This document shows positions 1 to 64,000 of a stretch of DNA of 64,000 nt, piece after piece. Source of the DNA: a virus (lineage: Duplodnaviria > Heunggongvirae > Uroviricota > Caudoviricetes); IMG/VR virus record IMGVR_UViG_3300005683_000050, positions 85,669 to 149,668 of that record; one strand, 5' to 3'. The notes below the pieces were generated by a model. The model was given only the letters and a program-made list of their open reading frames with translations, was not told the DNA's origin and did no database searches. The translations under genes were made by a program, and so were the position numbers. Numbering within the stretch: position 1 is the stretch's first letter; each line of letters opens with the position of its first letter.

Positions 1-337
1 GTGTGTTTGGTGTGGTTGTCGGAAATGTATATGTATATAACTTTGCAGAACCACCACCGCTAGCACCAGTCTGCACCGCCTTTACGCCAGCCTCCAAAAT
101 ATATGGAAGCTGTTCAAATGTAGCTGGCGTGTCGTCCATAGACAATGCGCCAAGCAACTTTGAAATATATACGCGGTCTCCACCACTGAAAAATCCAGTA
201 TCCTCTTCCACAACGGTCAGTTCGCGTTGGTCTTCGATTGTACCAACCCCACGCCAAATCGTCGTAGCAGTTGTGATTGTCCCAGCGGTAGTTTCGCGCC
301 CCAATTGTAGCTTACGAAACGCTCGAATACCTGCCAT
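1..337 (-). CDS. phage structural protein, N-terminal 112 codons (gene runs off window start); possibly major tail/tube protein
   Basis: ATG at 335-337 with AAGAGGAG SD 7 nt upstream; open to window edge so absent from ORF track; MAGIRAFRKLQLGRETTAGTITTATTIW..., Thr/Gly-rich; lies downstream of head-tail genes. Confidence 0.45.
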   Translation of the reverse strand, partial: MAGIRAFRKLQLGRETTAGTITTATTIWRGVGTIEDQRELTVVEEDTGFFSGGDRVYISKLLGALSMDDTPATFEQLPYILEAGVKAVQTGASGGGSAKLYTYTFPTTTPNT

Positions 338-340
338 AGA

Positions 341-583
341 TTACTCCTCTTTATTCTCGGATAACGGAATTTTCATTTTGTTTCCGATTGGCGGTTTCAC
401 ATATGCCTTTTCGACATGTATATCTGCCTCTTGCGGTTCTTCGTATAGACCGCACAACAAAAGCAATTCCTTCCCGAACATTAAAACTTCTTCATCTGTC
501 AAATCACGCGCTGGAATGTTTGGGATTGACCCTCCAAAACCACCGCCATTATATTTCAACATTTTCCACCTACGAAAATCCAC
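341..583 (-). CDS. hypothetical protein 80 aa (head-tail region)
   Basis: minus ORF, stop abuts next gene start; no motif recognised. Confidence 0.35.
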   Translation of the reverse strand: MDFRRWKMLKYNGGGFGGSIPNIPARDLTDEEVLMFGKELLLLCGLYEEPQEADIHVEKAYVKPPIGNKMKIPLSENKEE

Positions 584-986
584 TTTGCATTTTTACCTTA
601 ATCTCAAACCTGAATCCAATATGCACGTCATTCTGCCCACCCCACGGTAAAAATCCAAACTCGTATGTAATTTGGTCGTAAATCGTATCTACTGTTCCGT
701 TTAATGTCGGATTTCCGAGAAGTGCATTCGGAACAGATTCAGCATATGGCATTGCCATCTCAATTGCTTTGGGTAGGTTCTGCCTTGAAAAATGTATCTC
801 ACAAACAATCGTGTGTAAACCCTTTTTCCAGTCACTCATGCGTTGCCACTCGCCACGATACGCATAGCACAAAGAAAACGGAAACTGATTAATTGATTCT
901 GGCGGATTGTCTGGAGCTCCCTTAATTCCACTCAATGCCCCAACAATGGACTGCACTTCACCAATTGCATCTGAAAGAGCCATCAT
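570..986 (-). CDS. hypothetical structural-module protein 138 aa
   Basis: minus ORF tightly packed with neighbours. Confidence 0.4.
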   Translation of the reverse strand: MMALSDAIGEVQSIVGALSGIKGAPDNPPESINQFPFSLCYAYRGEWQRMSDWKKGLHTIVCEIHFSRQNLPKAIEMAMPYAESVPNALLGNPTLNGTVDTIYDQITYEFGFLPWGGQNDVHIGFRFEIKVKMQSGFS

Positions 987-1732
987 ACCGTAACCTTTTT
1001 ATAGTGCATCAGCATCAATTCTACATCTGGGTCGAGCTGTTTCACATACCTTAATTGACCCATATCGTTTACAGCTCCAGTGTCTTGAAATCCCTGTTGC
1101 CCACGCTTGAACCACCTAGACGCCTGAATAATGCAAGCTTGCTTAATATCATCTGGTACTGCTGCGCTAAATCCAAATTTTCCCACAACCCTAATCCCCT
1201 TCGGAAATGAATACCATAACTTATATGCGCCATACATCATATTTAGGTCAAGGCGCATATATGGAATTCCTTCCGATGGCGCATTGTATGGCCAACAAAA
1301 ATAATCCGCAACAGAGAGTGATGTGTAATTGTTTATGTCTCCCGTCAGTGCCATCGCCACACTTGTTGGGGATGTCGCAATCTCTCCAATCCACAGCTGG
1401 CTACTTGGAGTTCTCAATCCTCCAAGTCTATTGCTATAGTATCCCTCATAACTATTCCCAATTTGGCTAACCTGCTTCATCGGCCCATCAAAATAATACG
1501 TTGAATCGGCGTCTACGTAGTAAGCTCCAGGCTTCCTTCCAGTCCACTTGTCAACAACGCGACTAGCCCGCGATGCTAACAGGGAGAGAATTGAATCATA
1601 CGTAGTTCCCCAGTTGCCATCAGGCATCATTTCTTTAATTTCACTTGCGGTACAATAGTTATTTGGCATAAAAAAACCACACTCACGACTGACGCTCGTG
1701 AGTGTGGCGTTCCACTGAAACATATTATACAA
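983..1732 (-). CDS. hypothetical structural-module protein 249 aa
   Basis: minus ORF; position between glycosylation cassette and head-tail genes. Confidence 0.45.
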   Translation of the reverse strand: MYNMFQWNATLTSVSRECGFFMPNNYCTASEIKEMMPDGNWGTTYDSILSLLASRASRVVDKWTGRKPGAYYVDADSTYYFDGPMKQVSQIGNSYEGYYSNRLGGLRTPSSQLWIGEIATSPTSVAMALTGDINNYTSLSVADYFCWPYNAPSEGIPYMRLDLNMMYGAYKLWYSFPKGIRVVGKFGFSAAVPDDIKQACIIQASRWFKRGQQGFQDTGAVNDMGQLRYVKQLDPDVELMLMHYKKVTV

Positions 1733-1747
1733 CAGTCGGGGGCGATT

Positions 1748-2581
1748 CTAAATGAATTTAGACAATGTGACTGCTACAAAAATCAAACATCCAGCAAAAA
1801 CCCTACTTTCGGCTGCCCTTGCCATTGTCCATCCAGCAACCAATAAGGCAATTGCATACAGTCCATACACCTGAGGGTTAACGATAAAGCAAAAAATTGT
1901 CAGAAATGTAATTATCATTGCCATAACGATTTCAGATAAGAATAAAGGACTATTCTTTAGTGAAACCATTATGTCGTGCCAGTTTACATTCCACATAAAT
2001 CTGGGACAGTACAATTCCCTCTTTCCGACATACATTCTCACACCAAGCATACTAACAGCGCATAAAATAGCTCCAACAATGGATATATATATGTCGCCAG
2101 TAACCGCGAAAAATATAAGCGGTGCAAGTGGTGCTGTCTCCTTTGACAATGCCCACAGTATAGTGCCTGATATAAAGAGATATGGATTGCCACTCATTGC
2201 ACCAACAATCCCAATTGCCTCAAATGCCCAATCCCAATAATCAAAAAAGAACGTAGATGTAATTATGGCAGCAAAGATTAAAGCAGCGACAGTGCCAAAA
2301 AAATAGTTTAGTATTGCCAAAATTGCAAACAAACTAATTAATTTTAGCGGTTCATATACATGTCCAACGGGACGGAATTCTCGAATAATGGGAATCTTGC
2401 GTAATAGGACAAATACCCAGGGGACTAATACTCGGTAAGCCATTGGAGCGGCAGCGTTACGTTCATTGACATCTGTAATTGCGCCATATCCATTGTACTT
2501 TGAACTATACGAATCCTTACCAATTAAAAGCTGCGCTCTGTCCAGAATGACTGCTATTACAAACAAGAAAATGTATATCAT
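1748..2581 (-). CDS. polytopic integral membrane protein (Wzy/O-antigen-ligase-like or GT-C-like)
   Basis: 277 aa with about 9 hydrophobic segments; overlaps GT gene by 4 nt (operon). Confidence 0.5.
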   Translation of the reverse strand: MIYIFLFVIAVILDRAQLLIGKDSYSSKYNGYGAITDVNERNAAAPMAYRVLVPWVFVLLRKIPIIREFRPVGHVYEPLKLISLFAILAILNYFFGTVAALIFAAIITSTFFFDYWDWAFEAIGIVGAMSGNPYLFISGTILWALSKETAPLAPLIFFAVTGDIYISIVGAILCAVSMLGVRMYVGKRELYCPRFMWNVNWHDIMVSLKNSPLFLSEIVMAMIITFLTIFCFIVNPQVYGLYAIALLVAGWTMARAAESRVFAGCLIFVAVTLSKFI

Positions 2582-3312
2582 CCTATGTTAATTCCCATAC
2601 TCGGTATTGCAATACTATTCGACGGTGGATTTGCTTTATCGGATTCAACTGCAACCATTTCTGGGTGTGTATCCACATAGTACCTAAAATCCTTTTCGGT
2701 AATCATTCTATCTGTGATATGGGGACTGGTTGTTGTTGTATCCACCCATATCTTAATGCCCTTTTGTTTGCACTGTAAACTAAAATATATATCCTCAGAC
2801 TGAGACCCTTCTTCGGCATATCCGTAGGCGAAGTATGGTCTTTCTAGTTGGGGGAATACCTCTCTGGATATTAGAACGCATCCAAATCCAACAACGTCTG
2901 CTAAGCCAATTCCATTGTCCCACCGCAATGGAGCTGCAAGTTGTCCGTTTTCCATTTCCATATATACACACGGGTCATACGGGGCTGACCGTCTGAAATT
3001 TATTCCAGACACAATTTTCTTTTCTGGGTCATTGATAACCCATCTTGCCAGACGTTCAACCAGGTCTGGTGGATGAATGTGGTCGCTGTCCATCATTAAG
3101 ACATGTGTGAAGTCTGAATCCATGAAATCCTTTGCAATCTGATTTCTCGCCATATCCGTTCTGCCATAATTACCGCCGATATATCCATATCCCTTTTGCA
3201 AAATTGGAATTATTGACAAAAATGCTATGTCTCGGATATTGCGTTCTAGCGGAATCGCTATAGCAACATTTATCCCATTATTGAGTAGTTGTTCTCGTGT
3301 TGGTATATTCAT
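2578..3312 (-). CDS. GT-A fold glycosyltransferase (family-2-like)
   Basis: DSDH (DxD-type) motif, MMDSDHIHPPDLVERL; paralog of 4110-4793 (shared ...DTTTTSPHI...). Confidence 0.6.
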   Translation of the reverse strand: MNIPTREQLLNNGINVAIAIPLERNIRDIAFLSIIPILQKGYGYIGGNYGRTDMARNQIAKDFMDSDFTHVLMMDSDHIHPPDLVERLARWVINDPEKKIVSGINFRRSAPYDPCVYMEMENGQLAAPLRWDNGIGLADVVGFGCVLISREVFPQLERPYFAYGYAEEGSQSEDIYFSLQCKQKGIKIWVDTTTTSPHITDRMITEKDFRYYVDTHPEMVAVESDKANPPSNSIAIPSMGINIG

Positions 3313-3405
3313 TATTTATTTGTCGAAGAAACAGCTCTTGGCTATTTATATGTGGTATGTTCTGCGACATTCCTTTCTAACTGTATTATACATTATGAAA
3401 ATAAA

Positions 3406-4083
3406 CTATTTTTCAATTATTCCTATTTCTGACGGCATGGACTCCACTGTAATAATAGCGTCTCCTCCATCGGAAAATAGAGACGTAAAGTCTGCAATAG
3501 ACATTTTGAATGTGCCACTCTTTCCCCACGCATCTCCCCAGCTATTTACAAATTCCATCAATCCAGTATACTTGTCAACTCCATTTATCAAATATGCGTG
3601 TCCTCCAACAATCTCTCCCATCGGAAAGACCAGTCCATCTGCATTTGGATGATTCATTGACTCATACCAATTTGTACCAACAGATATTGGGCCAGTTGTC
3701 AAAATCCAGTTAATAATATCGGAAACTTTTTCTGAACCATTAAATAAGGCATAGTGCTTTATTCTGCCGCGCTGTTGTAGTGCCTTAGCTCCGTTACGAA
3801 TCGTAGTCCCTATTTCCTTAGCTTCTGACCCACTAATTTCAACCGCTTCATAATAAATAGAATGACCATCTGCGTCTTCATATAGAGTTTTCATTGGCAA
3901 GCATCTGCAAAAATGAGCCATTGAAAATCCAACACAATGCTGCGTGTCACCCTGATTTAGAATCTTGTCTACGCTCCAATGTCTTGATATGACGCGGGAC
4001 GAAGACAGGATTTTCTCTTTGGTCAAATACAGGGACGCATTATAGTCCCTACTATCTATCTCATTAGGAATTCTTCCAAACAT
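3406..4083 (-). CDS. papain-like cysteine peptidase (C1 family)
   Basis: QGDTQHCVGFS (Gln/Cys), GGHAYLINGV (His), NSWGDAWG (Asn-Ser-Trp) catalytic signature. Confidence 0.65.
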   Translation of the reverse strand: MFGRIPNEIDSRDYNASLYLTKEKILSSSRVISRHWSVDKILNQGDTQHCVGFSMAHFCRCLPMKTLYEDADGHSIYYEAVEISGSEAKEIGTTIRNGAKALQQRGRIKHYALFNGSEKVSDIINWILTTGPISVGTNWYESMNHPNADGLVFPMGEIVGGHAYLINGVDKYTGLMEFVNSWGDAWGKSGTFKMSIADFTSLFSDGGDAIITVESMPSEIGIIEK

Positions 4084-4109
4084 TTGAACCCCCTCCCGTC
4101 ACTAAAATA

Positions 4110-4793
4110 CTATTCGGCATATATCTCTTCTGGGTTTTCAATTGAGTGTTTTTTATAAAAAGACTGGTCAATTAGATTTACCCCAATATGCGGACTTGTT
4201 GTGGTTGTATCACACCAAATATCTATTTTGCGGTCTTCACACAACTTACTGAAAAACATATCCTCTCCAGGAAAGTTGTCTTCCCTGTCGTAAACTGTCT
4301 GAAACCAGGGGTCTGGTATTAGGTCGAATACGCTCCTTGAAAAAGAAACACATCCGAACCCAATCGCATCTACTTTGGCAAGTCCATCTCCCCAGTTCGC
4401 TACAGCATGAAGTAACCCATCACTCATCCTCAAATACGCACACGCATCATATGGATGGGCGCGCTTGAAGTTTAGTCCACCAACAACCAATCTGGACAAA
4501 TCTTCTTCTTGCCATCTTGTCAGACGTTGTACAATATCCACTGGGTGAACGTGGTCTACATCCAACATGACCAGATGGGTATAGTCGGTTTGCATCAGAA
4601 ACCTTGCCAGTCTGTTTCGATTTACATCACACCTGCCATAAGGAAGTGGAATCAAAGGAGCTCCAGAATATACTGCTATCTCCCAGAACCGAATGAACGC
4701 AATGTCTGTTACGGTTCGTTCCATCGGAATACCTATAAGCGGCTTTACTTTCTTACTTTCCATTGTTTTTTCTCGTAAATTTTGAATACACAA
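4110..4793 (-). CDS. GT-A fold glycosyltransferase, paralog
   Basis: DVDHVHPVDIVQRL DxD-type motif; homologous to 2578-3312. Confidence 0.6.
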   Translation of the reverse strand: MCIQNLREKTMESKKVKPLIGIPMERTVTDIAFIRFWEIAVYSGAPLIPLPYGRCDVNRNRLARFLMQTDYTHLVMLDVDHVHPVDIVQRLTRWQEEDLSRLVVGGLNFKRAHPYDACAYLRMSDGLLHAVANWGDGLAKVDAIGFGCVSFSRSVFDLIPDPWFQTVYDREDNFPGEDMFFSKLCEDRKIDIWCDTTTTSPHIGVNLIDQSFYKKHSIENPEEIYAE

Positions 4794-5577
4794 ATCCTAA
4801 TCGAGTCAACTCGCCACTTTCATCGAGTAGCGGCAAGTATCCATTGCTTCCACCATTTCCATCTCTATTGTTTGCCACATAGAAAGCAAAACGAGTAAGG
4901 TTTTCGGATAGGTACTTATTGTTCACCAATCGCCTTAAGTACCTTACACATTTGCCGTAATCTGGATATTCAAAGTATCCCTCGTATCCAAATTCAGACA
5001 TCCACAGTTCTTTGTCGCCAACTCCGTTTTCTGTCATCCATCGTCTTAATTTTCTGACATACTCAACCAGATACTTAACGCTCCACCTAATTTTAGGGTC
5101 ATCACTGCGCCATCTTGGGTACAGGTGACAGTGAAATCCAGTGGTCATATCTTTGTATTCTTGCGGAAAAAATTTCCACAAAGCGTCTATGAAATTATTT
5201 TGACTGTGTGGGTTGTACGGTAACTGTCCCTGCGTAGAACAGGTTACGATGAATTTTGCGTTTGCATCAAATGTCTTAATGTATTTCATTTGGGACATAA
5301 ATATGTTCGCTATTTCTGGGATTGGACGGTAATTGTCCCAGTCGGTGTGAGGCTCGCTTCCGATTAGCCAGTTCCCCTTGTAACTTTCCCATTTCGTGAA
5401 TCTGCTCCACGATTCATTTGGAGAGAATTCAAATGTCAGGGGAACAAATTCGACACCAGTTGGCAGTAAGAGCATTTCGTCAGACATGGCATTCTGAAAT
5501 ACACCATAAGCCCACTTTCCGCCTAATTTTTCGAGACTGTTATTTGCTTGTCCAGCACAGTACCCAGAAATAAACAT
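4753..5577 (-). CDS. glycoside-hydrolase-like TIM-barrel protein (clan GH-A-like)
   Basis: LIGSEPHTDW (acid/base-like xEP) and WMSEFGYEG (nucleophile-like) motifs typical of GH5/26/113-type enzymes. Confidence 0.4.
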   Translation of the reverse strand: MFISGYCAGQANNSLEKLGGKWAYGVFQNAMSDEMLLLPTGVEFVPLTFEFSPNESWSRFTKWESYKGNWLIGSEPHTDWDNYRPIPEIANIFMSQMKYIKTFDANAKFIVTCSTQGQLPYNPHSQNNFIDALWKFFPQEYKDMTTGFHCHLYPRWRSDDPKIRWSVKYLVEYVRKLRRWMTENGVGDKELWMSEFGYEGYFEYPDYGKCVRYLRRLVNNKYLSENLTRFAFYVANNRDGNGGSNGYLPLLDESGELTRLGFVYSKFTRKNNGK

Positions 5578-5638
5578 ACTTATACCTCACAATAAATAAA
5601 GACACCCTTACGAGTGTCTTTATTATATCACAAACTTG

Positions 5639-6019
5639 TTATACCTGTCGTCTTTCGACCAACAGCATAACTCCAACGTCGAAAACTGGGGATGTTCCAG
5701 CGAGTGTCGCAATTGCGCGGACATATCGCTTGTTTGTGCGGAAGTGAATCTCTTCGTTTCCAGTCGTTGTCAGCTGCGTAAATGCCGCACCAGTAATATC
5801 GGTGTACGATGCAGTACTGTCCGCTTCTTGGATTTTAACGTCCATCGTTGGGGATGTGCCGCTTACGCCCGTTGCTGAAATAAAAGCCTTCATCATGCGA
5901 CCACCAGGATTGATGTATCCCTTTAGGTCAACATCACTACCAGTTGCAGAGGCAGACTTGCGAGCTGCAACGAACAGCTCGACAATCTTCATATTGGATT
6001 GTGTAGACATATAATTCAC
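5639..6019 (-). CDS. hypothetical capsid-associated (decoration?) protein 126 aa
   Basis: immediately downstream of MCP and its terminator hairpins; Thr/Ser/Gly-rich. Confidence 0.3.
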   Translation of the reverse strand: MNYMSTQSNMKIVELFVAARKSASATGSDVDLKGYINPGGRMMKAFISATGVSGTSPTMDVKIQEADSTASYTDITGAAFTQLTTTGNEEIHFRTNKRYVRAIATLAGTSPVFDVGVMLLVERRQV

Positions 6020-6068
6020 CTTTTTTCAAGGACTCATCTAGTTTCCTAGCGTCAAGGCCTCAAAAGTT

Positions 6069-6085
6069 ACTGTCTGTATAGACAG
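6069..6085. repeat. CTGTCT-N4-AGACAG palindromic hairpin motif
   Basis: ACTGTCT-gtat-AGACAG between the MCP stop and the next gene, next to a second hairpin. Confidence 0.6.
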
Positions 6086-6092
6086 AAAATGC

Positions 6093-6120
6093 CGTAGAAC
6101 TTTTAGCAGCTCTACGGCAG
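6093..6120 (-). terminator. post-MCP hairpin (partial terminator/attenuator)
   Basis: GCCGTAGA-N11-TCTACGGC followed on the minus strand by ATTTTCT. Confidence 0.4.
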
Positions 6121-6205
6121 TCGTTTTCATCAAGAAACAATTGTCTCTTGTTTTTTTTCATTATGGGGCATGAGATACATGCCCCAATCGTTCATTGCGT
6201 TCAGG

Positions 6206-7225
6206 TTATGTAGAAACCTTCTGTACGCGTGTTCTCCAGCTTTCAACCAACTGACCACCAACGCGCTTGCGGGCGAGCAAGAGGGTCACGTTTGTTTCGG
6301 CATAGATTTCGCTCAGGCGTTGTACGCTCAAGCCTACGCGGTCACAAATCATGTAACCATTCAAGTCACCAAACAACAATGGATAGGCGTTAGCGGCAAT
6401 GTCTGGCGCGAATTCGTCAATCTGGATTGGCTTACCCTTAATGTTGTCAAACTGTGGTGTTGCCAAAGAACCATTGACTAGCGATGAAATAATGTATCGG
6501 TTCTGTGAATCCTTCAGTTTCTCAATTGCCTTTTGGGTAGCACTGTTCATGTACCACTTTGCCTTTGCTCGATACTGCGCTGGCAATCCAAAGTACAAGT
6601 CAAGAATACCGTCTGCGGTCAAAGCTGAACCGCTACCAGACACAATGCTCGCTGGGCCATCGCCATCAACCTGCGACAACAGACCCATTGGGCGAGCTGC
6701 GCCGTTACCGTTCAGGAACGCATCATCTTCGCCAAGCGCAAATGCTTCTGCAATCAAGTCAGACGAAATACCAACAACATCAAATGCAGAATCTTCAATC
6801 AAGTCATTGCTAACTGGCATTGAAGCCATCGCCGTGTGTACTGGAATAACGTACAGACCGAAAACTGGGTCAGTGACGCGGTGTGTGGTTGAAGACGCTG
6901 GTGATTCACCAGTCCATGTCAAGCGCACACCTGAGGTATACTTGTCGTCGGTTGTGTACTTTACGCGTGGCCACTTTGCAACATCACGTGAGGTTTGGAC
7001 AACGCGCGCGTTTGGACGAATCGCGGTCAAACCAGCAACCTTCTTGATTAATTCGACGTGATAATCTTCTGGAACTAAAACTACGCAGTGTTCCAAACTT
7101 TCGTTTGGGTATGGACTATATCTTAACGAGTCTTTAGCGCATTCTGCTGTTTCAACTTTTGCATTACTGCATCTCGTTTTTCGCGTGTAGTCTCTGAAGC
7201 TCCCGTTGCTTGTAATGCCCTGCAT
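6206..7225 (-). CDS. major capsid protein, HK97 fold (true start probably TTG near 7096)
   Basis: C-terminal ...TADGILDLYFGLPAQYRAKAKWYMNSATQ... typical HK97-family MCP; the first 100 nt of the track ORF overlap the upstream endonuclease gene. Confidence 0.75.
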   Translation of the reverse strand: MQGITSNGSFRDYTRKTRCSNAKVETAECAKDSLRYSPYPNESLEHCVVLVPEDYHVELIKKVAGLTAIRPNARVVQTSRDVAKWPRVKYTTDDKYTSGVRLTWTGESPASSTTHRVTDPVFGLYVIPVHTAMASMPVSNDLIEDSAFDVVGISSDLIAEAFALGEDDAFLNGNGAARPMGLLSQVDGDGPASIVSGSGSALTADGILDLYFGLPAQYRAKAKWYMNSATQKAIEKLKDSQNRYIISSLVNGSLATPQFDNIKGKPIQIDEFAPDIAANAYPLLFGDLNGYMICDRVGLSVQRLSEIYAETNVTLLLARKRVGGQLVESWRTRVQKVST

Positions 7226-7719
7226 TGCTCGACTATATCTAACTCCCTTTTAGTGTATGGGTGTATTTTTCTCTGCCCCATCCCACCGTAATTCGGATTT
7301 TCAAGACCTTCGTTTTTCTTTCTGAGGTCTATAAATTCCATCATTAGTCTAGCTCTCTGCTTTTTATTACCAACCAGATACGGTTCTATCTTTGGAAGTA
7401 TCTTTAATAGATTGGTCATATTTTTGGTAGCGCATTCGTGAACTGGTCGGTTGATTCCCTTTTGGAGTCTAGTCCGCATATACGGGTTGATTCCCATTTT
7501 TCTGAATATATCTTCCGATTTGGCGATTATTTCTGGGTCTGTATTCACTATGCGTAGTTCGCATTTTACCTGCGTGCCGTTTGCTCGGCGCGGGTCTGTG
7601 AAAACAGTAAACCCTAACCATCCTTCGCCATCTACAATTCCCGCTACCCATCCAAGCTCATACTCGGTTGCCTGCTGATTGTCCATTTTACTATCCTTTC
7701 GTTTGTTGCCTAGAAGCAC
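7123..7719 (-). CDS. free-standing LAGLIDADG homing endonuclease
   Basis: LGWVAGIVDGEGWLGF motif; inserted between scaffold and MCP genes. Confidence 0.55.
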   Translation of the reverse strand: MLLGNKRKDSKMDNQQATEYELGWVAGIVDGEGWLGFTVFTDPRRANGTQVKCELRIVNTDPEIIAKSEDIFRKMGINPYMRTRLQKGINRPVHECATKNMTNLLKILPKIEPYLVGNKKQRARLMMEFIDLRKKNEGLENPNYGGMGQRKIHPYTKRELDIVEQCRALQATGASETTREKRDAVMQKLKQQNALKTR

Positions 7720-7817
7720 GATTGGCTCTTAGGAGTTTCCAGCATTTAGCGAAATTTAAGGTGAACTTTTGTTCCCTTAGATTATCATATTTAATTTTTA
7801 AGTCTTACTTTACTTAC

Positions 7818-8303
7818 TTATGCCCAACCTGCATATTGGGTTAATCCACCAGCCGTATCAACGCCTTCGCTCAAGGCCTTGCGGTCATTCGGGCCTAGTT
7901 TTTCTTTGCCATTGCGGATGTACGCTTCAAAAGCAACATCGTATCCCTTTTGCTGAACAGCCAGTGGAATGTGATAGCGCAATTCCTTTTCGCCGTTTGC
8001 AGTCATAACCTTCATAGAACGCCATGACTTTGCGTCAATCGGGAAGTTTCCTTCGTCTGCGGCAGACTGTCTCCATGAGACCTGCGAAACCGATGGCTCG
8101 CTAGCTCCCAAGAATTCATCGCCACTTTCGATACGCTGTGCAAGATTTGCCTTAGCAATCAACGTATCGTACTCGCCCAGTAGTCTTTGGACGTTACCTT
8201 CTTGTTCTGCGGTAATGGCATCACCCGCCTCGAACATAATCTTTTTTGCTTCGGCGTGCTTTGACGTAGCTTCCGCCATCAGCTCTCTTCGTGTCTTAGC
8301 CAT
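7818..8303 (-). CDS. putative scaffolding protein (162 aa from ATG 8303)
   Basis: ATG 8301-8303 with AGGAG SD; charged helix-rich N-terminus; the track start at 8417 overlaps the protease gene. Confidence 0.4.
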   Translation of the reverse strand: MAKTRRELMAEATSKHAEAKKIMFEAGDAITAEQEGNVQRLLGEYDTLIAKANLAQRIESGDEFLGASEPSVSQVSWRQSAADEGNFPIDAKSWRSMKVMTANGEKELRYHIPLAVQQKGYDVAFEAYIRNGKEKLGPNDRKALSEGVDTAGGLTQYAGWA

Positions 8304-8313
8304 AAATCTTCTC

Positions 8314-9474
8314 CTAAATATGTAATGCTCGTTCGCGTATTGCGATTTCGAGTGCCAAACGACGAGAAGAAGTGAGTGCGTTTGCGATAGTATCGAGAGA
8401 GTAGGTCTCAACGACATTTTCTGTCATATCATCCTCATCTGGTTCTACCTCTATCTGCGGCTCGGCTTCTAGCAAAACATCTGTAAGCACAGAAATTGCG
8501 TCTTTCAATCTTGCCAAGTTGCGTTCCGACAAAACCCTGCCTACCTTAAATTCTTCAATTGTCAACAGGCTAGTTAGGTTGGCAAACTCAACAACGTGCC
8601 AAGATGGAGACTCTTTACCGAACTGACTGAAATGTTTTGCAAGGTGATTGTATACACCCTGCTTGTCACTATCTGTCAAAGACTTACCAGAGTCCTTCAT
8701 CAATGCGGTCATAGCTGCATTTACTCCGTCCCATATGGCAAGTCCAATGCCAGACTTTGATGGAATGTGGTGTGGGAATTGCAAATCCTCAAACGCGGAC
8801 GGTATCTCTTTTCCAGACCATCCGTAGTGTTCTGAGATTCTAATCTTTTCACCGTCATCTAAGTCTGACCATTCTTTTTCTGTAAAATCGCTCAACACTG
8901 GAGGATTCATTTTTACTGTAGTATCTGGTTCAAATCCAGTGTCTTTGAAATCAATTGCGGCTGACTTTATCAAAACCCTTGCGGCATCGTTCATCCCCCA
9001 GTTCACTGGAGAAATATCCCATAGTCGGCACTCTCTGATATTTCTGATATTAACTGTTTTTCCGTCAATACTATGTGGGGCATAGTCGTATTTGATTGCC
9101 TCAAACCCAATAGAGTTTTCGGTAATTGCGCCTTCTTTGATGCCAGTCAATACTTCATTGCCGCGCGGTGTGTTTATGTACTTTACAACACCGAGTAATC
9201 CACCCATTGCATCTGGGAATTGACCCAGATAACTATCTGGTAGCTGCTCTCTCGATATTTCCCGCAGCTCCACTGGGACTCCAATTGGAGGAGACATGGT
9301 ATCGTGTTGCCACAAAACCTTTACCCTATCCGCGCGTTCCAAAAGCGTCTTAGTAAACGCTCCGAGCAACATACGGTCTAGCGCATTATCAATATGTCCA
9401 GCAACAGAATACAGAGACGTTACTTCTCTATCTTCCGATGCAATGACTTTACTTTGAAAGTTTTTATACTCCAT
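8314..9474 (-). CDS. prohead protease (HK97/S78-like) with long C-terminal extension
   Basis: N-terminal ...RVKVLWQHD... protease-family motif; position between portal region and scaffold/MCP. Confidence 0.55.
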   Translation of the reverse strand: MEYKNFQSKVIASEDREVTSLYSVAGHIDNALDRMLLGAFTKTLLERADRVKVLWQHDTMSPPIGVPVELREISREQLPDSYLGQFPDAMGGLLGVVKYINTPRGNEVLTGIKEGAITENSIGFEAIKYDYAPHSIDGKTVNIRNIRECRLWDISPVNWGMNDAARVLIKSAAIDFKDTGFEPDTTVKMNPPVLSDFTEKEWSDLDDGEKIRISEHYGWSGKEIPSAFEDLQFPHHIPSKSGIGLAIWDGVNAAMTALMKDSGKSLTDSDKQGVYNHLAKHFSQFGKESPSWHVVEFANLTSLLTIEEFKVGRVLSERNLARLKDAISVLTDVLLEAEPQIEVEPDEDDMTENVVETYSLDTIANALTSSRRLALEIAIRERALHI

Positions 9475-9482
9475 TGATTGTC

Positions 9483-9524
9483 CTTATAAAAAAACGCCAA
9501 TGAGTGCTAATGCTCAATGGCGTT
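9483..9524 (-). terminator. long hairpin + T7 (terminator/attenuator upstream of the protease gene)
   Basis: AAACGCCA...TGGCGTTT outer stem with inner TGAG/CTCA pairing, followed on the minus strand by TTTTTTT. Confidence 0.45.
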
Positions 9525-9791
9525 TGTTCCTTTACTCGATATTGCAGGCATCGGTGTTATATACTTTACTATACTGCCACACCGATTACACTTGATTTCG
9601 ATACGTATTATACCAAAAATACTGTTAACATGGAATAATTTTTTATTGCATTCTGGACATCTTACGTCCTTGTCCGATATATATGTCATCGCATCAGTCT
9701 CCTTAGCGCATTTTGATATATATCCAGAACTCCACTGGTTGACTTGCGGAGGACTTGTTGTATCGTATACCACCTTCCGCGATGTATCCAC
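9507..9791 (-). CDS. zinc-ribbon protein 94 aa
   Basis: CPECNKK...CNRCGS paired Cys motifs. Confidence 0.35.
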   Translation of the reverse strand: MDTSRKVVYDTTSPPQVNQWSSGYISKCAKETDAMTYISDKDVRCPECNKKLFHVNSIFGIIRIEIKCNRCGSIVKYITPMPAISSKGTNAIEH

Positions 9792-10093
9792 GTTTGAGGC
9801 CCAAGACCACCGACACGACTATCACTAATAACCCACGGAGCGTATGACGTTGGGTTGCTCAGCGAGACTGCATACCCATTGGAAACTGGAGTCACGCTCC
9901 CCTTAAAGTTTTTCTCTAACTTTTGGGTGCGAACATAGTTTTCTGTTGGTGGAGGCGGCGGCGGAACTTGTGACTTCAGGTAACGCGCCGTGTCCGCGGA
10001 CGCGCCTTTCAATGCTGTTTTAGTTCCGCTAGACATACCGTTCAGGCGATTCATTACGCCCGTTAACCCCTTGACCTGATAACTGATTTGCAC
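9686..10093 (-). CDS. hypothetical protein 135 aa (Pro-rich)
   Basis: minus ORF; overlaps 9507-9791 in another frame, so its extent is uncertain. Confidence 0.3.
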   Translation of the reverse strand: MQISYQVKGLTGVMNRLNGMSSGTKTALKGASADTARYLKSQVPPPPPPTENYVRTQKLEKNFKGSVTPVSNGYAVSLSNPTSYAPWVISDSRVGGLGPQTWIHRGRWYTIQQVLRKSTSGVLDIYQNALRRLMR

Positions 10094-10374
10094 TAACTGG
10101 TCTTCTTCCTCTTAACGCCGACCACGAGTTCTGCGTCTGGGTCTGCTTTCAAAATTGCAATCAGTTGAATTAAAGCCTCTTCGATGTTGTCAAGTCTGAC
10201 CTTAATCTCACTCATCGTTTTTGCTTCGTTTGCACGCTGTAATTTTACTTCATTCAGTCCATTCTCGAAATTCATAAGGATTCTCCATAGTAGGAATGAG
10301 GAAACGACGGTCAGAAAAAATACGCCGACCAGTGAGAAGTACTGCGATGCTTGAATTACTGTGTAATTATTCAC
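10093..10374 (-). CDS. small membrane/coiled-coil protein 93 aa
   Basis: N-terminal TM helix then charged helix. Confidence 0.35.
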   Translation of the reverse strand: MNNYTVIQASQYFSLVGVFFLTVVSSFLLWRILMNFENGLNEVKLQRANEAKTMSEIKVRLDNIEEALIQLIAILKADPDAELVVGVKRKKTS

Positions 10375-10429
10375 GACCTGTCTCCATTGCTTTTATTTTA
10401 ACACAAAAATACAATACTCTATCTATTTA

Positions 10430-12160
10430 TTACACCTTTACTATCTCTATACCGTATTCTACATGTTGCTTCAGTGGCAGTCCTAGACCCCTTACCTCAC
10501 AATCGCCTACTCGAATTGAATACGGCCCAACCTGACCGCGTTGCGGGTCAAAACTCGAATCTCCAGACATGTCGAAATCAACCATTCCGTTCCGAGTGTG
10601 GTGAATTGCCTTGTCGTCAGGCCAAACCTGAGTCACTGGGACTTTCCATAGTAACTTTCCATTTCCATCTGAAACGGAAACCATAATCTTAACTCCGCCC
10701 TGAGACTCTGGATAGTCTACTGGCTTATTATCATAAAAGTGAACAGCCGAGACCTTATACCCACTTCCCTGTGTAACGCTGACCCACGTTAGACGCTTGT
10801 CTACTTCAACCATCCACTCTTCAGACTTAACAGTGACTTGCCCCTTTACAATTTCACCGAAGAAACTTCCGCTATAGTCTCTCAATTGACCTTCAAAACG
10901 ATACACACCGTCTCGGAATGGAGCTGAAATCATTAAATTAAATCGGTATGACTCATTTGGTTTCACTTCCGAGTTGGAAGGGACTGCCTGCCATGATATT
11001 TCATTGTTGGATGTCGGACTTAGAGCGACATTGCCCCATGCAACATTACCAGTATTGGTCATAGATACCATACTAGCAACGGTTTCCCCTGTCCACACAG
11101 TTGACGGTACGCCGTATAACTCTAGCTCTGCATCATACTCAACTCCAGACGGTGGAGGCGGAACGTCGCTGTCTTCCCAACCAAACTGCCTAATATAAGG
11201 CAAGTCCATTTCCATCTTCTGAATAAGGTCTGATTTGAAAACGTTTGGATTTGAATGTTCGTCGGCATGAGCTGGGTCAGAGTGTAAACCATCAACCCAT
11301 GAATCAGAATACCAGTTTCCAGCCCACAAAAGCCACGGACACACAGCAAATAAATAGTCTGGTAATCTCTCTCCATTACTTAATTTGCCGACCCTAAACC
11401 ACTCATACATTTCGTAATGCCAGTCAATCCACTTCTCAATTGATACCTCTGGCATACTGGTATCGTCGTGATTCTTGAATAACCAGCCACCCTCTCCTCC
11501 AATCATGGGCGGAATAATTCCGAGATGCTTTTCGCACCATCCAGCTATGGCTATAAACCTCAAAACAGCTGTGTCGTCTTCATACACATTGCTTGATGGG
11601 TATGGATAAATTGGCGGATGATTTGCCCCGTAGTTGTGCAAAGAGAAGTACATTTTGTTTTTGACTTCTTTAGATACACCACTGACAGACGCCAAAAGCT
11701 CTTCCGACAATACTTGTAGTCCAGGAAATCCACCTCCACGTACAACGGCTTCTGCACGTTGACCCCATAGTGAAGCAAAATGTTCTGGACTATCGAATCC
11801 CTCTCTGCCATCCTCTGGTTCATTGAAGATTTGAATGTATGGCGGCACTCCGTTCTTTACAGATAGCTGCGCGAATTTTTCCCAAAAGTCTGGGGTCTTT
11901 GGTCGTTCTCCACTGGCATACACTCGCATATTAGAGAATATGCCAAAATTGTCTTTAAGATATTTTGCAACCCGTATACATTGTGCCTCATCCCCGCCAT
12001 ATACTGTAGCCCATTTTATTTTCATGCGCTTAAGATACGGTGCATAATGTTCCACAAACGGCTGGCGAGAATCTAGCACGAAATGAATCCCTCGTCCGTT
12101 ATCTCCCTCTGGACGCGGAAAGCTAGCCAAGTGACTATCTAGTGGTGATAATTGTGTCAT
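10430..12160 (-). CDS. GH5-like glycoside hydrolase with C-terminal beta-sandwich/carbohydrate-binding-like region
   Basis: IQIFNEPE (NEP acid/base) and MIGGEGGW (nucleophile-like) motifs in N-terminal ~330 aa; 576 aa. Confidence 0.5.
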   Translation of the reverse strand: MTQLSPLDSHLASFPRPEGDNGRGIHFVLDSRQPFVEHYAPYLKRMKIKWATVYGGDEAQCIRVAKYLKDNFGIFSNMRVYASGERPKTPDFWEKFAQLSVKNGVPPYIQIFNEPEDGREGFDSPEHFASLWGQRAEAVVRGGGFPGLQVLSEELLASVSGVSKEVKNKMYFSLHNYGANHPPIYPYPSSNVYEDDTAVLRFIAIAGWCEKHLGIIPPMIGGEGGWLFKNHDDTSMPEVSIEKWIDWHYEMYEWFRVGKLSNGERLPDYLFAVCPWLLWAGNWYSDSWVDGLHSDPAHADEHSNPNVFKSDLIQKMEMDLPYIRQFGWEDSDVPPPPSGVEYDAELELYGVPSTVWTGETVASMVSMTNTGNVAWGNVALSPTSNNEISWQAVPSNSEVKPNESYRFNLMISAPFRDGVYRFEGQLRDYSGSFFGEIVKGQVTVKSEEWMVEVDKRLTWVSVTQGSGYKVSAVHFYDNKPVDYPESQGGVKIMVSVSDGNGKLLWKVPVTQVWPDDKAIHHTRNGMVDFDMSGDSSFDPQRGQVGPYSIRVGDCEVRGLGLPLKQHVEYGIEIVKV

Positions 12161-13140
12161 ACTTTTAATTCCTTTGTTGTTAGAAACACATTTGCTCCGT
12201 CAGTGTATGCAATTGCGGCAATCTTATCTGAGCTGGCAATACTGGGAGACTGATTATTTAGTGAGTTATTTGAAATCAGTTTGGCGTTACTCCACTTCCC
12301 ATTCTTAAGGGAGATGGTGTATATTTTCCAGTTGTCGGTTGACACAGATTTTGCCTGAAAAGATACTTGTACAGCCCCTTCAAAAAATGCAACTCTAGGC
12401 CACATACTGTAAAGAAATGACGGGATAGTGCTACGCGAATCTGTAAATACCATTGTCTTGAAATCAGAGTATCTAGTCACCGCAAAAAACGGATTTCCAT
12501 ACTCGGTGTGGAATACATCTGGCGTCTGTTCCTTATGCCCGTCAGAAATCACAGACTCAACACCCCAAGTATTATTGACCGTATCGAATCTTATACTAAG
12601 AACTCCATATGGACTATTCTCGCTCCACACTATGTCAAGAAAGTTGTCTCGATATGAGATTCTTGGCATACTCCCGTCTCCAAACTTTACGGGAACATCC
12701 CAAGTTGCCCCGTTGTCTCTACTGGAAACCATATACACACCAGACGCTTGTCCTACTGGTCTAGATTGAAACACAACATATATGTTAGGCCCATCTGAAA
12801 CAATTTGCGGACACTCTGCATATGGCAAGCTGCCAGAAATCTTTTTTAGACTCCTACTTGGGGATAAGTATACAACAACATATCCCAGTGTGTCATGCTT
12901 GGATTCCCATACGATATGACGACTTCCGTTATGTGTTATGTCTGGGTAGTATCCGTGTCCAATAGATTCTCGTGTATTGTTTCCCTTACGGGACTCACAC
13001 TGCATTATATTGTCACCATCGTTCCACACAGAGAAAACCCTTCTGCCCCTTACACAGATAGAGATTTTACTATAGTGTCCTTCCCCAAGACTAACTGGCG
13101 AGTTCCATACCTTAAGCGCGTCAGATATTGCTCTTATCAT
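12157..13140 (-). CDS. BNR/Asp-box repeat beta-propeller protein (sialidase-like)
   Basis: SRDNGATWDV Asp-box (SxDxGxTW) plus repeated beta-strand-rich segments. Confidence 0.45.
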   Translation of the reverse strand: MIRAISDALKVWNSPVSLGEGHYSKISICVRGRRVFSVWNDGDNIMQCESRKGNNTRESIGHGYYPDITHNGSRHIVWESKHDTLGYVVVYLSPSRSLKKISGSLPYAECPQIVSDGPNIYVVFQSRPVGQASGVYMVSSRDNGATWDVPVKFGDGSMPRISYRDNFLDIVWSENSPYGVLSIRFDTVNNTWGVESVISDGHKEQTPDVFHTEYGNPFFAVTRYSDFKTMVFTDSRSTIPSFLYSMWPRVAFFEGAVQVSFQAKSVSTDNWKIYTISLKNGKWSNAKLISNNSLNNQSPSIASSDKIAAIAYTDGANVFLTTKELKV

Positions 13141-14443
13141 TTTGACTCTCCTCTTCCCCGCTTTGAGAATCTGATGAATTAGATTCTGGATTAACCTCTG
13201 GGCGTTGATTATCCATTGATACCTCTATGGTTCTCACGTTTCTAACATATACATCTCCGTCTGGTGTCTTTTCGAGACCCACTTCTTCGGCAAATTGATT
13301 TACTGTAATCGCTCCCTTTTCAAACGCGTTTGAAGCCCGCGCCCATCGCTTATCAATATCGTCCTGAAGTGCTGGAACTTTTGAGAAATCCCATTCCATG
13401 ATAACATTTAAGTCTTCATTCAGGTCGTTATTTATTTTATCAGAGATTCTCTTGTATTGTGGAGATAAGGTGTCCTGCCAAAACGCTTTTCTAGCAGCTT
13501 CATAATTGCTATAGGTTGACGCCTTTAACCCTATGCTTGCTCCGACCAAGATGGGAGGTGTTCTTAAACAGCTGCAAATTCTTGCCTCAGAACGAGCGTC
13601 CAGAAACTCAAATCCCATTTCTTCAAATGTCAAACCGATTTTCTGAAATTGTGCATCCGAGTCCAAAACTACTGGGTCTAGCCAATTTTCAAATCCACCG
13701 TATCGTTCCCTCCATCGAGAACGAATTTCCTCTACCTGAGACTCAATAAGCTTTTGCTTGGTTGTCAACATTCCTGGTGGAGTTCCACCCTTTTCAAAGA
13801 ACAGCTTTACAAAGTCAGTACTGGCATTGTCAACATCTCCCATCCGAGCTGCGACCTGAACGGGAGGAAGTCCATTATACATATTTGATGGGTCGAATAG
13901 CTTAAATTCAAGAATGCTGTCGGTTGGCATAACTATCGCTTGTAATCCAGGTGGGGCATAGCGGTATCCATCAATAAATGTTCCAGACGAACGTATCGGT
14001 GAAACCCAGTCTGGTCTCATAGGCCAAAGTTCTACTACTTTTCCAGACCTGTTTTTTACCTTTTCCCAGTAAGAGACTCCAGCTAAGTCCAAGTACATCA
14101 GTGTGGCACTGAAGAAGTCGAACTCTGTCATATATTTATTTGGTCGTTCTATCAACATACGAGTCGGATGGTTTTCTATAATGGCGCGTGAACGCCTGTC
14201 GCGCGCAACCAAACGTGGAATTGCTGCCGAATCCGCTTTTAAGGAAATACAGGCGAAAATTAGTTCGTTCTTTTTGAACCCATGCTGTACCGCATTCTCA
14301 AAATTCCATTTTTGGTACGATGGGGTCTGATTTGTCCATGAATTCAACATCGTAGATATTGCGTTCTGTTGCGTTGCCGCAGAACGCTTAAACGAAGAAC
14401 TGAATCCGCTTGCGAATCTGTCAAATATACTCATTAAAACCAA
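13121..14443 (-). CDS. portal protein (HK97-family-like)
   Basis: 440 aa, immediately downstream of TerL; acidic C-terminus; Phage_portal-like core. Confidence 0.7.
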   Translation of the reverse strand: MVLMSIFDRFASGFSSSFKRSAATQQNAISTMLNSWTNQTPSYQKWNFENAVQHGFKKNELIFACISLKADSAAIPRLVARDRRSRAIIENHPTRMLIERPNKYMTEFDFFSATLMYLDLAGVSYWEKVKNRSGKVVELWPMRPDWVSPIRSSGTFIDGYRYAPPGLQAIVMPTDSILEFKLFDPSNMYNGLPPVQVAARMGDVDNASTDFVKLFFEKGGTPPGMLTTKQKLIESQVEEIRSRWRERYGGFENWLDPVVLDSDAQFQKIGLTFEEMGFEFLDARSEARICSCLRTPPILVGASIGLKASTYSNYEAARKAFWQDTLSPQYKRISDKINNDLNEDLNVIMEWDFSKVPALQDDIDKRWARASNAFEKGAITVNQFAEEVGLEKTPDGDVYVRNVRTIEVSMDNQRPEVNPESNSSDSQSGEEESQNDKSNI

Positions 14444-16824
14444 ATCCCTCCCAAAGAACTATTTCCAGCAAGCTTCATATAAGCCCCACTACTTGCGTCT
14501 ACCATATCGTCGTGTACCCTCTTGTTTGGAAACAATTCGAGCTCTTGCAAATAATTTCGATTCCATCCAGCTTTAGCCAGATAAACATGTCGAGCCTCGC
14601 ACATCCCGCTAAACGGCTTTGCTCGGTGAACCTTTTGTCCAGTCATGCGAAAACCATCAAATATAAAATCTGGAAGAACATTTCTGCGATAGTGGTCAAT
14701 TACTGTCTTGCCACTTGCGCCAGGTTCTTGCTCGATATATATCTCTGTTTCATATCCATCTGCAACCGCGCATCTTTTAACCAGCTCTTCAACTTGGGAG
14801 GGAGTGCCTCGAAATTGCTGTACGTCCAGAATGTAAAATTCGTTTTGAGAAGATATTCCCATTAGCACTCCAGCTGTATAGTCGGGGTCGTTATTTCCAT
14901 AATCGGCAACTGTAGCAGCCAAGTCCCAATATCGAACTTTTCTAATAAGCGGAGGAAAGTTTTCAATTGGCGCGGTGTTCTGTCCGTCAAACCATTCCCT
15001 CTTAAACATCTCGCCTTGTTCTTCAATATCCCAGTCTCCAAACAAAAGCCTCGCTCTGGTTACTGGGTCTAACTCGGCAAGAAAACCAGCATATTCTTCT
15101 GCATTGATAGCTGGGTTGTCGTTGATAGTCGCTGGTATAAAGATGCGACCATTTGCGCGTCCCTCATCAATAAATCTCTTCTTGACCCAAACGTGACCTG
15201 GGCCACCAGGATTAGTAGCTGCCCGCATACGAAGCGGAACTTCAACGCCCTTAACGCGACGAATACGAGAAAACAGATATAAATACTGACTTTCTGTAAA
15301 CTGAGTCAATTCATCAAATCCGCAAAATTGTATTTCCGCACCCTGATAGCGCAGCTTATCTCTTTCACTCTCTAAGTATCCGAATGTTAGTGTTGCGCCA
15401 GAGGGAAAGGTGAACTGGTGCTTTTCCGAATCCCACCTTGCATCTGTTCCAGAAAGCCATTCAATCGCGCGAGACATAAGTGCTTGTGGCAACGAAAGGT
15501 CTCTGTAGGTTCTACGTAGTAAAAGAGCTGCGTATCCTGGTACGTCAACATATTGCAGGGCAGACATGAGAAGTGCGGAGCTGTTGTGCGTAACGATAAA
15601 GTCGTTTGTAAGATACATTCCGTTCGGATGGGAGACGGTTATACATCTTCCCCGCACAGTTCCGCCCTTTTCCACCCTAACAACCGCGCGGTATAGATTG
15701 TCGTCAACCTTACATCTTTCTGCCTTTCGCTTAATCCTAAACAGGGACGGCTCATTTCTATGTCTTATATATATCGTATAGGATAACCTTCCAAAGACCT
15801 TTTCTCCACTGGCGTCTCTATAGAATGGGTACTTTTCCGAAACAGTCGCAACCCCGCCCAGTGAGCGAACAATAAAACACACATCTTTGCACATTTGTTC
15901 GCTAGTTGTTGTGTAGTACACCTGCCCTCTTGCATCGGCAGTCCCATCAGTGTCTAGCAATCCTTGTAGTACGCTAAGTCTCGTTTTTACGCTTCCCATC
16001 AAAAACTCTCTGGGAACAAATTTTGTGTCCGATTTAGTTCCCATTAGTCCAAGTTTTTCTAGTTGAGACCTAACGGTTGACAAAGACTGTCCTTTGAGAA
16101 AGTACGAAAACTTACCGTCGTAGCGAAAGTCCATTCCCCTCAAAACGTTATCTCGAATGTGTTCGTGGTCATTCCCACTAATACTGACGGATTGACCAGA
16201 AATACATCCATCTCCCAGAATGTACCCCAACAGATACGGGTCTAGGTTGGATGGATTTCTGTTTGTTACGTTAAAAACTTGCTCGTGACACACTGGAATT
16301 AGAGGTCTTCTTGAAGAGCCATCGCGTTCGGAGCGAATCAGACTTTCGTCAGACCATTTCTTTAAGGTGAATGTATCTATTACCTGCGCGCTCTCCTCTC
16401 CAAACACTCTCTTGCCCTTTATCTTTTTCCCCTTACGCGCTCTCCAGCATACCCACAAATGCTCTCCGTTAACCTCTATTGAAGTTCCATCGTGAAAAAG
16501 TACCTTAAACTTTTCAAGTTCAAACACTGGATGGAGCTGTATTATCTTCGCAACCGTACCGTCTGGGTTATTTACAGCATCTCCAACGCGAAGGTCTTTT
16601 ATTTGCTTAAACCCAAACGGTGTCAGAACAAAGTCGTCAAGTTTTTGGCCTTTCCCGCCGCTTGCTGCGCCGCCAAATAGTACTTCCTTGTTTTGGGTCA
16701 ACAGAAACGCGGTTTGTTTGGGACTTGGTTTCTGAATGATGTACTTATTTAGTTTTGGAAAAAATTTGGTTACATCTATTTTGTCCCAATTGTCTCTAAT
16801 CGTTTCTGGGGTTATTATATTCAC
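14434..16824 (-). CDS. terL: terminase large subunit interrupted by an intein
   Basis: N-extein ends in FGGAASGGK (Walker A, completed by SS after the intein); C-terminal nuclease domain; 796 aa, of which about 355 are intein. Confidence 0.8.
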   Translation of the reverse strand: MNIITPETIRDNWDKIDVTKFFPKLNKYIIQKPSPKQTAFLLTQNKEVLFGGAASGGKGQKLDDFVLTPFGFKQIKDLRVGDAVNNPDGTVAKIIQLHPVFELEKFKVLFHDGTSIEVNGEHLWVCWRARKGKKIKGKRVFGEESAQVIDTFTLKKWSDESLIRSERDGSSRRPLIPVCHEQVFNVTNRNPSNLDPYLLGYILGDGCISGQSVSISGNDHEHIRDNVLRGMDFRYDGKFSYFLKGQSLSTVRSQLEKLGLMGTKSDTKFVPREFLMGSVKTRLSVLQGLLDTDGTADARGQVYYTTTSEQMCKDVCFIVRSLGGVATVSEKYPFYRDASGEKVFGRLSYTIYIRHRNEPSLFRIKRKAERCKVDDNLYRAVVRVEKGGTVRGRCITVSHPNGMYLTNDFIVTHNSSALLMSALQYVDVPGYAALLLRRTYRDLSLPQALMSRAIEWLSGTDARWDSEKHQFTFPSGATLTFGYLESERDKLRYQGAEIQFCGFDELTQFTESQYLYLFSRIRRVKGVEVPLRMRAATNPGGPGHVWVKKRFIDEGRANGRIFIPATINDNPAINAEEYAGFLAELDPVTRARLLFGDWDIEEQGEMFKREWFDGQNTAPIENFPPLIRKVRYWDLAATVADYGNNDPDYTAGVLMGISSQNEFYILDVQQFRGTPSQVEELVKRCAVADGYETEIYIEQEPGASGKTVIDHYRRNVLPDFIFDGFRMTGQKVHRAKPFSGMCEARHVYLAKAGWNRNYLQELELFPNKRVHDDMVDASSGAYMKLAGNSSLGGIWF
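15583..16650 (-). mobile_element. intein with LAGLIDADG homing-endonuclease domain inside the terL P-loop
   Basis: Hint block A-like KLDDFVLTPFGFKQIKDLRVGD; LAGLIDADG blocks LLGYILGDGCI and LQGLLDTDGT; C-terminal IVTHN followed by +1 Ser; the exact N-terminal junction is uncertain (no Cys/Ser at residue 1). Confidence 0.6.
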
Positions 16825-17341
16825 TAACCACTCCTGCTTGCACTAAAGTGTTAATTACCTCAGACAGTTCTTCTGGTGTAGGGATTGTTGAGACCACCAC
16901 ATCAACCGCTCCACCGTTCGCCCCAGTAATTTCCTGTTTTACAGAGTCTGTATTTACGCCGCGAGATAGTCTTTCTATTTTCACGGCAGTATCTATCCAT
17001 GCAGATATTTCTCTCGGACTTAATTCCATTGGGTCTAGTTCTTTGAGACGCTGAATGACCTTCTCTTGTAAACGCATTGCAATCTTGGCGTGTCGGTCTG
17101 CCATTTCAGCAACAGATTTGAGGTGAGCATCCCTGCGGATACGGTCTTGCTCCATATCCCACGCGCGACATCTCGCTACCCAGCTGTATTCAGAGCTCCA
17201 TCTGCGAATAAGGGACATGTTCTTTTCGGTTTGTTGAGATACTGCCTCAAGACTGCGCCCACTCCCAGAATCTCTATACAGAACAAACGCGGCAAAAGCT
17301 CGCGCTCCCTCTTCTTCTAATTGCTCATAGATTAACGACAT
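16796..17341 (-). CDS. putative terminase small subunit
   Basis: 181 aa ORF immediately upstream of terL, overlapping its start. Confidence 0.35.
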   Translation of the reverse strand: MSLIYEQLEEEGARAFAAFVLYRDSGSGRSLEAVSQQTEKNMSLIRRWSSEYSWVARCRAWDMEQDRIRRDAHLKSVAEMADRHAKIAMRLQEKVIQRLKELDPMELSPREISAWIDTAVKIERLSRGVNTDSVKQEITGANGGAVDVVVSTIPTPEELSEVINTLVQAGVVSEYNNPRND

Positions 17342-17955
17342 ACATATCCCTCATTACGAAGCTGATTAAGCAAAGATTCTTTTTGCTCGTCAGACTCACA
17401 CTCTACAGTTATTCTGTACACTGGAACGTCTCCATCCGTAGAGTTGTCCTCAGCTACACCCTTGTCTTCCTCAACGGCATTAATTATCCGACTGAGCAAA
17501 TCTACATCCTCCGAATCAGACGAAACTGGAAGGGTGTTATCTTCGTTTAGTGCCGTAAGGATTTCGGTGTAAACATTTTCGTCCCACAACTTTGCCATGT
17601 CGAGAGCAGTGAACTCTGCTCCCATTAATCCAATGTTGTTTGAATCTATTAAATAAGCCATTGCCTCGTTATCATCTCTGAACGAGACTCCGCGATGGAT
17701 TTGAGTTTGCCATCTACCATCTACAACTCTTACGCCATTAGGCACATTAGATGGATTGTGTGCAAACATACTCTGCAAGGTCTGAATCCGATTATGTCCA
17801 GCGACAAGTTTCTGTGTTTTTTCATTCAAGACTGGTTTCTCAACAAGACCATAACGCATAATTGATTCAAACATTGCGCCAACATCATGCTTCTTCGGGT
17901 TAACGTCAGCGAATTGAACTTCGTCAATAAACATCCACTCTAAGTGTTCTTCCAT
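17332..17955 (-). CDS. ParB-like nuclease domain protein
   Basis: KLVAGHNRIQTL resembles the ParB/Srx GxxR box; common partner of terminase genes. Confidence 0.4.
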   Translation of the reverse strand: MEEHLEWMFIDEVQFADVNPKKHDVGAMFESIMRYGLVEKPVLNEKTQKLVAGHNRIQTLQSMFAHNPSNVPNGVRVVDGRWQTQIHRGVSFRDDNEAMAYLIDSNNIGLMGAEFTALDMAKLWDENVYTEILTALNEDNTLPVSSDSEDVDLLSRIINAVEEDKGVAEDNSTDGDVPVYRITVECESDEQKESLLNQLRNEGYVCR

Positions 17956-17965
17956 AAAAAAATAA

Positions 17966-17998
17966 CCCCCATGAATTTATGGGGGTTAGAACCTCTCT
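17966..17998 (-). terminator. rho-independent terminator
   Basis: AACCCCC-N10-GGGGGTT hairpin followed on the minus strand by T7. Confidence 0.6.
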
Positions 17999-18003
17999 GT
18001 GCA

Positions 18004-18450
18004 TTATTTTAACACAAATCGGCGTTTTGTCTTAAGTTTTTGTTTAGACCTTAAAACATTTAGTCTACTTTTGGTTGCTGACTTTTTTCTGGATATAATT
18101 GACTCATACTTTGGGGCAAGGATTTCTTCTTTTCCGAAAGTAAGACCGTGACATTGCGCGCACAATGTTATCCCGTTATCGGTGACAAATCTCAGTTTTG
18201 GATACCTAGCCCACATCCGAATATGATGTGGATGTATTTCAACTCCGCGTTTGCCGCACTGCTGGCACGTATACTTATCCCTAAGAAATACGCGCTTTCT
18301 CCATGCGACAAACTTTGGACTATGGCGAGCTCGCTCATCTGCGTTCTCGAAGATAGGAAATACTTTTGATACCTTAATCCGAATCAAGTTTGCCTTGCGC
18401 CTGCATGACCATTTCCCTGTATTCCCTCGCTGGGACTGGTGATTTGGCAT
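18004..18450 (-). CDS. HNH endonuclease
   Basis: CQQCG...HPHHIRMW...CAQCH HNH/zinc motif. Confidence 0.65.
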   Translation of the reverse strand: MPNHQSQRGNTGKWSCRRKANLIRIKVSKVFPIFENADERARHSPKFVAWRKRVFLRDKYTCQQCGKRGVEIHPHHIRMWARYPKLRFVTDNGITLCAQCHGLTFGKEEILAPKYESIISRKKSATKSRLNVLRSKQKLKTKRRFVLK

Positions 18451-19066
18451 TTTGTCTCATGTTTAGCAAAGGCAGATTTCCCTGCGGAACTCCCGTCTTT
18501 GGTTTTTGTGGAGCCTGGTTGTTGTTGCTACTCTTATTGGCAGTTTGAGAACTTTGGGAAGTATTACCGTGTCTGCCCTGATAGTTTCTAACTGGTCGAA
18601 AGAAAGACTCTAGTAATCCCCCGAAAGAACCGAGCAAACTGCCCATGTGTATCTTTGTAATAAAAAGGCGAAGCAATCGTTCTGGAAGAACAGACAGAAA
18701 AACTCCGAGACCGACTGCAATGAGAAAGACTGGCATAGAACTCAGCACTTGCCCCCAGTTTCCTTGCTGGATATATGTCAACATCGGCATCTTAAATACA
18801 ATGAGCCACCCACCGATATTGCTAATAATGTCATATCCATATGACATAAGCGCAGCTCTAACAATCCACGGGTCTAGACTATTGCCGTCCCGAATGTAAA
18901 TCCACTGCAAAAACGTGATGCTTACAATAATAATATACCCTATCCACTGGTATCCAGTTTCAACAGATAAAAACAAGTTACTGAAAAACCAACTAATTAT
19001 CACCAATGCAACTGCGAATATAATTCCTAGATGGTCTAGGATGTTGTCTAGTGTTTTTTCGCTCAT
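18374..19066 (-). CDS. membrane protein 230 aa
   Basis: multiple TM helices, basic Gln/Asn-rich C-terminus; overlaps the HNH gene by 77 nt, so its start is uncertain. Confidence 0.35.
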   Translation of the reverse strand: MSEKTLDNILDHLGIIFAVALVIISWFFSNLFLSVETGYQWIGYIIIVSITFLQWIYIRDGNSLDPWIVRAALMSYGYDIISNIGGWLIVFKMPMLTYIQQGNWGQVLSSMPVFLIAVGLGVFLSVLPERLLRLFITKIHMGSLLGSFGGLLESFFRPVRNYQGRHGNTSQSSQTANKSSNNNQAPQKPKTGVPQGNLPLLNMRQNAKSPVPAREYREMVMQAQGKLDSD

Positions 19067-19320
19067 AGTTTTCTTCCCACCAATGTTTCAATCATGCAGA
19101 GTACCTCTGCTCCGCACAAATCTAATATAATTTTCCCATCTGAAGTTTCATCAGAAAAGTCTTCTGCTAAACCAGTATTCCAAACCATTGCCAAAAAAGA
19201 TTCGATGTCAAACCCTTCGTCCTCGTCTATATATAACGACAAAGGTTCACCGAAAGAATCCTCGAAGAAAGATGCGTATTTGAGTTGTAAGTTAAAAATG
19301 GAGAGTGTATTCTGGTTCAT
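19063..19320 (-). CDS. hypothetical acidic protein 85 aa
   Basis: minus ORF. Confidence 0.3.
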   Translation of the reverse strand: MNQNTLSIFNLQLKYASFFEDSFGEPLSLYIDEDEGFDIESFLAMVWNTGLAEDFSDETSDGKIILDLCGAEVLCMIETLVGRKL

Positions 19321-19349
19321 TTCTGTATGCTGTGGGGATGTAACGTATA

Positions 19350-19826
19350 TTATACATCTTTATTGTTGTGACATATATATTTATCGTCCAAGATTTCACC
19401 CATTATAGAAACAACGGTTTTCAAGTCCAATCCGCCCATTCCTGCCCCAAACGGCACAACGTGAACATTTCCATCTATATTTTGACAAATTTTTAATAAC
19501 TCAATTGTGGAGTTTTTCACAATCTCGTAGGATGAATTAAATCTCCAGTCGTACTTCGTGACCACAAATAGCATTTTGTATCCATCGTCTCGATAGACCA
19601 ATTTTTGCGGGTCTGATTTAATCCACGCCCCTACCACAGACTCAATCTCTGGAAATCTAATCCTTGCTTGCTTGGCAATTCCAGCTCCCATAACAGCAAA
19701 GCCGTTGCTACGAAGGCAACGGTTTATTGTCACAGTTATATATTCTCCCTCGTTGTGAAACTCCCAGATATTACCGCTTGCGAATTTCATCGTTTTTACT
19801 TGCAGCGAATGAAATGAGCTCAACAT
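19350..19826 (-). CDS. macro domain protein (ADP-ribose binding/processing)
   Basis: FAVMGAGIAKQ and VVPFGAGMGGL glycine-rich macro-domain motifs. Confidence 0.5.
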   Translation of the reverse strand: MLSSFHSLQVKTMKFASGNIWEFHNEGEYITVTINRCLRSNGFAVMGAGIAKQARIRFPEIESVVGAWIKSDPQKLVYRDDGYKMLFVVTKYDWRFNSSYEIVKNSTIELLKICQNIDGNVHVVPFGAGMGGLDLKTVVSIMGEILDDKYICHNNKDV

Positions 19827-20688
19827 TGTTCATTCCAACGTCATCCACATAGAATAGTGAATCTTTGCGTTTTACGTCTATGCCAATTCCTTTTAGAAAG
19901 GAAATAGAACCCTTTGGAGTTCTGGGTAGTTCTGTTCCCCAACATAAGTCCCAAAAACGACAAAATGTACATGGATACTTATCTGGAGATTTCTGCTTAT
20001 TTGGTATTTGCTTATTATTCCAAGCGTACTCCAGGTCATCCATTCTACTCAAGAGCTCGTTCCTGTAATCTTCCAACGACACTGGACTAATTCTAACATT
20101 ACCATCTTTGGCAATATAGAATATAATCCCAAATGGAACTACTGGTATTTTTTCTCCAGAAGGCAAAGCGTATCCACCATTTTTCTGGGATAGATACATA
20201 AACTGACAAATTTGTAGTGCGTGGTGAGGATACTCAGTCCATTTCCCGCCCTTACGTTCTCTGAATTCAACTGCATCCCCAGAGATGCTTTTTATTTCGA
20301 TTGGCATTGCGAATTCAGATGTAACCCACAGACCGTCCGTGTGGGCATAGTGGTAATTGTCCTTTGACTCAGCCTGGGGGTCAATATATCCCATCCCGTT
20401 TTGTGAGACATATTCGCTTACAACGTCCATAAACCAAGATTCAATTTGATGTCCAATATCGAATACTACCATCGTCTCTGCGCTGAAGTGGTTCGTTATC
20501 GGAAACTCACTACGGGACATATAGCTGGCGCGCAAGCATCCACCAACCATACTTGCACCAAATAGGTTTTCAGAGTGGAGGTTTTCCCACTCCTCTTGCC
20601 TAGACTCTCTTGCGCTACCTACTGCCGCATTGAATATATCAATAAACTCACTGACTATCTTTGTGTTGTTCACGCACATCCTCCGCAA
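19771..20688 (-). CDS. Cas4/RecB-like PD-(D/E)xK exonuclease with C-terminal Cys cluster
   Basis: C-terminal YPCTFCRFWDLCWG Fe-S-type cysteine cluster; nuclease-fold core. Confidence 0.5.
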   Translation of the reverse strand: MRRMCVNNTKIVSEFIDIFNAAVGSARESRQEEWENLHSENLFGASMVGGCLRASYMSRSEFPITNHFSAETMVVFDIGHQIESWFMDVVSEYVSQNGMGYIDPQAESKDNYHYAHTDGLWVTSEFAMPIEIKSISGDAVEFRERKGGKWTEYPHHALQICQFMYLSQKNGGYALPSGEKIPVVPFGIIFYIAKDGNVRISPVSLEDYRNELLSRMDDLEYAWNNKQIPNKQKSPDKYPCTFCRFWDLCWGTELPRTPKGSISFLKGIGIDVKRKDSLFYVDDVGMNNVELISFAASKNDEIRKR

Positions 20689-20986
20689 TTTTTATCCAGT
20701 TATCTCTGGATGTCAGACCTAGTTCTTCAGCCATATTTGCACCCCACGTAAATACATCATTTGATAGTTCTTCTCTACTTTCCTTTATCCACTTTTCAAA
20801 CTCTCTTTTTCTGGCAACCGTAGAACGTCGAGTGGGTCGTCCTCGTCTATGACGTAATGGACGACCAGCTCGATTATATCTCATATCCCGTATACGATTG
20901 CTATCTAATTCCCAAACAGCCGCGTAATCAAGAAAAAGACTAAGAAGTATGGCGACAGCTAAATTCTCAATCGGCTCTCGGTTCAT
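20648..20986 (-). CDS. hypothetical protein 112 aa (Arg-rich)
   Basis: minus ORF. Confidence 0.3.
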   Translation of the reverse strand: MNREPIENLAVAILLSLFLDYAAVWELDSNRIRDMRYNRAGRPLRHRRGRPTRRSTVARKREFEKWIKESREELSNDVFTWGANMAEELGLTSRDNWIKIAEDVREQHKDSQ

Positions 20987-22022
20987 TGTCTGTCACGGGA
21001 ACTATCGAACCATCAGAAAAGTTGATTCGACACTTCCATGTTTTTCCAGACGGTAAACGACCACGCTGCTTAGCTATCTTCATAAATATGCAGTCCTCTT
21101 CGACCAGAAATTTGTACCCATTATGCTCTATAACAGAGCCAACGGTATGTGTCCGTTTTGGCATCCACTGCGTCACAATCCTATCGAACCATTGTGCAAT
21201 CGCAGCTGTTTCCATTCCGTCATAATCTCCTGGCAGTAGCATGTTCGGCCCAGGAGCTCCGTCCAGCTTTTGTTTTGCTTGGACTCCTACCACTGAGGGC
21301 GCACGATAGCGTTGAGACCCTCTACGAATCTCTCGAATGTCGGCAGCTACCTGTAACCTACGCAGCTGTTCCTTTGCTACGACCTGTTTTATTTCTGGGT
21401 CATACGGAAATGCTTGCAGGTAGTCCCAGAAAATAGCTCCAACCGTTAGCTCCTTGCCAAGCAAACTATTTTTCGCGCCGTCAACACCAATGAGATAATC
21501 CAAGCATCTCATTACATTTGTCATATATAACTCTGGAAGTGCTTGGGAACTTCTTGCTAAAGACTCACCAACGCGATAAATAGGTACTGTACCGACATAC
21601 GTAGCCGCTTCATTGAGCCTTCCCCAATCAATAACATTTCCACTGGCTATGTCTCCTGAGTCTAGACCAGAGCGCATAGCCATTGCATTAATTACCTGCT
21701 CTTCAATTGTGTCTTCCACCTTCACGACAATTACAACCTCGTCTTGTCTCCCTTCCTCCATCAGTTGTGCCGCAGCCTTTTCAGCCCACCAGTCAATTAG
21801 GCCACTTTTGTTGTGAGACGTTTGCGCGATTATCGCGCAAATCTGACCAGGTAGTAAGTCCCTGAAATACGTATTAATCTTTGGTATCGGAAACCTCAAA
21901 GCGCGATGTCTTTGCTCTTCCAACTGCCTTACTTCTTGCATGGCAAAGGCAGTCGCCTCCGATGGAGTATATACGAATTGACCAACTAAATCCTTGAAAT
22001 TAGAAGAATAATCCATTGCCAT
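20967..22022 (-). CDS. DnaB-family/RecA-fold replication protein, Walker A degenerate
   Basis: GQICAIIAQTSHNKSG in the Walker-A position; 351 aa next to the primase. Confidence 0.4.
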   Translation of the reverse strand: MAMDYSSNFKDLVGQFVYTPSEATAFAMQEVRQLEEQRHRALRFPIPKINTYFRDLLPGQICAIIAQTSHNKSGLIDWWAEKAAAQLMEEGRQDEVVIVVKVEDTIEEQVINAMAMRSGLDSGDIASGNVIDWGRLNEAATYVGTVPIYRVGESLARSSQALPELYMTNVMRCLDYLIGVDGAKNSLLGKELTVGAIFWDYLQAFPYDPEIKQVVAKEQLRRLQVAADIREIRRGSQRYRAPSVVGVQAKQKLDGAPGPNMLLPGDYDGMETAAIAQWFDRIVTQWMPKRTHTVGSVIEHNGYKFLVEEDCIFMKIAKQRGRLPSGKTWKCRINFSDGSIVPVTDNEPRAD

Positions 22023-22653
22023 CTCCGTCAGTCTTAACAGCGACTTCTACCACATCGTTATTAAGTTTTTCAGCATATTGCTGTATGGTGTCTCTAATTG
22101 CAGACTCATTTGGAGGCTGTGGGTTTGCCGACTTCAATACACGCCAGTCTTCTTTCCAGTAAATTCCACCGTCTCCGTAAATTTTCAATATCTGCTCAGA
22201 CGTGTACCCACTACTCAGAAGTTGAGACGCCAATTTCCCAAAACGAGAAGCATTCATCCTAACGTCTCTCTTTGTAACTTTAGCTAATGCACCAACCATG
22301 AGCTGCTGTTCAGTTGGAACTTTTTTAGCAGGCATTTGCTTTATCAGAACTGGCTGTAATGGCTGTTCTGGTTCTTTTTCGCCTTCCAGATTGAGAAAAT
22401 ACTCAAACCCACTACCGACCCTTTCTCGGAGCAATATGCCGCGCTCCATACATTCCAGAACTCCCTGTATCACACCATTAGCACTCAGTCTACACAATTT
22501 AGACAGACTTTCATTGGTGTGCCTAACCTTTCCAACGCCAATAGAGAACGTATCGCGCCAAATAGCAATCGCGACGCGAACGCCAGATTTGTCCATTTCC
22601 ATCAGTGCATCAGACATCTCGTCTGGCATCAATTTGCAATTTGGTCTTTGCAT
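22000..22653 (-). CDS. hypothetical replication-module protein 217 aa (possible winged-helix)
   Basis: minus ORF adjacent to the primase. Confidence 0.3.
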   Translation of the reverse strand: MQRPNCKLMPDEMSDALMEMDKSGVRVAIAIWRDTFSIGVGKVRHTNESLSKLCRLSANGVIQGVLECMERGILLRERVGSGFEYFLNLEGEKEPEQPLQPVLIKQMPAKKVPTEQQLMVGALAKVTKRDVRMNASRFGKLASQLLSSGYTSEQILKIYGDGGIYWKEDWRVLKSANPQPPNESAIRDTIQQYAEKLNNDVVEVAVKTDGDGNGLFF

Positions 22654-22654
22654 C

Positions 22655-23575
22655 TCAGCTCATTTTCCTCGCATTGTCTAACATGAAATTGAATTGCCTT
22701 AGTGAAACTGCCCCGCTAATAATTAAATCGTCTGGCTTTTCAAATAAAGAAACTAAATACAGGTTTTCTAAAAGTGAGGAAAATCTTTTTACTGCCCTGC
22801 CAAATAAATCCCTATCTTTTGATGGAAAGGGGTCTGGTATCAATATGACCTTTTTGAACTTTGACAAGGTGCGAATCACCTCGTCATGTGGAGATATTCC
22901 TGGAATACCGACAACCTGAGTTGTTTTTCCAAGAAACTCGAATACAACAACAGCCTTTTTCCACCCTTCAACTACAACCAATACGTCTCCTTCTGTGGCA
23001 CTAGACATGTAGGCTGGTGCAGCTGGTATATTCGACACCTGTCTGTATTTGCCGACACCAGCAGGCGGGTCAATGAGACGATATTGAATGTTTATGACTT
23101 TGTTTGTTTCGTTTGAAATAATTGGAATTGTATACGACGCGATAGGTTTCTGAATTCCACCAACAAACTTTTGGGTGTATCCGACACAATAAGAATCAAG
23201 CACTGCATCTGGTATCCCAGCGACGTTCCACTCGTCGCGCATCTTTGGGGTTAATTGACTGTGCCATTTTTGAATCTGGCTAAAGTCGAAAGTTGCTTGC
23301 CATTCTTTTAGGGACATTTCTCTCTCTGCCCTAATTTTCCTATCGCGTTCCTCGCGAATTGCGCCGAGCTCTTCTCTTGTAAGACCAATACTTTCATGGC
23401 TAGACAGAAAACCCTTTGAACCACACTTGCGACAATAATAGTTTCCTATATCTTCCCATGCCATAAAGCGGTCTTTCCCGCTTTTGCAGAAAGGGCAAGC
23501 TCCGTGCCACTCTAATCGCCCAGTGCGCTTGAGCGTTATACCGAATTGTTGAAAAGCGAGAGAAGCGACATCCAT
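22655..23575 (-). CDS. DnaG-type DNA primase (zinc finger + Toprim)
   Basis: CPFCKSGKDRF...YYCRKCGSKG zinc ribbon; VLVVVEGWKKAVV and ILIPDPFPSKD Toprim acidic motifs. Confidence 0.65.
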   Translation of the reverse strand: MDVASLAFQQFGITLKRTGRLEWHGACPFCKSGKDRFMAWEDIGNYYCRKCGSKGFLSSHESIGLTREELGAIREERDRKIRAEREMSLKEWQATFDFSQIQKWHSQLTPKMRDEWNVAGIPDAVLDSYCVGYTQKFVGGIQKPIASYTIPIISNETNKVINIQYRLIDPPAGVGKYRQVSNIPAAPAYMSSATEGDVLVVVEGWKKAVVVFEFLGKTTQVVGIPGISPHDEVIRTLSKFKKVILIPDPFPSKDRDLFGRAVKRFSSLLENLYLVSLFEKPDDLIISGAVSLRQFNFMLDNARKMS

Positions 23576-23581
23576 ACATAC

Positions 23582-23610
23582 AGTATATCACGTAAATGTG
23601 TTTTTGTCAA
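23582..23610 (-). promoter_or_regulatory. sigma70-type promoter TTGACA-17-TATACT
   Basis: read on minus strand; directly upstream of the primase. Confidence 0.55.
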
Positions 23611-23621
23611 ACACATTAAAA

Positions 23622-23648
23622 ATAGGGGGTGTGTCCCCCTATTTTTTA
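23622..23648. terminator. bidirectional hairpin terminator
   Basis: AGGGGG-tgtg-TCCCCCT with flanking A/T runs on both sides. Confidence 0.5.
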
Positions 23649-23930
23649 CTCTTCAGACTTTTTTGTTTTATTCAAGATTGCCTGCGCCCCAGTTCGAGTT
23701 TTGGCTAAGACAATCAATATGGTCGGCTCGATGTATTGCATTTTCACGTCTACAACCTCACCGTCCAGACCGTTTAGCCACTCCGCAATTGGAATGTTTA
23801 CAACACCGTAGTCCATAGAGAAATTAAATATCTTTTGATTCCACATTCGATTCGTTCTCCACAACGAAAAAGTAGTGACCAGACGGAACTGTTTTAAGAT
23901 TATAGACAGATATTCCAATATCTTCCACAA
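23646..23930 (-). CDS. hypothetical protein 94 aa
   Basis: minus ORF. Confidence 0.3.
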   Translation of the reverse strand: MWKILEYLSIILKQFRLVTTFSLWRTNRMWNQKIFNFSMDYGVVNIPIAEWLNGLDGEVVDVKMQYIEPTILIVLAKTRTGAQAILNKTKKSEE

Positions 23931-24072
23931 CCGTATTCAACGATACGTGAAGCCCATCTGGTTTATACCCATATTTTTTAACAAAATAATGAAGACCGTC
24001 TTTTGCTATTTCGGCTGGAGGTTTCTTTTTACTATCCATCTCCTGCCACAGCATAGCCCATGCCCAGTTCAT
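23824..24072 (-). CDS. hypothetical protein 82 aa
   Basis: minus ORF. Confidence 0.3.
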   Translation of the reverse strand: MNWAWAMLWQEMDSKKKPPAEIAKDGLHYFVKKYGYKPDGLHVSLNTVVEDIGISVYNLKTVPSGHYFFVVENESNVESKDI

Positions 24073-24083
24073 GTCACCTCCGA

Positions 24084-24494
24084 TTACAACATCTTCATTC
24101 TTTTTTCTGTTTTTTCAAAAATCCTATCGTAATTTTCGTGTTCTATTTCAACTTGACCGTCTGGATTTGTTCTTTTCCACCAAGTCTCACCATTGTTGTC
24201 TGTGTATAATCTTTCCATCACAGTCCCTGATGATTGTTTTGTCATTTTTTCAGATTCGTCGGATAACGGGTTACGTAACCACTCTAGAGGGTTTTGTGGT
24301 TTTGGGGAAGGCTCTCGCCTAACAAAAGCATAAACAGAAACAATGACGAGCAACAGAATAGCTCCGACTAAAACTGCAATGGGATTGGTTTGAATCAAAG
24401 ATTCTACCAAGAAATATATCACCATTGAAAACAAAGATACACAAATCGCAAATAAAATAAACCACTTCATTTCAGACCATGCTCCCCGTTTCAC
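24084..24494 (-). CDS. membrane protein 136 aa
   Basis: two TM helices then acidic tail. Confidence 0.3.
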   Translation of the reverse strand: MKRGAWSEMKWFILFAICVSLFSMVIYFLVESLIQTNPIAVLVGAILLLVIVSVYAFVRREPSPKPQNPLEWLRNPLSDESEKMTKQSSGTVMERLYTDNNGETWWKRTNPDGQVEIEHENYDRIFEKTEKRMKML

Positions 24495-24535
24495 TATTTT
24501 TTGTATGTGAGGTTATTCATCAGATGATTATAACA

Positions 24536-24606
24536 AGCCCAAACTGAGAATCGAACTCAGGTTTTGTCCTTACCAAGAACGCGTCCTGCCACTAAACGAT
24601 TCGGGC
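24536..24606 (-). tRNA. tRNA-Thr(GGT), short D-loop
   Basis: acceptor GCCCGAA/TTTGGGC, T arm CTGAG-TTCGATT-CTCAG, anticodon loop TTGGTAA on a 4-bp stem with a 27-43 mismatch. Confidence 0.5.
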
Positions 24607-24612
24607 ATACAG

Positions 24613-24698
24613 AGGACGGGAAGAGAATCGAACTCTCAGAGCTTTTACACCCGCACGTTTAGCAAACGTGGTAGCACTACCAATATGCCAGCCCGTCC
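24613..24698 (-). tRNA. tRNA-Ser(GCT), type II
   Basis: acceptor GGACGGG/CCCGTCC, anticodon arm CACGT-TTGCTAA-ACGTG, long variable arm. Confidence 0.7.
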
Positions 24699-24854
24699 TT
24701 ATTGTTTACTTGCCTTTTCCAGTACTTGACGCTCAGACGCAGACGCCCTGCGCGTTTCTTCTCCATCCACAATGTACCATTCCTTGCCAATCTTGTACGC
24801 TTCGCCATTCTCAATCATTTCTTCGGCGCGTTTGTTTGATAAAGTCCTAGCCAT
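24699..24854 (-). CDS. small protein 51 aa
   Basis: ATG with GGAAGG SD; below ORF-track cutoff; stop abuts the tRNA-Ser 5' end. Confidence 0.3.
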   Translation of the reverse strand: MARTLSNKRAEEMIENGEAYKIGKEWYIVDGEETRRASASERQVLEKASKQ

Positions 24855-24951
24855 GCTTACCTTCCATAAAACTAGATATAAATTGTGTACTTCCGATAGT
24901 TAGTGCAATTGAATCTTGTCTGAGTTACCGATTTGAATAACGTATGTCATA

Positions 24952-25022
24952 CAGGGACAGAGGGACTTGAACCCCCAACAATTGTTTTGGAGACAAACAT
25001 TTTACCATTAAACTATATCCCT
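24952..25022 (-). tRNA. tRNA-Trp(CCA)
   Basis: anticodon loop CTCCAAA; acceptor AGGGATA/TGTCCCT; T loop TTCAAGT. Confidence 0.65.
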
Positions 25023-25059
25023 ATTTAGAGGCAGTCTTTGCCCTGCCTCACTCAAAGTA

Positions 25060-25088
25060 ATTATACCACACATCCATCCGCTTGTCAA
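25060..25088 (-). promoter_or_regulatory. sigma70-type promoter TTGACA-17-TATAAT
   Basis: upstream of tRNA-Trp; TGTGG precedes the -10. Confidence 0.6.
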
Positions 25089-25090
25089 GA

Positions 25091-25741
25091 TTACAACGGA
25101 TACGGATATTTTGTTTTCTTAATGTTGCGTACATTCAACGGACGCGGCTCGTCATCACCAGAAACAAGTCTCAAATAAATGGTTGTTTCATTTTCTGTGT
25201 CAACCTCAAATCTGGGAACAGAACTGAATACTTGACCGCTTTGACCACTTTGCCCGATTATGCCAGCAGACTTTGCCGTTGAAGACGATTGCGAAGAGGC
25301 ATATGTCGTATTATAAACAAAGTTCCCAGTTGACTGACTACGAAAATTTTCAATTACTGGCAATGGCATCGGATTGTAAACCTCTGGGGTGAATACGGCT
25401 TCAATCAATCCCCAATCTGACTTCGCCATGTATGCTTGCCCAGCGGCATACGCATCCTCAGTATACGATGTGTAGTACGTAAATCTTCCATTGCTATGTG
25501 CTGGACGCTCAATGCGTCCAGTCGTAAGCGCGTTAAGAGAAAACTCTCCAACAAGAAATCCATTCATCTTTAACCGCAAGGACGCTCGTCTGTTGTTTGA
25601 ATTCATTACGGTTACAGAGAATTTCTCGCCGTTTCTCATTACCACATACCCATCAGCATCATGCGTTTTTCCGCTTACGAGTAGCGTGTATCCATTAAGT
25701 TCCATTCTTGTTCCTTTCAACTGTTCTGTGGCAATTCGCAC
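25091..25741 (-). CDS. hypothetical protein 216 aa
   Basis: minus ORF. Confidence 0.35.
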   Translation of the reverse strand: MRIATEQLKGTRMELNGYTLLVSGKTHDADGYVVMRNGEKFSVTVMNSNNRRASLRLKMNGFLVGEFSLNALTTGRIERPAHSNGRFTYYTSYTEDAYAAGQAYMAKSDWGLIEAVFTPEVYNPMPLPVIENFRSQSTGNFVYNTTYASSQSSSTAKSAGIIGQSGQSGQVFSSVPRFEVDTENETTIYLRLVSGDDEPRPLNVRNIKKTKYPYPL

Positions 25742-26027
25742 ACAGAATTATGCACTTCCTTATTTCGTCAAAAATCAACTCTAGAGGCAATCCATTACCA
25801 ACCATCTCGGATACATTGCCTACTTTTTCCGATGGATTAAGGTGGTGAAAATCCAGCGACTCGGCAGCATCCCTAAATCCACAGCGCATACATCCGTACC
25901 TAATCTTGTATGTGTCAACGAATCTTTTTGACTCGATTCGCCTGTGATTTACCTTCGTTCTGATTTGAGACGGAGGGTCTGACAAACGCTCTCCAATCTC
26001 GAATAACTCTAAATCCCATCCATGCAA
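25695..26027 (-). CDS. HNH endonuclease
   Basis: CMRCGF...HHLNP...CANCH motif. Confidence 0.6.
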   Translation of the reverse strand: MHGWDLELFEIGERLSDPPSQIRTKVNHRRIESKRFVDTYKIRYGCMRCGFRDAAESLDFHHLNPSEKVGNVSEMVGNGLPLELIFDEIRKCIILCANCHRTVERNKNGT

Positions 26028-26386
26028 TAGGAAACCGCCTCAAAGACGAGAGACAATTCACCACCTGAATGGCGTCTCGCTGCTAACCCACCAGACGCTA
26101 TACTATCATACCCATTGGTAAATAAGTCTTCAAGCAGCTGTCTGGCAGTCTCTTTAATAGATTCTACCGATGGCGATTCATCTCCTAGCCATGTCCATCC
26201 GAAAGTTCGCATGAAAAAGTATACCTTTTGAAAATCAAAGTGAACCATAATCTCTTCTATGGCTTCTTCTTGTTTTTCAGTTATTTTGCCCATTATGCCC
26301 TCCATTTGGGTACTGCAAAAAGTGCGATGATTTATAACGGTTTGCGTTAGCGACTGGGCGTGACATTCACGCCACACTGCCAGCAA
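26009..26386 (-). CDS. hypothetical protein 125 aa
   Basis: minus ORF. Confidence 0.3.
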   Translation of the reverse strand: MLAVWRECHAQSLTQTVINHRTFCSTQMEGIMGKITEKQEEAIEEIMVHFDFQKVYFFMRTFGWTWLGDESPSVESIKETARQLLEDLFTNGYDSIASGGLAARRHSGGELSLVFEAVSYCMDGI

Positions 26387-26634
26387 TATAACTCGCCCTC
26401 AATTTCTCTTTTTTCGGGGTGCATACAAGCCCCCTGCACGCGTTGTTCGGCGGCAGCAAAGTCTTTCCAACCTACTCGCCAATCAGCGATTGCAAATATA
26501 TTTGTGCAACGGCAATCGGTTATCGGTTTACCTGCGGCTGCCGCTTTTATTCCAGATTTGTACGCTCTGGAAAATGTGTTTGTTGGAAGTTGGCCTAATG
26601 TTTGCATGGTAGCCGCCGAACGGTCATGCTTCAC
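26347..26634 (-). CDS. Cys-rich small protein 95 aa
   Basis: CRC...CMHPE...CWQCG cysteine pairs. Confidence 0.3.
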   Translation of the reverse strand: MKHDRSAATMQTLGQLPTNTFSRAYKSGIKAAAAGKPITDCRCTNIFAIADWRVGWKDFAAAEQRVQGACMHPEKREIEGELYCWQCGVNVTPSR

Positions 26635-26664
26635 TGGCGCGGCGATGCGGGCTCGCGGTTATAT

Positions 26665-26937
26665 TTATTCCGCCTCACGATTTACAAAAGCGCCTGGATG
26701 TGGATTGTCCTTCATCCACTGCTCATTATATTTACGAGCGGCTTCATAGCAATTTGGGCATACGCTTGTGCCAGTATTCCATGATGTCATAATAGAATTG
26801 TTTGACACCCCAGTTCTCCGTTCGTGACCGCCAAACTCTTGCCCGCAAAGTGGACACGAGAGCCAAAAATAGCCAGCGAAGTTTGCCCATAATTTATGTA
26901 ACCATCTTGGAATTTTCATGTTTACCTTTCTCGCCAC
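26665..26937 (-). CDS. zinc-ribbon protein 90 aa
   Basis: CPLCGQ...CPNCY. Confidence 0.3.
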   Translation of the reverse strand: MARKVNMKIPRWLHKLWANFAGYFWLSCPLCGQEFGGHERRTGVSNNSIMTSWNTGTSVCPNCYEAARKYNEQWMKDNPHPGAFVNREAE

Positions 26938-26967
26938 GTTTGCAAGGCGGCGGCATAACGGTTGGAT

Positions 26968-27399
26968 TCACTGGCGCGGCGATGCTGGCACAGTGATTTG
27001 GATAGAATTACCACAATGCGAGCAAGTCGCGCCCGCTGGCTCAGGCGTAGCCGCGTCCATGTGCAAGCGGTGCTGGGCGCGTTCTGCCCACCCTGAAACA
27101 TCATTACCACGCTCACACAAATAAACGGAGTAACTGGGAATTGAGCCATAGGCATATCGCCTTTCAAATTCGCTCACGGAACAAATGCCAACCTTGCCAT
27201 CTTTCGGAACTTCGCAGGGCGGGTTGCACTCCATGAAAGTAACTCGGTTGCCTTCTCGCCCTATGACATAGACATAAAAGGAAAACATTTCCGTAAACCT
27301 ATCGCCTGGCTGCGGGTCGTTCATTGCCTCAGCTGTTTCTGCCTGTGTTTTTTTGGTATCGAACATAAGACCTTTCACGGACGCGGAATAAGCGTCCAA
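26968..27399 (-). CDS. hypothetical Cys-containing protein 143 aa
   Basis: minus ORF; CEVPKDGKVGIC...CSHCGN. Confidence 0.3.
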   Translation of the reverse strand: MDAYSASVKGLMFDTKKTQAETAEAMNDPQPGDRFTEMFSFYVYVIGREGNRVTFMECNPPCEVPKDGKVGICSVSEFERRYAYGSIPSYSVYLCERGNDVSGWAERAQHRLHMDAATPEPAGATCSHCGNSIQITVPASPRQ

Positions 27400-27474
27400 C
27401 TGTCCGTATCAAGTATTTGATTGTCCATTTTAATCTCCCCGATTATGTTTTTATTACCACTCCCTGTAGTAATT

Positions 27475-27708
27475 CTAAATGTGGTCGCCAAGAGCGCCAT
27501 GTGAACTTATAAACACATCGAAGTCTTCAACCACCTCGCGCGTTATAAGGTCAAGAACTCTCACCTGACTCGTATTTAATTTCGAGTAATAAAATTCACG
27601 TACCGAAAAAAGAATCTGAATGTCTTCCTCGCTCATTGCGCGCAAGATTCTGTGAAGTTCCGCGCTTCCGCCGTGAAATATATAATTGTACGGATTGTTT
27701 ACGCTCAT
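27475..27708 (-). CDS. hypothetical protein 77 aa
   Basis: minus ORF. Confidence 0.3.
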   Translation of the reverse strand: MSVNNPYNYIFHGGSAELHRILRAMSEEDIQILFSVREFYYSKLNTSQVRVLDLITREVVEDFDVFISSHGALGDHI

Positions 27709-28698
27709 TTATTCAACCATTGAACGAATTATCTCCGCATGGTCTTCAAAGAAGTGACGCTCTAATCTTTCAACCTGAAATAATGGCATCCAAAAGGCGT
27801 CATCTCCACCGCGAATCTCTGGCAACTCCCGATTGTTTCCCATGTTAATGTAGTAGCACATTGTAAATGTCCTACCGCGCAAGCTCCTATATGGATAGTC
27901 GAACATTCTTTCCGAGCGTATCGAAGAAATCAGGTCTGCTTTTGAAATTCTAATCGCAGTTTCTTCTTTAAGCTCTCTAATTGCGGCGTCTCGCAAAGAC
28001 TCATCCGACTTTACAAATCCACCTGGCAGAGCGTACAGTCCCTTTCCAGGAAACCCTCCACGCTTTGTTATTAGAACGTGATTAGACGCGACTACAACAC
28101 AGTCTACCGTTACAAATGTCGGCGCATATGGAACAGACTTCCACAGCTCAGTGTATTTGTCAGCAAACAATTGTTCTTTGACCAATTCATTGTACTGCGC
28201 TGTTCTACAGAATCTTTCCATGAACATACAAGTCTGCTCTGGGACATAATCAATCCAATCCCTTTTTCCCCTGAAGTAATGTTCCCTAATAGTCGTTGCG
28301 TGTTTGGGAAAAATTTGACTGAAGTTTGGAGAGTCCACTTCCCACTGAGGAAAATAATCAAGGTAAGCAGAAGTTGAGTCAGACCTTGTTCCGACCAAAC
28401 AAACGTCTTCGTCGGAGAACCTGTCGTATACCGACCTAGATACCTCGTTAACCCATTTCGCATCGGAATACCAATAATCTCTCATGGGGAATGTGCGTAT
28501 ATTTGCATTTATAGCATGATTACTCATAATCATGCTCTCGCGAGACGAGAAATCCCAGGGGTTCTTGATGGTGGATGCGACATTGACACTGCCAATGCCA
28601 ATTGCTACTGTGTGGTAGCGGCTGAGGGCGTAATCAACAATTGCTTTGTGAGCAAGATGATACGGCTGAAACCTACCTAAGACTAATCCTATTTTCAT
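27709..28698 (-). CDS. bifunctional NMN adenylyltransferase / Nudix hydrolase (NatV/NadM-Nudix-like)
   Basis: N-terminal GRFQPYHLAHKAIV nucleotidyltransferase (H/T)xGH-type motif; C-terminal GGFVKSDESLRDAAIRELKEETAI Nudix box. Confidence 0.7.
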   Translation of the reverse strand: MKIGLVLGRFQPYHLAHKAIVDYALSRYHTVAIGIGSVNVASTIKNPWDFSSRESMIMSNHAINANIRTFPMRDYWYSDAKWVNEVSRSVYDRFSDEDVCLVGTRSDSTSAYLDYFPQWEVDSPNFSQIFPKHATTIREHYFRGKRDWIDYVPEQTCMFMERFCRTAQYNELVKEQLFADKYTELWKSVPYAPTFVTVDCVVVASNHVLITKRGGFPGKGLYALPGGFVKSDESLRDAAIRELKEETAIRISKADLISSIRSERMFDYPYRSLRGRTFTMCYYINMGNNRELPEIRGGDDAFWMPLFQVERLERHFFEDHAEIIRSMVE

Positions 28699-28728
28699 AT
28701 TTTCTCCCCGAAAATATATTTACAACAA

Positions 28729-28801
28729 TGGGCCCAGCAGGACTTGAACCCGCGACGCGCAGCTTATGAGACTGCCGTTCTAACCACTGAACTATAGGCC
28801 C
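28729..28801 (-). tRNA. tRNA-Met(CAT) (Met, fMet or Ile2)
   Basis: anticodon loop CTCATAA; acceptor GGGCCTA/TGGGCCC; D arm GTTC-AGTGGTTA-GAAC. Confidence 0.7.
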
Positions 28802-28889
28802 GACTTTATATGCCAGACAAAATAAAAATCTTTAACCGCCGAAAAACGAGTGGTGAAAAAGAATCGTCCCAACTGAATCCGTGAAAGCA

Positions 28890-28918
28890 TTATAACATAA
28901 AGTTATCAGTTTGTCAAC
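28890..28918 (-). promoter_or_regulatory. sigma70-type promoter TTGACA-17-TATAAT
   Basis: upstream of tRNA-Met and the NMNAT-Nudix gene. Confidence 0.6.
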
Positions 28919-29259
28919 ATGTTTGATTCTATAACCAATATAATCGCAACACACACATTTTTGTGAATAGCAGATTTTGTAAACATATCCGCTCTCCACA
29001 TACCATCAGTTCTTGGTGTTAGCGAAACACCGAAATACATTGCCAGACGCAAGGCGTCTGATATGGACTGGTCGAATTGAACGGGCATCCATTCTTGGAT
29101 GTCGTCATGCTCGTACAGGTGAGCGACATACCAATTTCCACCTTCTGAAAATATCGGGCTACCACCCATGTACGCAGAAAAGGTTGTAATCCACTCATCG
29201 GGAAACTCTAAAGGCTTAGGTTCTCCCATTATTGCAGCCAGAGAATCATTACTTAACAT
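28906..29259 (-). CDS. hypothetical protein 117 aa
   Basis: minus ORF. Confidence 0.3.
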   Translation of the reverse strand: MLSNDSLAAIMGEPKPLEFPDEWITTFSAYMGGSPIFSEGGNWYVAHLYEHDDIQEWMPVQFDQSISDALRLAMYFGVSLTPRTDGMWRADMFTKSAIHKNVCVAIILVIESNMLTN

Positions 29260-29872
29260 TTGCAGCCCCTATTCCAGCTAGTCTATCGCACTCTTCATTC
29301 ATTGGATTTCCATTATGCCCACGCACCCATACTGGAATGATTGTTTTCCCCCGCATTGCAAAATCCATAGATTGCAACTCTTTGGCGTTCACAATTGGCT
29401 TTCCCTTTTTCGCCCACCTCATACGTTTGTACTCAGACATATTAAGAATTGCCGAGACACAATACATCGAGTCTGTGAATAAGTACGCCTTGCCCCATTC
29501 TGGAACTAGTCCGATTGCGGCAATGCAGGACGCAATTTCCATCTTGTTGTTAGTTGTATCTAAAGCTCCGCCGTTTACAGATATAAATGAATCACCAAAG
29601 ATAGATATAGCGGCGTATCCACCTCGACCGTCCGCATAATTCCCAGACCCGTCCGCGAACAATACCCTCTCCCCGCTATTTACTAAGGATGTATAGTCAA
29701 CATCGCTATCTGAAAGAAATTGTCCCGTATTCATATACGCCATCGCTTCGTCTTTTGAGATAAACGATTTGAACATAGCACTTGGGAATCCGTAAACTTG
29801 GTGCTTGGCTTCTTCCCAACTATCGTAAATGCCTGGAACTTTCCCGTTCTTAACTGCGTATACCTTTCCCAT
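29249..29872 (-). CDS. RNase H (type I) with N-terminal extension
   Basis: FADGSGNYADGRGGYAAI and VWVRGHNGNPMNEECDRLAG catalytic motifs. Confidence 0.7.
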   Translation of the reverse strand: MGKVYAVKNGKVPGIYDSWEEAKHQVYGFPSAMFKSFISKDEAMAYMNTGQFLSDSDVDYTSLVNSGERVLFADGSGNYADGRGGYAAISIFGDSFISVNGGALDTTNNKMEIASCIAAIGLVPEWGKAYLFTDSMYCVSAILNMSEYKRMRWAKKGKPIVNAKELQSMDFAMRGKTIIPVWVRGHNGNPMNEECDRLAGIGAANVK

Positions 29873-30371
29873 CTATCTTCATCCTGTGACGGACATCTCC
29901 TGGCTTAATCATTGTCAGCTTGTCGTCCCGACCATTTCTTGTATACACGTTGTACAATGCATGGTAAGGACTTTTCACATAACTCATTTTATTTTTAATA
30001 GAATTTATGAATCTGATAATCTCAGAGCGTTCGACCACGACGAATTCACCGTCTGCGCTTTCAAATGCGATGAAATCGGCATGTCCACCAAACAACCACC
30101 CACGAGTATTGTTTACTCCACGCAACTCTATCCAAAGATTGTTTGTGTACGCTCCGCCGCGCGCAACCCGCTTGCGAGCCTTGACATCTACGGAAAATGT
30201 TTGTCCATCTTTAGATATAAAACAGTCTATGTGTTTTTTGTAGTCCTCTTCACGTGTGGAGTTACGCACCTCCCACCCACAGACCGACGCCATATTTTTG
30301 AATCTAACAAATGCGTCTTGTCCCATCTTGCTAGAGTTATTAGAATCGTATGGGCTAATGTACCCGTTCAT
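29850..30371 (-). CDS. hypothetical protein 173 aa (possible PD-(D/E)xK fold)
   Basis: IDCFISKDGQTFSVDVKARKR resembles a D...D/ExK core. Confidence 0.3.
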   Translation of the reverse strand: MNGYISPYDSNNSSKMGQDAFVRFKNMASVCGWEVRNSTREEDYKKHIDCFISKDGQTFSVDVKARKRVARGGAYTNNLWIELRGVNNTRGWLFGGHADFIAFESADGEFVVVERSEIIRFINSIKNKMSYVKSPYHALYNVYTRNGRDDKLTMIKPGDVRHRMKIDGKGIRS

Positions 30372-30799
30372 ATTTTTGAGTACTGAGACACTGCGTCTTC
30401 ACAGGCAGTATGAATCGCCATCGGAAGATGTGTGTGTGTGGACGTTACGTTAATTGGAATTTCCTGTGTAATGTCAATCGGGAATGGAGTTCCGTTTGCC
30501 ATAATTGACACCGACCACTGTCCATCATAAAATTCAATCCGAATATCAGAAAATCTTCCGAGAATTCTCATTGTTGAAAGCAAATTTCGGTATGCAGTAG
30601 GCATATCGGAATCACTGTTCATCGGAAACAGGGCAGCTCTCTGATTTCTTATGTCATTACCAACAACATCTCGGAGTGACTGAAATAACCCAGACACGTC
30701 ATCTGGTGTTAATTCATTCCAATTGAGGTGTTCCTGATTTCTCATAACGCCAATTACAGCAGATACAATACTATCAATGTTTATCATAATTATCTCCAT
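30368..30799 (-). CDS. hypothetical protein 143 aa
   Basis: minus ORF. Confidence 0.3.
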   Translation of the reverse strand: MEIIMINIDSIVSAVIGVMRNQEHLNWNELTPDDVSGLFQSLRDVVGNDIRNQRAALFPMNSDSDMPTAYRNLLSTMRILGRFSDIRIEFYDGQWSVSIMANGTPFPIDITQEIPINVTSTHTHLPMAIHTACEDAVSQYSKI

Positions 30800-30986
30800 C
30801 CAGTAGCGATAACCAGCCTTTTGTCGAGTACACGCATCTATCTAATCCCCTACCCGCATCTCGTAACGCATTGCTCACCTGCTGGACGCTGTTTGGGTTT
30901 CACCCTCTGAGGTGCAAACGATTTCATCTCCCCCATTAGAGCAAAGGTGGGCTGAGTTTCCTCCATATAAATATGGCGCGTATATA

Positions 30987-31322
30987 CTACTGGACTAGCC
31001 ATCCAAAGTTATATCCGTATATACTGACCCCACTGATACGACTGAAGTGCATTCGCCTCATAGTGTCTACTCTAAAATCGCAAACAATAATTCTGTCGTT
31101 CAGTTCGACCACAACACCTTCATGCGCCCTATAAGACCCGCGCATCGTTGAGTCAATAATCGGCATTTGTCTCGCAACAACATCTCCGACCACGAGACTT
31201 TCGAGCCATGCGGTTCGAGATAAATCTGTTTTGGCGGGAATTGCTGGATTAGCGATTTCGCATTGTTTCATCTTTGCATTCAGAACAACATTCCTGTCCG
31301 CACAAAACAGGAATGTTGTCAA
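30987..31322 (-). CDS. hypothetical protein 111 aa
   Basis: minus ORF. Confidence 0.3.
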   Translation of the reverse strand: MTTFLFCADRNVVLNAKMKQCEIANPAIPAKTDLSRTAWLESLVVGDVVARQMPIIDSTMRGSYRAHEGVVVELNDRIIVCDFRVDTMRRMHFSRISGVSIYGYNFGWLVQ

Positions 31323-32533
31323 TCCTTGTAAGGGTCGTACTCGTTTCCAGCCATGAGGACAATGCGCGGATAAAGTGTTATTTCATTCTTCACGTACGTT
31401 GAGTGTGAATCCAAAACGTCTTGCAACTTTTGGTACACAAAAGGACTTTCGTCCGTTCCCCCTCCGAGCAGATAAACACCGTATTCGTTTAGCGCATCAT
31501 ACATCATGTTCCTTGAAATCTTTCCGCCAGAACGTTCTCTTGTCTTATAGTTAAGCTTCCCAGCTGCTTCTGTGCGAGACATGACACGCCCAGCACCATG
31601 CATCGCAGAGCGAAATGAATACAAGTAATCTTCCGTACTAACGCCGCGAATTACAGCAGACATGTCAGCCATGCTTCCTCCGACAACAGAACAAGATTCC
31701 GTATCGAGAGGCGTAGCTCCCTTGCGGATAACGATAACGTCATCTCCGAAATGCGATTCGCGCCACGCGAAGTTGTGGTGATTATGTACCGTAAACGTAA
31801 CGTTGCTCCCCAATTCATTTGCAATCGTATCCACTACCCAATTACGTCCAGCGTATGCATATTCGCCAGCTAAACTCATCGCATCCCAATACAGACTACC
31901 TAGTTCTGTGTTCGTTCGGTATGCCACTGGATAAATGCCCTCTTTTTCTCCAGACACTTTGTCGCTGAACCGCTTGCCCTCTCCCAAATTCAGAAATCCA
32001 CTTGCTACCGCATGTCCGAACCCACGCGAACCAAAGTGAGCCATAATCCAAAGGTATCCATCTTCGTCGGATAGAAAATCAACAAAGTGATTACCAGAGC
32101 CTACAGTTCCCAATTGCACCATTGCCTTTTGTTTCAATGGCGCAAAGAACTCATGTTTCCACAGCTCGTTATCGAATAGCGGAGACCACACTTCGGTATT
32201 GTTTTTCCTGCCAATACCGAATGAAACCACATTATCGTAAATATGTGCCGCAAATTTTGCGAGAAATCCATCTGGCAATTTATCTAATTGAACATCTGTG
32301 CGGCTTGCTCGAATACCACAGGCAATATCGTATCCAACCCAAGCGGGAACAACCATGTCTGGCTCTACCACAATAACACTACCGACTGGCGCGCTATATC
32401 CCTTGTGGTTGTCTGCCATCAAAGCAGCTCCGATTACGCCATTAACCTGAACGCAATTCTGAATCTGCTCGAAAGCACCGCTATCAACCCTACCAAACGT
32501 TGTTATCCCGTTAATTATTTTCATTGTTTTCAC
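31319..32533 (-). CDS. rtcB: RtcB RNA 3'-phosphate/2',3'-cyclic-phosphate ligase
   Basis: GSGNHF, HNHHNF and HGAGR metal/GTP-binding signatures; 404 aa. Confidence 0.85.
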   Translation of the reverse strand: MKTMKIINGITTFGRVDSGAFEQIQNCVQVNGVIGAALMADNHKGYSAPVGSVIVVEPDMVVPAWVGYDIACGIRASRTDVQLDKLPDGFLAKFAAHIYDNVVSFGIGRKNNTEVWSPLFDNELWKHEFFAPLKQKAMVQLGTVGSGNHFVDFLSDEDGYLWIMAHFGSRGFGHAVASGFLNLGEGKRFSDKVSGEKEGIYPVAYRTNTELGSLYWDAMSLAGEYAYAGRNWVVDTIANELGSNVTFTVHNHHNFAWRESHFGDDVIVIRKGATPLDTESCSVVGGSMADMSAVIRGVSTEDYLYSFRSAMHGAGRVMSRTEAAGKLNYKTRERSGGKISRNMMYDALNEYGVYLLGGGTDESPFVYQKLQDVLDSHSTYVKNEITLYPRIVLMAGNEYDPYKD

Positions 32534-32542
32534 TTGTTGCGA

Positions 32543-32570
32543 TTATATCATCAAATGGTCTATTTGTCAA
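32543..32570 (-). promoter_or_regulatory. sigma70-type promoter TTGACA-17-TATAAT
   Basis: directly upstream of rtcB. Confidence 0.6.
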
Positions 32571-32772
32571 TACCGCTATTTCGCTTTGGGAGTCTGTCTA
32601 CAATGCCATAATATACCCTAAGCAATGGGTTAGACATAACGACCCCAAATTTTTCAAGTCCATATACCGCGATGTATGTAATTCCTACAAGTAGCAATAA
32701 AACCAACGCTACGACTCCAGCAGCAATAACGACTCCAGCGAGACACTTCAATATAGCTAATAAGAAATACAT
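32560..32772 (-). CDS. small membrane protein 70 aa
   Basis: two TM helices. Confidence 0.3.
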   Translation of the reverse strand: MYFLLAILKCLAGVVIAAGVVALVLLLLVGITYIAVYGLEKFGVVMSNPLLRVYYGIVDRLPKRNSGIDK

Positions 32773-32816
32773 TCTAAAGATACTGAGGGGAGTATTTCAT
32801 CCCCTCAGTCCCCTTT

Positions 32817-33728
32817 CTATTTTTGCACTGGAACAATGCCGTTGTTATTCCCCAAGAACAAATTCAGGAGCTGGTCTGGTTGCAGAAAATACATCGTTGA
32901 CTTGTCTCCGAGAATGCCCTTGAGTAATTCCATCCTACGCAAATCGTATGCCGCCCGATTGGTCTGGTAAACATCGTATTGCGCCGCAATCTTTTTACCC
33001 TCACGGGACGCAATCTCAAGTTCTACGTTTGTTTTGGCTTGTTCGGCAAGCAACTGTTGCTTGGACACCTCTGCCGCTTGTTCTTGCTCAAGCTTCTGAT
33101 TGGAAGCTTGTTGCCGAATCAACGCCTGCCGTTGCAATTCAGCAGACGTTTTAGCTGTGTAGTCTGCTTTGTCTTGAAGAATTTTTAGGTAAGAATCGGA
33201 CGGAGAAACATCATTAACGACCACCGCTACAATATCCACTGGAAACGCTACATTTTCATTAAGCGTCTGCTCGATTGTAGACGCCATCTTGTTGCGGTCA
33301 TTCAGCAACTCTTCCATAGTGAACGTGCGCGCTCCGACTTTAATTCCCTGCGCCGCAACAGCTGATACAACCTTTGACAGCTCTTCGTTATTTGAAGCGA
33401 TAGTAACCCAGCTTGTCAAAAGCTGTTTGACTGAATCTGAATCACATTTTCGTTTGACCTGGATTGTAGCCTTAATGCCAACAACTTGTGTTTCTTTGGT
33501 CGCTACTGAAGGGTCGCTCACATCAACCGTTAATGTGTCACACGAGACCTGACGCAATTCGGCAAACATTCCCCAATCCGATTGAACGCCTGGCCCTACA
33601 ATGTTAGTAATGCGCCCACCGTCCATTTGTGCGGCGACTTCGTTACTTGCCACTGGCTCGTTAATATAACATGCTGTCATACTGAGAGCTGCAATAACTA
33701 CCAAAACAACAGCTAAAAACTTAAACAC
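32817..33728 (-). CDS. lipoprotein with SPFH/band-7-like core and C-terminal coiled coil
   Basis: signal peptide with lipobox ...ALSMTAC; Gln/Ala-rich coiled coil at the C-terminus. Confidence 0.4.
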   Translation of the reverse strand: MFKFLAVVLVVIAALSMTACYINEPVASNEVAAQMDGGRITNIVGPGVQSDWGMFAELRQVSCDTLTVDVSDPSVATKETQVVGIKATIQVKRKCDSDSVKQLLTSWVTIASNNEELSKVVSAVAAQGIKVGARTFTMEELLNDRNKMASTIEQTLNENVAFPVDIVAVVVNDVSPSDSYLKILQDKADYTAKTSAELQRQALIRQQASNQKLEQEQAAEVSKQQLLAEQAKTNVELEIASREGKKIAAQYDVYQTNRAAYDLRRMELLKGILGDKSTMYFLQPDQLLNLFLGNNNGIVPVQK

Positions 33729-33769
33729 TTGTCCCTCCTATGGGAATCATAATTTAATAACAGTATACA

Positions 33770-34537
33770 TCAACCCACTCTGTTTGTCAAGTGGGATACG
33801 CCAATCTTAGTTGAGTAACTATGTGGGGCGTTACATTTAGAGCAGTGGTATCCATTATGCCCCTTTTGACAAGCCCCAGTCCCGCGATAGTTTTTATAAT
33901 CTCCGTTTTGTGGACTTACGCCTACTGGCGCAACCATATTGTAACACTCTGGGCAAATGCACTTTGCCGATACATAGGTCTGTGCCTGCCTAATCTGTTT
34001 GCGAATTCTGGCAGTCCAATTCTTGTCACAAATAATTGAAATGAAAATATAGAATCCACTCGATATGATTTCTAAACTGTTTTGGGAGTAGTGTCTAAGT
34101 ATTTCACCAAATGCAGACAGAACCAATCTCAATGCGTCCTGATTATACGGCAAATTTTTTGTGTTCCACCATGTATCAGATTCTACGTCATATCCAACCG
34201 AGTCAACAATGTCAGTGATAATTTTACAGGCGGACATACATATAGAGCGTTCCCTATCCGACATTTTACTGGGGGGTACAGTCTGCCATATGGTTGCCAG
34301 ACTGTACCACAGAGAACTCTTGGACATCATTATCAGTTCCGCTATTTGATAAGGAGAAATGCCAGAGTAATTCTTTCCACTACTTATCATCATTTCCATG
34401 AACATTGCCTCACTCATCATTATCTGATGGTGGTCAACCCCACTCGGAACGGGTAATCCCTGCGAACGACACGCCAAACGCAATGCAGACAACTGCTGTG
34501 CGCTTGGAGTTTTCCATGTAAAATCTATTTCTTCCAT
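33770..34537 (-). CDS. hypothetical protein 255 aa with C-terminal Cys-rich region
   Basis: CICPECYN...CQKGHNGYHCSKCN. Confidence 0.35.
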   Translation of the reverse strand: MEEIDFTWKTPSAQQLSALRLACRSQGLPVPSGVDHHQIMMSEAMFMEMMISSGKNYSGISPYQIAELIMMSKSSLWYSLATIWQTVPPSKMSDRERSICMSACKIITDIVDSVGYDVESDTWWNTKNLPYNQDALRLVLSAFGEILRHYSQNSLEIISSGFYIFISIICDKNWTARIRKQIRQAQTYVSAKCICPECYNMVAPVGVSPQNGDYKNYRGTGACQKGHNGYHCSKCNAPHSYSTKIGVSHLTNRVG

Positions 34538-35553
34538 ATAAATAATGGCTCTTCCTTGTGACTTATGCTAGACTTATTTCCCCTGCCAAGCATCTTGCTA
34601 AGTCGCATATGATACACAGACGGCTCTCCGAACAATGCAGTGGCAATTTTCTTCGTGTCGTCAATAATCGGATTTCCCACATTAAGGGCGAAAAATCCGC
34701 CTTGCTTTAGGGCGAAATATGATTTTTCAATAAGCGGTCTTAGGAATCCATTCACCCACATCTCGTAGGTTTTGTATCTGACCCACGACTGAGTACTATC
34801 GTCAGCATATTTCTCTATATTGAAATATGGAGGCGATGTAAAAACCAAATCATAGTTGCATCCAACCGAAGAGTCTTCAAACGGAATCGCATCGAGTACT
34901 ACGCCAGTGTTCGCTCCAAGTCTGGTCATATACTCTGCCATCTCGCCATTATTTTCTTGAGTTTTTCTGTTTGCGTCTATGCCGTGATACGTGAGCAACT
35001 TATCGGTAGAAAGAGCTCCAAGCAGTCTTCCCCCGTAACCAGCGCAAGGGTCTAACACATTTCCATTTCTTGGAGCGAATGTGCTATAAACCCATTTCGC
35101 AACTGTTGGCCTAAAGTTTGAAACAGACTGTACCCCAAATGCCTTGAGAGACTTTCGCACGTTGTATGCAACCAACTTTGTGTCAGAGTATTTCACCCTT
35201 TTGCGAAGAGCTGTTCTAAAAAGGTCTCTGTCACTAAAGACCTCGTATGGTGTCTTTGCGTTATTGCAACGCACATGCCACATCTCAGGATGAAAACTGT
35301 TGGCAGTATTTAGCCCCAACATGAATTGTTGTAGAATGTTTCCGCCAATCAAAATCCTACTTGTGTCAAACTTTAGTAAAGACTCGAACTCTCGCTCTGC
35401 CTTTGAGTGGTCATAATAGGGGAATCCGTTTTGGTAGTAATAGTCTATAACTGTATCAATTGCGGAGCGAATAACTTCTTCTGGATATTCCCTTAGCGTT
35501 TTGCATGGGACTTTGATAACATCGTCATAGGAAAAATTATATGGCAAGTGCAT
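34525..35553 (-). CDS. DNA methyltransferase (N6-adenine/N4-cytosine class)
   Basis: DLVFTSPPYFNIEKY motif IV (SPPY). Confidence 0.65.
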   Translation of the reverse strand: MHLPYNFSYDDVIKVPCKTLREYPEEVIRSAIDTVIDYYYQNGFPYYDHSKAEREFESLLKFDTSRILIGGNILQQFMLGLNTANSFHPEMWHVRCNNAKTPYEVFSDRDLFRTALRKRVKYSDTKLVAYNVRKSLKAFGVQSVSNFRPTVAKWVYSTFAPRNGNVLDPCAGYGGRLLGALSTDKLLTYHGIDANRKTQENNGEMAEYMTRLGANTGVVLDAIPFEDSSVGCNYDLVFTSPPYFNIEKYADDSTQSWVRYKTYEMWVNGFLRPLIEKSYFALKQGGFFALNVGNPIIDDTKKIATALFGEPSVYHMRLSKMLGRGNKSSISHKEEPLFIWKK

Positions 35554-35740
35554 TTATGGCAGTCCTTACAGCGTAAATGTGGTACATTCCGCGAGAAAAT
35601 TGGTATCCCTTTGCTCCGTCTCGCGTAAGAATTATTCCACGAGACCTAAAATGCTCTAATAGCAACTCGGTGTCCGTATATACACCCAAAACAACAACCT
35701 TACCGTAATCATCCTCACAGACCACCCAAACGTATTCCAT
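35537..35740 (-). CDS. hypothetical protein 67 aa
   Basis: minus ORF. Confidence 0.25.
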   Translation of the reverse strand: MEYVWVVCEDDYGKVVVLGVYTDTELLLEHFRSRGIILTRDGAKGYQFSRGMYHIYAVRTAINALAI

Positions 35741-36086
35741 GTTTCACCATATCCCTCTTGATTGCGAGAGAGTCCCTGCGGCGACTCTTTGCGTTAAGTC
35801 CAAATCTGTCCCACAGCTCAGTGTATGTTGAAGATTCTCTGGCGTACTTCCGCAAAAGGTATCCGTTATACTTAATGCCATACATATTTTCAGTTCCGAC
35901 AATATGTATATTATCTCTTAGGATAAACAGAGAGTACTCAAGGCATTCGCCGTGCGAAAAATAAAAAGAGTGTTCATTCCTAGCCACGCAGAATATGCGA
36001 GTCCCCATGAACACCCTATGGTCACAACCTACACATCTCATTTTGGTTTTATGGTAATCCCATTCAAACTTAAATACACAGGGCAT
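35715..36086 (-). CDS. hypothetical Cys/His-containing protein 123 aa
   Basis: minus ORF. Confidence 0.3.
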   Translation of the reverse strand: MPCVFKFEWDYHKTKMRCVGCDHRVFMGTRIFCVARNEHSFYFSHGECLEYSLFILRDNIHIVGTENMYGIKYNGYLLRKYARESSTYTELWDRFGLNAKSRRRDSLAIKRDMVKHGIRLGGL

Positions 36087-36238
36087 TTCGCATATTTATC
36101 TAAAATAGAACCATCCGCGTTGTAATACCCCTTGTTGCTACGACTAATTTCGTATGAACCAAGAACTTTAACCCACGAGTGAACGCGATATATGCGTTTA
36201 TTATAGATTGCCAAATACCATTTGTTTGTATGATACAT
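36038..36238 (-). CDS. hypothetical protein 66 aa
   Basis: minus ORF. Confidence 0.25.
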   Translation of the reverse strand: MYHTNKWYLAIYNKRIYRVHSWVKVLGSYEISRSNKGYYNADGSILDKYAKCPVYLSLNGITIKPK

Positions 36239-36250
36239 AGTTTCACCCAG

Positions 36251-36322
36251 TACCGCGCAGGAGAATCGAACTCCCGTATCCAGATTGAAAGTCTAGTATG
36301 CTAACCACTGCATCAGCGCGGC
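36251..36322 (-). tRNA. tRNA-Glu(TTC)
   Basis: anticodon arm CTAGA-CTTTCAA-TCTGG; acceptor GCCGCGC/GCGCGGT. Confidence 0.7.
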
Positions 36323-36528
36323 GTTTCACGCAACCACGTTCACTGTCAATTCGACCCTGACGTACTCATTATTACCTACCATCACAAATCCTATGATGAT
36401 AAAGTAATTTGTCATAAACAACACGGTGGTGTTGTGTATGGTAGCAATGTTGTATATTTTTATTGAGTCGCCATTACTGATTATACCAACTCTTTTATCA
36501 GTGAATAGGTCGTTTACTTTTTTAGAGG

Positions 36529-36601
36529 TGGACACAACGAGACTCGAACTCGTAACTGCTCTGTGCGATAGAGCGATTTTCCCAATTAGAACTATGCGCC
36601 C
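36529..36601 (-). tRNA. tRNA-Ala(CGC)
   Basis: anticodon arm GCTCT-ATCGCAC-AGAGC; G3:U70 pair in acceptor GGGCGCA/TGTGTCC. Confidence 0.55.
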
Positions 36602-36943
36602 GCGCTCATTGTTTCGACAGTCTTATCTGTCATTAACCCAGCGATAAATGCTGCTAACAAAAGAATACCCCACCATCCAGTGTATAGGTATAATATCAAT
36701 AATGACCACTAGAATGTATGGAATCAATTCATTCAGCAGATTTTTTATACGATATTCATAAGGACTCATTGAATATCTCAGTGGAGTGTGCAAGCATTGA
36801 ACTTGTATCTTTGCCGTGCAAGGGCAATGTTCTCCCATTAAACTAACACCCCGATAAATTGCCTTTAATTCAGATTAATCAAATTATGCGTTAAAACAAA
36901 AATTACCATAAGTAGCAGGAACAAAATATAAAAAGCAATGGTG

Positions 36944-36972
36944 GGCATATTATTTTCGGTTTAACCAACCAC
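36944..36972. terminator. hairpin TTTTCGG-N12-CCGAAAA (candidate terminator)
   Basis: 7-bp stem embedded in A/T runs. Confidence 0.3.
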
Positions 36973-37056
36973 CGAAAAGGATTGTATTTCGCAGATTACT
37001 TGTGGGAATCTGACATAACCAACGCCTTTAATTTGAAACGATAGCGTTACGTTTAG

Positions 37057-37134
37057 TGGAGACTACGAGATTTGAACTCGCCTGAACATTCTCATTGCAA
37101 GTGAGACTACCACCCCTAGCAGTACCAGTCCCCA
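37057..37134 (-). tRNA. tRNA-Ala(TGC)
   Basis: anticodon arm TCTCA-CTTGCAA-TGAGA; G3:U70; T loop TTCAAAT. Confidence 0.6.
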
Positions 37135-37270
37135 TTCAATTTTAAGCAGATTTGAAACTGCCCGTTTATTTAGAGACGATTACGGTAACGTCCCGATGTG
37201 TACAGGCTAGGTCAGCTAATAGCGCAATGTATGAGCAGCCTTCGCCTGCCACATTTTAACTTCAAATCAG

Positions 37271-37343
37271 TATCCCCAATCGGACTCGAACCGATATATA
37301 CAACTTAGGAGGTTGTCGCTCTGTCCACTTGAGCTATGAGGAC
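37271..37343 (-). tRNA. tRNA-Arg(CCT)
   Basis: D arm GCTC-AAGTGGACA-GAGC; anticodon arm ACAAC-CTCCTAA-GTTGT. Confidence 0.65.
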
Positions 37344-37348
37344 AAGAT

Positions 37349-37368
37349 GACTGTCTGAATAGACAGTC
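37349..37368. repeat. CTGTCT-N4-AGACAG palindromic hairpin motif
   Basis: GACTGTCT-gaat-AGACAGTC, 5 nt 5' of tRNA-Arg. Confidence 0.6.
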
Positions 37369-37438
37369 GGGGCATGTGTTTGTATCGCGCCATACCCCAA
37401 TATCTGGATTCTGAGACATTGACATTTTGTTCTACTGT

Positions 37439-37467
37439 ATAGTATCACAAATTCAAAACTTTGTCAA
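37439..37467 (-). promoter_or_regulatory. sigma70-type promoter TTGACA-17-TACTAT
   Basis: TTGTGA precedes the -10; upstream of tRNA-Arg/Ala. Confidence 0.55.
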
Positions 37468-37804
37468 GTATAACTATTGACGACCCTCGTTGCGCTTAAA
37501 AACTGCGTAGGCAGACATGAAAACTTTATCTTTGCTTTTTTCTGGGTCTTCGATATTCTTCAAATACCAGTCCCCATTTGGAAACCGAGAGTTATATCTG
37601 TGGTGACTATAGTAAGACGTAAATCCAGCGTCGTGTTCGTAGAATTGAACTCCGCTACTTCGATGTCGCAAGAGCAAACTTCCGTCAGAATCTATCGCGT
37701 AGATTGTAATGTCCCCCTTGAACTCTCCACCGCCATTTTCGTACCAGACATAAATTGTGTTCACGTTTATTCTATCACACTCACATTTATTATTTATCGA
37801 GATA

Positions 37805-37945
37805 AAAAAACAGCTTTCGGTGGGCGAGTAATATCTAAGTATTACTTCTAAGGCAAGGCTGTTATAAGTGGGTTTATTACGTAATCATTTACCACTCCCC
37901 CTACACGCTACGGTGAGACTACTCACACCCCGAAAGCTGTTTTTA
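37805..37945. repeat. long-range inverted repeat (AAAAACAGCTTTCGG-GTG-GCGAGTA ... TACTCAC-ACC-CCGAAAGCTGTTTTT)
   Basis: imperfect 25-nt arms enclosing about 90 nt just 3' of tRNA-Gly. Confidence 0.35.
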
Positions 37946-37946
37946 G

Positions 37947-38019
37947 AGCATCAGACGAGACTTGAACTCGCGTTATTCTACTTGGCAAGCAGACGCTTTT
38001 CCAACTAAGCTACTGACGC
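37947..38019 (-). tRNA. tRNA-Gly(GCC)
   Basis: anticodon arm TCTGC-TTGCCAA-GTAGA; acceptor GCGTCAG/CTGATGC. Confidence 0.65.
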
Positions 38020-38026
38020 GAAATGG

Positions 38027-39037
38027 GTTGCAGACTACACCCAACAGTGTCCCCACAATCACTCAGTCCTGCTCTTCACAGTGTCCGAGTATGTCCACCC
38101 ACGAGTTACCACGTAGGTTTGAAGACTGTCGTCGTATTCCGAAACATACGCTAGTGCTTTGCGTATTGCATCGGTTTGTTTTTAAGGCGCATACCACGCC
38201 TAAACGTGCAGAGTATTTTCCGCATCCGTATTACCGAATATCCTGCGTTAGCTAGACGTAGAATAATCTGCAATCGTGACACGTAACGTCTGTTTGGGCA
38301 GAACGTTTCCCACTTAAGGGTGAGACGACTCTTTCTACTTTACACGCGCTGGGCATTTTCCATTTGCTGTTATAAACTAACATGCTTCATATGCTTGTGT
38401 TTATTTACCCTATCTCGATGTAGCCCAGCTAGTTTGGACACGACTTGTCGCCGCCCCTTAACTACACCGAATTGTTGTTGCTTAGTTCCGCAAAGAACCT
38501 CACAATTACGTAACTGCATCCCATTCTCTTTCGAGCTGCAAGGATTGTTACTTTCAAAACCGCCCGCTCCGCTAAGAGCTGACTTTGTTTCCCGTATGCA
38601 ATTTTATTGTGCTTGCGACACTCAGCATTTCTGCCTACATCACCTGTCGTCTTCAGCGTTGCCCCATACAGACTATTGACATAGAAAGCATACATTTGGA
38701 TAGTTGAACGTTTCCGTCGGACTCTTGGGTATAAGTCCTTTATGTCCCTTTCGGGACTTTATCTTTGTGACTATCGGCTACAATCTCCCCAGCTTTTCCA
38801 CTCGCACTTTCACCTTGCGGATTCAATGCGGTGTCGGTTTGCACTTACCCGAAACTGGCTCGACATTTGGAATGTGCGGAATCGAACCGCTTTACCATTC
38901 ATCCCACATTCATTTTTTAAGGTTGAGCGTAGGTTGTCAACGCCATTACGCATCCTTACGGATAGCTCCACTGCATACCTTTCGGTAGTTTCTTAGAGCC
39001 GTTGTCATCAGCCCCTTTCTCGTCGCTCAGTAAATAC
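38027..39037 (-). ncRNA. uncharacterised ~1 kb non-coding region transcribed from the promoter at 39038-39066
   Basis: no minus-strand ORF of at least 60 aa; plus-strand ORFs are Cys/Leu-rich artefacts; a strong consensus promoter points into it; contains a tRNA-like minihelix. Confidence 0.3.
38868..38912 (-). other. tRNA-like minihelix (acceptor stem + T arm only)
   Basis: GAATGT-GGGATGAATGGTAAA-GCGG-TTCGATT-CCGC-ACATTC-CA; canonical T loop but no D or anticodon arm. Confidence 0.3.
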
Positions 39038-39066
39038 ATTGTATCACAAATTTATTTATTTGTCAA
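39038..39066 (-). promoter_or_regulatory. sigma70-type promoter TTGACA-17-TACAAT
   Basis: TTGTGA extended -10. Confidence 0.6.
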
Positions 39067-39075
39067 TACGGTTTG

Positions 39076-39158
39076 TGCGCTAAGAGGGATTTGAACCCCC
39101 ACGTCCTTACGAACAACTGCTTTTGAGACAATCGCGGCTACCGTTACGCCATTAGCGC
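39076..39158 (-). tRNA. tRNA-Leu(CAA), type II
   Basis: anticodon loop CTCAAAA; long variable arm; acceptor GCGCTAA/TTAGCGC. Confidence 0.7.
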
Positions 39159-39177
39159 GCTTACTATTCCTTTTTTG

Positions 39178-39486
39178 TTAAACGTTATCTTGACAACAAT
39201 CTGGCAACAACGTTTCTGTTTCGTTAGGCGGATTCAAACTATCATGCACAACATAGATAGGGATTTCAGATAAGTATCCAGAACGTTTCATGTCTGAACC
39301 CCAAGAGAATCCAATATACTTATTATTAGTTGCTACTCTCATTCGAGTATCCCATCCGCCTATGTCAGTAACATAGAATGCCTTATCGAACGGAATTGAA
39401 ATTTTCTCTCCGCTACCAGTGCATACAACAACAATACGGCAATCAAAACAAACTTCAACCCACTTTGCATCCGCTGGAACTGACAC
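39178..39486 (-). CDS. hypothetical protein 102 aa
   Basis: minus ORF. Confidence 0.3.
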   Translation of the reverse strand: MSVPADAKWVEVCFDCRIVVVCTGSGEKISIPFDKAFYVTDIGGWDTRMRVATNNKYIGFSWGSDMKRSGYLSEIPIYVVHDSLNPPNETETLLPDCCQDNV

Positions 39487-39651
39487 TTTTCATCCCAAAT
39501 TAGTTGATGCGTTTGCGTTTTTACGCCCAGTGCAATCTTGCCCGAACATCCGCCAGGAATATCTATTTTTACAAGATTACGTATCGGAACGATTCGCATA
39601 CGGGAATTATTGCAGTTTTCATATTACTGCCCTACGCATCAACTTGATGTA

Positions 39652-39680
39652 AGTATACCACCTTACTGTAATTTTGTCAA
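39652..39680 (-). promoter_or_regulatory. sigma70-type promoter TTGACA-17-TATACT
   Basis: upstream of the 39178-39486 gene. Confidence 0.55.
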
Positions 39681-39681
39681 G

Positions 39682-39764
39682 TGCGCTCGGAGGGAGTCGA
39701 ACCCTCAGCGCCATAGGCAATTGATTTTAAGTCAATCGTGTCTACCTGGTTTCACCACAAGCGC
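39682..39764 (-). tRNA. tRNA-Leu(TAA), type II
   Basis: anticodon arm ATTGA-CTTAAAA-TCAAT; long variable arm. Confidence 0.7.
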
Positions 39765-39997
39765 GGTTTTGTAAGTTTCCACACATTATTTTTATCGTCC
39801 CACACTGGTAAGTATCCAGTATGTAAGTGAAATATATTTCGGAGAGATTCCAGACATACTGAGGCGTATGCGTACCTTCTCTCATATTCACCCTCGACAA
39901 AAAATTCACCAGAGTTTCCTTCTTCTGCAACTGACGCCTCAGCATTGGCGTACTCTACAATAGAGTTCCAAAATTTCCTAGCGGTTCTGTAATCCAT
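39752..39997 (-). CDS. hypothetical protein 81 aa
   Basis: minus ORF; 3' end overlaps the tRNA-Leu 5' end by about 12 nt. Confidence 0.3.
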   Translation of the reverse strand: MDYRTARKFWNSIVEYANAEASVAEEGNSGEFFVEGEYERRYAYASVCLESLRNIFHLHTGYLPVWDDKNNVWKLTKPRLW

Positions 39998-40378
39998 TTT
40001 TATTCCCGTAAGTGAGTCCTGCCCTCACTATTCTCTTTTGACAGCAACGCGTTGGACGCTATAGCGACCCAATCCCGATTGTCCAGAGTCCAAGCTGTCT
40101 ACATTCGCTCGGTCACGACAGAGTAATCATGCACCGCTTCGACATCTTGCCAGCCAAGTCATACAACGAAGCGTTGTTTGGTACTTCACAGTTCCTGTGA
40201 AGATTCCTTTAGTGTGTCATATCGCCACACCGTTACGGGAATGAATGGATACATAGAATTACACCATACCGACTCTAGTTCAAGAAACCCATTGTTTTCA
40301 ATCAACCATACACGAAACGTTTTCGGTATCATTTTCCATGTCAACGAGAACTAAATAGTTCATTTTATTAATCCTTTA

Positions 40379-40454
40379 TACCGACTGAGGGAGTCGAACC
40401 CCCATTATTGCTATCGTGTAGGGATAGTGCAATGCCTTTATGCTATAAGTCGGT
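40379..40454 (-). tRNA. tRNA-Val(TAC)
   Basis: anticodon arm CTATC-CCTACAC-GATAG (C at position 33); acceptor ACCGACT/AGTCGGT. Confidence 0.55.
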
Positions 40455-40466
40455 GTTTATTCCTAG

Positions 40467-40541
40467 CGGGCTGTACGGGATTTGAACCCGCGTTCTTTAC
40501 ATTGACAGTGTAATGGGGACTCCAGACTCCCCCAACAGCCC
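40467..40541 (-). tRNA. tRNA-Asp(GTC)
   Basis: anticodon arm TTACA-CTGTCAA-TGTAA. Confidence 0.7.
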
Positions 40542-40547
40542 AAATTT

Positions 40548-40563
40548 CTGTCTACACAGACAG
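40548..40563. repeat. CTGTCT-N4-AGACAG palindromic hairpin motif
   Basis: CTGTCT-acac-AGACAG overlapping the -10 and start of the promoter at 40562-40590, 7 nt 5' of tRNA-Asp. Confidence 0.6.
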
Positions 40564-40590
40564 TCTATCACATCTTTTATTTTTTGTCAA
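40562..40590 (-). promoter_or_regulatory. sigma70-type promoter TTGACA-17-TAGACT
   Basis: upstream of tRNA-Asp/Val. Confidence 0.5.
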
Positions 40591-40611
40591 GTTCGACCAC
40601 GATGTACTCAG

Positions 40612-40684
40612 TGGAGACAATGGGACTCGAACCCACACTCTTTACAATGCCATTGTAACGCGTTCCCAATTACGCTATGTCCCC
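40612..40684 (-). tRNA. tRNA-Ala(GGC)
   Basis: anticodon arm TTACA-ATGGCAT-TGTAA; G3:U70. Confidence 0.65.
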
Positions 40685-40690
40685 TCTTTT

Positions 40691-40963
40691 TCAAAAGATA
40701 CTTCCAAAAGACCCAAGACGCGCTTCGTCCTTCAAATAATCAATCCTATTCTGCATATACATTGATACAATTTCACATGCAGATAGCCCCTTTAGGTTTC
40801 CCAAAAATCTGTTTTTCACAACAGTCGCAGAACCATCGTCGTGAATTACAATAATAAGCTCTGCGACCTGAACCGTATTAACTCCATACGTTCGATACAT
40901 ATATTCTAAATACGATTCATTGTTCAACTTTTTTACAGATTGGTCAAGAATTGCAATTAACAT
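40691..40963 (-). CDS. hypothetical protein 90 aa
   Basis: minus ORF. Confidence 0.3.
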   Translation of the reverse strand: MLIAILDQSVKKLNNESYLEYMYRTYGVNTVQVAELIIVIHDDGSATVVKNRFLGNLKGLSACEIVSMYMQNRIDYLKDEARLGSFGSIF

Positions 40964-40994
40964 CTCACCCTCCAGAATCTGTTTGGATTTTCCA

Positions 40995-41068
40995 GTACTC
41001 CCTACAGGACTCGAACCTGTGGTCTTTTCTGTGTCATAGAAACGATTTAGCCGCTAATCTAAGAGAGC
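40995..41068 (-). tRNA. tRNA-Val(GAC)
   Basis: anticodon arm TTTCT-ATGACAC-AGAAA; D arm GATT/AATC. Confidence 0.65.
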
Positions 41069-41073
41069 GTCAG

Positions 41074-41146
41074 TGCGGGCGACAGGACTCGAACCTGCAC
41101 ATGAAATTTGGAAGACTTCCATGCTAGCCATTAACATCACACCCGC
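41074..41146 (-). tRNA. tRNA-Gly(TCC)
   Basis: anticodon loop CTTCCAA; acceptor GCGGGTG/CGCCCGC. Confidence 0.6.
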
Positions 41147-41153
41147 ATAAAGG

Positions 41154-41225
41154 TCGCGGGAGCGAGACTCGAACTCGCGATAACTCGTATCCGAAACGAG
41201 CATGTTGCCACTACATTACCCCGCG
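41154..41225 (-). tRNA. tRNA-Pro(CGG)
   Basis: C1:G72 acceptor CGCGGGG/TCCCGCG; anticodon arm CTCGT-TTCGGAT-ACGAG. Confidence 0.7.
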
Positions 41226-41710
41226 ATGTGGGGAATTATACGCACTCTCCCCATGAAACGTCAGGACTTTCCCTGCTGCCATACATTTCCTACGGGCAGA
41301 TTTCATCTAGAATTTTTCTGCGTGTCGCCGCATGTAGGACGGATTCGTATTCCCTATGTGCTATTACGCCAAAGGCGAGAGTTAACATTGCAATTACCTC
41401 TCACGCGTGTTGCGCGCTGTCCTTAGTATACGTCTCCTTTACGGATTGTTGCACCCACAATGGAGGTTTCGCATTATTCCGTATCGCTCTTACATCGTAT
41501 ACCATACGCCACTCTTTAGAGGATTGATGCTTTTAATCAAACCTTTAGGGAATAGAATTTGAGATTATCGTATCTCACTGCGGTTTGAGTCAATGCCCCG
41601 TTTCACGGGCGCTCCCGCACGACTATCTGTGTTTCGCCCCACTCGAATGGAGACGTATCTTGTGAGGTTACTCAGAATCGTTCTGTACAATGTCTCCGCC
41701 TTAGTCTCAG
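41226..41710 (-). other. ~480-nt non-coding spacer inside the tRNA array (candidate structured RNA)
   Basis: no ORF above 35 aa on the minus strand; several local hairpins (GGAGAC...GTCTCC, GCCCGTGAAACGGGGC); no tRNA fold found. Confidence 0.25.
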
Positions 41711-41781
41711 TGACCCGCTAGGGACTTGAACCCTATTCTCAAGCTTAAGAGGCTAGTGCATCGCCATCAATGCTTGCAGGT
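41711..41781 (-). tRNA. tRNA-Lys(CTT)
   Basis: anticodon loop CTCTTAA; D arm GCAT/ATGC; one stem mismatch. Confidence 0.55.
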
Positions 41782-41879
41782 CATGTGTCTTCTATCAGAC
41801 TGTCACGGTGTTTTTTGTGTTAACCCGACTCCCGCATTACGGGTGTCTTGCACGAGCCATCACCGTTTGGTTCGGTTAG

Positions 41880-41953
41880 TGCCTTCGGAGGGACTTGAAC
41901 CCACAACTCATCACTTAAAGGGCGAATACGCTACCAAATTGCGTCACGAAGGC
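41880..41953 (-). tRNA. tRNA-Lys(TTT)
   Basis: anticodon loop CCTTTAA; acceptor GCCTTCG/CGAAGGC. Confidence 0.55.
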
Positions 41954-41957
41954 ATAG

Positions 41958-42030
41958 TACCGACGAAGGGTCTCGAACCCCCATAATTCACGTTATGAGC
42001 ATGAAATGTCACCAATTGCATCACGTCGGC
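41958..42030 (-). tRNA. tRNA-Met(CAT) second copy (Met, fMet or Ile2)
   Basis: anticodon arm TCATG-CTCATAA-CGTGA. Confidence 0.65.
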
Positions 42031-42031
42031 A

Positions 42032-42250
42032 TTACAAAATTCTATCTAATGGTTTATGCCATGTCCAAGACAGGGCAGATGGATGCCCGATAAACAGTAT
42101 GACCACAACAAGATTTCCGATATATGATTCTCCACATATCGCCATTGCTCCACATTTGGGGCAGTCAATTGTCGCTCCGACCATTTTTGCAACAAATGGT
42201 AGTTTTGTTTCACAGAAAGCACACTTTATTGTTCTTTTCATTTTCTGCAA
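42032..42250 (-). CDS. zinc-ribbon protein 72 aa
   Basis: CAFCETK...CPKCGAM. Confidence 0.35.
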   Translation of the reverse strand: MQKMKRTIKCAFCETKLPFVAKMVGATIDCPKCGAMAICGESYIGNLVVVILFIGHPSALSWTWHKPLDRIL

Positions 42251-42302
42251 AATGTGGCATAGTCACAATGACGACGATTCAATTTCTGCAATCTACGAAT
42301 AA

Positions 42303-42331
42303 ATCATATCACAGAATCTGATTTTTGTCAA
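42303..42331 (-). promoter_or_regulatory. sigma70-type promoter TTGACA-17-TATGAT
   Basis: TCTGTGA extended -10. Confidence 0.55.
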
Positions 42332-42623
42332 GCAATATACCGCGCGCTACTGCGCGGTCAAACCAGTCGAAACTTTCCTGAACGATGTGGTCTCCAACTA
42401 TTGCCTCTTGACCATCAATCATAAACGAAAAAAAATCTGCCTGCAAGATTCCTTCAGAAATAGATGTAAAAACCATAGATATAAGGTTTGAGCTTGACGT
42501 ATTGTACTGAATGTTTTGAGAGACAGTTATCGCTCCAACAATTTCGTAAAAAATCTTTGTCAACTCAAAGTCCGAGAACGCTTTTCCAGTTCTAGTATAG
42601 TTTATAACAATCATTAATGCCAC
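42309..42623 (-). CDS. hypothetical protein 104 aa
   Basis: minus ORF. Confidence 0.3.
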   Translation of the reverse strand: MALMIVINYTRTGKAFSDFELTKIFYEIVGAITVSQNIQYNTSSSNLISMVFTSISEGILQADFFSFMIDGQEAIVGDHIVQESFDWFDRAVARGILLDKNQIL

Positions 42624-42627
42624 TCCA

Positions 42628-42700
42628 TACTGGGTGTCGGACTCGAACCGACTTCTATCGCGAGCGCGATTATGTTCTCCATACTAGCACCAATCCCAGT
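42628..42700 (-). pseudogene. tRNA-like element without anticodon arm (decayed tRNA or tRNA-mimic)
   Basis: good acceptor ACTGGG/CCCAGT and T arm GTCGG-TTCGAGT-CCGAC; the expected anticodon position holds a 5-bp hairpin with 4-nt loop (ATCGC-GCTC-GCGAT). Confidence 0.3.
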
Positions 42701-42816
42701 CCACTGTGACCCCTACATTCTTTCCTAACAGGGAAAGCGTCGTATCCTCAGTGGTATCGTCTTTCCGATTGTCGCCCCTTACTCTGCACTTTTGCAGGGT
42801 CGTGCAGCTGTTACAT

Positions 42817-42834
42817 ATGTCTGTGCGGAGACAA
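42817..42834. repeat. TGTCT-N6-AGACA hairpin (variant of the CTGTCT/AGACAG motif)
   Basis: ATGTCT-gtgcgg-AGACAA, 18 nt 3' of tRNA-Lys. Confidence 0.4.
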
Positions 42835-42851
42835 CCGCTATGTAACTGTAG

Positions 42852-42926
42852 TGCGCCCAGAGGGATTTGAACCCCCGACCTTATACTTAAAAGGTATCTG
42901 CTCTAACCAGACTGAGCTATGAGCGC
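42852..42926 (-). tRNA. tRNA-Lys(TTT) second copy
   Basis: anticodon loop CTTTTAA; D arm GCTC/GAGC. Confidence 0.55.
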
Positions 42927-42934
42927 GCAAACTA

Positions 42935-43111
42935 TCAAAACATATAGGAGAAAGCCGCCGCTACCGCGATTCCAACAGCCAGAATCATACAAATTGCCAG
43001 CAGTAAAAATGCCACGAACCGTAGCCATCCACGACTGTGCTTGTTAGCATATAATGCTACCGTCGCGTTTGCAATCAATGCAACCTCAAGTAAAAATGTT
43101 TGTGTGTCCAT
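42935..43111 (-). CDS. small membrane protein 58 aa (paralog family)
   Basis: MDTQTFLLEVALIANATVAL...; its own promoter upstream; below ORF-track cutoff. Confidence 0.3.
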   Translation of the reverse strand: MDTQTFLLEVALIANATVALYANKHSRGWLRFVAFLLLAICMILAVGIAVAAAFSYMF

Positions 43112-43117
43112 GACGCT

Positions 43118-43146
43118 ATGATACCACGAATTAAAAGTTTTGTCAA
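43118..43146 (-). promoter_or_regulatory. sigma70-type promoter TTGACA-17-TATCAT
   Basis: TCGTGG before the -10. Confidence 0.55.
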
Positions 43147-43156
43147 TAGCGAGATG

Positions 43157-43390
43157 TCAACGATACGCTAAATATAAATTGTAAAACAGAGCTCCAACAA
43201 AAACAACTGTGGAAGTAGCCGCGAAAAGCAAATACAAAGCCCCTAGCATTTCCAAGAATCTTTCAACGTGTCGCATTTGCTCCGCCTTGACCTTTCGGGT
43301 AAGGCTTGCGACCAATACACACATCATAGAAAGAGCTCCGAACAAAATTACAGTTTGGATTATTGGAAGTAATTCTATCACTGAAACCAC
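43157..43390 (-). CDS. small membrane protein 77 aa
   Basis: two TM helices. Confidence 0.35.
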   Translation of the reverse strand: MVSVIELLPIIQTVILFGALSMMCVLVASLTRKVKAEQMRHVERFLEMLGALYLLFAATSTVVFVGALFYNLYLAYR

Positions 43391-43557
43391 GCAATCATAC
43401 TGGAAACAGCTACAGAGAACGCCATCCCGACAGAAGCTATCATCAGGATAAGAGTGCCAATTTTAATGAACGATACGCTGGTGTGCATGTTCAAATACAT
43501 AGAAAAAGCACCAACAATCATAAATGACGCAAAAAGTATAAATGTATTTATGTCCAT
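43378..43557 (-). CDS. small membrane protein 59 aa (paralog family)
   Basis: MDINTFILFASFMIVGAFSM...; its own promoter upstream. Confidence 0.3.
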   Translation of the reverse strand: MDINTFILFASFMIVGAFSMYLNMHTSVSFIKIGTLILMIASVGMAFSVAVSSMIAWFQ

Positions 43558-43563
43558 GACTAC

Positions 43564-43592
43564 ATCATATCACAAAACGTAAAACTTGTCAA
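43564..43592 (-). promoter_or_regulatory. sigma70-type promoter TTGACA-17-TATGAT
   Basis: TTGTGA extended -10. Confidence 0.55.
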
Positions 43593-43750
43593 GTACCGAA
43601 ATAAAAATGCCTGTGGTCACATCACAGGCAATCACAAGGGAGGCGAATCGGCTGGTTGTGTGACTCAACCCAATCTCCACCTGCAAGAATCGAGCTTGCA
43701 CGTTTATGTTAACAGCATAACATACTACCGTTATATGAAGGTGGAATAAA

Positions 43751-43770
43751 GTGGGGACATGTGTCCCCAC
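43751..43770. terminator. hairpin terminator GTGGGGACA-TG-TGTCCCCAC
   Basis: perfect 9-bp palindrome right after the SSB stop, followed by a T-rich tract on the minus strand. Confidence 0.5.
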
Positions 43771-43784
43771 ACAAAACTACTCAA

Positions 43785-44192
43785 CTAAAAAGGCAATTGT
43801 TGCGGCTCTGAACCCTCTTCCCCCTCAGTATCCTTCTTCGGGTTGGAGAACTGGATACTATCGGCGGTAACTTCAAATGCCGCACCATATGTTCCGTCTT
43901 TGCGCTGAAAAACACGCGGACAGCCAGTTTCAAGGTCAAAGTCTAAACGCGCTGTCACAGCAACTTGCGCCCCTTTGGTGACATATTGGTTTACAATTTC
44001 AGCCCTCTTTCCAAGAACTGTAACGTTCAACCAAAGTGGATAATCCCTGCCACTTTCGTCATTCTTGCCCTTTGCCCACTGGTTAACCGCGACACCAAGC
44101 CTGGTAATCGCAGTTCCTTTTTCAGAATAACGCATCTCTGGGTCACGAGTGACATTGCCAACAAACGTAACGTTCAGAAAACTAAGCCCCAT
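43785..44192 (-). CDS. ssb: single-stranded DNA-binding protein
   Basis: OB-fold-like N-terminus (MGLSFLNVTFVGNVTRDPEMRY...) and acidic C-terminal tail ...EEGSEPQQLPF. Confidence 0.7.
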   Translation of the reverse strand: MGLSFLNVTFVGNVTRDPEMRYSEKGTAITRLGVAVNQWAKGKNDESGRDYPLWLNVTVLGKRAEIVNQYVTKGAQVAVTARLDFDLETGCPRVFQRKDGTYGAAFEVTADSIQFSNPKKDTEGEEGSEPQQLPF

Positions 44193-44301
44193 ATTGTTAA
44201 ATCCTTTTCACGATACGAGAAAATCTTTTTGTTTTTGTTTTTTAATTCGTGTAATCGTATCGTCTTTTTTGATGCGGTCATAATAATAATGACCGACTCA
44301 G

Positions 44302-44382
44302 TGTCCTTAGAGGGACTCGAACCCCCACGCCTATTGGCACGACGTTCTAAGCATCGCATGTCTACCGTTTCACCATAAGGAC
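44302..44382 (-). tRNA. tRNA-Leu(TAG), type II
   Basis: anticodon arm CGATG-CTTAGAA-CGTCG; 13-nt variable arm. Confidence 0.7.
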
Positions 44383-44542
44383 ATTATTTCGCGCTGACTG
44401 GTTTCGATTTGCAAATCTCACAGTCCATTTGTTACGATACGCCAGAGCAGAAGAGTATGTACACTATTCTTTCTATATATGACACTCGCTTCACTCTACA
44501 TACCATACTTGACTCTTGGAAATATCCCCCTACCGCAAAACC

Positions 44543-44571
44543 ATTATATCACAAGTTTATTGCTTTGTCAA
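44543..44571 (-). promoter_or_regulatory. sigma70-type promoter TTGACA-17-TATAAT
   Basis: TTGTGA extended -10; upstream of tRNA-Leu(TAG). Confidence 0.6.
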
Positions 44572-44699
44572 GCTGTTTATACTCCAGCTACGAGTCCAAT
44601 TGGAATGCGTTGTAATGTGATTCTTGCGGACACATCTTCCGTTATCCCTCAGAATGACGGAGAGACGAAAATCATCGCGGGTCAACAAGGTGTCCATAT

Positions 44700-44990
44700 T
44701 TAACACGCCTCAAGTGAAGTAATCAGAAATGCCGCGTCCTCAAGTGTTGCGATATGTATAATGTAAGTGTCCACATGTCCGTATGCGCCAAAAACATCAT
44801 AATTCTTAATAAGGAACGGATAGTCTTTTGGGGGATTATCGCCAGACAATCTATTCTGGTCTATTTCCTGTTCTTTGTAGAACTTATTTAAGTCTTCAAT
44901 AGACGAGATTAAAGTCCATCCGTTATATTCTGTCATTTTATTTATCTCCAGTAAAAATGAAAAGTTAACACAACACTGGGCATGTGTCAA
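44700..44990 (-). CDS. hypothetical protein 96 aa
   Basis: minus ORF. Confidence 0.3.
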   Translation of the reverse strand: MTHAQCCVNFSFLLEINKMTEYNGWTLISSIEDLNKFYKEQEIDQNRLSGDNPPKDYPFLIKNYDVFGAYGHVDTYIIHIATLEDAAFLITSLEAC

Positions 44991-45033
44991 ATCATTCTTT
45001 CTTCAGCGCATTAATCACCATCGGTTAAGATTA

Positions 45034-45116
45034 AGGAGAGGAAGGGATTTGAACCCTCAAGACTTTCGTTCGCTCGCTTTCAAGGCGAGTTCCGTCACCA
45101 ATCGGATTGCCTCTCC
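45034..45116 (-). tRNA. tRNA-Ser(TGA), type II
   Basis: anticodon arm CTCGC-CTTGAAA-GCGAG; acceptor GGAGAGG/CCTCTCC. Confidence 0.7.
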
Positions 45117-45316
45117 GTACCGCTAAAAATTGGGTCTGCAATTATATATCTACACAACACGAGAATGGTTGTTTTCGATACAACAGTTTCAGAGTGACTA
45201 ATTCCAAAACTTTGAGCCCAAACCTTTCGCCATGCCAGTCTAGCATTAGCTGGGTTTGGTTTGTGCTTTCCACTACGGGAAAGGTGTTTGCCAATTTCAT
45301 CACACTCTCGCGTTGC

Positions 45317-45649
45317 TTAAAAATTCTCACCCATCTGCTTAATCATATTACAGTTAGCGCAGAGGGTTTGGTATCCTTCTGGAAGTCCAGACTTAATCAG
45401 GTATTCGTAGAAATTCCATCCAGCGAAATGTTTTCCACCGTTCGCCCGACGCTCAGAACTGCCGTTGTTATGGATATGGTCAATCTGTAGGGCGCGTATA
45501 TCAGAGAATCCGCACCGACAACACACATTGCCATACCTATCCAGAACTATCATCTTTACTCTTCTGCGTCGTTCACGAGAATAACTTCTCGTCTTTTCTG
45601 GATACTTTGCTCGGTATCTTGCATTCGCAGATTTTCTGTCTGATTTCAT
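45317..45649 (-). CDS. HNH endonuclease
   Basis: CCRCGF...IDHIHNNG...CANCN. Confidence 0.6.
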   Translation of the reverse strand: MKSDRKSANARYRAKYPEKTRSYSRERRRRVKMIVLDRYGNVCCRCGFSDIRALQIDHIHNNGSSERRANGGKHFAGWNFYEYLIKSGLPEGYQTLCANCNMIKQMGENF

Positions 45650-45705
45650 TCTACACTAATCTACAAAAACTACATTCAACATCACACAGACAAGAATTTG
45701 TCAAG

Positions 45706-45780
45706 CTGCCCCACAAGGACTTGAACCTTGAGCCTTCATGTTAACAGCATGTTGCTCTGCCAATTGAGCTATAGGGCAAT
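45706..45780 (-). tRNA. tRNA-Asn(GTT)
   Basis: anticodon loop CTGTTAA; D arm GCTC/GAGC. Confidence 0.6.
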
Positions 45781-46161
45781 GATATGAGCATAGTCGGATT
45801 CCCCACCCGACGCCTCTTGCTTTACATCGCAAACGGTACGAAACTCCGTAACATTTTCGATACGTCTGCTCATCTCAGCAAGAATCTTACATTCTCTATC
45901 GGCATCTACCCTCAGACGACATGCGCTTTGTTGTCGCCCTGCGACAGAAATTCTGTGACTTGGTAGTGTTTGACGGATTGCAGTCCGCAAGCCGAACCGC
46001 TCTGGTTACGCAGAGTTATGCTCATACTGATTTAATACGCCAGGTGTCACCCAATATCGGTTGCGACTCTTGCTCCACCTCAATCGCATATTTTTATTTA
46101 TGAAGCTTACGATACTGACGATTTTTGCGGTTTGACTGCCGCATCATAGTCTGACGTATTA

Positions 46162-46233
46162 CAGGGACGCTAGGGATTGAACCTAGAAATTTTGCTTCAA
46201 AGGCAAATGTCTTGCCAATTAAACGACATCCCT
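46162..46233 (-). tRNA. tRNA-Gln(TTG)
   Basis: anticodon arm TTTGC-CTTTGAA-GCAAA; A1:U72 acceptor. Confidence 0.65.
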
Positions 46234-46451
46234 ATCTGGTGGGGATTGAGAGAATCAAACTCACCCTAACGCCGCCGCGCCGTTACTCAATACACTATCT
46301 CCCCATAAGCCGTTCTTTTCACGGCTGTCATTCCGTATCTCTAACAATTCTCACGGAAACGGAGATAAGAGTAGTTTTTACGTCTACCACTCAGACGTAT
46401 CGTTATGTTGGTGATAAGCCATCTGCGCCTTGTACTATAGTTAGCGCATAG

Positions 46452-46532
46452 TGCCGTTGGGCGGATTTGAACCACCACATCCGAAGAGACTCTTTTACAG
46501 AGAGCTGACCTCACCAAATGGACAGCAACGGC
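46452..46532 (-). tRNA. tRNA-Tyr(GTA), type II
   Basis: anticodon arm GCTCT-CTGTAAA-AGAGT; long variable arm. Confidence 0.7.
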
Positions 46533-46574
46533 ATTAACCATAATAGTACTTATCCTCAATGACCTCACACTCTT

Positions 46575-46603
46575 ATACTATCACAAATTGTCAGATTTGT
46601 CAA
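46575..46603 (-). promoter_or_regulatory. sigma70-type promoter TTGACA-17-TAGTAT
   Basis: TTGTGA extended -10; upstream of tRNA-Tyr/Gln/Asn. Confidence 0.55.
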
Positions 46604-46808
46604 GTTTCTTCCTATTGTATATCTTTCGAGTTTTTCTTTTCATGTTGGTGTACATTTTCGCTTCGATATACAGATTTGAACGCTTGTCGTTGAATAACGG
46701 AACACCATGACCGCGTTCAAATTCAATTGTAAGGTGATTCAGTAGACCGACATTGACTTTCGGTTTACCGCCCATGTTCTTTAGTTTAAGAACGCATTTA
46801 TAGCACAT
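46581..46808 (-). CDS. small basic protein 75 aa
   Basis: minus ORF between tRNAs; its 3' end contains a promoter, so it is uncertain. Confidence 0.25.
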   Translation of the reverse strand: MCYKCVLKLKNMGGKPKVNVGLLNHLTIEFERGHGVPLFNDKRSNLYIEAKMYTNMKRKTRKIYNRKKLDKSDNL

Positions 46809-46809
46809 A

Positions 46810-46880
46810 CAGGGACACGTGGACTTGAACCAAGAACTCTTGTGTCAGAAACAAGTGTTTTCCCATTAAACCATATCCCT
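46810..46880 (-). tRNA. tRNA-Gln(CTG)
   Basis: anticodon arm CTTGT-TTCTGAC-ACAAG. Confidence 0.65.
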
Positions 46881-47225
46881 ATCTTCTAATTTTTTCTCTA
46901 ACTCTGCCAACAGCCATAATGCAGCTAAGTATATATTTCCAGCCGCGTTGTTTTCTGGTTTCTTCTCCAACTCAAGCATCTCCAAAGCCGCTAAAGTGCC
47001 TGATACTTGTCCTTGACGGACAAGTTTAACGTGATTTATCACGATTTGCGATATACTCGTACTCATCGTAGAAATTATCTATCCTTAAAGGCAGGAACGG
47101 AAACACAAAGCCAACTTTACTCTCCGTTCTTTTACCTCTATGCCGACAAGCGTAGCACCGAATTTTGCGATAAAATAACTATCCAGTATTGTACGATGTC
47201 TTGCCTGTCAAGAGTTATAGATGCA

Positions 47226-47296
47226 AGCCCCCAATCAGACTTGAACTGATATTAACGCTTTACGAAAGCATCGTTCTGCCATTAAACTATAAGGGC
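47226..47296 (-). tRNA. tRNA-Thr(CGT)
   Basis: anticodon arm ATGCT-TTCGTAA-AGCGT. Confidence 0.65.
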
Positions 47297-47460
47297 GAAA
47301 TATCTCCATTAGATACATACGTAGAATCTTTTGTCGGCACAGCAGCTTTATACCACTCGTTACCATCAAAGTTGTAGTATCCATCACCTTGCAATCGAAT
47401 TGGACTACCCTTAAACTTCATCGCCTTACTTTCTCGAATCACTAAGATTATTTTTACACA

Positions 47461-47531
47461 AGCCCTGTCTGAGAATCGAACTCAGGTCTAATGATTACAA
47501 GTCAATCATAATGCCACTATACGAACAGGGC
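47461..47531 (-). tRNA. tRNA-Thr(TGT), short D-loop
   Basis: anticodon loop CTTGTAA on a 4-bp stem with one mismatch; acceptor GCCCTGT/ACAGGGC. Confidence 0.5.
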
Positions 47532-47815
47532 AGATTCTAATTTTTACCCCTTAACGATTCAATGATTCCTTGAATGCCCCAAGAAATAGCAAAAATCAAC
47601 ACCAGAGCAATAGCCCAGTTTTCAGACAGCCAGTTGAGAATTTCCATTATTGCCTCGCAATCATTATTGCACCGCAAATTAGCGATGCCAATAGAATAAA
47701 AAGCAGCACCGCAAAGGGATGCTTTATCAACAACCACCCGAACCAACCTTGTTGCTTGATTTGATTGAGAGCTTCTTCCCTAGATTCAACATCTGTATTG
47801 CGTTCTATTGACATA

Positions 47816-47887
47816 TTCCGACGACAGGGGTCGAACCTGTATGACATGTTCTTCAGACATGCGTATTACCACATCTACCACATCGGA
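47816..47887 (-). tRNA. tRNA-Phe(GAA)
   Basis: anticodon arm CATGT-CTGAAGA-ACATG. Confidence 0.7.
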
Positions 47888-47953
47888 GTAATGCGACCAT
47901 TTCGTATCTCAGACTACTCTGGTCGCTATAGGCGGTTCTCTGCCGTCAAAAAC

Positions 47954-47982
47954 ATTATACAACAACACTCAGGATTTGTCAA
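47954..47982 (-). promoter_or_regulatory. sigma70-type promoter TTGACA-17-TATAAT
   Basis: upstream of tRNA-Phe. Confidence 0.6.
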
Positions 47983-48367
47983 GTCTATAAATCATCCTGT
48001 CTCCATTGCCCATCGCCACAGGACGAAATCCGTATTTTTCGTATACCTCTATTGCTTTTTTGTTCCCCATACGAACCGTGAGGTAAACAGGATTATCTAC
48101 CTCAGACAAGAACATTCCTAAAAGTTCCGAGCCTCGCCCGATTCTACAGCTTGCCATGTAGTTTATGTAATACGAGCCTTTTGGTATCCTGTATCCATTG
48201 ATAGATACCGAGCGTTTATACACACTAAACAACAATACCGCACCATGATGGAATCTGTATTGATTCGCCGTGATATGCGGTATTATGTGTGAGCGTCTTA
48301 CGTGAGACAGCTCAGACTTAGAGTGGATAATGTAATAAAGATAATCTAATACTCTACTGTCTGACAC
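47969..48367 (-). CDS. GNAT-family N-acetyltransferase
   Basis: RIGRGSELLGMF (acetyl-CoA motif A) and AIEVYEKYGFR. Confidence 0.55.
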   Translation of the reverse strand: MSDSRVLDYLYYIIHSKSELSHVRRSHIIPHITANQYRFHHGAVLLFSVYKRSVSINGYRIPKGSYYINYMASCRIGRGSELLGMFLSEVDNPVYLTVRMGNKKAIEVYEKYGFRPVAMGNGDRMIYRLDKS

Positions 48368-48593
48368 ACGAAATGCTCTCCACTTTCATAAATACCGAGA
48401 CAACGTAACACCTATTGCCATTATCTTCAAACCACGAATATGACTCAGCCCCAATAGGATTTTCAACAACCAGGCGATAGATTCGAGTGGTTGGTATTAG
48501 CTTTGCCTCTGCCTCTTTAAGCGGGTAGACGCTAAAATATATTGTGGCGACAAAGGCGAGCATTACAATAAGTGTGACAATTAATTTTTTCAT
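48354..48593 (-). CDS. secreted/membrane-anchored small protein 79 aa
   Basis: N-terminal signal/TM segment. Confidence 0.3.
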   Translation of the reverse strand: MKKLIVTLIVMLAFVATIYFSVYPLKEAEAKLIPTTRIYRLVVENPIGAESYSWFEDNGNRCYVVSVFMKVESISCVRQ

Positions 48594-48596
48594 AAG

Positions 48597-48668
48597 TGTC
48601 AGTGACGGGAATCGAACCCGCGTTAACAGATTGAGGGTCTGTTGTGCTTTCCGTTACACTACACCGAC
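48597..48668 (-). tRNA. tRNA-Glu(CTC)
   Basis: anticodon arm ACAGA-CCCTCAA-TCTGT. Confidence 0.6.
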
Positions 48669-49156
48669 AATATACCAAGTCCGTATGTTGTGTTAACTAC
48701 ATACATACTTAGGTCTAGCTCTTTTACTGCCTGAGATACTTTTCCGTCGTGCGCGTCATGCAAAACCATCATTCCGCCTTGTTTTAAGTGAGACATTGAA
48801 AACTCTATATCTCTTTTTACGGATGGGGTTCTGTGGTCTCCGTCTATAAAAATAAGGTCGAACTTTACACTCGGAGCAATCAGACCGACATCGGACAGAC
48901 GGATAACTCTTGTTGGCAGATTGATATTTTTGTGAACCCAAATATCTGTGTCAACCGTTGTAATGGACTTTGCTTTCATTTCCATGTACCTTGTGGAAAT
49001 GCCAAGACCAGTTCCTATCTCAAGAACATCTTTATCAATAGCTAGTATCGAAAGAACCTCTCCCTCTCTCGGAGCGATAGAGATTCTAGGCAGTCCAGTT
49101 GAATGTTCTCCGCTATCGCCAGGATGCGTAAACGAACCATTTGGCAAACTAATCAT
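48659..49156 (-). CDS. class I SAM-dependent methyltransferase
   Basis: VLEIGTGLGISTRYM glycine-rich SAM motif I; DLIFIDGDH. Confidence 0.55.
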   Translation of the reverse strand: MISLPNGSFTHPGDSGEHSTGLPRISIAPREGEVLSILAIDKDVLEIGTGLGISTRYMEMKAKSITTVDTDIWVHKNINLPTRVIRLSDVGLIAPSVKFDLIFIDGDHRTPSVKRDIEFSMSHLKQGGMMVLHDAHDGKVSQAVKELDLSMYVVNTTYGLGILSV

Positions 49157-49220
49157 ACAGTAACAAATTCTCGAAACACTATGTTTCCTTAAAAGGAATC
49201 ACGGCGTTTCGATTCGTGAG

Positions 49221-49308
49221 TAGGGTAGGGGAGGCTCGAACTCCCATAAATCCAATTATGCACTAACTGTTTAGAAGACAGTGCCAGTACTACCCCCAGT
49301 ACTACCCC
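49221..49308 (-). pseudogene. aberrant tRNA-like element (Arg-TCT-like hairpin, no D arm, 12-nt tandem duplication)
   Basis: acceptor GGGGTAG/CTACCCT and T arm GGGAG-TTCGAGC-CTCCC; hairpin ACTGT-CTTCTAA-ACAGT, also a degenerate copy of the AGACAGT motif; CAGTACTACCCC is duplicated at the 5' end. Confidence 0.3.
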
Positions 49309-49398
49309 ATAAGGATAAATATGAATAAGTGTAAAAACTGCAACAAAGAAACAAATAGCGCATCTAAAATTCCACCATCGGAGAATAACCTGAAACAG

Positions 49399-49481
49399 TG
49401 CGGACGACAGGATTTGAACCTGCAATGTCTTGTGACACAACACTCTGAATGTTGCGCGTCTGCCAATTTCGCCACGTCCGC
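49399..49481 (-). tRNA. tRNA-Leu(CAG), type II
   Basis: anticodon arm CAACA-TTCAGAG-TGTTG; paralog of 49623-49705. Confidence 0.7.
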
Positions 49482-49602
49482 GTTGTTGCAGGACTGACTG
49501 GATTTTAACCATCAAGGTTATCAACCACGATACTCGTTGCAGAGCCGCTATACCTGATAAGGGAATCGTTGCATCTTCTTTTTCGCCACAGTCCTACAGT
49601 TT

Positions 49603-49620
49603 ACTGTCTATTCAGACAGT
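49603..49620. repeat. CTGTCT-N4-AGACAG palindromic hairpin motif
   Basis: ACTGTCT-attc-AGACAGT, 2 nt 3' of tRNA-Leu(GAG). Confidence 0.6.
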
Positions 49621-49622
49621 AG

Positions 49623-49705
49623 TGCGGACGACAGGATTTGAACCTGCAATGTCTTTCGACACAACGTTCTCACCGTTGCACGTCTACCAATTTCGCCACG
49701 TCCGC
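49623..49705 (-). tRNA. tRNA-Leu(GAG), type II
   Basis: anticodon arm CAACG-GTGAGAA-CGTTG. Confidence 0.7.
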
Positions 49706-49857
49706 GTTTATTTTTAATCTTTGGCTTATGTTTCTTTTTCTTTTTCAACCTTTTATTTTCTGTTGATACGTGTTTATTTTTACCGCCGATAGTGGTATGT
49801 GGATACTCGCTATGGTTTGGTTGCCAATTCCACGGAAACTTAAGTTTTTCCATCATA

Positions 49858-49929
49858 TAGCGGAGAGGGTAATCGAAACCCTGACCTCGACGTTATGAGC
49901 GTCGCGAGCTGCCACTGCTCTACTCCGCA
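49858..49929 (-). tRNA. tRNA-Met(CAT) third copy (1:72 mismatch; initiator- or Ile2-like)
   Basis: anticodon arm CGACG-CTCATAA-CGTCG; D arm GAGC/GCTC; U1-U72 mismatch at the acceptor end. Confidence 0.6.
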
Positions 49930-49930
49930 G

Positions 49931-50004
49931 TACCCCTGAAGAGAATCGAACTCCCACAAACGCAGTTCCGAAGACTGCTGCTCTATCCATTGAGCTACAA
50001 GGGC
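49931..50004 (-). tRNA. tRNA-Arg(TCG)
   Basis: anticodon arm GCAGT-CTTCGGA-ACTGC. Confidence 0.6.
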
Positions 50005-50083
50005 ATACTTACATTACTTGAACAACTTGAATCGCTTAACCCGAAATCCCCAAACTTTCTTGCGACGAATTTTAGGTCTTCGC

Positions 50084-50356
50084 TTACGCAGTGTGACTGC
50101 CATCTTTTTCATCTCCATTCATATACGTTATGACACTACTGGATATATGTATTGCATTGAATACTTGATTACAAAGCAAAGACAATCCAAAACAAGCCAA
50201 AACTGCATATAAATTACTTAGTTCGGGGAACAGACTACCGTACTTGTAAAGAACCGAGAATAGAATAAAAACTGCGGCAATCCCGAACTTTGACTTAAGT
50301 GCGACAAGTACCGATGCCGCAATATAGAAAAACAAAAATCGTAAAACATTTTTCAT
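50084..50356 (-). CDS. membrane protein 90 aa
   Basis: three hydrophobic helices. Confidence 0.3.
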   Translation of the reverse strand: MKNVLRFLFFYIAASVLVALKSKFGIAAVFILFSVLYKYGSLFPELSNLYAVLACFGLSLLCNQVFNAIHISSSVITYMNGDEKDGSHTA

Positions 50357-50373
50357 GTCTTGTTATCCTTGAG

Positions 50374-50447
50374 TGGTCGCCGCAGGAATCGAACCTGCCT
50401 AAAACTGCTTATCAGACAGCCGCCTTCGACCAGACAGCCAGACGACC
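50374..50447 (-). tRNA. tRNA-Ile(GAT)
   Basis: anticodon loop CTGATAA; T arm GCAGG-TTCGATT-CCTGC. Confidence 0.65.
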
Positions 50448-50451
50448 AGAA

Positions 50452-50775
50452 TTACTTCACCAACCTTACTACATCAATCAAAAGGTCAATCACAACAAAA
50501 ACAACAAAAACGGTTCGGTAGATTTCCAAAAAGTCAGAGTTCCACCCCAAAAGCATCTCGAAAGTCCATATAATAAGAGAAACCACTCCGCCGACTATCA
50601 AGACTGAAATAGCAAGCTTAACCAGATACAGGAACACATAAAACAACACAACCAACAAAGAACCAATCAACCTGAAAAGTGCAGAAAACATATCGCCAAT
50701 CAAACCGATTAACGAGTCCGTTGATTCGGACAAAAAACTAATCAGAGAGTCAATTCCAGATTTAATCTGCACCAC
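50452..50775 (-). CDS. membrane protein 107 aa
   Basis: TM-rich. Confidence 0.3.
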   Translation of the reverse strand: MVQIKSGIDSLISFLSESTDSLIGLIGDMFSALFRLIGSLLVVLFYVFLYLVKLAISVLIVGGVVSLIIWTFEMLLGWNSDFLEIYRTVFVVFVVIDLLIDVVRLVK

Positions 50776-50809
50776 AATAATCCCCCGAATGAATGCTCGC
50801 TACGAAATC

Positions 50810-50838
50810 AATATACCACACTTATTTCTTTTTGTCAA
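50810..50838 (-). promoter_or_regulatory. sigma70-type promoter TTGACA-17-TATATT
   Basis: TGTGG before the -10. Confidence 0.5.
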
Positions 50839-51058
50839 GTATTTCCAGATAAGTCCAGAACAGAACTTCCTCTGTTTCATATCCCATATCTGTATACGAA
50901 AACCATACTTCGTCAAATTCCGAATAAAACCCAACGAAATATGAGCTGTCTTTTGTGCAAATCAACAAGGCATTGCTATACTTGTTTCCAGCATTCTCAT
51001 AGCACAACGGCATATCCAATGGTGGATAAAACAATTCAAGCGTTATAGTTTTTTTCAT
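50822..51058 (-). CDS. hypothetical protein 78 aa
   Basis: minus ORF. Confidence 0.3.
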   Translation of the reverse strand: MKKTITLELFYPPLDMPLCYENAGNKYSNALLICTKDSSYFVGFYSEFDEVWFSYTDMGYETEEVLFWTYLEILDKKK

Positions 51059-51061
51059 AAG

Positions 51062-51163
51062 TGGACGCAGTGGGATTCAAACCCACTCACCGTTGCAACG
51101 GTATAATCAAAATTCGCTCGGTTTCAACCGAAACGCCGAGTCAAACGGCACACGTTCGCGCCC
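51062..51163 (-). tRNA. atypical 102-nt tRNA-like gene (unusual TTTGAAT T-loop; body does not fold canonically)
   Basis: acceptor GGGCGCG/TGCGTCC, T arm GTGGG-TTTGAAT-CCCAC, variable-arm-like hairpin ACCGTTG-CAACGGT; no 5-bp/7-nt anticodon arm found. Confidence 0.3.
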
Positions 51164-51168
51164 AAAAG

Positions 51169-51253
51169 AGGGGAGTATGGGATTTGAACCCATGTGCCTT
51201 TTACAGCCACTCGTTTTCGAGACGAAGCCAATTAACCTCTCTGGCAACTCCCC
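51169..51253 (-). tRNA. tRNA-Ser(CGA), type II
   Basis: anticodon loop CTCGAAA; long variable arm; acceptor GGGGAGT/ACTCCCC. Confidence 0.65.
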
Positions 51254-51639
51254 TAATGACCATCCCACGCTTTCAGCGAGTCCGAAACCGACTTTGCGAT
51301 TACGTCTCTCTCCTGAAATAAAATTGCGGAATAACTTCCGATAAAACAAATAGCTACGATTAAAAACGAGTCCTGAAATTCAATTGAACCCAAGATAAAT
51401 GTCGCGGTCATGCAGACAATGACAGACGCCATCATAGTCCCAGCGATGATTGACACACAATCCACAACAAGAATCATCAGAACAGACATCACAAACAGAA
51501 AAACTGCAACAAGTATCTTCATTTTCTTATCCTGTGAGAAAATCTTTCCATTAGTGTCATAACGGCAAATGCCATAACGATACACAGGAATACAACAATC
51601 ATTGCAATAACAAATTGGGTCAATAACCCAGACGCCCAA
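51253..51639 (-). CDS. membrane protein 128 aa
   Basis: TM-rich. Confidence 0.3.
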   Translation of the reverse strand: MGVWVIDPICYCNDCCIPVYRYGICRYDTNGKIFSQDKKMKILVAVFLFVMSVLMILVVDCVSIIAGTMMASVIVCMTATFILGSIEFQDSFLIVAICFIGSYSAILFQERDVIAKSVSDSLKAWDGH

Positions 51640-51944
51640 AACAACGCCCCAACAAGAATACTTTTGCGTTATTCATTTTGTCTAATCCATTTTCGCGACA
51701 GTGCTTATTGGATGAGCAACAAAGATAACATTTCCACCAATAAGGTCTCCGTTAATTCTAACATATCCGCCAGATATGTTTATCCCTGAACCGACTTCCT
51801 CTTTCACATAAAACGGGTTTGTTAGTTCAGTGCCACAACTTACGCAAGTTATGGTTGGATTGTCCTTAGTAAACCCACTAAGAGTAAGAGTTCCAGAGCA
51901 TTGCGTACACCGTAACGCGGTTGGTTTGTTTCATCCATGACTTG

Positions 51945-51973
51945 AGTATACCATAGAACACAATCTTTGTCAA
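51945..51973 (-). promoter_or_regulatory. sigma70-type promoter TTGACA-17-TATACT
   Basis: downstream of the MTase gene, pointing toward a small unannotated Cys-containing ORF and the membrane-protein genes. Confidence 0.5.
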
Positions 51974-51978
51974 GAGAC

Positions 51979-52998
51979 CTATATTTCTATTATTTTGTCC
52001 AAGTCCATACCAATTCTGTCAGCTGCCAAGCAAGCAAATTCTGGGTTAATTTCAAACCCAACATAGTTACGCTTTTTTCTTTTCGCAGAAAGCAAAGTTG
52101 TTCCAGACCCAGCAAACGGGTCTAATACAATGTCGTCCTCGTCAGTCAAAAGTTCGATGAAAAAGTCTGGAATCCCAAGAGGGTAAATGGAGTGATGCGG
52201 TATATTTCTATTATCACCAGTTGCCACAGACAATACGTCTCGCAACATAGTCCCCCCTTTGAATTCAACAATAACAAATCCGTTCTTTTGAATCTCTTTG
52301 ACTCTTCCTCCATCGAACCCCCCAAACGGCAATGTGTGTTCTCCAAGAATCTTCATACGGAAATCTGTTATCTCGCCGCGATGAAGTTTATCCATTACAT
52401 CCTCTAGTGCCTTCAGTGCATTATCCTTTTGGATTAAAGTCAAAGAACTGCGTTCTATGATTTTATAATAACGCAGTCCTTTGCCCTTTCCGAATTTCGG
52501 AGGCTCTTTGCTAGGAGACGTAAAACGCTCATAATGATACTTGTAGTCTTTAGTCAATGCAAAGTGGTAGATAGGCTCAAATGAAGAAACCATCCTACGC
52601 TTATTTGGCTGAGGCGAGTTGTTTTTCTTTGCCCATACCACTTCGTTTACCATCCTAATTCCCAAGTTATCTACGACGCCAATTGCAAACCGATGAGGCA
52701 CAAGCAACATTCCTTCCCTGTGTTTATCCCCAAGATTAACAACAATACTGCCAGTAGGTTTAACTTTAGGAATGACGACCCTCATAAATTCCCACAAGGA
52801 ATTCAGATAAGCGTCCATTTCTTTTATCATCCCAACCCCAATCGTTCCCCTTTTTAGAAAATAGGGAGGGGATGTCATTACAAGGTCAACAGAACTGTCT
52901 GGCACGTTAGACATGCCAGACAGACTATCACCTAAATATATTCTGTTATAAAGGAACTGGGACATATTCAATCTCACAAACACCACTGACGCACGCAA
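51979..52998 (-). CDS. DNA methyltransferase (amino-MTase, N4-C/N6-A)
   Basis: DLVMTSPPYF motif IV and VLDPFAGSGTT motif I. Confidence 0.7.
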   Translation of the reverse strand: MRASVVFVRLNMSQFLYNRIYLGDSLSGMSNVPDSSVDLVMTSPPYFLKRGTIGVGMIKEMDAYLNSLWEFMRVVIPKVKPTGSIVVNLGDKHREGMLLVPHRFAIGVVDNLGIRMVNEVVWAKKNNSPQPNKRRMVSSFEPIYHFALTKDYKYHYERFTSPSKEPPKFGKGKGLRYYKIIERSSLTLIQKDNALKALEDVMDKLHRGEITDFRMKILGEHTLPFGGFDGGRVKEIQKNGFVIVEFKGGTMLRDVLSVATGDNRNIPHHSIYPLGIPDFFIELLTDEDDIVLDPFAGSGTTLLSAKRKKRNYVGFEINPEFACLAADRIGMDLDKIIEI

Positions 52999-54952
52999 CC
53001 TCTTGTGCGGCAGTGGTCAAATCCTCAGACTCGTAATTATATAAAAGACTAAAACTGATTGGCGGAAATAATTCTCTCAGTTCGTAGTATTCTTCTTCTG
53101 ATATTTCTTGATACGGCATTTGCTCATACTTCGCGTCAGAGAACGGCAAGAACGATATTCCGTTGACATACGCTAGGTGTTCCCACACCCATTTCATCAA
53201 GTCAATCACTTCACTATCTCGGTATGAGATAGTTACACTCGGATTATGCTCTGTCCAATTTTGCTTTACGCTCATCCAGTAATCGCATTGCTCAATCGCG
53301 GAAAAGTTTTTTCTCAGAAATGCCCCATCTGGTGACGCGACTGGAAAATGGACAACCCACGTAACTGCATTCTCGACAGTTTGACCATTTTCTGGACTCA
53401 TCGGCACACCACAGTCCCGCAATACCTTAAATATAGAGGAGTGCGCTCCAACCCTTATATTTCTAATGTAATAGCGAGACCATCTTGGGTGAATCCCAGA
53501 AGAACAATTAAGTAATTGCGCCGAGTTTCCAGACGGCTTCACGCAGGTCACAGCAACGGATTGGTTAATACCCAATAGCTCGGCATATTTCTTGTTTGTT
53601 TCCAGGGCAACCTTCTTCAAATACGCCTGAACCTCTGGGTCTCTGGAAACCTCGGAATCCATCTGTCCAGTAATGTCCACTCCCAGTAATCGTTCTTCTA
53701 TTGCATTGTCAACCCACTCTTTACGCAGACCTGGAAAATACGTTGCCATAGATTGAATCGTTCCGATAATAGTCGCTACGCGAACTTTATCTGCAAGCGA
53801 AACAATAGTGTCGTCTGCGCGCGCAACCGCAATAGACAAGTTGCAAAGACCATGTGGGCGAAGGTTTATTTCCCCGCACGGGTTCGTGCCAAAATCAGCG
53901 ACCTTACGTCTCGATGGTTTCATTCTAATAGCGACATCCCGACTAAATATACCTGGTTCTCCGCGTCCAGACCTAACAACATCAGAGAAGAATTCAACAA
54001 ATTCAGTTTGCGAAATGTCTTTTGGTATTACGGCGGAATTGTTCGCGTTCCACCGTTGATTATTTTCTACCTCAAAGTCTCCGCTTTTGCAGTTTCGCAT
54101 CTCTATGTCATTATAGTCAAATAAGGAAATCATTGCAGTTCGACGCGTACCTCCCATAACCGCCGCATTACCGACCATGCACATAATATCGTGTGCGTCA
54201 AGTGGGCGCAGAAATCCACCTTGCCGAGATATGATACGCTTTCTTGCAAATTCCAACATATTCCGCAGTGGTTCTGGGCCTGAAGCTTGACCACCTTTAA
54301 CTCGCAGTGGACTTCCAGCAGGACGAATCATGTCATAGTAGAAAACAACATCGTCTCCATTAAACCAGGCATTTATTCCAAACCGAACCGCATCTGCCCA
54401 TCCCTCTGTGGTGTCCTCTATAACATATGTTGACCATTCCCCAGTACGCAGTTTAACTTTTGGCAAATTAGAGACATACTTGCTCTCTACAGAAAAACCA
54501 ACTCCACATCCAGACATGGAAATAATGAGTGCCTCTGGAAATGCGTCAATCGAATCTATCGGCAAGTAACTACAATTGTACAGCGATAGGTTCTGTCTAC
54601 GCGCCGCGTCGCCCGCCATCGCCAAAAGGCGCATCGAAGGCATAGCCTTCATATTAAGGATATAGTCTCGTATTGTATTGTAATCTGATTCTGGAAGCAA
54701 GTTGTTTGATAATTCTCTTAGAAAAGAAACCGAGCGCTCAACTGTTTCAACCCATGTTTCGCGTCTTCCCAGTTCATAATTGAATCGAGAGTATTTATCG
54801 TAGAACTGAAATTTTTGTATATCTGTCGGAAAGTAGGTGTCCGACATATCGAATGCGTCTGCAACGGACTGTGGGATATTCATATATGCCTCAGATGGAA
54901 AAAAATTTCCCGACAGACAACTTGCGTCTGCCGAGATAAATAGATTATACAC
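52946..54952 (-). CDS. nrdJ: ribonucleotide reductase, class II (adenosylcobalamin-dependent, NrdJ-like)
   Basis: 668 aa with NPCGEI active-site motif; no separate beta-subunit gene nearby. Confidence 0.8.
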   Translation of the reverse strand: MYNLFISADASCLSGNFFPSEAYMNIPQSVADAFDMSDTYFPTDIQKFQFYDKYSRFNYELGRRETWVETVERSVSFLRELSNNLLPESDYNTIRDYILNMKAMPSMRLLAMAGDAARRQNLSLYNCSYLPIDSIDAFPEALIISMSGCGVGFSVESKYVSNLPKVKLRTGEWSTYVIEDTTEGWADAVRFGINAWFNGDDVVFYYDMIRPAGSPLRVKGGQASGPEPLRNMLEFARKRIISRQGGFLRPLDAHDIMCMVGNAAVMGGTRRTAMISLFDYNDIEMRNCKSGDFEVENNQRWNANNSAVIPKDISQTEFVEFFSDVVRSGRGEPGIFSRDVAIRMKPSRRKVADFGTNPCGEINLRPHGLCNLSIAVARADDTIVSLADKVRVATIIGTIQSMATYFPGLRKEWVDNAIEERLLGVDITGQMDSEVSRDPEVQAYLKKVALETNKKYAELLGINQSVAVTCVKPSGNSAQLLNCSSGIHPRWSRYYIRNIRVGAHSSIFKVLRDCGVPMSPENGQTVENAVTWVVHFPVASPDGAFLRKNFSAIEQCDYWMSVKQNWTEHNPSVTISYRDSEVIDLMKWVWEHLAYVNGISFLPFSDAKYEQMPYQEISEEEYYELRELFPPISFSLLYNYESEDLTTAAQEVACVSGVCEIEYVPVPL

Positions 54953-55598
54953 CTGATTTCAATTCTATAAATCTATTCAATCCCCATCCCTCTAATGCCG
55001 CATTGAATACGTTCGTATCCTTTACCTGATGCAACATGTCCAAGCACAATTCCCTGACCTCTAGTTGGGCGTGTTCATCAGCTCGTAAATTCGCAAAGTG
55101 AGCAAATGAGTGGAAATTCATAGACACTTCGTAATGTATCATTGTGGAATACGGCAAGAAGTATCGCGCTGTTTCTTTTGCTCTCTTTCTAGGCATTCCC
55201 TTTGCTGTCAGAGTAGAAATCATATTGTGATACATATTGAAACACAACGTCTGAAAATCCAAAAGTTTCGCAATAGATTCATCGTCCCAATCTGAAGGCG
55301 TGTATCCGTATACATCCTGCTCTTTCCATCGAAATGACTGACTGCTCACACTAACACCTATCCTGTGTTTTAGAAAATGAATGTGTGTGGCAATATCTGT
55401 GTGCAGCATAAAGCGCAGATATGTATGTTCAAATGGAACAGTATGCTTTTCTTTTGCCAAAGAAACTACAAAGGAATGGACGCGAGCCTCTCGCTCTGGA
55501 GTCATTTCTGACACAGTAGATGTCCACGCAGCAAGCGCAATATCTCTATCACTACCAAAGTGCGACACAAGTTTGACTGTATTTATCATATCAAACAA
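54945..55598 (-). CDS. thyX: flavin-dependent thymidylate synthase ThyX
   Basis: HFLKHRIGVSVSSQSFRW matches the ThyX RHRx7SxR motif. Confidence 0.65.
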   Translation of the reverse strand: MFDMINTVKLVSHFGSDRDIALAAWTSTVSEMTPEREARVHSFVVSLAKEKHTVPFEHTYLRFMLHTDIATHIHFLKHRIGVSVSSQSFRWKEQDVYGYTPSDWDDESIAKLLDFQTLCFNMYHNMISTLTAKGMPRKRAKETARYFLPYSTMIHYEVSMNFHSFAHFANLRADEHAQLEVRELCLDMLHQVKDTNVFNAALEGWGLNRFIELKSGV

Positions 55599-55974
55599 TC
55601 TTCCCGTGTTTATATGGACGAGTCTTGTTATATCTGGCTTTTTCTACAATAGCATTCGCTACGCCGATTTTCATTTCATAATCCAAGTCCATGATACGAA
55701 TAACCGTATCTGCCAATTCTACCGCCAACGAAGGCAATCCAATCTTTTCATCCATAGGATTACCAGAGCGAAACGCCTGTACTGCCTCTGCGGTCTCCAC
55801 TGCAATTAGTCCAAGTTTTGAGACCATGTGGAACGGATAATTTGGGTCTCCCTCTGGAACATCCGTATCGTGCCAACCCTTTTCTACGGCGGTTTCATAA
55901 ACACCCGACGCGAATCTGTTCCACGCCAAATAGAATCCTTTCGACTCTGTTTGGTCTTTCAATCCCATATCCAT
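55591..55974 (-). CDS. MazG-like nucleoside triphosphate pyrophosphohydrolase
   Basis: AVETAEAVQAF ... LAVELADTVIRIMDL (paired ExxE/ExxD metal-binding helices). Confidence 0.55.
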   Translation of the reverse strand: MDMGLKDQTESKGFYLAWNRFASGVYETAVEKGWHDTDVPEGDPNYPFHMVSKLGLIAVETAEAVQAFRSGNPMDEKIGLPSLAVELADTVIRIMDLDYEMKIGVANAIVEKARYNKTRPYKHGKIV

Positions 55975-56432
55975 AAATCCTCCATAAACATTGCTACCTC
56001 AGATTCTCTGAGCGCGCGACTTCCAGCTACATTGACCACTCTAGGTCTTTCCAACTTATGCAAAAAAGAAACAATCTCAAACAATGCCCATTCATCATTC
56101 ATCGGACAAACACAGAATGTTTTACCGAAACGCAAGCAGTCGTTCATTGTCGCAATTGAGCCTCTTGTATCAAGAACAATCTTATCTGAAACAATAAGCG
56201 TCAGGTCGGAATTAATAACATTCCACATTCTACGCTCCACCAATCCTGCAACACCAGACCTTTCCGTAACAACATTGACTTTTACTTTGTCGAACGTAGC
56301 ACTCTTAAAAATTGGACTAAAATCACGACACGTATTTATAGCTGTCGAAATTCCCATATTGAGAGCAAATAGGTTTCCACCTAAATCTGCCCCCGACTGC
56401 CCTCCACTAATAACCAAAATGTCACTGTTCAC
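55959..56432 (-). CDS. Rossmann-fold nucleotide-binding protein of the LOG/DprA/MoCo-carrier (SLOG) superfamily
   Basis: N-terminal VISGGQSGADLGG glycine-rich motif. Confidence 0.35.
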   Translation of the reverse strand: MNSDILVISGGQSGADLGGNLFALNMGISTAINTCRDFSPIFKSATFDKVKVNVVTERSGVAGLVERRMWNVINSDLTLIVSDKIVLDTRGSIATMNDCLRFGKTFCVCPMNDEWALFEIVSFLHKLERPRVVNVAGSRALRESEVAMFMEDLWIWD

Positions 56433-56790
56433 TGAATAACTCCATGATTCTAACCAACTCTAATGGACGGTAATCGGTTTGCTCAACACCCTTTGTCGTA
56501 TTGCATTTCTGGCACAACGGCTGAATGTTGCATGGCGAGTCATCGCCGCCGCGTGTCGTTGCAATAATGTGGTCTGGGGTAATTCCGTTATCCTTGCTCA
56601 GGCAACGGCAACACGCTCCGTCCATATACGAAATCATCACCTTCCACCATAGTTGTTTTTTGATTCGTCGGTTTCGACCAATTATCTTATTTTGACACGA
56701 CTTGCATTTTCCAGTCGGCTTACCGCGCCATTTGTTAAATTTTTCGCGCGGCTTTTCCTGCTTACACTCCTGGCAACGTTTCAACCCCAT
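56422..56790 (-). CDS. HNH endonuclease
   Basis: CRCLSKDNG...DHIIATTRGGDDSPCNIQPLCQKCN. Confidence 0.6.
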   Translation of the reverse strand: MGLKRCQECKQEKPREKFNKWRGKPTGKCKSCQNKIIGRNRRIKKQLWWKVMISYMDGACCRCLSKDNGITPDHIIATTRGGDDSPCNIQPLCQKCNTTKGVEQTDYRPLELVRIMELFSEQ

Positions 56791-57223
56791 CCTGATTCAC
56801 ATCCTCTGGATTGACATACCAACGACCCACTACGTAGTCTGCATAGTCAACCGTCCGCAACTGATAATATATCTTCGACTGCGGATAACCGCGCGCACAC
56901 ATCCAGCGATACTTCATATTTGGTCTAAGGTCGCGCGCGAACTTTGGAAAAAGCGAGTCCTCTATCACCGAGCAAAGCTCAAGATATGCTCCATAGTCAC
57001 CAACGACTACGCGACTGCCTATTTCCGCTATCTTTGTTTTTCCTATATAAAATGGGGATTGTAAATCGAGTTTTGGAACGTGGTCTGCGTAGTATCTCCT
57101 TATGACCCAGCTCTCATGGGGAGGTAACGGCTTGTAGAAAAACTTATTGCCCTTTAATGTCCTGTCTCGAATTTTTGACAATAAATACTCGACATCTGGG
57201 TTAAAAAGAGAAGATTGGGACAT
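56762..57223 (-). CDS. hypothetical protein (ATG start at 57223; the track's upstream GTG lies inside a terminator)
   Basis: minus ORF. Confidence 0.3.
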   Translation of the reverse strand: MSQSSLFNPDVEYLLSKIRDRTLKGNKFFYKPLPPHESWVIRRYYADHVPKLDLQSPFYIGKTKIAEIGSRVVVGDYGAYLELCSVIEDSLFPKFARDLRPNMKYRWMCARGYPQSKIYYQLRTVDYADYVVGRWYVNPEDVNQDGVETLPGV

Positions 57224-57249
57224 AAAAAATCTCGCCACTAAAGGCGAGA
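57223..57249 (-). terminator. rho-independent terminator
   Basis: ATCTCGCC-actaa-GGCGAGAT followed by T6 on the minus strand, 5 nt after the tRNA-His 3' end. Confidence 0.6.
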
Positions 57250-57254
57250 TAAGG

Positions 57255-57327
57255 GGTGAAAGACGGGTATCGAACCCGCTATCTCATAGTTCACAGCTAT
57301 GCGGCTCGCCTTCTGCCTCCTATCACC
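57255..57327 (-). tRNA. tRNA-His(GTG) with genome-encoded G-1
   Basis: 5' GGTGATAG (G-1 opposite discriminator C73); anticodon arm CATAG-CTGTGAA-CTATG. Confidence 0.75.
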
Positions 57328-57461
57328 ATGTTGAATTATCATGCTCGCTCGGTATTTTATGTCTGTAAGGGTACGTATCATCGCCCAAAGATACTGCTTG
57401 TCAGAGATACGCATTCTGGAACGAGCTGCGGCTGTAATAGTATTCACCATGATAATTCAGT

Positions 57462-57534
57462 CGGGATGGAAGGATTTGAACCTTCAACTTCTTGTATCCA
57501 AAACAAGTACTCTGCCGAATTGAGTCACACCCCG
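57462..57534 (-). tRNA. tRNA-Pro(TGG)
   Basis: C1:G72; anticodon arm CTTGT-TTTGGAT-ACAAG. Confidence 0.7.
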
Positions 57535-57544
57535 ATTACAAAAA

Positions 57545-57573
57545 CATTATACCACAAAACTATTCCCTTGTCA
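57545..57573 (-). promoter_or_regulatory. sigma70-type promoter TTGACA-17-TATAAT
   Basis: TTGTGG before the -10; upstream of tRNA-Pro/His. Confidence 0.6.
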
Positions 57574-57852
57574 AGGTATACGAGATAGAGATTTCAGTGC
57601 CAGAATTCTAACCTGCAAATCTTCTTTTTCTGCTTTAGACGCTGTTTTTATTTGTTCACACAACTCTGCCAGCCTATCCACAAACATCTCTTTTGACTTT
57701 TTTCGAGCTACCCTATTCCCCTGCTCAAGATTTTCTTCTTGCCACATCCTGAAAGCTGTGTTAACCGACTCGTCACTTTCTGTATCTATACGAATCTTTA
57801 TCGTCTTTCCCCACGGAAAAACAAGACCATCCTTCTGCATGTCCCTATCCAT
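57571..57852 (-). CDS. hypothetical protein 93 aa
   Basis: minus ORF. Confidence 0.3.
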   Translation of the reverse strand: MDRDMQKDGLVFPWGKTIKIRIDTESDESVNTAFRMWQEENLEQGNRVARKKSKEMFVDRLAELCEQIKTASKAEKEDLQVRILALKSLSRIP

Positions 57853-58198
57853 CAGTCCAAGTTTTTTGTCTTTGTGACCACTGCCACATCAACATCAACA
57901 ATGTCTTTTTTAATCCTTGCCAAATAACACCTTCAGTAATAATGGAATTCCGTGCCATATCAGAGCAGATGCAATTGCAAATAAAATTACCGCGAAAAAA
58001 CCAGCGAAAAATCCCCAAAAGAACTTTTCGCTAACAAAGTACATCGCCAGCGGCACTACAGTTACAATCAATAACAGAGAAGCTGCGTATACCTTTTCGT
58101 TAAACACTAACCGCCTTGCATTCAAAATCACCGACTTAATATACATTGAATCTCCAAGATTCATAATATGTACTTTATATACAGTATGCCACAAATAG

Positions 58199-58272
58199 TC
58201 AGGGCGACTGGATTTGAACCAGCGACCTCTTGTATCCCGAACAAGCACGCTACCGAACTGCGCCACGCCCTG
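58199..58272 (-). tRNA. tRNA-Pro(GGG)
   Basis: C1:G72 acceptor CAGGGCG/CGCCCTG; anticodon loop TCGGGAT. Confidence 0.65.
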
Positions 58273-58361
58273 TCACATTAACCGCAATGAAAGATATGCG
58301 GAAATAAGAATCAATGCCGTTGCGGTTAATGATTCCAATAAAAAAAGAATGTTTTTTAGCA

Positions 58362-58568
58362 TTACTTTTTATACAAGTCGCCAAGCGGCATTACTGTTTC
58401 AGACCTGCTAATGCAGTATTCTTTTCCGTCAAGTCCAACTTTCCACAATGAATACCCAAGTTCCTTACAGGTAGACTCGACAGCAAACATTCTGACGACA
58501 AAAACAATCAAAAAGAGCGACAGTATAACTGCCAGTGTCCATAGCACATATATTTTTGTTTTATACAT
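58362..58568 (-). CDS. small membrane protein 68 aa
   Basis: N-terminal TM helix. Confidence 0.25.
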   Translation of the reverse strand: MYKTKIYVLWTLAVILSLFLIVFVVRMFAVESTCKELGYSLWKVGLDGKEYCISRSETVMPLGDLYKK

Positions 58569-58569
58569 A

Positions 58570-58643
58570 CGTCCCAGAGCGGACTTGAACCGCTAACCTT
58601 TTCCTCCGCAGGGAAAAACTCTATCCAATTGAGCTACTAGGAC
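58570..58643 (-). tRNA. tRNA-Arg(GCG)
   Basis: anticodon arm TTTCC-CTGCGGA-GGAAA; D arm GCTC/GAGT. Confidence 0.6.
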
Positions 58644-58787
58644 AAAATGCCTCGCAATTTTAGCCGCATGAGGCGATGGCGTACCACGTCCTACGACTTA
58701 GTACCTCGTTACATAGACGAGACTTTCGCTCTGGTCTTTCACTGGACGTAGATTAATTACTTGACCAAGTATGTACTCAACGTCATC

Positions 58788-58816
58788 ATTGTATCACAAA
58801 ATCATGGATTTGTCAA
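58788..58816 (-). promoter_or_regulatory. sigma70-type promoter TTGACA-17-TACAAT
   Basis: TTGTGA extended -10; about 145-nt leader to tRNA-Arg(GCG). Confidence 0.6.
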
Positions 58817-59301
58817 CCAGACAACATCTCTTGAATCTCAAGCAATGCGGCGGTGTTTCCACCAGCGCGACTTAGTAGGTTCACAATGTCCAGCAGCTCT
58901 TTCTCGGACGTGCGTTGTTCTTCTAAGTACGGCTTCATAAAGTTGAATGCGTCAATGTCGCCAACGTCCCAACACAGCTTTGTCAAAGACACTATACGTT
59001 GTGTGTTTGCTTTTTCTAGATTGAGAGCGTTTTGAAATGCAGCCAACGGTTCTTTTACGATGTATCCGACAGCCGTATCCAGAGCATTCAATTCTGGAAT
59101 CTGATTTCTAGCAATCAAAAAGTTAGCAAACCCACATGCGTGTTCAGTTTCTTCTTCGGAAGATTTTTTCAGAAACTTGGCAAACCCGTCCCACGGAGCC
59201 ATCTCCATCGCATACGACATTTGAAGATAAGCTCTTGAATTTGCGTGTTCCGCGCAGAATTGTTCTACAAAAGCTTGGCGCAGTAATTCGTCTAATAGCA
59301 T
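58813..59301 (-). CDS. ferritin-like diiron protein
   Basis: paired ExxH motifs (CAEHANS..., EEETEHACGF) in a four-helix-bundle-like sequence. Confidence 0.45.
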   Translation of the reverse strand: MLLDELLRQAFVEQFCAEHANSRAYLQMSYAMEMAPWDGFAKFLKKSSEEETEHACGFANFLIARNQIPELNALDTAVGYIVKEPLAAFQNALNLEKANTQRIVSLTKLCWDVGDIDAFNFMKPYLEEQRTSEKELLDIVNLLSRAGGNTAALLEIQEMLSG

Positions 59302-59355
59302 AATTTACCACCTTTCGGTAAAAATTATACCACAAACGAATTACTGCGCCGACAG

Positions 59356-60354
59356 TTATTCGTCCTCGTTCTCGTCAACCGTCTTGTCTTTCAGTAGGTA
59401 CGAGTCTGAAATGTACTTTAGAATTACCCTACCAATCTTTGGGTCTCTACGCTCTTGAACGGGTCGGATAACAACACCCTCTCGGATATTGTCTCCTATT
59501 GTGCTTTTTCCATTTGCCAGACTCTTGACCTCTTCAATGGAAAACGGCATTACTCGCAAAACTGGAACAAGCTGAGCGTCATGTCTGTGCGCCAGAACAA
59601 TCATCTCCGTAAAATCAAGGTAATTCCCATCAACCATAATGTCGAATATCCTGAATCCGACACCATCTCTAACGTCGTAGGAAAATCCCTTTTGTACCTT
59701 CGCGCCGTAAATCTCTCCAAACAAAATAACGTGTTTGTGGGATTCCGAGAGAGAACCCAAAAGACTCTGTACCCAGTCTAGTTCAAATGGCATCCAGTAG
59801 ACATTGTTGCCTTCTTTGCGTCTGAGATTGTGGCTGCCAGCCATCCTCTCGCCGTCTATGTATGCCACGCGAGCATTTGTTCCGTGAATTTTCTCGGTAA
59901 CACAAACGCTCTCGCCCTCTGAAATAACTTGCGGGAAATTTCTTAGATTCTCAATGTCAGTGTATTTCAGGAATCGCGCGTCGTCAGTTTCGGTATCCCC
60001 ACCACTTAGGCGTAACGGAGATATATACTTGGTGCATCCGTAAAGGTCTGCCAGATTGTCTCCAACCTGAGAACCTGAAGGAGCAATTTGTACAAATCCA
60101 AACGAAGGCTCTCCGCGCAATGCTACAGCACGGACGCGTTGTTTGCTCAGGTATGGCGTAACTCCCATCTCATCAGAAACGCTTTGCGGCAAAACCGTAT
60201 CTGGCGGAAAATACACAACCTTATCTCCGACATTCAAAGTTCCCTTTTTGACAACAACCTGCCATCCAAGAATGTTTATAATTTCCAATCTGTCCGCGCT
60301 GGGATGAACCATTATTTCCGAGACTTCGACAACTGGAACTATTAGTGTTGACAT
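59356..60354 (-). CDS. ATP-dependent RNA ligase (Rnl family)
   Basis: nucleotidyltransferase motif I VTEKIHGTNARV (KxHGxN, typical of RNA rather than DNA ligases); 332 aa. Confidence 0.65.
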   Translation of the reverse strand: MSTLIVPVVEVSEIMVHPSADRLEIINILGWQVVVKKGTLNVGDKVVYFPPDTVLPQSVSDEMGVTPYLSKQRVRAVALRGEPSFGFVQIAPSGSQVGDNLADLYGCTKYISPLRLSGGDTETDDARFLKYTDIENLRNFPQVISEGESVCVTEKIHGTNARVAYIDGERMAGSHNLRRKEGNNVYWMPFELDWVQSLLGSLSESHKHVILFGEIYGAKVQKGFSYDVRDGVGFRIFDIMVDGNYLDFTEMIVLAHRHDAQLVPVLRVMPFSIEEVKSLANGKSTIGDNIREGVVIRPVQERRDPKIGRVILKYISDSYLLKDKTVDENEDE

Positions 60355-60785
60355 TATAATGACAATGGCGTTTGCACAACAACGTTAGTCTCTCCGAACG
60401 ATTCCCAATTCGTCCTCGGTGATACCGTCGTTACAATCGCCCCTTTCTCTACGCTACTTGTCGGAATACCCTTGATTGCATCCTTTGGTTTCCCTCTATT
60501 GAAAACCTCTGTGCGGTAGTAGTAACCAATGAATTCAATTCCAGATTCTAATCGGTCATAAACGACCAAATAATCTGCCTCTGAATACGCAGAAATATCC
60601 ATCAATGGGATTTTAACAGAACCCTCAAAGAACGAAAACCTTGCTTCCCCAGAAACAAATGGGATAATCCGAGATTCAGAGATTTTTCCAATACGCCTCG
60701 CGGTTCTCCATAAACATTTCTGAAAAATAACAGCCACAAGATTCGTGGCTGTGTCGGACTCAACTTTTGTTACGTTCCCGAACAT
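60354..60785 (-). CDS. hypothetical protein 143 aa
   Basis: minus ORF. Confidence 0.3.
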   Translation of the reverse strand: MFGNVTKVESDTATNLVAVIFQKCLWRTARRIGKISESRIIPFVSGEARFSFFEGSVKIPLMDISAYSEADYLVVYDRLESGIEFIGYYYRTEVFNRGKPKDAIKGIPTSSVEKGAIVTTVSPRTNWESFGETNVVVQTPLSL

Positions 60786-60928
60786 GGAGAGCTCCCTTGA
60801 TATTTACAACATTGAATCCAGCTTGCGCCAGCTCTTTATGTAGGGCTTTAATGTCTGTGTCGGCATCGCCACGCACAACCAAATACCCACCAGATATCTC
60901 AAGCGCGTCCACAATTTTTTGCGCGTCA

Positions 60929-61291
60929 CTACTCAATGATAATTCGTTCGCCATTTTGTTTATTCACAACCTGAATGAGTTTTTTCGTAACCCGAATATC
61001 CATACATTCCGCCAAGTGAACACCACTTTCTGCAAAGTGTTTTCTAAGACGACCAATCGCATGGTTCTCTATTTGGTCACATCGCTGACGAGAAAGACCA
61101 GTAGCCACGCTTACCTGAGACAACGACATCGGACGAGACCCAATGTCAAGTCCTACACGATAACCAAAAACCCTGAAATCATTGTCGGAAAGAGACTCGA
61201 TTGCTCGGATAATGTCTGATTTATCAGTTGTATCTGGAGTCCCAATCACCGCATTAAATAAATTAAAAGTTGTATTGTTCATTATCTCCAT
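60929..61291 (-). CDS. small sigma-70 region-4 (HTH) protein; transcription regulator or minimal sigma-like factor
   Basis: MSLSQVSVATGLSRQRCDQIENHAIGRLRKH matches the sigma70 region 4.2 HTH pattern; only 120 aa. Confidence 0.45.
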   Translation of the reverse strand: MEIMNNTTFNLFNAVIGTPDTTDKSDIIRAIESLSDNDFRVFGYRVGLDIGSRPMSLSQVSVATGLSRQRCDQIENHAIGRLRKHFAESGVHLAECMDIRVTKKLIQVVNKQNGERIIIE

Positions 61292-61299
61292 CCCTTGTT

Positions 61300-61328
61300 A
61301 TTTTACCATAAAAGACAACTATTGTCAA
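61300..61328 (-). promoter_or_regulatory. sigma70-type promoter TTGACA-17-TAAAAT
   Basis: drives the sigma-r4 gene; embedded in the palindrome TGTCAAGTTGACA. Confidence 0.5.
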
Positions 61329-61344
61329 GTTGACAAAATACGAT

Positions 61345-61560
61345 TCACAATAGATTCTCAAAATCATTTATGATGGAAGCTAGTTGCTCTGGCGGAAGAC
61401 CGACCATCTCGGAAATTTTCTGCATGGTTTGGATGTCTGGTTTCTCCACATACCTGAGAACGCCATATATTCCGAAAAGAATCATGGTTGCCTCTGGATG
61501 TTTTACATGTTCTATTTTTTCTAATAACTCAAATAAATTTTCCATATTTTTTACCTCCAC
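61345..61560 (-). CDS. hypothetical protein 71 aa
   Basis: minus ORF. Confidence 0.25.
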   Translation of the reverse strand: MEVKNMENLFELLEKIEHVKHPEATMILFGIYGVLRYVEKPDIQTMQKISEMVGLPPEQLASIINDFENLL

Positions 61561-61666
61561 TGGGAACGGGGTACTCGAAACCCAAGCAGATTATCAATCC
61601 GCTCCAACCGATTTCCAGTCGGTGACTGCTCGCCTGTCAGTTTCATTCCCAAAGAATTTACTGCCA

Positions 61667-61936
61667 TCAAATAAACGGATGGTAGTAAATTAATGCGGCA
61701 ACTAGCATAATGACAACAGATAAAATACCCATCCGTTTCATCATCTTCACAACGCGCTTCGCAAATGAATTGTCTAGTGACTTATGTCCCTTTGTGGACA
61801 CATAAACGCCCCCCTTAGCATTTGACACAGTGAAGCTTTCTGCGTCGTGCTGTACAAAACTCGCAATCCCATTACTTTCTGCTTGTTCCGCTATTTCTCT
61901 TAATTCTTTGAACGTCTTTGGGTTTTGCTTTGGCAT
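61667..61936 (-). CDS. small protein with C-terminal TM helix 89 aa
   Basis: minus ORF. Confidence 0.3.
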   Translation of the reverse strand: MPKQNPKTFKELREIAEQAESNGIASFVQHDAESFTVSNAKGGVYVSTKGHKSLDNSFAKRVVKMMKRMGILSVVIMLVAALIYYHPFI

Positions 61937-62090
61937 TCTTTTTTACCTCTTGGGTATCTTCTGTCCAACTTGCATCCGTAACTGTCGAATTTCCACCCTC
62001 TTCAATCAAGACAATAATCTGTAACATCAATCGAGACATAGCCTCTTCGTCCATATTGCTTTTTACGTGAAAATCAAACACTGCGTTCAT
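61872..62090 (-). CDS. hypothetical protein 72 aa
   Basis: minus ORF overlapping its neighbour. Confidence 0.25.
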   Translation of the reverse strand: MNAVFDFHVKSNMDEEAMSRLMLQIIVLIEEGGNSTVTDASWTEDTQEVKKNAKAKPKDVQRIKRNSGTSRK

Positions 62091-62818
62091 TCAATCTCTC
62101 CGAGAGATAGTCTGTCGGAATAGAGAGCCTTTTGACATTGCACATAAGACCGTCTCACAACTATTCCGCCATCGCTACCAGATATTTCTCTTGTAACTGG
62201 CTTAAAGTAAATTCCGCGCTTAGAATGCGCTGAACATTCGTCCCAATGTATGCCCCTTTCCAAAAGCGCATCAACTACTGCGCTCGAACATTTCCCTTGC
62301 ATTTCTCTTTGGGTAAACACAGACCTTCCGAGCATTGAAACAGAATTGCGTATTGCGTCCAATTCTCGCCACACCATATAATTACGCACTTCGTTCTCGT
62401 TTGGCAGAGAGAATATCCTACCATCAAAACATGGATATTGGTTTTTTGGAACTTTGTTTTCCAAAATCTTTTTTTCATCTCGGCTAAATATAGCTGTAGC
62501 CAGAGATGCCAATGAGGTAATAATCTTTGACGCCCTACCCCCAAAGTACTGTACTGTTGAATCCGAGAACCACGCAAGAGAAATCTCATCACTCTGAGTA
62601 TATGCAATGTCAGCTCTCGATTCTACACATAAAGCGAGAGTAATATCCAGCATCATGGACTGCATTCTTTTGTCAAATGGCTTGTCCATATTTCTCGTGA
62701 ATCTGCTGAAATTCCTACCATCCAAACGAACAACAGTTGCAGTATACGGAGAAGCGGAGTATCCAATTCCTTCGTATATGCTCATTCGTTCAGGCAGGGA
62801 AACATTCATTTTTTGCAT
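62087..62818 (-). CDS. Thg1-like protein (tRNA-His guanylyltransferase / 3'-5' RNA polymerase family)
   Basis: VVRLDGRNFSRF, AYTQSDEISLAWF and CFDGRIFSLP match the Thg1 catalytic motifs (RxDGxxF, SDEIS, FDGR). Confidence 0.8.
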   Translation of the reverse strand: MQKMNVSLPERMSIYEGIGYSASPYTATVVRLDGRNFSRFTRNMDKPFDKRMQSMMLDITLALCVESRADIAYTQSDEISLAWFSDSTVQYFGGRASKIITSLASLATAIFSRDEKKILENKVPKNQYPCFDGRIFSLPNENEVRNYMVWRELDAIRNSVSMLGRSVFTQREMQGKCSSAVVDALLERGIHWDECSAHSKRGIYFKPVTREISGSDGGIVVRRSYVQCQKALYSDRLSLGEIE

Positions 62819-63054
62819 TCTTCTCCGTATAGAAATCCAGAATAAAAAACAATTTCGCCCTCTGATGGTCTAACCAGGTCAACCGCAAATTGACCTAAAG
62901 ACAACCTGACAAGGTTTCCAGATTTATACAACTTAAACGTAGACATAACCGTTTTCATTGTACTGTCGCTATAAGTATGAAATTCAAAGTCCGTACTTCC
63001 CTTTCCGAGAGCGATTCTTAGAGAAGCCATGAGCGATTTAGGCAGATAAATCAT
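62806..63054 (-). CDS. hypothetical protein 82 aa
   Basis: minus ORF. Confidence 0.25.
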   Translation of the reverse strand: MIYLPKSLMASLRIALGKGSTDFEFHTYSDSTMKTVMSTFKLYKSGNLVRLSLGQFAVDLVRPSEGEIVFYSGFLYGEECKK

Positions 63055-63274
63055 AGCGCAGCTTTGTTGGCTCAGTCGTGTTTCTGTTTAAGTACCCATC
63101 TGCCGAAACAATCCCATCTGATACTTGGATATTAGTGAATATATTTACGTATCCATCTATTACTAGGTCTTGCAGACTCCAAATAATAAATGCTTTCTGC
63201 TCGATACTCATATCTGCCCAAGTAATCACCCTTTGGGTCTTGCGTGGTCTGCCACGCTTTCTTTTTTGAATCAT
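63038..63274 (-). CDS. small DNA-binding protein with AT-hook-like N-terminus
   Basis: MIQKRKRGRPRKTQ. Confidence 0.3.
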   Translation of the reverse strand: MIQKRKRGRPRKTQRVITWADMSIEQKAFIIWSLQDLVIDGYVNIFTNIQVSDGIVSADGYLNRNTTEPTKLRYDLSA

Positions 63275-63277
63275 AAT

Positions 63278-63577
63278 CTAAGTCCCTATAAATTTTTCTA
63301 TCCAAGCAGCCAGCTCTTCTGGACTTTGGAACGTTCCAATAAAAACACAATTCCCGTTTTTTACCCTAACAACGCTAAATGATTTGCCATCAGACACAAT
63401 CCCGAATAAAGAGTCACCATTATGCTCTGCGTATTCAGAGCGGTTTGAAACAGTAGCCATCTCAGAGACGATGGGCGCACTTGTAAAAACCCTGACATAT
63501 TCTTCTCTGGCAACTTCCTCTCTTGAAATATCTATACCAAGACTACTCATCTTCTTTTTATATTTAGATTGAACCAT
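63278..63577 (-). CDS. hypothetical protein 99 aa
   Basis: minus ORF. Confidence 0.3.
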   Translation of the reverse strand: MVQSKYKKKMSSLGIDISREEVAREEYVRVFTSAPIVSEMATVSNRSEYAEHNGDSLFGIVSDGKSFSVVRVKNGNCVFIGTFQSPEELAAWIEKFIGT

Positions 63578-63872
63578 ACAACTCCTCGATAATACGAATA
63601 GGATTGTCGCAAGATATTTTCGTCCCTCTTTGAGTTTTACTTACAAATGAACCGCCGAGCAATTGAATTTGGCGCATTTTGGACTGTGGATTATGTTGGA
63701 AAAATACTATATAATCTTCTCCAGTTTCTGCAATATCAACATACTCGTCGTCTGGATATAGAAAAGACTCACCGTACATTTTATTCGCCCATTTTACAAG
63801 GTATTTTCCTAAATACGTTTCCGAAATAATCCCTACCTCTTTTGGGTGACGCCGCAACTGAATCACTCTCAT
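63564..63872 (-). CDS. hypothetical protein 102 aa
   Basis: minus ORF with a promoter directly upstream. Confidence 0.3.
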   Translation of the reverse strand: MRVIQLRRHPKEVGIISETYLGKYLVKWANKMYGESFLYPDDEYVDIAETGEDYIVFFQHNPQSKMRQIQLLGGSFVSKTQRGTKISCDNPIRIIEELYGSI

Positions 63873-63878
63873 GCTCTA

Positions 63879-63908
63879 AATATATCACAAAAAAGATAAT
63901 TTGTCAAG
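63879..63908 (-). promoter_or_regulatory. sigma70-type promoter TTGACA-18-TATATT
   Basis: TTGTGA before the -10. Confidence 0.5.
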
Positions 63909-63913
63909 TCTTT

Positions 63914-63929
63914 ACTGTCTATATAGACA
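63914..63929. repeat. CTGTCT-N4-AGACA hairpin motif copy
   Basis: ACTGTCT-atat-AGACA, 5 nt upstream of the -35 of the 63879-63908 promoter. Confidence 0.5.
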
Positions 63930-63934
63930 ATAAT

Positions 63935-64000
63935 TCATTTGTACGAATAAACCAATAACGCGAAGTTCGCGTTAACGCGATTAACGCGTTAACGCGAACT
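63935..64000. repeat. cluster of TTAACGCG / CGCGTTAA palindromic repeats
   Basis: cgcgaagttcgcg ... gttaacgcg-a-ttaacgcg-ttaacgcg; at least four copies in alternating orientation at the window edge. Confidence 0.45.

What the first reader, a model, noticed from the sequence alone, without database searches (positions are those of the whole stretch)
24500..62820. tRNA array of ~40 genes co-resident with three RNA-end repair enzymes (RtcB, Rnl-type ligase, Thg1-like): a candidate anti-defence tRNA maintenance island
Hand-folding gives about 40 minus-strand tRNAs covering 19 amino acids (no Cys). These include three CAT tRNAs, complete Leu and Pro isoacceptor sets, and identity elements intact: G3:U70 in all Ala tRNAs, C1:G72 in all Pro tRNAs, and G-1 in His. 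The same block holds RtcB (31319-32533), which seals 2',3'-cyclic-P and 5'-OH ends, and an Rnl-family ligase (59356-60354), which seals 3'-OH and 5'-P ends. It also holds a Thg1-like enzyme (62087-62818) that rebuilds tRNA 5' ends. Together these cover both chemistries left by anticodon nucleases (PrrC/RloC/colicin-type versus VapC/other). Such breadth has not, as far as I know, been described as one module. It suggests the phage both replaces and repairs host tRNAs cut by defence systems.
Basis: partly seen in the sequence, partly recalled or inferred. Interest (0 to 1): 0.8.

Follow-up and report, generated by a model that had tools for sequence, protein, structure and literature searches.

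The report
Phage tRNA region with mini RNase P
A ~150 kb phage carries 45 tRNA genes and three intact RNA-repair enzymes, a combination already known from giant phages, but next to one of those enzymes it also encodes a 198-nt stripped-down RNase P RNA, for which I found no published report in any virus.

Summary
ARAGORN finds 45 minus-strand tRNAs for 19 amino acids; Rfam supports 42. RtcB, an Rnl5-type nick-sealing ligase and a bacterial-type Thg1-like enzyme all have intact catalytic motifs.

The genes are scattered over 38 kb among unrelated genes. No Pnkp or CCA-adding enzyme is present. The same trio occurs in the cultured Caulobacter phage CcrColossus, and the idea of tRNAs plus several ligases plus Thg1 was published for jumbo phages in 2021.

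The new element lies at 30798-30995 (-), in a 199-nt gap just downstream of rtcB. It is a 198-nt RNA with the RNase P catalytic core: CR-I, CR-IV, CR-V, and P4 with the bulged U. It has helices P1-P6 and P15-P17, but one hairpin replaces the specificity domain. About 20 homologues occur in viral contigs, including a published 642 kb huge phage. Most sit inside tRNA arrays on the tRNA strand. Covariation is strong. A model built without the window sequence recovers it at 98 bits. Rfam scores it below threshold, so routine annotation misses it.

The best reading is a phage-encoded minimal RNase P ribozyme that matures the phage's own tRNAs. Its catalytic function is inferred, not shown.

The parts
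24536..61651 (-). Loose array of 45 tRNA genes (19 amino-acid specificities). None encodes CCA.
   Evidence: ARAGORN. Rfam tRNA model at or above gathering score for 39, plus 3 sub-threshold. Acceptor stems and identity elements. Spacing.
30798..30995 (-). 198-nt minimal RNase P-like RNA. It has the catalytic domain (P1-P6, P15-P17, CR-I/IV/V). The specificity domain is reduced to one hairpin, and P18 is absent.
   Evidence: Rfam RNaseP_arch 51.5 bits, E 1.4e-13, full model span, below the gathering score of 84. Leave-one-out covariance model: 98 bits, E 5.5e-21. Helix coordinates. Lies in a gap left by the source contig's gene calls.
30950..30962 (-). CR-I / J3-4 (AGGAAA) and the P4 5' strand AAC[U]CAGCC with the universally conserved bulged U.
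   Evidence: P4 pairs 8/8 with 30811-30818. Compensatory changes across the family.
30811..30843 (-). CR-IV (AGAUAGAU), P2 3' strand, CR-V/J2-4 (ACAAAA) and P4 3' strand (GGCUGGUU).
30907..30936 (-). Stub hairpin (P7 position) that replaces the whole specificity domain. Its loop nucleotides GGAG...UCGUU...AC are conserved.
   Evidence: (helix 4: 90.5% paired, 4 of 5 pairs with double changes).
30850..30855 (-). GGU-containing internal loop between P15 and P16. In bacterial RNase P RNA this is the site that binds the tRNA 3'-CCA.
   Evidence: Conserved GGU columns in A2 and A3. Position. The assigned role comes from established knowledge of type-A RNase P RNA.
31319..32533 (-). RtcB RNA ligase (3'-P or 2',3'-cyclic-P joined to 5'-OH). 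The source contig's gene call starts at 32524.
   Evidence: Pfam PF01139, E 4.8e-60. Metal ligands and GMP-histidine conserved against P. horikoshii RtcB. Gene call P0001.
32542..32570 (-). Perfect extended sigma-70 promoter (TTGACA-17-TG-TATAAT) upstream of rtcB. No terminator-like site lies between it and the RNA.
   Evidence: This is a consensus match only.
30987..31271 (-). 94-aa ORF of unknown function between rtcB and the RNA. Its last codons overlap the P1 5' strand.
   Evidence: Gene call. No Pfam match. No homologue in relative L338.
30368..30787 (-). 139-aa ORF of unknown function. It starts 11 nt after the RNA's 3' end.
   Evidence: Gene call. No Pfam match. No homologue in relative L338.
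59356..60354 (-). Rnl5-type ATP-dependent RNA ligase: N-terminal OB domain plus nucleotidyltransferase domain.
   Evidence: Pfam PF09414 and PF21189. Full-length match to Naegleria gruberi RNA ligase 5cot. Motifs I EKIHGTN, III GEIYG, IV EGVVIR, V LKYIS.
62087..62818 (-). Bacterial-type Thg1-like protein (3'-5' nucleotidyltransferase).
   Evidence: Pfam PF04446, E 1.2e-28. Best solved relative is B. thuringiensis TLP 4kgk, E 6.4e-26. Catalytic D and DE conserved.
57253..57326 (-). tRNA-His(GTG) with genome-encoded G-1 and C73.

Best explanation
The window comes from a ~150 kb tailed phage. Its early/middle region is a largely self-contained kit for supplying, maturing and repairing tRNAs.

Shown:
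- 45 tRNA genes are present, 42 supported by two methods.
- An intact RtcB, an intact Rnl5-type ligase and an intact bacterial-type Thg1-like enzyme are present.
- A 198-nt RNA at 30798-30995 (-) belongs to a conserved, strongly covarying family found in phage contigs.
- This RNA has the universal RNase P catalytic core and the helices of a bacterial type-A catalytic domain.
- It lacks the specificity domain and P18.

Inferred:
- The RNA is transcribed with rtcB from the consensus promoter at 32570-32542 and excised from that transcript.
- It acts as an RNase P ribozyme, probably bound to the host's RnpA protein, since no phage RnpA was found.
- It removes 5' leaders from the phage's own pre-tRNAs. 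This would add processing capacity, or relax substrate requirements, for a large set of often non-canonical phage tRNAs.
- Host enzymes would trim the 3' ends and add CCA, because no tRNA gene encodes CCA.
- RtcB would reseal breaks with cyclic-phosphate and 5'-OH ends. The Rnl5 ligase would seal 3'-OH/5'-P nicks in base-paired regions. The Thg1-like enzyme would rebuild damaged 5' ends by templated 3'-5' addition.

The likely benefit is sustained translation during infection, including when host defences or host shut-off deplete or cut tRNAs.
For: tRNAs and identity elements.

Enzymes and catalytic residues.

Phage identity: terminase, portal, protease and capsid lie on the same contig. The source contig is 149,834 bp.

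RNA evidence:
- Rfam hit over the full RNase P model, E 1.4e-13.
- P4 pairs 8/8 with the bulged U; CR-I, CR-IV and CR-V are present.
- 18 IMG/VR loci plus 2 MAG fragments were found with a descriptor that used only CR-I/IV/V. Their P4 scores are bimodal, 8/8 versus chance.
- 15 of the 18 IMG/VR loci have tRNAs in the DNA held, on the same strand as the RNA, and most have a tRNA within about 15 nt of it.
- P2 pairs 7/7 in 16 of 19 sequences, using 15 different sequences. P3 hairpins carry tetraloop caps.
- Official covariation count: 92.8% of cells paired against 34-44% for slid controls. 27 of 32 pairs show double changes. 0 of 500 shuffles reach the observed values. The six helices not used for selection are 86-98% paired.
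- The leave-one-out model hits the window at 98 bits, with the next best at 9.8 bits. It gives no hits in 1.03 Mb of other viral DNA.
- A further member lies in the published 642 kb phage LR756502.1, at 119 bits, with a covarying variant P4.

Plausibility: a catalytic domain alone is catalytically competent, though less efficient (PMC5839562 abstract).
Against: - No experiment or expression data exist. Catalysis is inferred from conservation.
- The Rfam score is below the curated threshold (51.5 against 84).
- The closest relative of this phage (RtcB 64% identical) lacks the RNA in the corresponding slot, so the RNA is not fixed next to rtcB.
- Three family members have no tRNA in the flank held, and LR756502.1 has none within 8 kb.
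- The RNA keeps the CCA-binding GGU although the phage tRNA genes lack CCA.
- No phage RnpA was found, so reliance on the host protein is an assumption.
- The three repair enzymes do not co-occur with the RNA in 179 kb of other loci. The kit is therefore an assemblage, not a co-inherited module.
- The host is unknown, so neither codon nor defence arguments can be tested.
Confidence: 0.68

Rival explanations
1. The region is a dedicated anti-defence island whose parts act together. Spare tRNAs replace host tRNAs cut by anticodon nucleases, and RtcB, the ATP-dependent ligase and Thg1-like enzyme together repair both kinds of break.
For: All three enzymes are catalytically intact. tRNA-targeting defences and phage tRNA counter-measures are documented (PMC10264068, PMC11555353, PMC13096335). 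Four tRNAs carry C33 instead of U33, including one of two Lys-UUU copies, which fits loop variants that evade nucleases. A weak RlaP-type 'RNA repair' nucleotidyltransferase lies just outside the window.
Against: The genes are dispersed among unrelated genes over 38 kb. No Pnkp end-healing enzyme was found, and the ligase is the nick-sealing Rnl5 type. The trio is not linked in other loci. The concept and the same trio are already known. The host and its defences are unknown. This view does not account for the RNase P-like RNA.
Confidence: 0.35
2. Translation capacity or codon supply only. The tRNAs, and the RNase P RNA that processes them, serve to match phage codon usage and keep translation running after host transcription is shut off. 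The ligases serve general RNA housekeeping, with no link to defence.
For: The set is nearly complete: 19 amino acids in the window plus a GCA tRNA just outside it. This looks like wholesale replacement rather than a few targeted decoys. The neighbours are nucleotide-metabolism and replication genes typical of a take-over region. Codon compensation is the classical explanation (PMC10264068 abstract).
Against: It cannot be tested without the host. It does not explain three distinct RNA-end repair enzymes. It is not exclusive of the defence reading.
Confidence: 0.4
3. The RNase P-like RNA is not a working ribozyme. It is a decoy that sequesters host RnpA or competes with host RNase P, or it serves as a processing or regulatory element in tRNA transcripts.
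For: The specificity domain is missing. No phage protein subunit was found. It is embedded in polycistronic tRNA contexts.
Against: The nucleotides conserved across the family are exactly the catalytic-core ones: CR-I, CR-IV, CR-V, the bulged U and the GGU loop. A phage with 45 tRNA genes needs more RNase P activity, not less. Catalytic-domain-only RNAs are active in vitro.
Confidence: 0.1
4. The RNase P-like match is a chance resemblance or a decaying fragment of a captured host rnpB gene.
For: It scores below Rfam's gathering threshold. It is absent from the closest relative.
Against: E 1.4e-13 against Rfam. About 20 homologues keep every helix through compensatory changes. The leave-one-out model gives 98 bits with no false positives in over 1 Mb. 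The RNA fits exactly into an intergenic gap.
Confidence: 0.02

Closest known systems
Bacterial type-A RNase P RNA (Rfam RF00010; E. coli M1 RNA), catalytic domain
   Same: CR-I, CR-IV and CR-V. P4 with the bulged U. P1, P2, P3, P5, P15, P16 and P17. The P6 pseudoknot between J5/7 and L17. The GGU loop. All are supported by covariation.
   Different: It is about 198 nt rather than about 350-400 nt. The whole specificity domain (P7-P14, CR-II/III) is replaced by one 5-bp hairpin, and P18 is absent. It is encoded by a phage, usually inside a tRNA array. It scores below the Rfam thresholds (30-52 bits).
Type T minimal RNase P RNA of Thermoproteaceae (Pyrobaculum; Lai et al. 2010, cited in PMC3579882, PMC13462272 and PMC8172020)
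   Same: A natural RNase P RNA of about 200 nt that has lost most of the specificity domain but keeps the catalytic domain.
   Different: Type T is archaeal and cellular, and works with archaeal proteins. The phage RNA has bacterial type-A features (P6 pseudoknot, P16/P17, GGU loop). The loss is most likely independent and convergent.
Diverged or reduced RNase P RNAs of CPR/Patescibacteria (Lui et al. 2021, PMC8172020)
   Same: They fall below the Rfam thresholds and lack several helices. I found 206-224-nt cellular examples (L259, L311, L318, L280, L303).
   Different: Those are chromosomal, with the canonical GUCCGG P4 and no tRNA-array context. They score only 33-41 bits on the phage-family model, against 98 or more for phage members.
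Jumbo-phage RNA repair repertoires (Iyer et al. 2021, PMC7824862); for example Caulobacter phage CcrColossus and Burkholderia phages BcepSaruman and BcepSauron
   Same: Large tRNA sets together with RtcB, ATP-dependent RNA ligases and Thg1, read as repair of nuclease-cut tRNAs. CcrColossus has RtcB, an Rnl5-type ligase and Thg1.
   Different: This phage is about 150 kb, below the usual 200 kb jumbo threshold. It shares at most 43% RtcB identity with any sequenced phage. It additionally carries the RNase P-like RNA, which that review does not mention.
Phage T4 Pnkp-Rnl1 repair of PrrC-cleaved tRNA-Lys
   Same: The logic is the same: a phage enzyme reseals a tRNA that a host nuclease has cut.
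   Different: No Pnkp or Rnl1 is present here. RtcB does healing and sealing in one enzyme. The ATP-dependent ligase is Rnl5-type.

Membership tests
RNase P RNA (clan CL00002) | Universally conserved core sequences CR-I (GAGGAAA), CR-IV (AGNNNNAU) and CR-V (ACANAA...UUA) | tested here: met
   These positions are invariant across 19 family members.
RNase P RNA (clan CL00002) | P4 long-range helix between CR-I and CR-V with a bulged U | tested here: met
   AAC[U]CAGCC/GGCUGGUU pairs 8/8. Five of 8 pairs covary. Note that P4 pairing was also the selection filter. LR756502.1, found independently by blastn, has a variant covarying P4.
RNase P RNA (clan CL00002) | Catalytic-domain helices P1, P2, P3, P5 and P15 supported by covariation | tested here: met
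RNase P RNA (clan CL00002) | Specificity domain (P7-P12 with CR-II/CR-III) | tested here: not met
   Only a roughly 30-nt hairpin lies between the P5 strands.
RNase P RNA (clan CL00002) | Score at or above the gathering threshold of a curated Rfam RNase P family | tested here: not met
   51.5 bits against a gathering score of 84 for RF00373. E is still 1.4e-13.
RNase P RNA (clan CL00002) | Site-specific 5' leader cleavage of pre-tRNA | not testable with these tools
   Needs in vitro cleavage or rnpB complementation.
Phage mini RNase P-like RNA family (defined here, model R1) | Full-length match to a covariance model built without the window sequence | tested here: met
   98 bits, E 5.5e-21, model positions 1-177. 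Zero hits in 1.03 Mb of control viral DNA.
Type T RNase P RNA (Thermoproteaceae) | Archaeal-type catalytic domain and best match to the type-T model | tested here: inconclusive
   Rfam's clan competition kept RNaseP_arch or bact_a as the best match, and the type-T score was not shown. The P6/P16/P17 features are of the bacterial type.
RtcB ligase (PF01139) | Domain match above threshold. Asp/Cys/His metal ligands and the GMP-binding histidine. | tested here: met
Rnl5-type RNA ligase (NgrRnl/DraRnl) | N-terminal OB domain followed by a nucleotidyltransferase domain with motifs I, III, IV and V. No C-terminal Rnl1/Rnl2 domain. | tested here: met
Rnl5-type RNA ligase (NgrRnl/DraRnl) | Seals 3'-OH/5'-P nicks in duplex RNA | not testable with these tools
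   A biochemical property.
Bacterial Thg1-like protein (TLP) | Thg1 palm domain above threshold, catalytic carboxylates, and closer to bacterial TLP than to eukaryotic Thg1 | tested here: met
   (4kgk at 6.4e-26 against human THG1 at 3.6e-14).
T4-type heal-and-seal tRNA repair (Pnkp + Rnl1) | A polynucleotide kinase-phosphatase end-healing enzyme | tested here: not met
   No Pnkp among the ORFs scanned with Pfam: 61 window ORFs, covering most ORFs of at least 96 aa in the block.
Phage tRNAs as nuclease-resistant replacements (van den Berg et al. 2023) | Anticodon-loop differences from the host's cognate tRNAs at nuclease recognition positions | not testable with these tools
   The host is unknown. 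The only observation is that 4 of 45 tRNAs have C33.

The most novel reading that the evidence does not exclude
Phages encode their own RNase P ribozyme. It would be a distinct, minimal structural class (type-A catalytic domain plus a P7 stub, about 180-225 nt) that travels with phage tRNA arrays. It would be the first viral RNase P and a natural 'catalytic-domain-only' enzyme. It may have relaxed substrate recognition suited to aberrant phage pre-tRNAs. It may also work together with the Thg1-like enzyme, which could restore 5' nucleotides after imprecise cleavage, for example G-1 of tRNA-His opposite C73.
Probability: 0.5. Interest if true: 0.88.

Novelty: new variant of a known kind. Interest (0 to 1): 0.72.

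Why it matters
RNase P RNA is one of the few universal ribozymes, and it has been treated as a strictly cellular (and organellar) gene. A virus-encoded version would extend the known viral take-over of translation, which already includes tRNAs, tmRNA, synthetases and ribosomal proteins, to tRNA maturation itself.

It would also provide a natural minimal RNase P. That would allow study of what the specificity domain is for, how a catalytic domain alone selects its cleavage site, and whether it borrows the host protein subunit.

Because standard Rfam thresholds miss it, it is probably widespread but unannotated. It is present in a published 642 kb phage genome that carries no annotation.

By contrast, the tRNA-plus-three-enzymes observation adds another, divergent example to an already described pattern.

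Tried and rejected
- Near-DNA search of the region against 50,697 phage records: no match. This phage has no sequenced close relative.
- Exact-sequence scan for the window's CR-I/P4 in IMG/VR: nothing. This led me to degenerate descriptors instead.
- RtcB- and TerL-based relatives in IMG/VR (87 loci, 1.03 Mb): none carries the RNA. RtcB neighbourhoods in general do not hold it.
- Closest relative (L338/L339, RtcB 64% identical): the RNA and its two flanking ORFs are absent from the syntenic slot. I rejected the idea of a conserved rtcB-RNA operon.
- Co-occurrence of the repair trio with the RNA in other loci: not seen.
- Search for a phage RnpA, CCA-adding enzyme, Pnkp or archease by Pfam on 61 window ORFs and 5 ORFs beyond the edge, plus a crude tblastn and motif screen using RnpA sequences recalled from memory: none found. 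There was only a weak RlaP hit outside the window.
- Single-sequence folding of the RNA: z-score -0.83, uninformative. The MFE fold does not recover the pseudoknotted native fold.
- MAFFT could not align the variable-length P1-P3. I analysed those helices per sequence instead.
- blastn of four family members against the phage collection to find a cultured carrier: only the uncultured LR756502.1.
- Literature: eight searches for a phage or viral RNase P RNA found none. The library omits most subscription journals.
- The metagenome-contig scan was not used.

Full report
WHAT THE WINDOW IS

The window is part of a tailed phage genome. Large terminase (14434-16824), portal (13121-14443), prohead protease (8314-9474) and major capsid protein (6206-7225) lie upstream of the flagged block, on the same minus strand. 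GC content is about 43% throughout, with uniform skew. The source is a 149,834-bp contig, ENA ERZ761584 NODE_4. An identical 14-kb piece occurs in SRR2106649. No sequenced phage is close: there is no megablast match, and the best phage RtcB is 43% identical.

CHECK OF THE OBSERVATION

ARAGORN finds 45 tRNA genes, all on the minus strand, from 24536 to 61651. Rfam's tRNA model supports 39 at gathering score and three more below it. Three calls are ARAGORN-only and doubtful: Ala-TGC at 37056, Arg-TCT at 49220 and Ser-GGA at 61560.

The set covers 19 amino acids. It includes three CAT tRNAs, five Leu anticodons and three Pro anticodons. All four Ala tRNAs have G3:U70, all three Pro tRNAs have C1:G72, and tRNA-His has an encoded G-1 opposite C73. 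The absence of Cys is an edge effect: a tRNA with anticodon GCA lies about 230 nt past position 64000 on the source contig, on the opposite strand.

None of the 45 genes encodes CCA. The array is loose, with a median spacing of 310 nt.

- RtcB keeps the Asp/Cys/His metal ligands and the GMP-histidine.
- The ligase matches the Naegleria gruberi Rnl5 ligase over its full length. It has an N-terminal OB domain and motifs I, III, IV and V.
- The Thg1-like protein is closest to the Bacillus thuringiensis TLP and keeps the catalytic carboxylates.

WHAT ELSE IS IN THE BLOCK

The block is not a compact module. Between the tRNAs lie many unrelated genes:
- an NMNAT-Nudix fusion and RNase H;
- an SPFH protein and two DNA methylases;
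- SSB, a SAM methyltransferase, class II RNR and ThyX;
- a SLOG protein, a ferritin/Dps-like protein and a sigma-70 region-4 protein;
- several HNH endonucleases and many small unknown ORFs.

Pfam detects no CCA-adding enzyme, Pnkp, archease or RnpA. I scanned 61 window ORFs, which covers most ORFs of at least 96 aa in the block, plus 5 ORFs beyond the window edge. Just outside the window there is a weak RlaP-family nucleotidyltransferase hit.

THE UNEXPECTED ELEMENT

A permissive Rfam scan gave a full-model match to RNase P RNA at 30799-30994 (-). It scores 51.5 bits with E about 1e-13, below the curated threshold of 84.

The RNA fills a 199-nt gap that the source contig's own gene calls leave between a 94-aa ORF downstream of rtcB and a 139-aa ORF.

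It contains:
- CR-I (GAGGAAAC), CR-IV (AGAUAGAU) and CR-V (ACAAAAGGCUGGUUAUC);
- P4, formed as AAC[U]CAGCC/GGCUGGUU with the conserved bulged U;
- P1 (10 bp), P2 (7 bp) and a P3 hairpin;
- P5, P15, P16, P17 and a P6-type pseudoknot, UUGCUC/GAGCAA.

Between the two P5 strands, where the specificity domain should be, there is only a 30-nt hairpin. P18 is absent.

IS IT REAL?

I scanned IMG/VR with a descriptor that used only CR-I, CR-V and, in a second scan, CR-IV, with short spacing. P4 complementarity among the hits is bimodal: perfect 8/8, or at chance. Eighteen loci have a perfect P4, on contigs up to 416 kb.

In 15 of these 18 loci the DNA held contains tRNAs. These are essentially all on the same strand as the RNA, and most loci have a tRNA within about 15 nt of it. 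Several loci also carry tmRNAs. That context was not part of the search.

Every member forms P1, P2 and P3 with different sequences.

On a 19-sequence alignment:
- 92.8% of cells pair, against 34-44% when partners are slid;
- 27 of 32 pairs show double compensatory changes;
- none of 500 shuffles reaches the observed values;
- the six helices not used for selection are 86-98% paired.

A covariance model built from the 18 non-window sequences finds the window RNA over its full length at 98 bits (E 5.5e-21). The next best hit in the window scores 9.8 bits. The model gives no hits in 1.03 Mb of other viral DNA and rejects the chance descriptor matches.

A further member was found by blastn in LR756502.1, an unannotated 642-kb "uncultured phage" record. 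It scores 119 bits and has a different, covarying P4. The family is therefore wider than my descriptor could reach.

RELATION TO CELLULAR FORMS

The same descriptor applied to GTDB genomes found two tiny MAG fragments of the phage type, with abutting tRNAs. It also found a few 206-224-nt RNase P RNAs in Patescibacteria, an Acidimicrobiia MAG and a Bryobacterales MAG. These have the canonical GUCCGG P4 and no tRNA neighbours. They score only 33-41 bits on the phage model. Reduced RNase P RNAs in CPR bacteria have been described before (PMC8172020); phage ones are not described there.

LIMITS

- The closest relative of this phage (RtcB 64%, SPFH 71% identical) has unrelated small ORFs in the slot where the window has orf94, the RNA and orf139. 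The RNA therefore sits in a variable slot and is not fixed next to rtcB.
- The three repair enzymes are not found near the RNA in other loci.
- A perfect sigma-70 promoter precedes rtcB, and no terminator intervenes before the RNA. Co-transcription is plausible but not shown.
- No phage RnpA was found. Use of the host protein is an assumption.
- There are no expression or activity data.

COMPARISON WITH WHAT IS KNOWN

The pattern of tRNAs plus RtcB plus an ATP-dependent ligase plus Thg1 is published for jumbo phages (PMC7824862). All three enzymes occur in the cultured Caulobacter phage CcrColossus. Thg1-like genes occur in 160 phage records, Rnl5-type ligases in 196, and RtcB in more than 500.

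The RNase P-like RNA is different. Eight full-text searches found no report of a phage- or virus-encoded RNase P RNA, and the jumbo-phage review does not mention RNase P. In architecture, its closest analogues are the type-A catalytic domain and, by convergence, the minimal type-T RNA of Pyrobaculum. Catalytic domains alone are known to be active, though less efficient (PMC5839562).

VERDICT

The region is best described as a phage kit for tRNA supply, maturation and repair. Its remarkable component is a minimal RNase P-like RNA that belongs to a phage family I could not find described. I put homology to RNase P RNA at about 0.9 and function as a tRNA-processing ribozyme at about 0.65. An anti-defence purpose for the whole region is plausible but untested.

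Noticed in passing
window 14434-16824 (-): The large terminase (796 aa) carries a LAGLIDADG homing-endonuclease domain at residues ~270-355, between its ATPase segments. Relatives match only residues 415-786. This is most likely an intein.
   Followed up: partly
L340 8513-8588 (-), equivalent to ~64231-64306 just beyond the window's right edge, on the window's + strand: A tRNA with anticodon GCA (Cys) on the opposite strand from all the other tRNAs. Rfam scores it best with the tRNA-Sec model (54.6 bits). It folds with a 9-bp acceptor and 4-bp T stem, a selenocysteine-like architecture.
   Followed up: partly
L340 6545-7324 (-), about 1.5-2.3 kb beyond the window edge: A 259-aa protein with a weak match to RlaP (PF10127, 'RNA repair pathway' Pol-beta nucleotidyltransferase; E 1.3e-4, just under cutoff). 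It lies in a reversed cassette with an HNH gene and the GCA tRNA.
   Followed up: no
window 27709-28698 (-): A fusion of a cytidylyltransferase-like (NMNAT-type) domain with a NUDIX domain. This is the architecture of phage NAD+ salvage enzymes and could bear on NAD-depleting defences. That link is from my own knowledge and was not tested.
   Followed up: no
window, all 45 tRNA genes: No tRNA gene encodes CCA. Most have N73 followed by C-U. Maturation must therefore rely on 3' trimming plus a CCA-adding enzyme that the window does not encode, although the mini RNase P RNA keeps the CCA-binding GGU loop.
   Followed up: partly
window 40379-40454, 41879-41953, 48596-48668, 58198-58272 (-): By ARAGORN's loop assignment, four tRNAs (Val-TAC, one of two Lys-TTT, Glu-CTC, Pro-GGG) have C33 instead of the near-universal U33.
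   Followed up: no
window 49220-49308 (-): The ARAGORN-only 89-nt 'tRNA-Arg(TCT)' begins with a tandem duplication, GGGGTAGTACT twice. It may be a damaged or unusual gene.
   Followed up: no
window 49858-50004 (-): tRNA-Arg(TCG) and a CAT tRNA with a U1-U72 mismatch abut with zero spacer. A single RNase P cut would create both the 3' end of one and the 5' end of the other.
   Followed up: no
window 18004-18450, 25695-26027, 45317-45649, 56422-56790 (-): HNH-type endonuclease genes are scattered through the region and among the tRNAs. This suggests homing-endonuclease-driven mosaicism.
   Followed up: no
L259 2049-2254, L318 2258-2463, L311 7756-7963, L280 2631-2854, L303 7179-7395: Very short (206-224 nt) RNase P RNAs in cellular MAGs: Ca. 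Shapirobacteria, Patescibacteria, Acidimicrobiia UBA4744 and Bryobacterales. They reach Rfam thresholds but appear to lack most of the specificity domain. Compare the diverged CPR forms in PMC8172020.
   Followed up: partly
L192 4924-4996 (+): A contig that carries the mini RNase P RNA also encodes a tRNA with anticodon CUA (an amber suppressor, which ARAGORN labels 'Pyl'). This hints at stop-codon recoding in that phage.
   Followed up: no
L197 1534-1901, L195 2543-2928, L093 929-1353: tmRNA genes lie in the same tRNA arrays that hold the mini RNase P RNA. tmRNA 5' maturation also needs RNase P.
   Followed up: no
window 32817-33728 (-) and L338 3260-4192: An SPFH/Band-7 protein sits immediately upstream of rtcB. 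It is 71% identical and syntenic in the relative, the best-conserved neighbour of rtcB.
   Followed up: no

What the first reader, a model, noticed from the sequence alone, without database searches (positions are those of the whole stretch)
38027..39037. ~1 kb ORF-free transcribed locus with a tRNA-like acceptor/T-arm minihelix
A consensus promoter (TTGACA-17-TACAAT with TTGTGA) fires into 1 kb with no credible ORF before tRNA-Gly. Inside it (38868-38912) is a 45-nt element with a perfect T arm (GCGG-TTCGATT-CCGC) flanked by a 6-bp acceptor-like stem, but no D or anticodon arms. The locus could be a large structured ncRNA, a decayed tRNA cluster, or a tRNA-mimic/decoy for tRNA-modifying or tRNA-cleaving enzymes.
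Basis: partly seen in the sequence, partly recalled or inferred. Interest (0 to 1): 0.6.

Follow-up and report, generated by a model that had tools for sequence, protein, structure and literature searches.

The report
Orphan 1-kb noncoding RNA in phage tRNA island
A 150-kb phage with 45 tRNA genes has a promoter-driven, roughly 1-kb stretch with no gene that most likely makes a large folded RNA released together with tRNA-Gly, but no relative was found, so the fold could not be tested by comparison.

Summary
On the minus strand, a TTGACA-17-TACAAT promoter with a TG extension (39066-39038) fires into about 1,012 nt (39031-38020). That stretch has no credible ORF and runs straight into tRNA-Gly(GCC) (38019-37946). 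A long hairpin with a U-run follows (37944-37804).

Evidence that the sense strand makes a structured RNA:
- It folds much better than shuffles (z -4.3); the antisense strand does not (z +0.6). Nine coding controls show far less strand asymmetry.
- It carries 6 GNRA hairpins against 0.9 expected.
- It is richer in G+C and purines than the rest of the window.
- All six frames score negative for coding.

The 45-nt element is real and looks tRNA-derived: a 7-bp stem, a D-loop-like AAUGGUAAA and a canonical T-loop. Nearest-neighbour folding, however, prefers a plain hairpin (-17.1 against -8.3 kcal/mol).

Rfam 15 gives no match (GOLLD, ROOL, introns, RNase P and tmRNA included). No homologue turned up in GenBank phages, in pattern scans of IMG/VR, or in about 270 fetched loci around related genes. 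Covariation is therefore untestable.

Best reading (about 0.5): a new, so far orphan, large phage RNA that resembles GOLLD/ROOL in context only. Main rival: a non-functional decayed spacer or leader.

The parts
39038..39066 (-). Sigma-70-type promoter: TTGACA, 17 nt, TACAAT, with a TG extension. The transcript is predicted to start near 39031.
   Evidence: 11 of 12 consensus positions, TG present; sequence.
38020..39031 (-). Predicted non-coding RNA of about 1,012 nt. It runs from the predicted transcription start to the base before the 5' end of tRNA-Gly, so RNase P cleavage would make its 3' end (inferred).
   Evidence: No coding signal. MFE -321.7 kcal/mol against -283.2 +/- 8.9 for shuffles, z -4.33; antisense strand z +0.61. 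Controls. GNRA hairpins 6 against 0.9 expected. G+C 46.5% and 58% purine. No Rfam match.
38952..39000 (-). 5' leader with two GNRA-capped hairpins, UACC-GAAA-GGUA and AUCC-GUAA-GGAU. The first is nested in a 7-bp helix.
   Evidence: pair probabilities 0.77-0.94.
38922..38947 (-). 5' strand of the predicted long-range closing helix (5 + 4 + 11 bp).
   Evidence: mean pair probability 0.85-0.91; duplex -27.1 kcal/mol; only 5 of 3,763 background windows do as well, which is roughly p 0.07 after allowing for the windows inside the RNA, and a near-equal competitor exists.
38022..38045 (-). 3' strand of the closing helix. It ends 2-3 nt before tRNA-Gly.
38870..38911 (-). tRNA-derived minihelix: 7-bp stem GAAUGUG/CACAUUC, D-loop-like AAUGGUAAA (38899-38891), 4-bp T stem GCGG/CCGC and T-loop UUCGAUU (consensus match at 38888-38878). 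There is no anticodon arm.
   Evidence: Not called a tRNA by ARAGORN or Rfam.
38744..38757 (-). The most stable internal hairpin, GUCCC-GAAA-GGGAC. It is one of six GNRA hairpins; the others with at least 4 bp are at 38707-38718, 38976-38987 and 38952-38963.
   Evidence: (pair probability 1.00).
37946..38019 (-). tRNA-Gly(GCC), co-transcribed directly downstream of the RNA.
   Evidence: (64.1 bits). No terminator-like site lies between the promoter and this tRNA on the minus strand.
37804..37944 (-). Long structured hairpin (30-nt arms, 79 nt between them) followed by a run of 7 U. It is the likely terminator of the transcription unit.
   Evidence: inverted repeat I1; -49.2 kcal/mol, z -4.05.

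Best explanation
The locus encodes a phage non-coding RNA of about 1.0 kb.

Shown:
- A strong host-type promoter.
- About 1 kb of sense-strand sequence with no coding signal that folds far better than chance, and only on the transcribed strand.
- No terminator before tRNA-Gly(GCC), and a hairpin plus U-run after it.

Inferred:
- The unit is transcribed as one precursor: RNA, tRNA-Gly, terminator hairpin.
- RNase P cleavage at the 5' end of tRNA-Gly creates the 3' end of the RNA.
- The body (about 900 nt) is a multi-domain fold closed by a long-range helix that pairs a segment just upstream of the minihelix with the last 25 nt. GNRA tetraloops supply tertiary contacts.
- The embedded anticodon-less tRNA remnant keeps the acceptor/T-arm/D-loop module that tRNA-processing enzymes recognise. 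It could act as a second processing or recognition site.

By context it behaves like GOLLD and ROOL, the large phage RNAs found beside tRNA islands and possibly co-transcribed with tRNAs. It is not a member of either family. What it does biochemically is unknown.
For: - Promoter and unit layout.
- No coding signal: no ORF above 77 aa on the gene strand, negative codon log-odds in all six frames, and ORF scores within the wrong-frame null. No Pfam or PHROG family.
- Folding: whole-RNA z -4.33 on the sense strand against +0.61 on the antisense strand. Nine 1-kb coding controls give sense z -0.4 to -3.1 and antisense +0.7 to -2.4. Their sense-minus-antisense difference averages -0.8, with -2.2 the most extreme, against -4.9 here. 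Sliding 200-nt windows are consistently negative on the sense strand only.
- GNRA hairpins with at least 4 bp: 6 on the sense strand against 0.89 expected (1 of 1,000 shuffles reaches this), and none on the antisense strand.
- Composition: G+C 46.5% (top 3.6% of 1-kb windows) and 58% purine on the sense strand (top 1.6%).
- Many helices have pair probability above 0.9, including a 20-bp closing helix.
- Literature: GOLLD and ROOL are large RNAs of phages and prophages, often near tRNA islands. tRNAs sometimes sit inside GOLLD, and co-transcription with tRNAs has been suggested (PMC12286853; PMC5737381).
Against: - No homologue was found, so there is no conservation or covariation evidence at all. 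Searches were: blastn against 50,697 phage records; nhmmer and blastn against about 270 loci (roughly 3 Mb) around relatives of the neighbouring methylase from IMG/VR, JGI metagenomes, GTDB genomes and ENA/Logan contigs; exact-pattern scans of IMG/VR. The only other copies are the same phage.
- Coding regions of this phage also give negative z-scores, down to -3.1, so the z-score alone is not decisive.
- One other 1-kb bin of the window has 7 GNRA hairpins.
- The closing helix is only marginally better than chance, about p 0.07, and has a near-equal competitor.
- Related phages with tRNA arrays next to the same methylase gene fill their gaps with small ORFs and have no comparable RNA.
- No expression data exist.
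Confidence: 0.5

Rival explanations
1. Non-functional spacer. The 1 kb is the decayed remains of small array genes and a tRNA, and is transcribed only as a long 5' leader of tRNA-Gly. The favourable folding and composition are by-products.
For: - The array is clearly in flux. It has duplicated tRNAs (two Ala-tgc, two Lys-ttt, two Asn-gtt and three Met-cat), a second defective tRNA-like element at 42626-42700, and the minihelix itself looks like a tRNA with an internal deletion.
- The sequence is an orphan.
- The neighbouring small ORFs are orphans too, so this region turns over fast.
- In the other units of the array an ORF occupies the equivalent position.
Against: - Decay should move composition towards the genome average, yet the region is G+C- and purine-enriched.
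- No frame keeps any residual coding signal or similarity.
- The sense-only folding excess (-4.9 in z) is about six control standard deviations from the coding controls.
- The minihelix stems carry no mismatch.
- The genome is otherwise tightly packed.
Confidence: 0.25
2. The functional part is the tRNA-like minihelix, possibly with the rest as carrier. It would act as a mimic or decoy for tRNA-binding, tRNA-modifying or tRNA-cleaving enzymes, or purely as an RNase P/RNase Z processing signal that cuts the transcript.
For: - A perfect 7-bp acceptor-like stem, a canonical T-loop and a D-loop-like GG string are retained while the anticodon arm is gone.
- A second element at 42626-42700 likewise keeps the acceptor and T arm but has a 4-nt 'anticodon' loop.
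- The phage invests heavily in tRNA biology: 45 tRNAs, RtcB and an RNA ligase.
- Acceptor/T-arm minihelices are known minimal RNase P substrates (established knowledge; not tested here).
Against: - The tRNA-like conformer is about 9 kcal/mol less stable than the competing hairpin.
- The T stem has only 4 pairs.
- The tRNA and tmRNA models do not score it.
- A decoy for anticodon nucleases would need an anticodon loop, which is absent.
- This reading does not explain the other roughly 950 nt.
Confidence: 0.1
3. The region holds one or more unrecognised small protein genes, for example the 77-aa ORF 38462-38695 or the 53-aa ORF 38810-38971, both on the minus strand.
For: - The source's gene caller called the 77-aa and 49-aa ORFs.
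- The 77-aa ORF scores +0.03 and the 53-aa ORF +0.02 in codon log-odds, at the upper edge of the null.
- The 53-aa ORF has an AAAGG six bases before its GTG and a weak PHROG hit, E 0.004 over 15 residues.
Against: - The scores lie within the wrong-frame null (95th percentile +0.037).
- There is no Pfam hit and no convincing PHROG hit.
- No Shine-Dalgarno sequence precedes the 77-aa ORF.
- The 53-aa ORF would be translated through the tRNA-like element.
- Together these ORFs cover well under half of the gap.
Confidence: 0.07
4. It is a highly divergent member of GOLLD or ROOL that the Rfam models miss.
For: Same genomic niche (a phage tRNA island, adjacent to and probably co-transcribed with a tRNA, with a tRNA-like element inside) and similar size.
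Against: No hit to any Rfam 15 family, even at E up to 10 with relaxed filters on the isolated 1 kb.
Confidence: 0.05

Closest known systems
GOLLD RNA (Rfam RF01998)
   Same: A large RNA (about 800 nt or more) encoded by phages and prophages, often beside tRNA islands. tRNAs sometimes lie inside its linker. No protein partner or function is known (PMC12286853). Here: about 1 kb, inside a 45-tRNA island, abutting tRNA-Gly, with a tRNA-derived element inside.
   Different: No match to the covariance model even at E 10. The embedded element is an anticodon-less remnant, not a full tRNA. No family and no covariation-supported structure exist for this RNA.
ROOL RNA (Rfam RF03087)
   Same: A large ornate RNA (mean 581 nt) of phages and prophages, near tRNAs. 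Co-transcription with tRNAs has been suggested (PMC5737381).
   Different: No model match. This RNA is almost twice as long, and no conserved multistem-junction or pseudoknot architecture could be established.
tRNA-like processing elements at the ends of long non-coding RNAs (mascRNA of MALAT1 / MEN-beta, Rfam RF01684) and the tRNA-like domain of tmRNA
   Same: A tRNA-like module without decoding function embedded in, or attached to, a longer RNA, which in those systems is recognised by RNase P and other tRNA enzymes (established knowledge). Here the acceptor-like stem, T-loop and D-loop-like GG are kept and the anticodon arm is missing.
   Different: No Rfam match to mascRNA or tmRNA in the region apart from a 15-nt T-loop fragment at E 1.2. 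ARAGORN finds no tmRNA. The tRNA-like fold is not the predicted minimum. Processing has not been shown.
Stable small RNAs of the phage T4 tRNA cluster (species 1 and 2, rnaC/rnaD)
   Same: Non-tRNA stable RNAs encoded within, and co-processed from, a phage tRNA transcription unit, with no known function (from my own knowledge; not checked here).
   Different: Those are about 120-140 nt. This candidate is about 1 kb and unrelated in sequence.

Membership tests
GOLLD RNA (RF01998) | Scores at or above the family's gathering threshold with the Rfam covariance model (conserved 3' domain). | tested here: not met
   No hit at the gathering threshold, nor at E up to 10 on 2.5 kb or on the isolated 1 kb.
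GOLLD RNA (RF01998) | Encoded in a phage or prophage, near or containing tRNAs. | tested here: met
   The phage contig carries terminase, portal and 45 tRNAs. The RNA abuts tRNA-Gly.
ROOL RNA (RF03087) | Scores with the Rfam covariance model (six multistem junctions, three pseudoknots). | tested here: not met
   No hit.
Structured RNA class in general | Base pairs supported by covariation among homologues. | not testable with these tools
   No homologue was retrievable. The only other copies are identical.
tRNA (RF00005) | Cloverleaf with D, anticodon and T arms and an acceptor stem (tested on the 45-nt element). | tested here: not met
   Not called by ARAGORN or by the tRNA model at E up to 10. 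There is no anticodon arm.
tmRNA | A tRNA-like domain formed by the two ends, plus a tag reading frame and pseudoknots. | tested here: not met
   ARAGORN finds no tmRNA. The only hit is a 15-nt T-loop fragment to cyano_tmRNA, 11.7 bits, E 1.2.
Group I / group II introns, RNase P RNA, known ribozymes and riboswitches | Match to the Rfam models. | tested here: not met
Protein-coding gene or pseudogene | An open frame with codon bias like the genome's genes, or similarity to known proteins. | tested here: not met
   Six-frame tblastn gave only a marginal clamp-loader hit (E 0.006) that no profile supports. The antisense 119-aa ORF has no real relatives among 1.84 billion representatives.
Intrinsically terminated sigma-70 transcription unit | A consensus promoter upstream and a hairpin plus U-run downstream. 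| tested here: met
   These are sequence predictions only, not expression data.

The most novel reading that the evidence does not exclude
This is the founding member of a third class of giant phage RNAs tied to tRNA islands, beside GOLLD and ROOL. It would be a roughly 1-kb RNA matured by the tRNA-processing machinery, with a built-in anticodon-less tRNA 'elbow' module, that forms a higher-order RNA-only or RNA-tRNA-enzyme assembly during infection.
Probability: 0.2. Interest if true: 0.75.

Novelty: new variant of a known kind. Interest (0 to 1): 0.5.

Why it matters
GOLLD and ROOL are among the largest bacterial or phage RNAs apart from ribosomal RNA. They were recently shown to form RNA-only nanocages, yet their function is still unknown (PMC12286853).

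An unrelated RNA of the same size in the same niche (a phage tRNA island, co-transcribed with a tRNA, with a tRNA-derived element inside) would suggest that the niche, rather than one fold, is what is selected. It would also give a third, independent system for asking what such RNAs do for phages.

The retained acceptor/T-arm module offers a concrete test: whether tRNA-processing enzymes mature or bind these RNAs. With one genome and no covariation, this remains a candidate only.

Tried and rejected
Known RNA families. Rfam 15 was run at the gathering threshold on the whole window and at E up to 10 on 2.5 kb and on the 1 kb alone. Only chance-level hits appeared.

DNA homologues:
- blastn against 50,697 phage records: none.
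- nhmmer and blastn against loci fetched through the neighbouring methylase family from IMG/VR, JGI metagenomes, GTDB genomes and ENA/Logan/JGI contigs: only the query itself.
- Exact-pattern scans of IMG/VR with the T-arm/acceptor string, a tRNA-Gly string and the D-loop/T-arm junction: nothing or chance coding hits.

Flanking proteins. The 102-aa and 96-aa ORFs are orphans. The 99%-identical JGI contig could not be fetched. The Logan contig is 100% identical.

Paralogues and repeats. There is no paralogue of the RNA in the window and no internal repeats.

Pseudogene idea. A plus-strand frame (38742-38996) hit clamp-loader genes in six loci at E 0.006-0.4. Pfam and PHROG profiles see nothing, and the geometry does not fit a whole gene. 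I rejected it as chance.

Antisense ORF. The 119-aa antisense ORF was searched against 1.84 billion representatives. Only two low-complexity repeat proteins came back.

Source of the minihelix. No convincing parent tRNA was found among the 45 tRNAs.

Shine-Dalgarno survey. A survey of real genes was too noisy to use.

Full report
CONTEXT. The window is part of ENA ERZ761584 NODE_4, a contig of 149,834 bp. It is a tailed-phage genome: terminase large subunit with a LAGLIDADG insertion, portal, prohead protease, RtcB, an RNA ligase and a ribonucleotide reductase. All long ORFs are on the minus strand, as are all 45 tRNA genes ARAGORN finds between 24.5 and 61.7 kb; Rfam confirms 39 of them at its gathering score. 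The phage has no close relative in GenBank phages or IMG/VR. Its portal is at most 29% identical to any phage record, and IMG/VR holds no relative of the portal.

THE OBSERVATION. The finding sits between tRNA-Leu(caa) 39075-39158 and tRNA-Gly(gcc) 37946-38019.
- On the minus strand there is TTGACA, a 17-nt spacer ending in TGA, then TACAAT at 39066-39038. This matches 11 of 12 consensus positions plus the TG extension.
- Seven such TG-extended promoters punctuate the array. Each heads a small unit that normally holds one ORF of about 100 aa and one or more tRNAs.
- In this unit the ORF's place is taken by 1,055 nt whose longest same-strand ORF is 77 aa.
- No terminator-like site lies between the promoter and tRNA-Gly on the minus strand.
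- Directly after tRNA-Gly comes a 30-nt-armed inverted repeat enclosing 79 nt, followed by seven U (-49.2 kcal/mol, z -4.05).
- The predicted unit is therefore: promoter, about 1,012 nt of RNA, tRNA-Gly, terminator hairpin.

NOT CODING.
- Codon log-odds were trained on 31 long genes of the window. They are negative in all six frames of the region (-0.26 to -0.51). The small ORFs of the array score 0.0 to +0.25 in their own frame.
- Individual ORFs in the region score -0.15 to +0.13. That is the range of wrong-frame ORFs inside real genes (mean -0.06, sd 0.07).
- Nine ORFs from both strands have no Pfam match and only a 15-residue PHROG match at E 0.004.
- Six-frame peptides compared by tblastn with 171 related loci gave one marginal family of hits (E 0.006) between a plus-strand frame and clamp-loader genes. 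Pfam and PHROG profiles do not see it, and a whole clamp-loader gene would not fit the gap. I treat it as chance.
- The 119-aa antisense ORF has no real relatives among 1.84 billion representative proteins.

SIGNS OF A STRUCTURED SENSE-STRAND RNA.
1. Folding energy. The 1,012-nt sense RNA folds at -321.7 kcal/mol against -283.2 +/- 8.9 for 48 dinucleotide shuffles (z -4.33). The antisense strand gives z +0.61. Nine 1-kb pieces of coding sequence from the same window give sense z between -0.4 and -3.1 and antisense z between +0.7 and -2.4. The candidate has the most negative z of the ten. More tellingly, its sense-minus-antisense difference is -4.9, against a mean of -0.8 and an extreme of -2.2 for the controls. 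Sliding 200-nt windows show the same one-sided pattern across 38000-39000.
2. GNRA hairpins. Tetraloops closed by at least 4 pairs occur 6 times on the sense strand against 0.89 expected (1 of 1,000 shuffles reaches 6), and never on the antisense strand. Only one other 1-kb bin of the window has as many.
3. Composition. G+C is 46.5% (window mean 43.1%; top 3.6% of 1-kb windows). The sense strand is 58% purine (top 1.6%). This is not the direction expected for a decaying sequence.
4. Well-defined helices. In the partition function many helices have pair probability above 0.9. Among them is a composite 20-bp helix pairing RNA positions 85-110 with 987-1010. It would close a domain of about 900 nt and place the RNA's 3' end next to tRNA-Gly. 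Taken alone this helix is only marginally better than chance, about p 0.07, and has a near-equal competitor.

THE tRNA-LIKE ELEMENT.
- The string GAAUGUG-GG-AUGAAUGGUAAA-GCGG-UUCGAUU-CCGC-ACAUUC is at 38911-38870.
- The T-loop consensus GGTTCRANTCC has 29 matches in the window (0.17 expected). Twenty-six lie in annotated tRNAs. The other three are this one, one at 42639-42649, and one on the plus strand inside a gene.
- The outer stem is a perfect 7 bp, or 6 bp if the T stem keeps its fourth pair.
- The 'spacer' contains AAUGGUAAA, which recurs only in the D-loop of tRNA-Trp. The element is therefore best read as a tRNA that lost its anticodon arm and variable region. No parent could be identified among the 45 tRNAs.
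- Nearest-neighbour folding prefers an extended hairpin (-17.1 kcal/mol) over the acceptor plus T-arm conformer (-8.3). A tRNA-like shape would therefore need the T-loop/D-loop tertiary contact or a protein.
- The region holds no other tRNA remnant. This argues against a decayed tRNA cluster.
- A second defective tRNA-like element at 42626-42700 keeps a 6-bp acceptor stem and a perfect 5-bp T arm but has a 4-nt 'anticodon' loop. Either tRNA decay is common in this array, or the acceptor/T-arm module is retained as a processing signal. I cannot tell which.

COMPARISON WITH KNOWN RNAS. Rfam 15 (4,227 families) gives nothing for the region at gathering thresholds, or at E up to 10 with relaxed filters on 2.5 kb and on the 1 kb alone. 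That covers GOLLD, ROOL, OLE, raiA, group I and II introns, RNase P, tmRNA, ribozymes and T-boxes.

The closest known kind is nonetheless GOLLD and ROOL. Both are large RNAs of phages and prophages, often near tRNA islands. tRNAs sometimes sit in the GOLLD linker, and co-transcription with tRNAs has been proposed as the reason for the linkage. Their function is unknown, and recent cryo-EM shows that both form RNA-only nanocages (PMC12286853; PMC5737381). The candidate shares their niche, their size and the embedded tRNA-like piece. It fails the only membership test available, the covariance models.

HOMOLOGUE SEARCH. This was the main effort, and it failed.
- blastn at low stringency against 50,697 phage records: no match.
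- The two flanking small proteins have no relatives among 5.8 billion clusters, apart from a 99%-identical copy on a JGI contig of 149,668 bp that could not be fetched.
- The neighbouring methylase-like gene (34525-35553) has more than 1,000 relatives, the best at 60% identity. I fetched their surroundings from ENA, JGI and Logan contigs, from IMG/VR (80 loci), from JGI metagenomes (80 loci) and from GTDB genomes (80 loci).
- nhmmer and blastn with the 1,056-nt query found only the query's own contig. The Logan copy is 100% identical, and the JGI copy has an identical 77-aa ORF.
- The closest relative (L006, ERZ724532) shares the order methylase, Band_7, RtcB and has tRNAs upstream, but its contig ends 570 nt beyond them.
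- More distant relatives with tRNA arrays beside the methylase gene fill their inter-tRNA gaps with ORFs.
- Three exact-pattern scans of IMG/VR gave nothing or chance hits.
- The structure therefore cannot be tested by covariation, and the RNA must be called an orphan for now.

VERDICT. Among its interpretations, the large structured RNA is the best supported. I put it at about 0.5, because all the evidence comes from one sequence. The main rival, at about 0.25, is a non-functional decayed spacer that is merely transcribed ahead of tRNA-Gly. The composition, the complete loss of coding signal and the strongly one-sided folding excess argue against that rival, but cannot exclude it. A decoy or processing role for the minihelix (about 0.1), hidden small proteins (about 0.07) and a very divergent GOLLD or ROOL (about 0.05) remain possible. 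If real, this is a new class within a known kind, not a member of a known family.

Noticed in passing
window 41226-41709 (-): A second ORF-free stretch (484 nt, longest same-strand ORF 41 aa) lies exactly between tRNA-Lys(ctt) and tRNA-Pro(cgg). Its base composition is almost the same as the 1-kb RNA's (G+C 46.9%, A 31%, U 22%). It folds at z -2.4, but the antisense strand folds as well (z -2.9). No Rfam match and no similarity to the 1-kb RNA. It may be a second non-coding RNA.
   Followed up: partly
window 42626-42700 (-): A defective tRNA-like element missed by ARAGORN and Rfam. It has a 6-bp acceptor stem and a perfect 5-bp T arm with GGTTCGAGTCC, but a 4-nt loop where the anticodon loop should be. 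It ends 2 nt before the start codon of the 104-aa ORF 42309-42623.
   Followed up: partly
window 37804-37944 (-): Directly after tRNA-Gly there is an unusually large terminator-like structure: 30-nt arms, 79 nt of further structure between them, then seven U (z -4.05). It could be a small stable RNA in its own right.
   Followed up: partly
window 42927-43673 (-): A third ORF-poor inter-tRNA gap (747 nt, longest ORF 77 aa). It has two TG-extended consensus promoters (43592, 43146) and three terminator-like hairpins. Unlike the 1-kb RNA, its composition is U-rich.
   Followed up: no
window 37764-37795 (-): The 96-aa ORF downstream of the unit starts at a GTG only 4 nt after a TG-extended -10 box (TGTGATAGAAT). 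Either the mRNA is leaderless or the start is elsewhere.
   Followed up: no
window 14434-16824 (-): The terminase large subunit (796 aa) carries a LAGLIDADG homing-endonuclease domain at residues 283-336, ahead of the matches to the ATPase (437-612) and nuclease (632-784) domains. This suggests an intein or an inserted endonuclease.
   Followed up: no
window 31319-32533 and 59356-60354 (-): The phage encodes both an RtcB-type RNA ligase and an Rnl-type RNA ligase with an OB-fold domain, alongside its 45 tRNAs. That looks like a full tRNA supply-and-repair kit, as expected for a phage facing anticodon nucleases.
   Followed up: no
window 24612-24698, 36527-36601, 37056-37133, 43674-43746, 49220-49308, 61560-61651 (-): Six tRNAs called by ARAGORN are absent from the whole-window Rfam list at gathering score. 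They include an 89-nt tRNA-Arg(tct) and a 78-nt tRNA-Ala(tgc). Some may be atypical or defective. 43675-43745 does score 51.9 bits in a smaller scan.
   Followed up: no
window 59000-59999 (-): This 1-kb bin, which holds part of the RNA-ligase gene, has 7 GNRA-capped hairpins on the sense strand. That is the only bin with more than the candidate RNA, so it weakens GNRA count as a stand-alone criterion.
   Followed up: no
L275 2589-3825: A relative of the methylase gene (55% identity, JGI 3300013137) is followed by a gene-free 1.2 kb. This turned out to be a dense cluster of at least 5 tRNAs plus further tRNA-like sequences, not a large RNA.
   Followed up: yes

Follow-up and report, generated by a model that had tools for sequence, protein, structure and literature searches.

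Non-decoding tRNA-like elements and an aberrant tRNA-Arg(UCU) in the tRNA array of a large phage

Known systems and the setting of the array

The tRNA cluster of phage T4 includes the stable RNAs known as species 1 and 2 (rnaC, rnaD), which have no assigned function and are co-processed with the tRNAs. In eukaryotes, mascRNA-type elements fold like tRNAs, with the acceptor/T-arm preserved and the anticodon loop shortened, and recruit RNase P and RNase Z to generate defined flanking ends, while in the tRNA punctuation model of mitochondria the mRNAs released in this way are leaderless. Class II tRNAs, which have a long variable arm, occur with unexpected anticodons as nematode nev-tRNAs and bacterial allo-tRNAs. 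In Xanthomonas phage XacN1 each terminal repeat carries 29 tRNA-like sequences, of which one is a pseudogene (PMC5852040).

The DNA analyzed here (the window, 64,000 nt) belongs to a phage of roughly 150 kb. Within the window and an extra 9 kb that was also examined, ARAGORN identified an array of about 45-46 tRNA genes with 41 anticodons, none of the tRNAs having an encoded CCA. Every tRNA and gene is co-oriented on the minus strand, as are three elements, E1, E2 and E3, which an earlier note had placed at 42628-42700, 49221-49308 and 51062-51163 and whose sequences were present there. The anticodon set follows a G34/U34/C34 pattern and lacks only three C34 species (Val-CAC, Gly-CCC and Arg-CCG), a dispensable kind of gene that could supply candidates for decay. 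An orthologous array was searched for and not found; the nearest relative fragment encodes a methylase 64% identical to that of this phage and has a different gene order, and E3 is absent from the 600 nt available there.

Like XacN1, this is a large phage with a near-complete tRNA set, a few members of which are rejected or flagged by annotation software. Unlike those of XacN1-type pseudogenes, the defects of E1 and E3 are specific ones: the E1 cloverleaf is whole except for a clean change of the anticodon loop from 7 to 4 nt, E3 forms an alanine acceptor/T-arm shell around foreign hairpins, and both elements lie flush with neighboring genes. T4 species 1 and 2 resemble E1 and E3 as small RNAs among phage tRNA genes but differ in size (about 120-140 nt); the comparison is by description only and membership is not claimed.

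Structures of the three elements

The features of E1 are listed below.

42628..42700, minus strand: E1, tRNA-like gene of 73 nt (RF00005 full-length alignment, 19.9 bits)
42628, minus strand: discriminator A
42629-42635, minus strand: acceptor 3' strand
42636..42652, minus strand: T arm GTCGG TTCGAGT CCGAC, fully canonical and perfectly paired
42657..42670, minus strand: hairpin ATCGC-GCTC-GCGAT, 5 bp with a 4-nt loop, at the anticodon-arm position (sequence and RF00005 alignment)
42672..42690, minus strand: D arm GUG(c)U / ACAU with loop AGUAUGGAGA (RF00005 alignment)

The RF00005 match covered E1 over its full length and ended exactly at its boundaries, with a score below the cut-off of 29 bits; rescaled by us to one family over the whole window it corresponds to an E-value of ~0.005, and is therefore not due to chance. 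All four helices pair in this alignment. The acceptor is formed by six Watson-Crick pairs (ACTGGG/CCCAGT), while the seventh position, aligned to the model, is a U-A pair beside a bulged A and can otherwise be read as an A/A mismatch. The D stem consists of G.U, U-A, G-C and U-A pairs with one bulged C, and the D loop holds A14, G18G19 and A21, so that both D and T loops are canonical; this recognizable D arm had been missed by the earlier note. The acceptor, the T arm and the 5-bp/4-nt hairpin replacing the anticodon arm, which it had described, were all seen in the sequence and in the model alignment. E1 cannot decode, its anticodon loop being 4 nt long against 7 in the model. No paralogue was found in the array. 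Apart from an anticodon loop shortened to four bases, E1 retains the whole body of a tRNA gene.

The features of E2 were assigned from ARAGORN, RF00005 and tandem repeat analysis.

49221..49308, minus strand: E2, tRNA-Arg(UCU) of 88 nt (ARAGORN 108.3; RF00005 32.4 bits)
49285..49308, minus strand: perfect tandem repeat of two copies of GGGGTAGTACTG (TRF period 12, 2.1 copies, 100%)
49284-49299, minus strand: D arm with stem CTGG/CTGG, two G-C and two G.U pairs (ARAGORN drawing)
49266..49282, minus strand: anticodon arm ACTGT CTTCTAA ACAGT (sequence, ARAGORN)
49273-49275, minus strand: anticodon TCT (sequence, ARAGORN)
49246..49265, minus strand: variable region TAGTGCATAATTGGATTTAT, 20 nt and A/U-rich (RF00005 alignment, ARAGORN)

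The Arg(TCT)-like arms and the tandem duplication previously described in E2 were confirmed, the 12-nt repeat being perfect, whereas the reported lack of a D arm proved to be a manual mis-fold. The first repeat copy supplies the acceptor 5' strand and positions 8-12, and the second runs from the last base of the D-stem 5' strand through the D loop into the D-stem 3' strand, most of which it supplies, forming a weak D arm; only when the repeat is read in this way does UCU fall at canonical positions 34-36. As ARAGORN and RF00005 both fold a tRNA-Arg(UCU) with a D arm, E2 leaves the list of tRNA-like elements. Its RF00005 score, obtained when the region was searched alone (cut-off 29), is lower than that of the lowest tRNA listed in the whole-window scan (33.0). 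E2 was not listed in the whole-window search at the gathering threshold, and an E-value search of 8.9 kb returned it solely as tRNA-Sec, at 24.9 bits, below the cut-off of 47.

Relative to the tRNA model the variable region carries a 17-nt insertion, which is unpaired in the ARAGORN drawing. With an Arg anticodon and a variable region of roughly 20 nt, E2 recalls nev-tRNAs and allo-tRNAs; unlike a class II variable arm, however, the extra segment is A/U-rich and has no stable stem, and is therefore an insertion. The cloverleaf lies 10.1 kcal/mol above the minimum-energy fold, the largest gap among 45 tRNAs. E2 is an aberrant, structurally poor but recognizable tRNA-Arg(UCU). No other Arg-UCU gene lies in the window or the extra 9 kb, and AGA is the commonest Arg codon of the phage (152 of 507 Arg codons, 30%); E2 probably still decodes it. 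Its D loop lacks G18G19 and two of its four D-stem pairs are G.U; with the fold gap and the insertion, it could also be a dead gene.

The features of E3 are as follows.

51062..51163, minus strand: E3, tRNA-Ala-derived shell of 102 nt, acceptor and T arm with a rearranged core (sequence comparison)
51157..51163, minus strand: acceptor 5' strand GGGCGCG, pairing with TGCGTCC
51063-51069, minus strand: acceptor 3' strand TGCGTCC, pairing with GGGCGCG
51062, minus strand: discriminator A73
51070..51086, minus strand: T arm GTGGG TTTGAAT CCCAC, with U for C at position 56
51089..51102, minus strand: palindromic hairpin ACCGT-TGCA-ACGGT, 2 nt from the T arm
51134..51150, minus strand: second T-arm-like hairpin TGCCG TTTGACT CGGCG (hairpin scan)
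51117-51140, minus strand: alternative long hairpin CTCGG..CCGAG, overlapping the second T-arm-like hairpin (folds)

The acceptor of E3 is paired at all seven positions, two of them G.U (G3.U70 and G7.U66), and is identical to that of tRNA-Ala(CGC) at 13 of 15 positions, while the T arm matches that of tRNA-Ala(GGC) at 14 of 17; this likeness to tRNA is therefore not a matter of chance. Besides E3, G3.U70 is carried only by the four Ala tRNAs and Gly-GCC. Read as ACCG-TTGCAA-CGGT, the palindrome, which has no further copy in the window, is similar to an anticodon arm of Ala-UGC type whose loop has 6 nt (the Ala-UGC loops compared being CTTGCAC and CTTGCAA), and from this sequence likeness the TTGCAA loop may be vestigial. 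The second T-arm-like hairpin is one of five on the minus strand outside called tRNAs; counting all such hairpins, 2.7 are expected in a shuffled strand. The earlier picture of a 102-nt tRNA-like sequence with a TTTGAAT T-loop, a variable-arm-like hairpin and no standard anticodon arm was confirmed in the sequence. E3 retains the acceptor and T arm of a tRNA-Ala, fused to a rearranged core, and is unable to decode.

Software folding gave no standard cloverleaf for E1 or E3 in any of four ARAGORN modes (default, intron, tmRNA and mitochondrial), none of which returned E1 at all, and Rfam returned a sub-threshold score for E1 and no match to E3.

Readings of the elements

The reading to which we give about an even chance is that E2 is a working, aberrant tRNA-Arg(UCU) and that E1 and E3 are non-decoding relics that would still be processed. 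E1 and E3 would most likely be remnants of redundant isoacceptors left by array duplication and loss; four Ala genes are already present in the array, making a fifth redundant. With their tRNA ancestry and lost decoding, the proposal of pseudogenes from array turnover is the most economical for these two elements, and is less apt for E2, which software folds as a tRNA. Counted against relics is the fact that the helices of E1 and E3 are without mismatches (the seventh acceptor pair of E1 being alignment-dependent), which is at odds with long neutral decay and implies either young relics or structural constraint. Primer and regulatory roles, also raised previously, found no support for E1 or E3.

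In an alternative we consider unlikely, E1 and E3 are selected, non-decoding tRNA mimics. Both would be cut out and CCA-tailed, and would then titrate, as sponges or decoys, those host factors that bind the tRNA body or acceptor (3'-end toxins, AlaRS, EF-Tu), or would partner phage RNA-repair enzymes, with E3 alanine-charged via G3.U70. Consistent with this are the perfectly paired helices, the 5-bp/4-nt-loop hairpin beside an intact T arm in both elements, the D-loop and T-loop bases retained by E1 that form the tRNA elbow, and the full AlaRS identity set of E3 (G3.U70, A73), and a close paralogue, the mark of a recent dead duplicate, is missing for both. tRNA biology is also strongly represented among the phage genes (46 tRNAs, RtcB, an Rnl-type ligase and a Thg1-like enzyme), and phage tRNAs are known to counter tRNA-targeting defences (PMC10264068). 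On the other hand, E3 lacks C56 and a D loop and so cannot form a normal elbow, no Rfam RNA family matches E1 or E3, and the sole relative fragment covering the neighborhood is without E3. Anticodon nucleases recognize the anticodon loop, and this is the missing part, so the anticodon-nuclease decoy suggested earlier fits E1 and E3 poorly and a decoy could serve only binders of the acceptor end or tRNA body.

It is likewise improbable that all three elements are dead genes without a role, left behind by slippage, small deletions and illegitimate recombination as the array turned over rapidly. E2 has a perfect 12-nt slippage-type duplication, the 17-nt insertion, a low RF00005 score and the worst fold gap, E3 is mosaic-like with its two T-arm-like hairpins, and the content and order of the array differ sharply from those of the nearest relatives. 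Yet E2 is the only cognate gene for the commonest Arg codon, and its repeat gives exactly the canonical anticodon spacing, which would be rare for a random 12-nt duplication. E3 is tightly packed (gaps of 4 and 3 nt) at a junction type common to five real tRNAs.

That E3, and perhaps E1, is a known RNA in disguise, either a tRNA-like domain of tmRNA type or an RtcB partner module resembling YrlA/Y-RNA, is very improbable and largely refuted. E3 shares with the tmRNA domain an alanine acceptor with G3.U70 and A73, a T arm and the absence of an anticodon arm, RtcB is encoded 19 kb away, and some jumbo phages encode a Ro/TROVE protein, the cellular version of which works with a tRNA-like RNA partner (PMC7824862). 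However, at 102 nt against 260-400 E3 is too short for a tag reading frame and pseudoknots, and has neither; ARAGORN in tmRNA mode found nothing even at a relaxed threshold, the best tmRNA-family score was 10.3 bits (cut-off 84) and covered the T arm only, no Y-RNA or YrlA match was found in Rfam, and neither TROVE nor SmpB was present among 38 ORFs scanned against Pfam.

In phage attachment sites the T arm and acceptor 3' strand of a host tRNA are often duplicated, but E1 or E3 as the phage half of such a site is the least probable reading and is not supported. Both also have the 5' acceptor strand to match, for which an attachment site has no use, no integrase was found among the scanned ORFs, and in 185,579 species genomes the 22-nt 3' end of E3 had no exact match and the 21-nt 3' end of E1 had two, neither at an ARAGORN-called tRNA (the surroundings of the one inspected are not tRNA-like). 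In its favor, the literature records prokaryote genomes with mis-annotated fragments of tRNA genes (PMC9897764).

Junctions between tRNAs and start codons

E1 and E3 are in the coding orientation, each within an apparent transcription unit that has a promoter match upstream, from which it would be transcribed.

43118..43146, minus strand: promoter match TTGACA-17-TATCAT, consensus-like only (promoter scan)
42309..42614, minus strand: 101-codon ORF starting 13 nt past E1 (codon-usage score 0.28)
51945..51973, minus strand: promoter match TTGACA-17-TATACT, consensus-like only (promoter scan)
50822..51058, minus strand: 78-codon ORF, its ATG 3 nt past the E3 discriminator

The match at 43118..43146 is the nearest upstream of a unit comprising a 58-codon ORF, tRNA-Lys, a 150-nt spacer, E1 and the 101-codon ORF, whose GGAG ribosome-binding site begins directly past the E1 3' end. 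The match at 51945..51973 precedes small ORFs, tRNA-Ser(CGA) (4 nt upstream of E3), E3 and the 78-codon ORF.

RNase P, RNase Z and the CCA-adding enzyme recognize the acceptor/T-arm helix, and because E1 and E3 keep it, we infer that both would still be cut from the transcript like tRNAs. A cut past the E3 discriminator would leave the 78-codon ORF with a 3-nt leader. The position of E3 at a tRNA-type ATG junction suggests that it may survive as a cutting signal for RNase P and RNase Z, and a processing signal at such junctions, a role absent from the options of the earlier note, is indirectly supported by the layout of the array. At 6 of 47 junctions, E3 included, an ATG stands 1-3 nt past the discriminator and opens an ORF of 55 codons or more, against 0.09 in shuffles; the other five belong to real tRNAs. 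This layout is as in mitochondrial tRNA punctuation, although that model and mascRNA are organellar or eukaryotic; we know of no report of a tRNA-punctuation-like layout in a phage array.

The small junction ORFs have no homologues in PHROGs or Pfam. Codon usage was gene-like in five of the six, the exception being the 55-codon ORF after tRNA-Phe, and the 78-codon ORF scored 0.18, where real genes score 0.21 +/- 0.06 and the wrong frame scores -0.40. The E3 junction (A, then CTTATGAAAAAA) is identical to that between tRNA-Glu(CUC) and its 79-codon ORF.

Three atypical elements in a large tRNA array

The window corresponds, in reverse complement, to part of a metagenomic phage contig of 149,834 bp (ENA ERZ761584 NODE_4); another assembly of the same phage (Logan SRR2106649) was 100% identical over 9.9 kb and therefore offered no population variation. 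Portal, prohead protease, large terminase, RNR, ThyX, RtcB, an Rnl-type RNA ligase and a Thg1-like enzyme are encoded in the window, almost all long ORFs of which lie on the minus strand. The RNR is nearest to Chloroflexota enzymes (~66% identity). In the large terminase a LAGLIDADG_3 domain lies upstream of the ATPase and nuclease domains and resembles an intein or homing-endonuclease insertion; the C-terminal half is 49% identical to the terminases of Methanothermobacter phages psiM100 and psiM2.

ARAGORN called 45 tRNAs in the window, every one on the minus strand between 24.5 and 61.7 kb; a 46th, tRNA-Cys(GCA), lies just beyond the window on the opposite strand. The set covers 41 anticodons, follows a G34/U34/C34 pattern in the four-codon boxes with only Val-CAC, Gly-CCC and Arg-CCG missing, and includes no tRNA with an encoded CCA. 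Besides the element E2 described below, four ARAGORN tRNAs were not listed by a whole-window Rfam search at gathering threshold; these may be unusual tRNAs, or the speed filters may just have dropped them. The Thg1-like enzyme (PF04446, 1.2e-28), RtcB and the RNA ligase together form a tRNA-repair kit adjoining the array. Residue G-1 of tRNA-His seems to be encoded in the genome (G at 57327, C73).

Features of the window
14434-16824, minus strand, large terminase with LAGLIDADG_3 domain at residues 283-336
24612-24698, minus strand, tRNA-Ser(GCU), unlisted by Rfam
31319-32533, minus strand, RtcB
36527-36601, minus strand, tRNA-Ala(CGC), unlisted by Rfam
37056-37133, minus strand, second tRNA-Ala(UGC), unlisted by Rfam
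37947-38019, minus strand, tRNA-Gly(GCC) with G3.U70 and U73
42628-42700, minus strand, tRNA-like element E1, 73 nt
42701-42850, minus strand, 150-nt non-coding spacer between tRNA-Lys(UUU) and E1, with several hairpins
47867-47884, minus strand, perfect 9-nt tandem repeat (GATGTGGTA twice) in the 5' half of tRNA-Phe
49221-49308, minus strand, element E2, 88 nt
51062-51163, minus strand, tRNA-like element E3, 102 nt
59356-60354, minus strand, Rnl-type RNA ligase
61560-61651, minus strand, tRNA-Ser(GGA), unlisted by Rfam
62087-62818, minus strand, Thg1-like 3'-5' nucleotidyltransferase

An earlier note had singled out E1, E2 and E3 as atypical. All three proved to be real, with one of the three proposed folds, that of E2, found to be wrong. 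The note's suggestion that they are pseudogenes left by array turnover is the simplest account of E1 and E3, and is less likely for E2, which is probably a working gene.

E2 and the arginine codon AGA

E2 was called by ARAGORN as tRNA-Arg(UCU) with a score of 108.3 (range across the array 100.9-122.6). When searched alone with the Rfam tRNA model RF00005 it scored 32.4 bits, above the cut-off of 29, in a fold which agreed with that of ARAGORN, and the sequence features reported previously were confirmed. An E-value search of 8.9 kb returned E2 only as a sub-threshold match to tRNA-Sec (24.9 bits, cut-off 47). The acceptor has seven pairs including G1.U72, the T loop TTCGAGC is canonical (criterion: 5-bp stem and 7-nt loop TTCRANY), and E2 alone of the three elements has a standard anticodon arm (5-bp stem, 7-nt loop CUUCUAA with U33). 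The tandem duplication seen in it earlier is a perfect repeat of the 12-nt unit GGGGTAGTACTG. With copy 1 as the acceptor strand, copy 2 gives the D stem CTGG/CTGG, in which two pairs are G-C and two are G.U, and the anticodon UCU is placed at positions 34-36. The D arm which the earlier fold lacked is therefore present in both the ARAGORN and Rfam folds, as a 4-bp stem with loop GGGUAGUA.

By several measures E2 is a poor tRNA: the D loop lacks G18G19, the variable region carries an unstructured 17-nt A/U-rich insertion, and the cloverleaf lies 10.1 kcal/mol over the minimum-energy fold, the biggest gap among the 45 tRNAs (tRNA-Tyr is near, at 9.5). Assignment as a class II tRNA was rejected, with at most four A-U pairs available in the 20-nt variable segment against a required arm of 3-7 bp; ARAGORN and the model alignment both left this segment unpaired, as an insertion. 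Arguing for function, E2 is the only Arg-UCU gene found, AGA is the most frequent arginine codon (152 of 507 in 28 confident genes), and the canonical spacing is restored exactly, an outcome rarely expected from a random 12-nt duplication. On these grounds we lean towards E2 being functional, as an aberrant tRNA-Arg(UCU), and consider it unlikely that all three elements are dead.

The significance of these results is chiefly as a caution for annotation, in that a single program may call, miss or mis-fold odd members of large phage tRNA arrays. Here the only gene for the top arginine codon of the phage is structurally marginal, called by ARAGORN and missed by the whole-window Rfam search until searched on its own. 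An internal repeat in the acceptor/D region is not unique to E2, as the tRNA-Phe containing the 9-nt repeat is otherwise a good tRNA (55.5 bits).

E1 and E3 as tRNA-derived elements

Searched alone with RF00005, E1 aligned from end to end at 19.9 bits, below the cut-off of 29, with the same ends that the earlier note had given it. The cloverleaf in this alignment is complete. Six positions of the acceptor form Watson-Crick pairs, and the remaining one is an A/A mismatch or else U-A next to a bulged A. U8 is retained; the D stem (G.U, U-A, G-C, U-A) has one bulged C, and its loop has A14, G18G19 and A21. The variable loop is 4 nt, and the T arm is perfect with the canonical loop TTCGAGT. As previously described, good acceptor and T arms accompany a perfect 5-bp anticodon stem with a loop of 4 nt (GCUC) in place of 7; this is the only defect that disables E1, which cannot decode. 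ARAGORN did not call it in any of four modes (default, intron, tmRNA and mitochondrial), and none of the array tRNAs is a close paralogue. E1 is tRNA-derived and, judging from the model alignment, probably still folds into an L-shape. Directly 3' of it a GGAG ribosome-binding site is followed by a 101-codon ORF. The 150-nt spacer upstream of E1 had a folding z of -2.5 versus shuffles and no Rfam match; it is possible that it represents an unannotated structured RNA or a portion of a larger E1 transcript.

E3 was negative in ARAGORN and had no significant match to any tRNA, tmRNA or other Rfam model, with none to RF00005 at E up to 10. Its acceptor GGGCGCG/TGCGTCC has seven pairs, including G3.U70 and G7.U66, and together with A73 is identical to tRNA-Ala(CGC) at 13 of 15 positions, while the T arm is identical to tRNA-Ala(GGC) at 14 of 17. 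Within the window G3.U70 is common only to E3, the four Ala tRNAs and tRNA-Gly(GCC). The top half of E3 is of the alanine family. For tRNA-Gly(GCC), the presence of this alanyl-tRNA synthetase identity pair means that ambiguous charging might be possible. The TTTGAAT T loop of E3, in which U replaces C at position 56, and its lack of a standard anticodon arm were both as first reported. The hairpin closest to such an arm is palindromic, with a loop of 4 or 6 nt, and is separated by 2 nt from the T arm; drawn as ACCG-TTGCAA-CGGT, it looks like an Ala-UGC anticodon arm minus one loop base. There is no D arm, and ~50 nt of other hairpins stand in its place, including a second T-arm-like hairpin (TGCCG TTTGACT CGGCG), one of only five found outside called tRNAs on the minus strand (shuffle expectation 2.7 such hairpins in total per strand). 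We read E3 as a probable mosaic, derived from a gene of the tRNA-Ala(UGC) type through insertion and deletion that would have rebuilt its core.

Other identities were tried and found unsupported. The tmRNA reading looked for an Ala-type tRNA-like domain accompanied by pseudoknots and a tag reading frame inside the RNA, of which the Ala acceptor and T arm are the only parts present in E3; ARAGORN tmRNA mode was empty even at the 80% threshold and the best tmRNA-clan score was 10.3 bits (cut-off 84). Neither E1 nor E3 obtained a credible assignment in intron, tmRNA or mitochondrial mode; what appeared were forced folds, either below the 80% threshold or as a mitochondrial-type call of 62 nt misaligned with the ends of E3. 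A YrlA/Y-RNA reading found no Y-RNA-type match at E up to 10, and no TROVE domain was detected in 38 ORFs scanned against Pfam. Neither element supplies a missing tRNA-Cys, since tRNA-Cys(GCA) is just outside the window and the TGCA of E3 is in an Ala-type context. The palindromic hairpins had no extra copies above chance that would mark repeated protein-binding sites. As a phage attachment site either element was rejected, because no host tRNA with the same 3' part was found: exact patterns of the two 3' ends had no IMG/VR match, that of E3 had none in GTDB species genomes, and the two GTDB matches of E1 were not at ARAGORN-called tRNAs, one (L123) being read and found to be without tRNA-like context.

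tRNA ends, start codons and relatives

E3 starts 4 nt past tRNA-Ser(CGA), and 3 nt separate its end from the ATG of a 78-codon ORF. An ATG 1-3 nt past the discriminator, opening an ORF of 55 codons or more, was found at 6 of 47 junctions, compared with 0.09 in shuffles (maximum 2 in 3,000).

Junctions of tRNA 3' ends and start codons (ORFs of 55-82 codons)
58570, minus strand, tRNA-Arg(GCG)
51062, minus strand, E3
49858, minus strand, tRNA-Met(CAU)
48597, minus strand, tRNA-Glu(CUC)
47816, minus strand, tRNA-Phe
46810, minus strand, tRNA-Gln(CUG)

The boundary of E3 is thus of a type common to five real tRNAs, and it has the junction A|CTTATGAAAAAA in common with tRNA-Glu(CUC). Codon usage was gene-like in five of the six ORFs (0.11-0.18; real genes score 0.21 +/- 0.06 and the wrong frame -0.40) and ambiguous (0.02) in the 55-codon ORF after tRNA-Phe. 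The 82-codon ORF after tRNA-Met(CAU) runs through tRNA-Leu(GAG) and its true extent is doubtful. None of the six belongs to a known family, and ORFs adjoining the elements had no match in PHROGs or Pfam. The units holding E1 and E3 are preceded by consensus-like matches to sigma-70 promoters, and the promoter scan found 40 matches versus 22.9 +/- 4.2 in shuffles. In 41500-52000 near-perfect TTGACA-17-TATAAT, often with an extended TG, recurs each 0.5-1 kb along the array on the minus strand.

This layout suggests tRNA-punctuated, nearly leaderless mRNAs. In CCA-less tRNA precursors RNase Z cuts immediately past the discriminator, and the acceptor/T-arm helix nearly suffices for RNase P, RNase Z and the CCA-adding enzyme. 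Cleavage after the tRNA discriminators would therefore release nearly leaderless mRNAs, and E3, less directly E1, could still act as a cutting signal after loss of the anticodon. Both fit such a signal structurally, having an intact acceptor/T-arm helix and a defective anticodon region. E1 and E3 are most simply non-decoding relics of array turnover, possibly kept as RNA-processing punctuation. As plain relics they would be an ordinary finding; if processed, they would show that a phage can retain the upper half of a dead tRNA to signal RNA cutting and, together with the six start codons 1-3 nt past tRNA 3' ends, would suggest that a bacterial virus expresses genes from tRNA-punctuated, nearly leaderless mRNAs.

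Selection for E1 and E3 in their present form seems to us improbable in either of two versions. For a tRNA mimic, whether as a decoy, a sponge or an alanylated RNA, the flawless helices and the tRNA-repair kit of this phage are in favor, but the anticodon-nuclease decoy offered by the earlier note makes little sense without an anticodon loop. Similarly doubtful is the proposal that both are deliberate anticodon-less shells, cut by RNase P and RNase Z, which would serve as punctuation that frees small-ORF mRNAs of the array with almost no leader, or as acceptor-end mimics absorbing host 3'-end factors, E3 in the latter case being alanylated via G3.U70. With such shells a bacterial virus would have its own equivalent of mitochondrial tRNA punctuation and mascRNA-type elements.

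Megablast of 42000-52000 found no match among 50,697 phage records, and BLAST of E1 and E3 against phage records gave generic T-arm matches only. The loci found in IMG/VR with RNR, SSB and a 165-aa methyltransferase were all distant (RNR no more than 64% identical), and their arrays were absent or unrelated. The nearest relatives (RNR 69-71%, methylase 64%), obtained by protein searches with RNR and the DNA methylase, were fragments only: L087, L088 and L089 (1.6-5.5 kb) and L090. Relatives known as fragments come from ERZ724505, ERZ724552, SRR30813766 and SRR31757429. L089, the sole fragment covering the region downstream of the methylase, carries methylase, an ORF, tRNA-Met and tRNA-Ile in a different order and no E3; apart from the L089 contig itself, a metagenome scan with an alignment of the methylase gave matches at 43% identity or less. 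These comparisons show fast array turnover and say nothing firm on selection for E1 or E3.

In a distant phage relative (L010, IMG/VR contig 3300009702_000037), a further element called by neither ARAGORN nor Rfam was observed upstream of a class II tRNA-Ser(UGA), at a distance of 9 nt.

Features of L010
7760-7870, 111-nt element with 7/7 acceptor, canonical T arm and apparent 8-nt anticodon loop
7880-7965, class II tRNA-Ser(UGA), missed by ARAGORN and matched by the tRNA-Sec model at 36 bits
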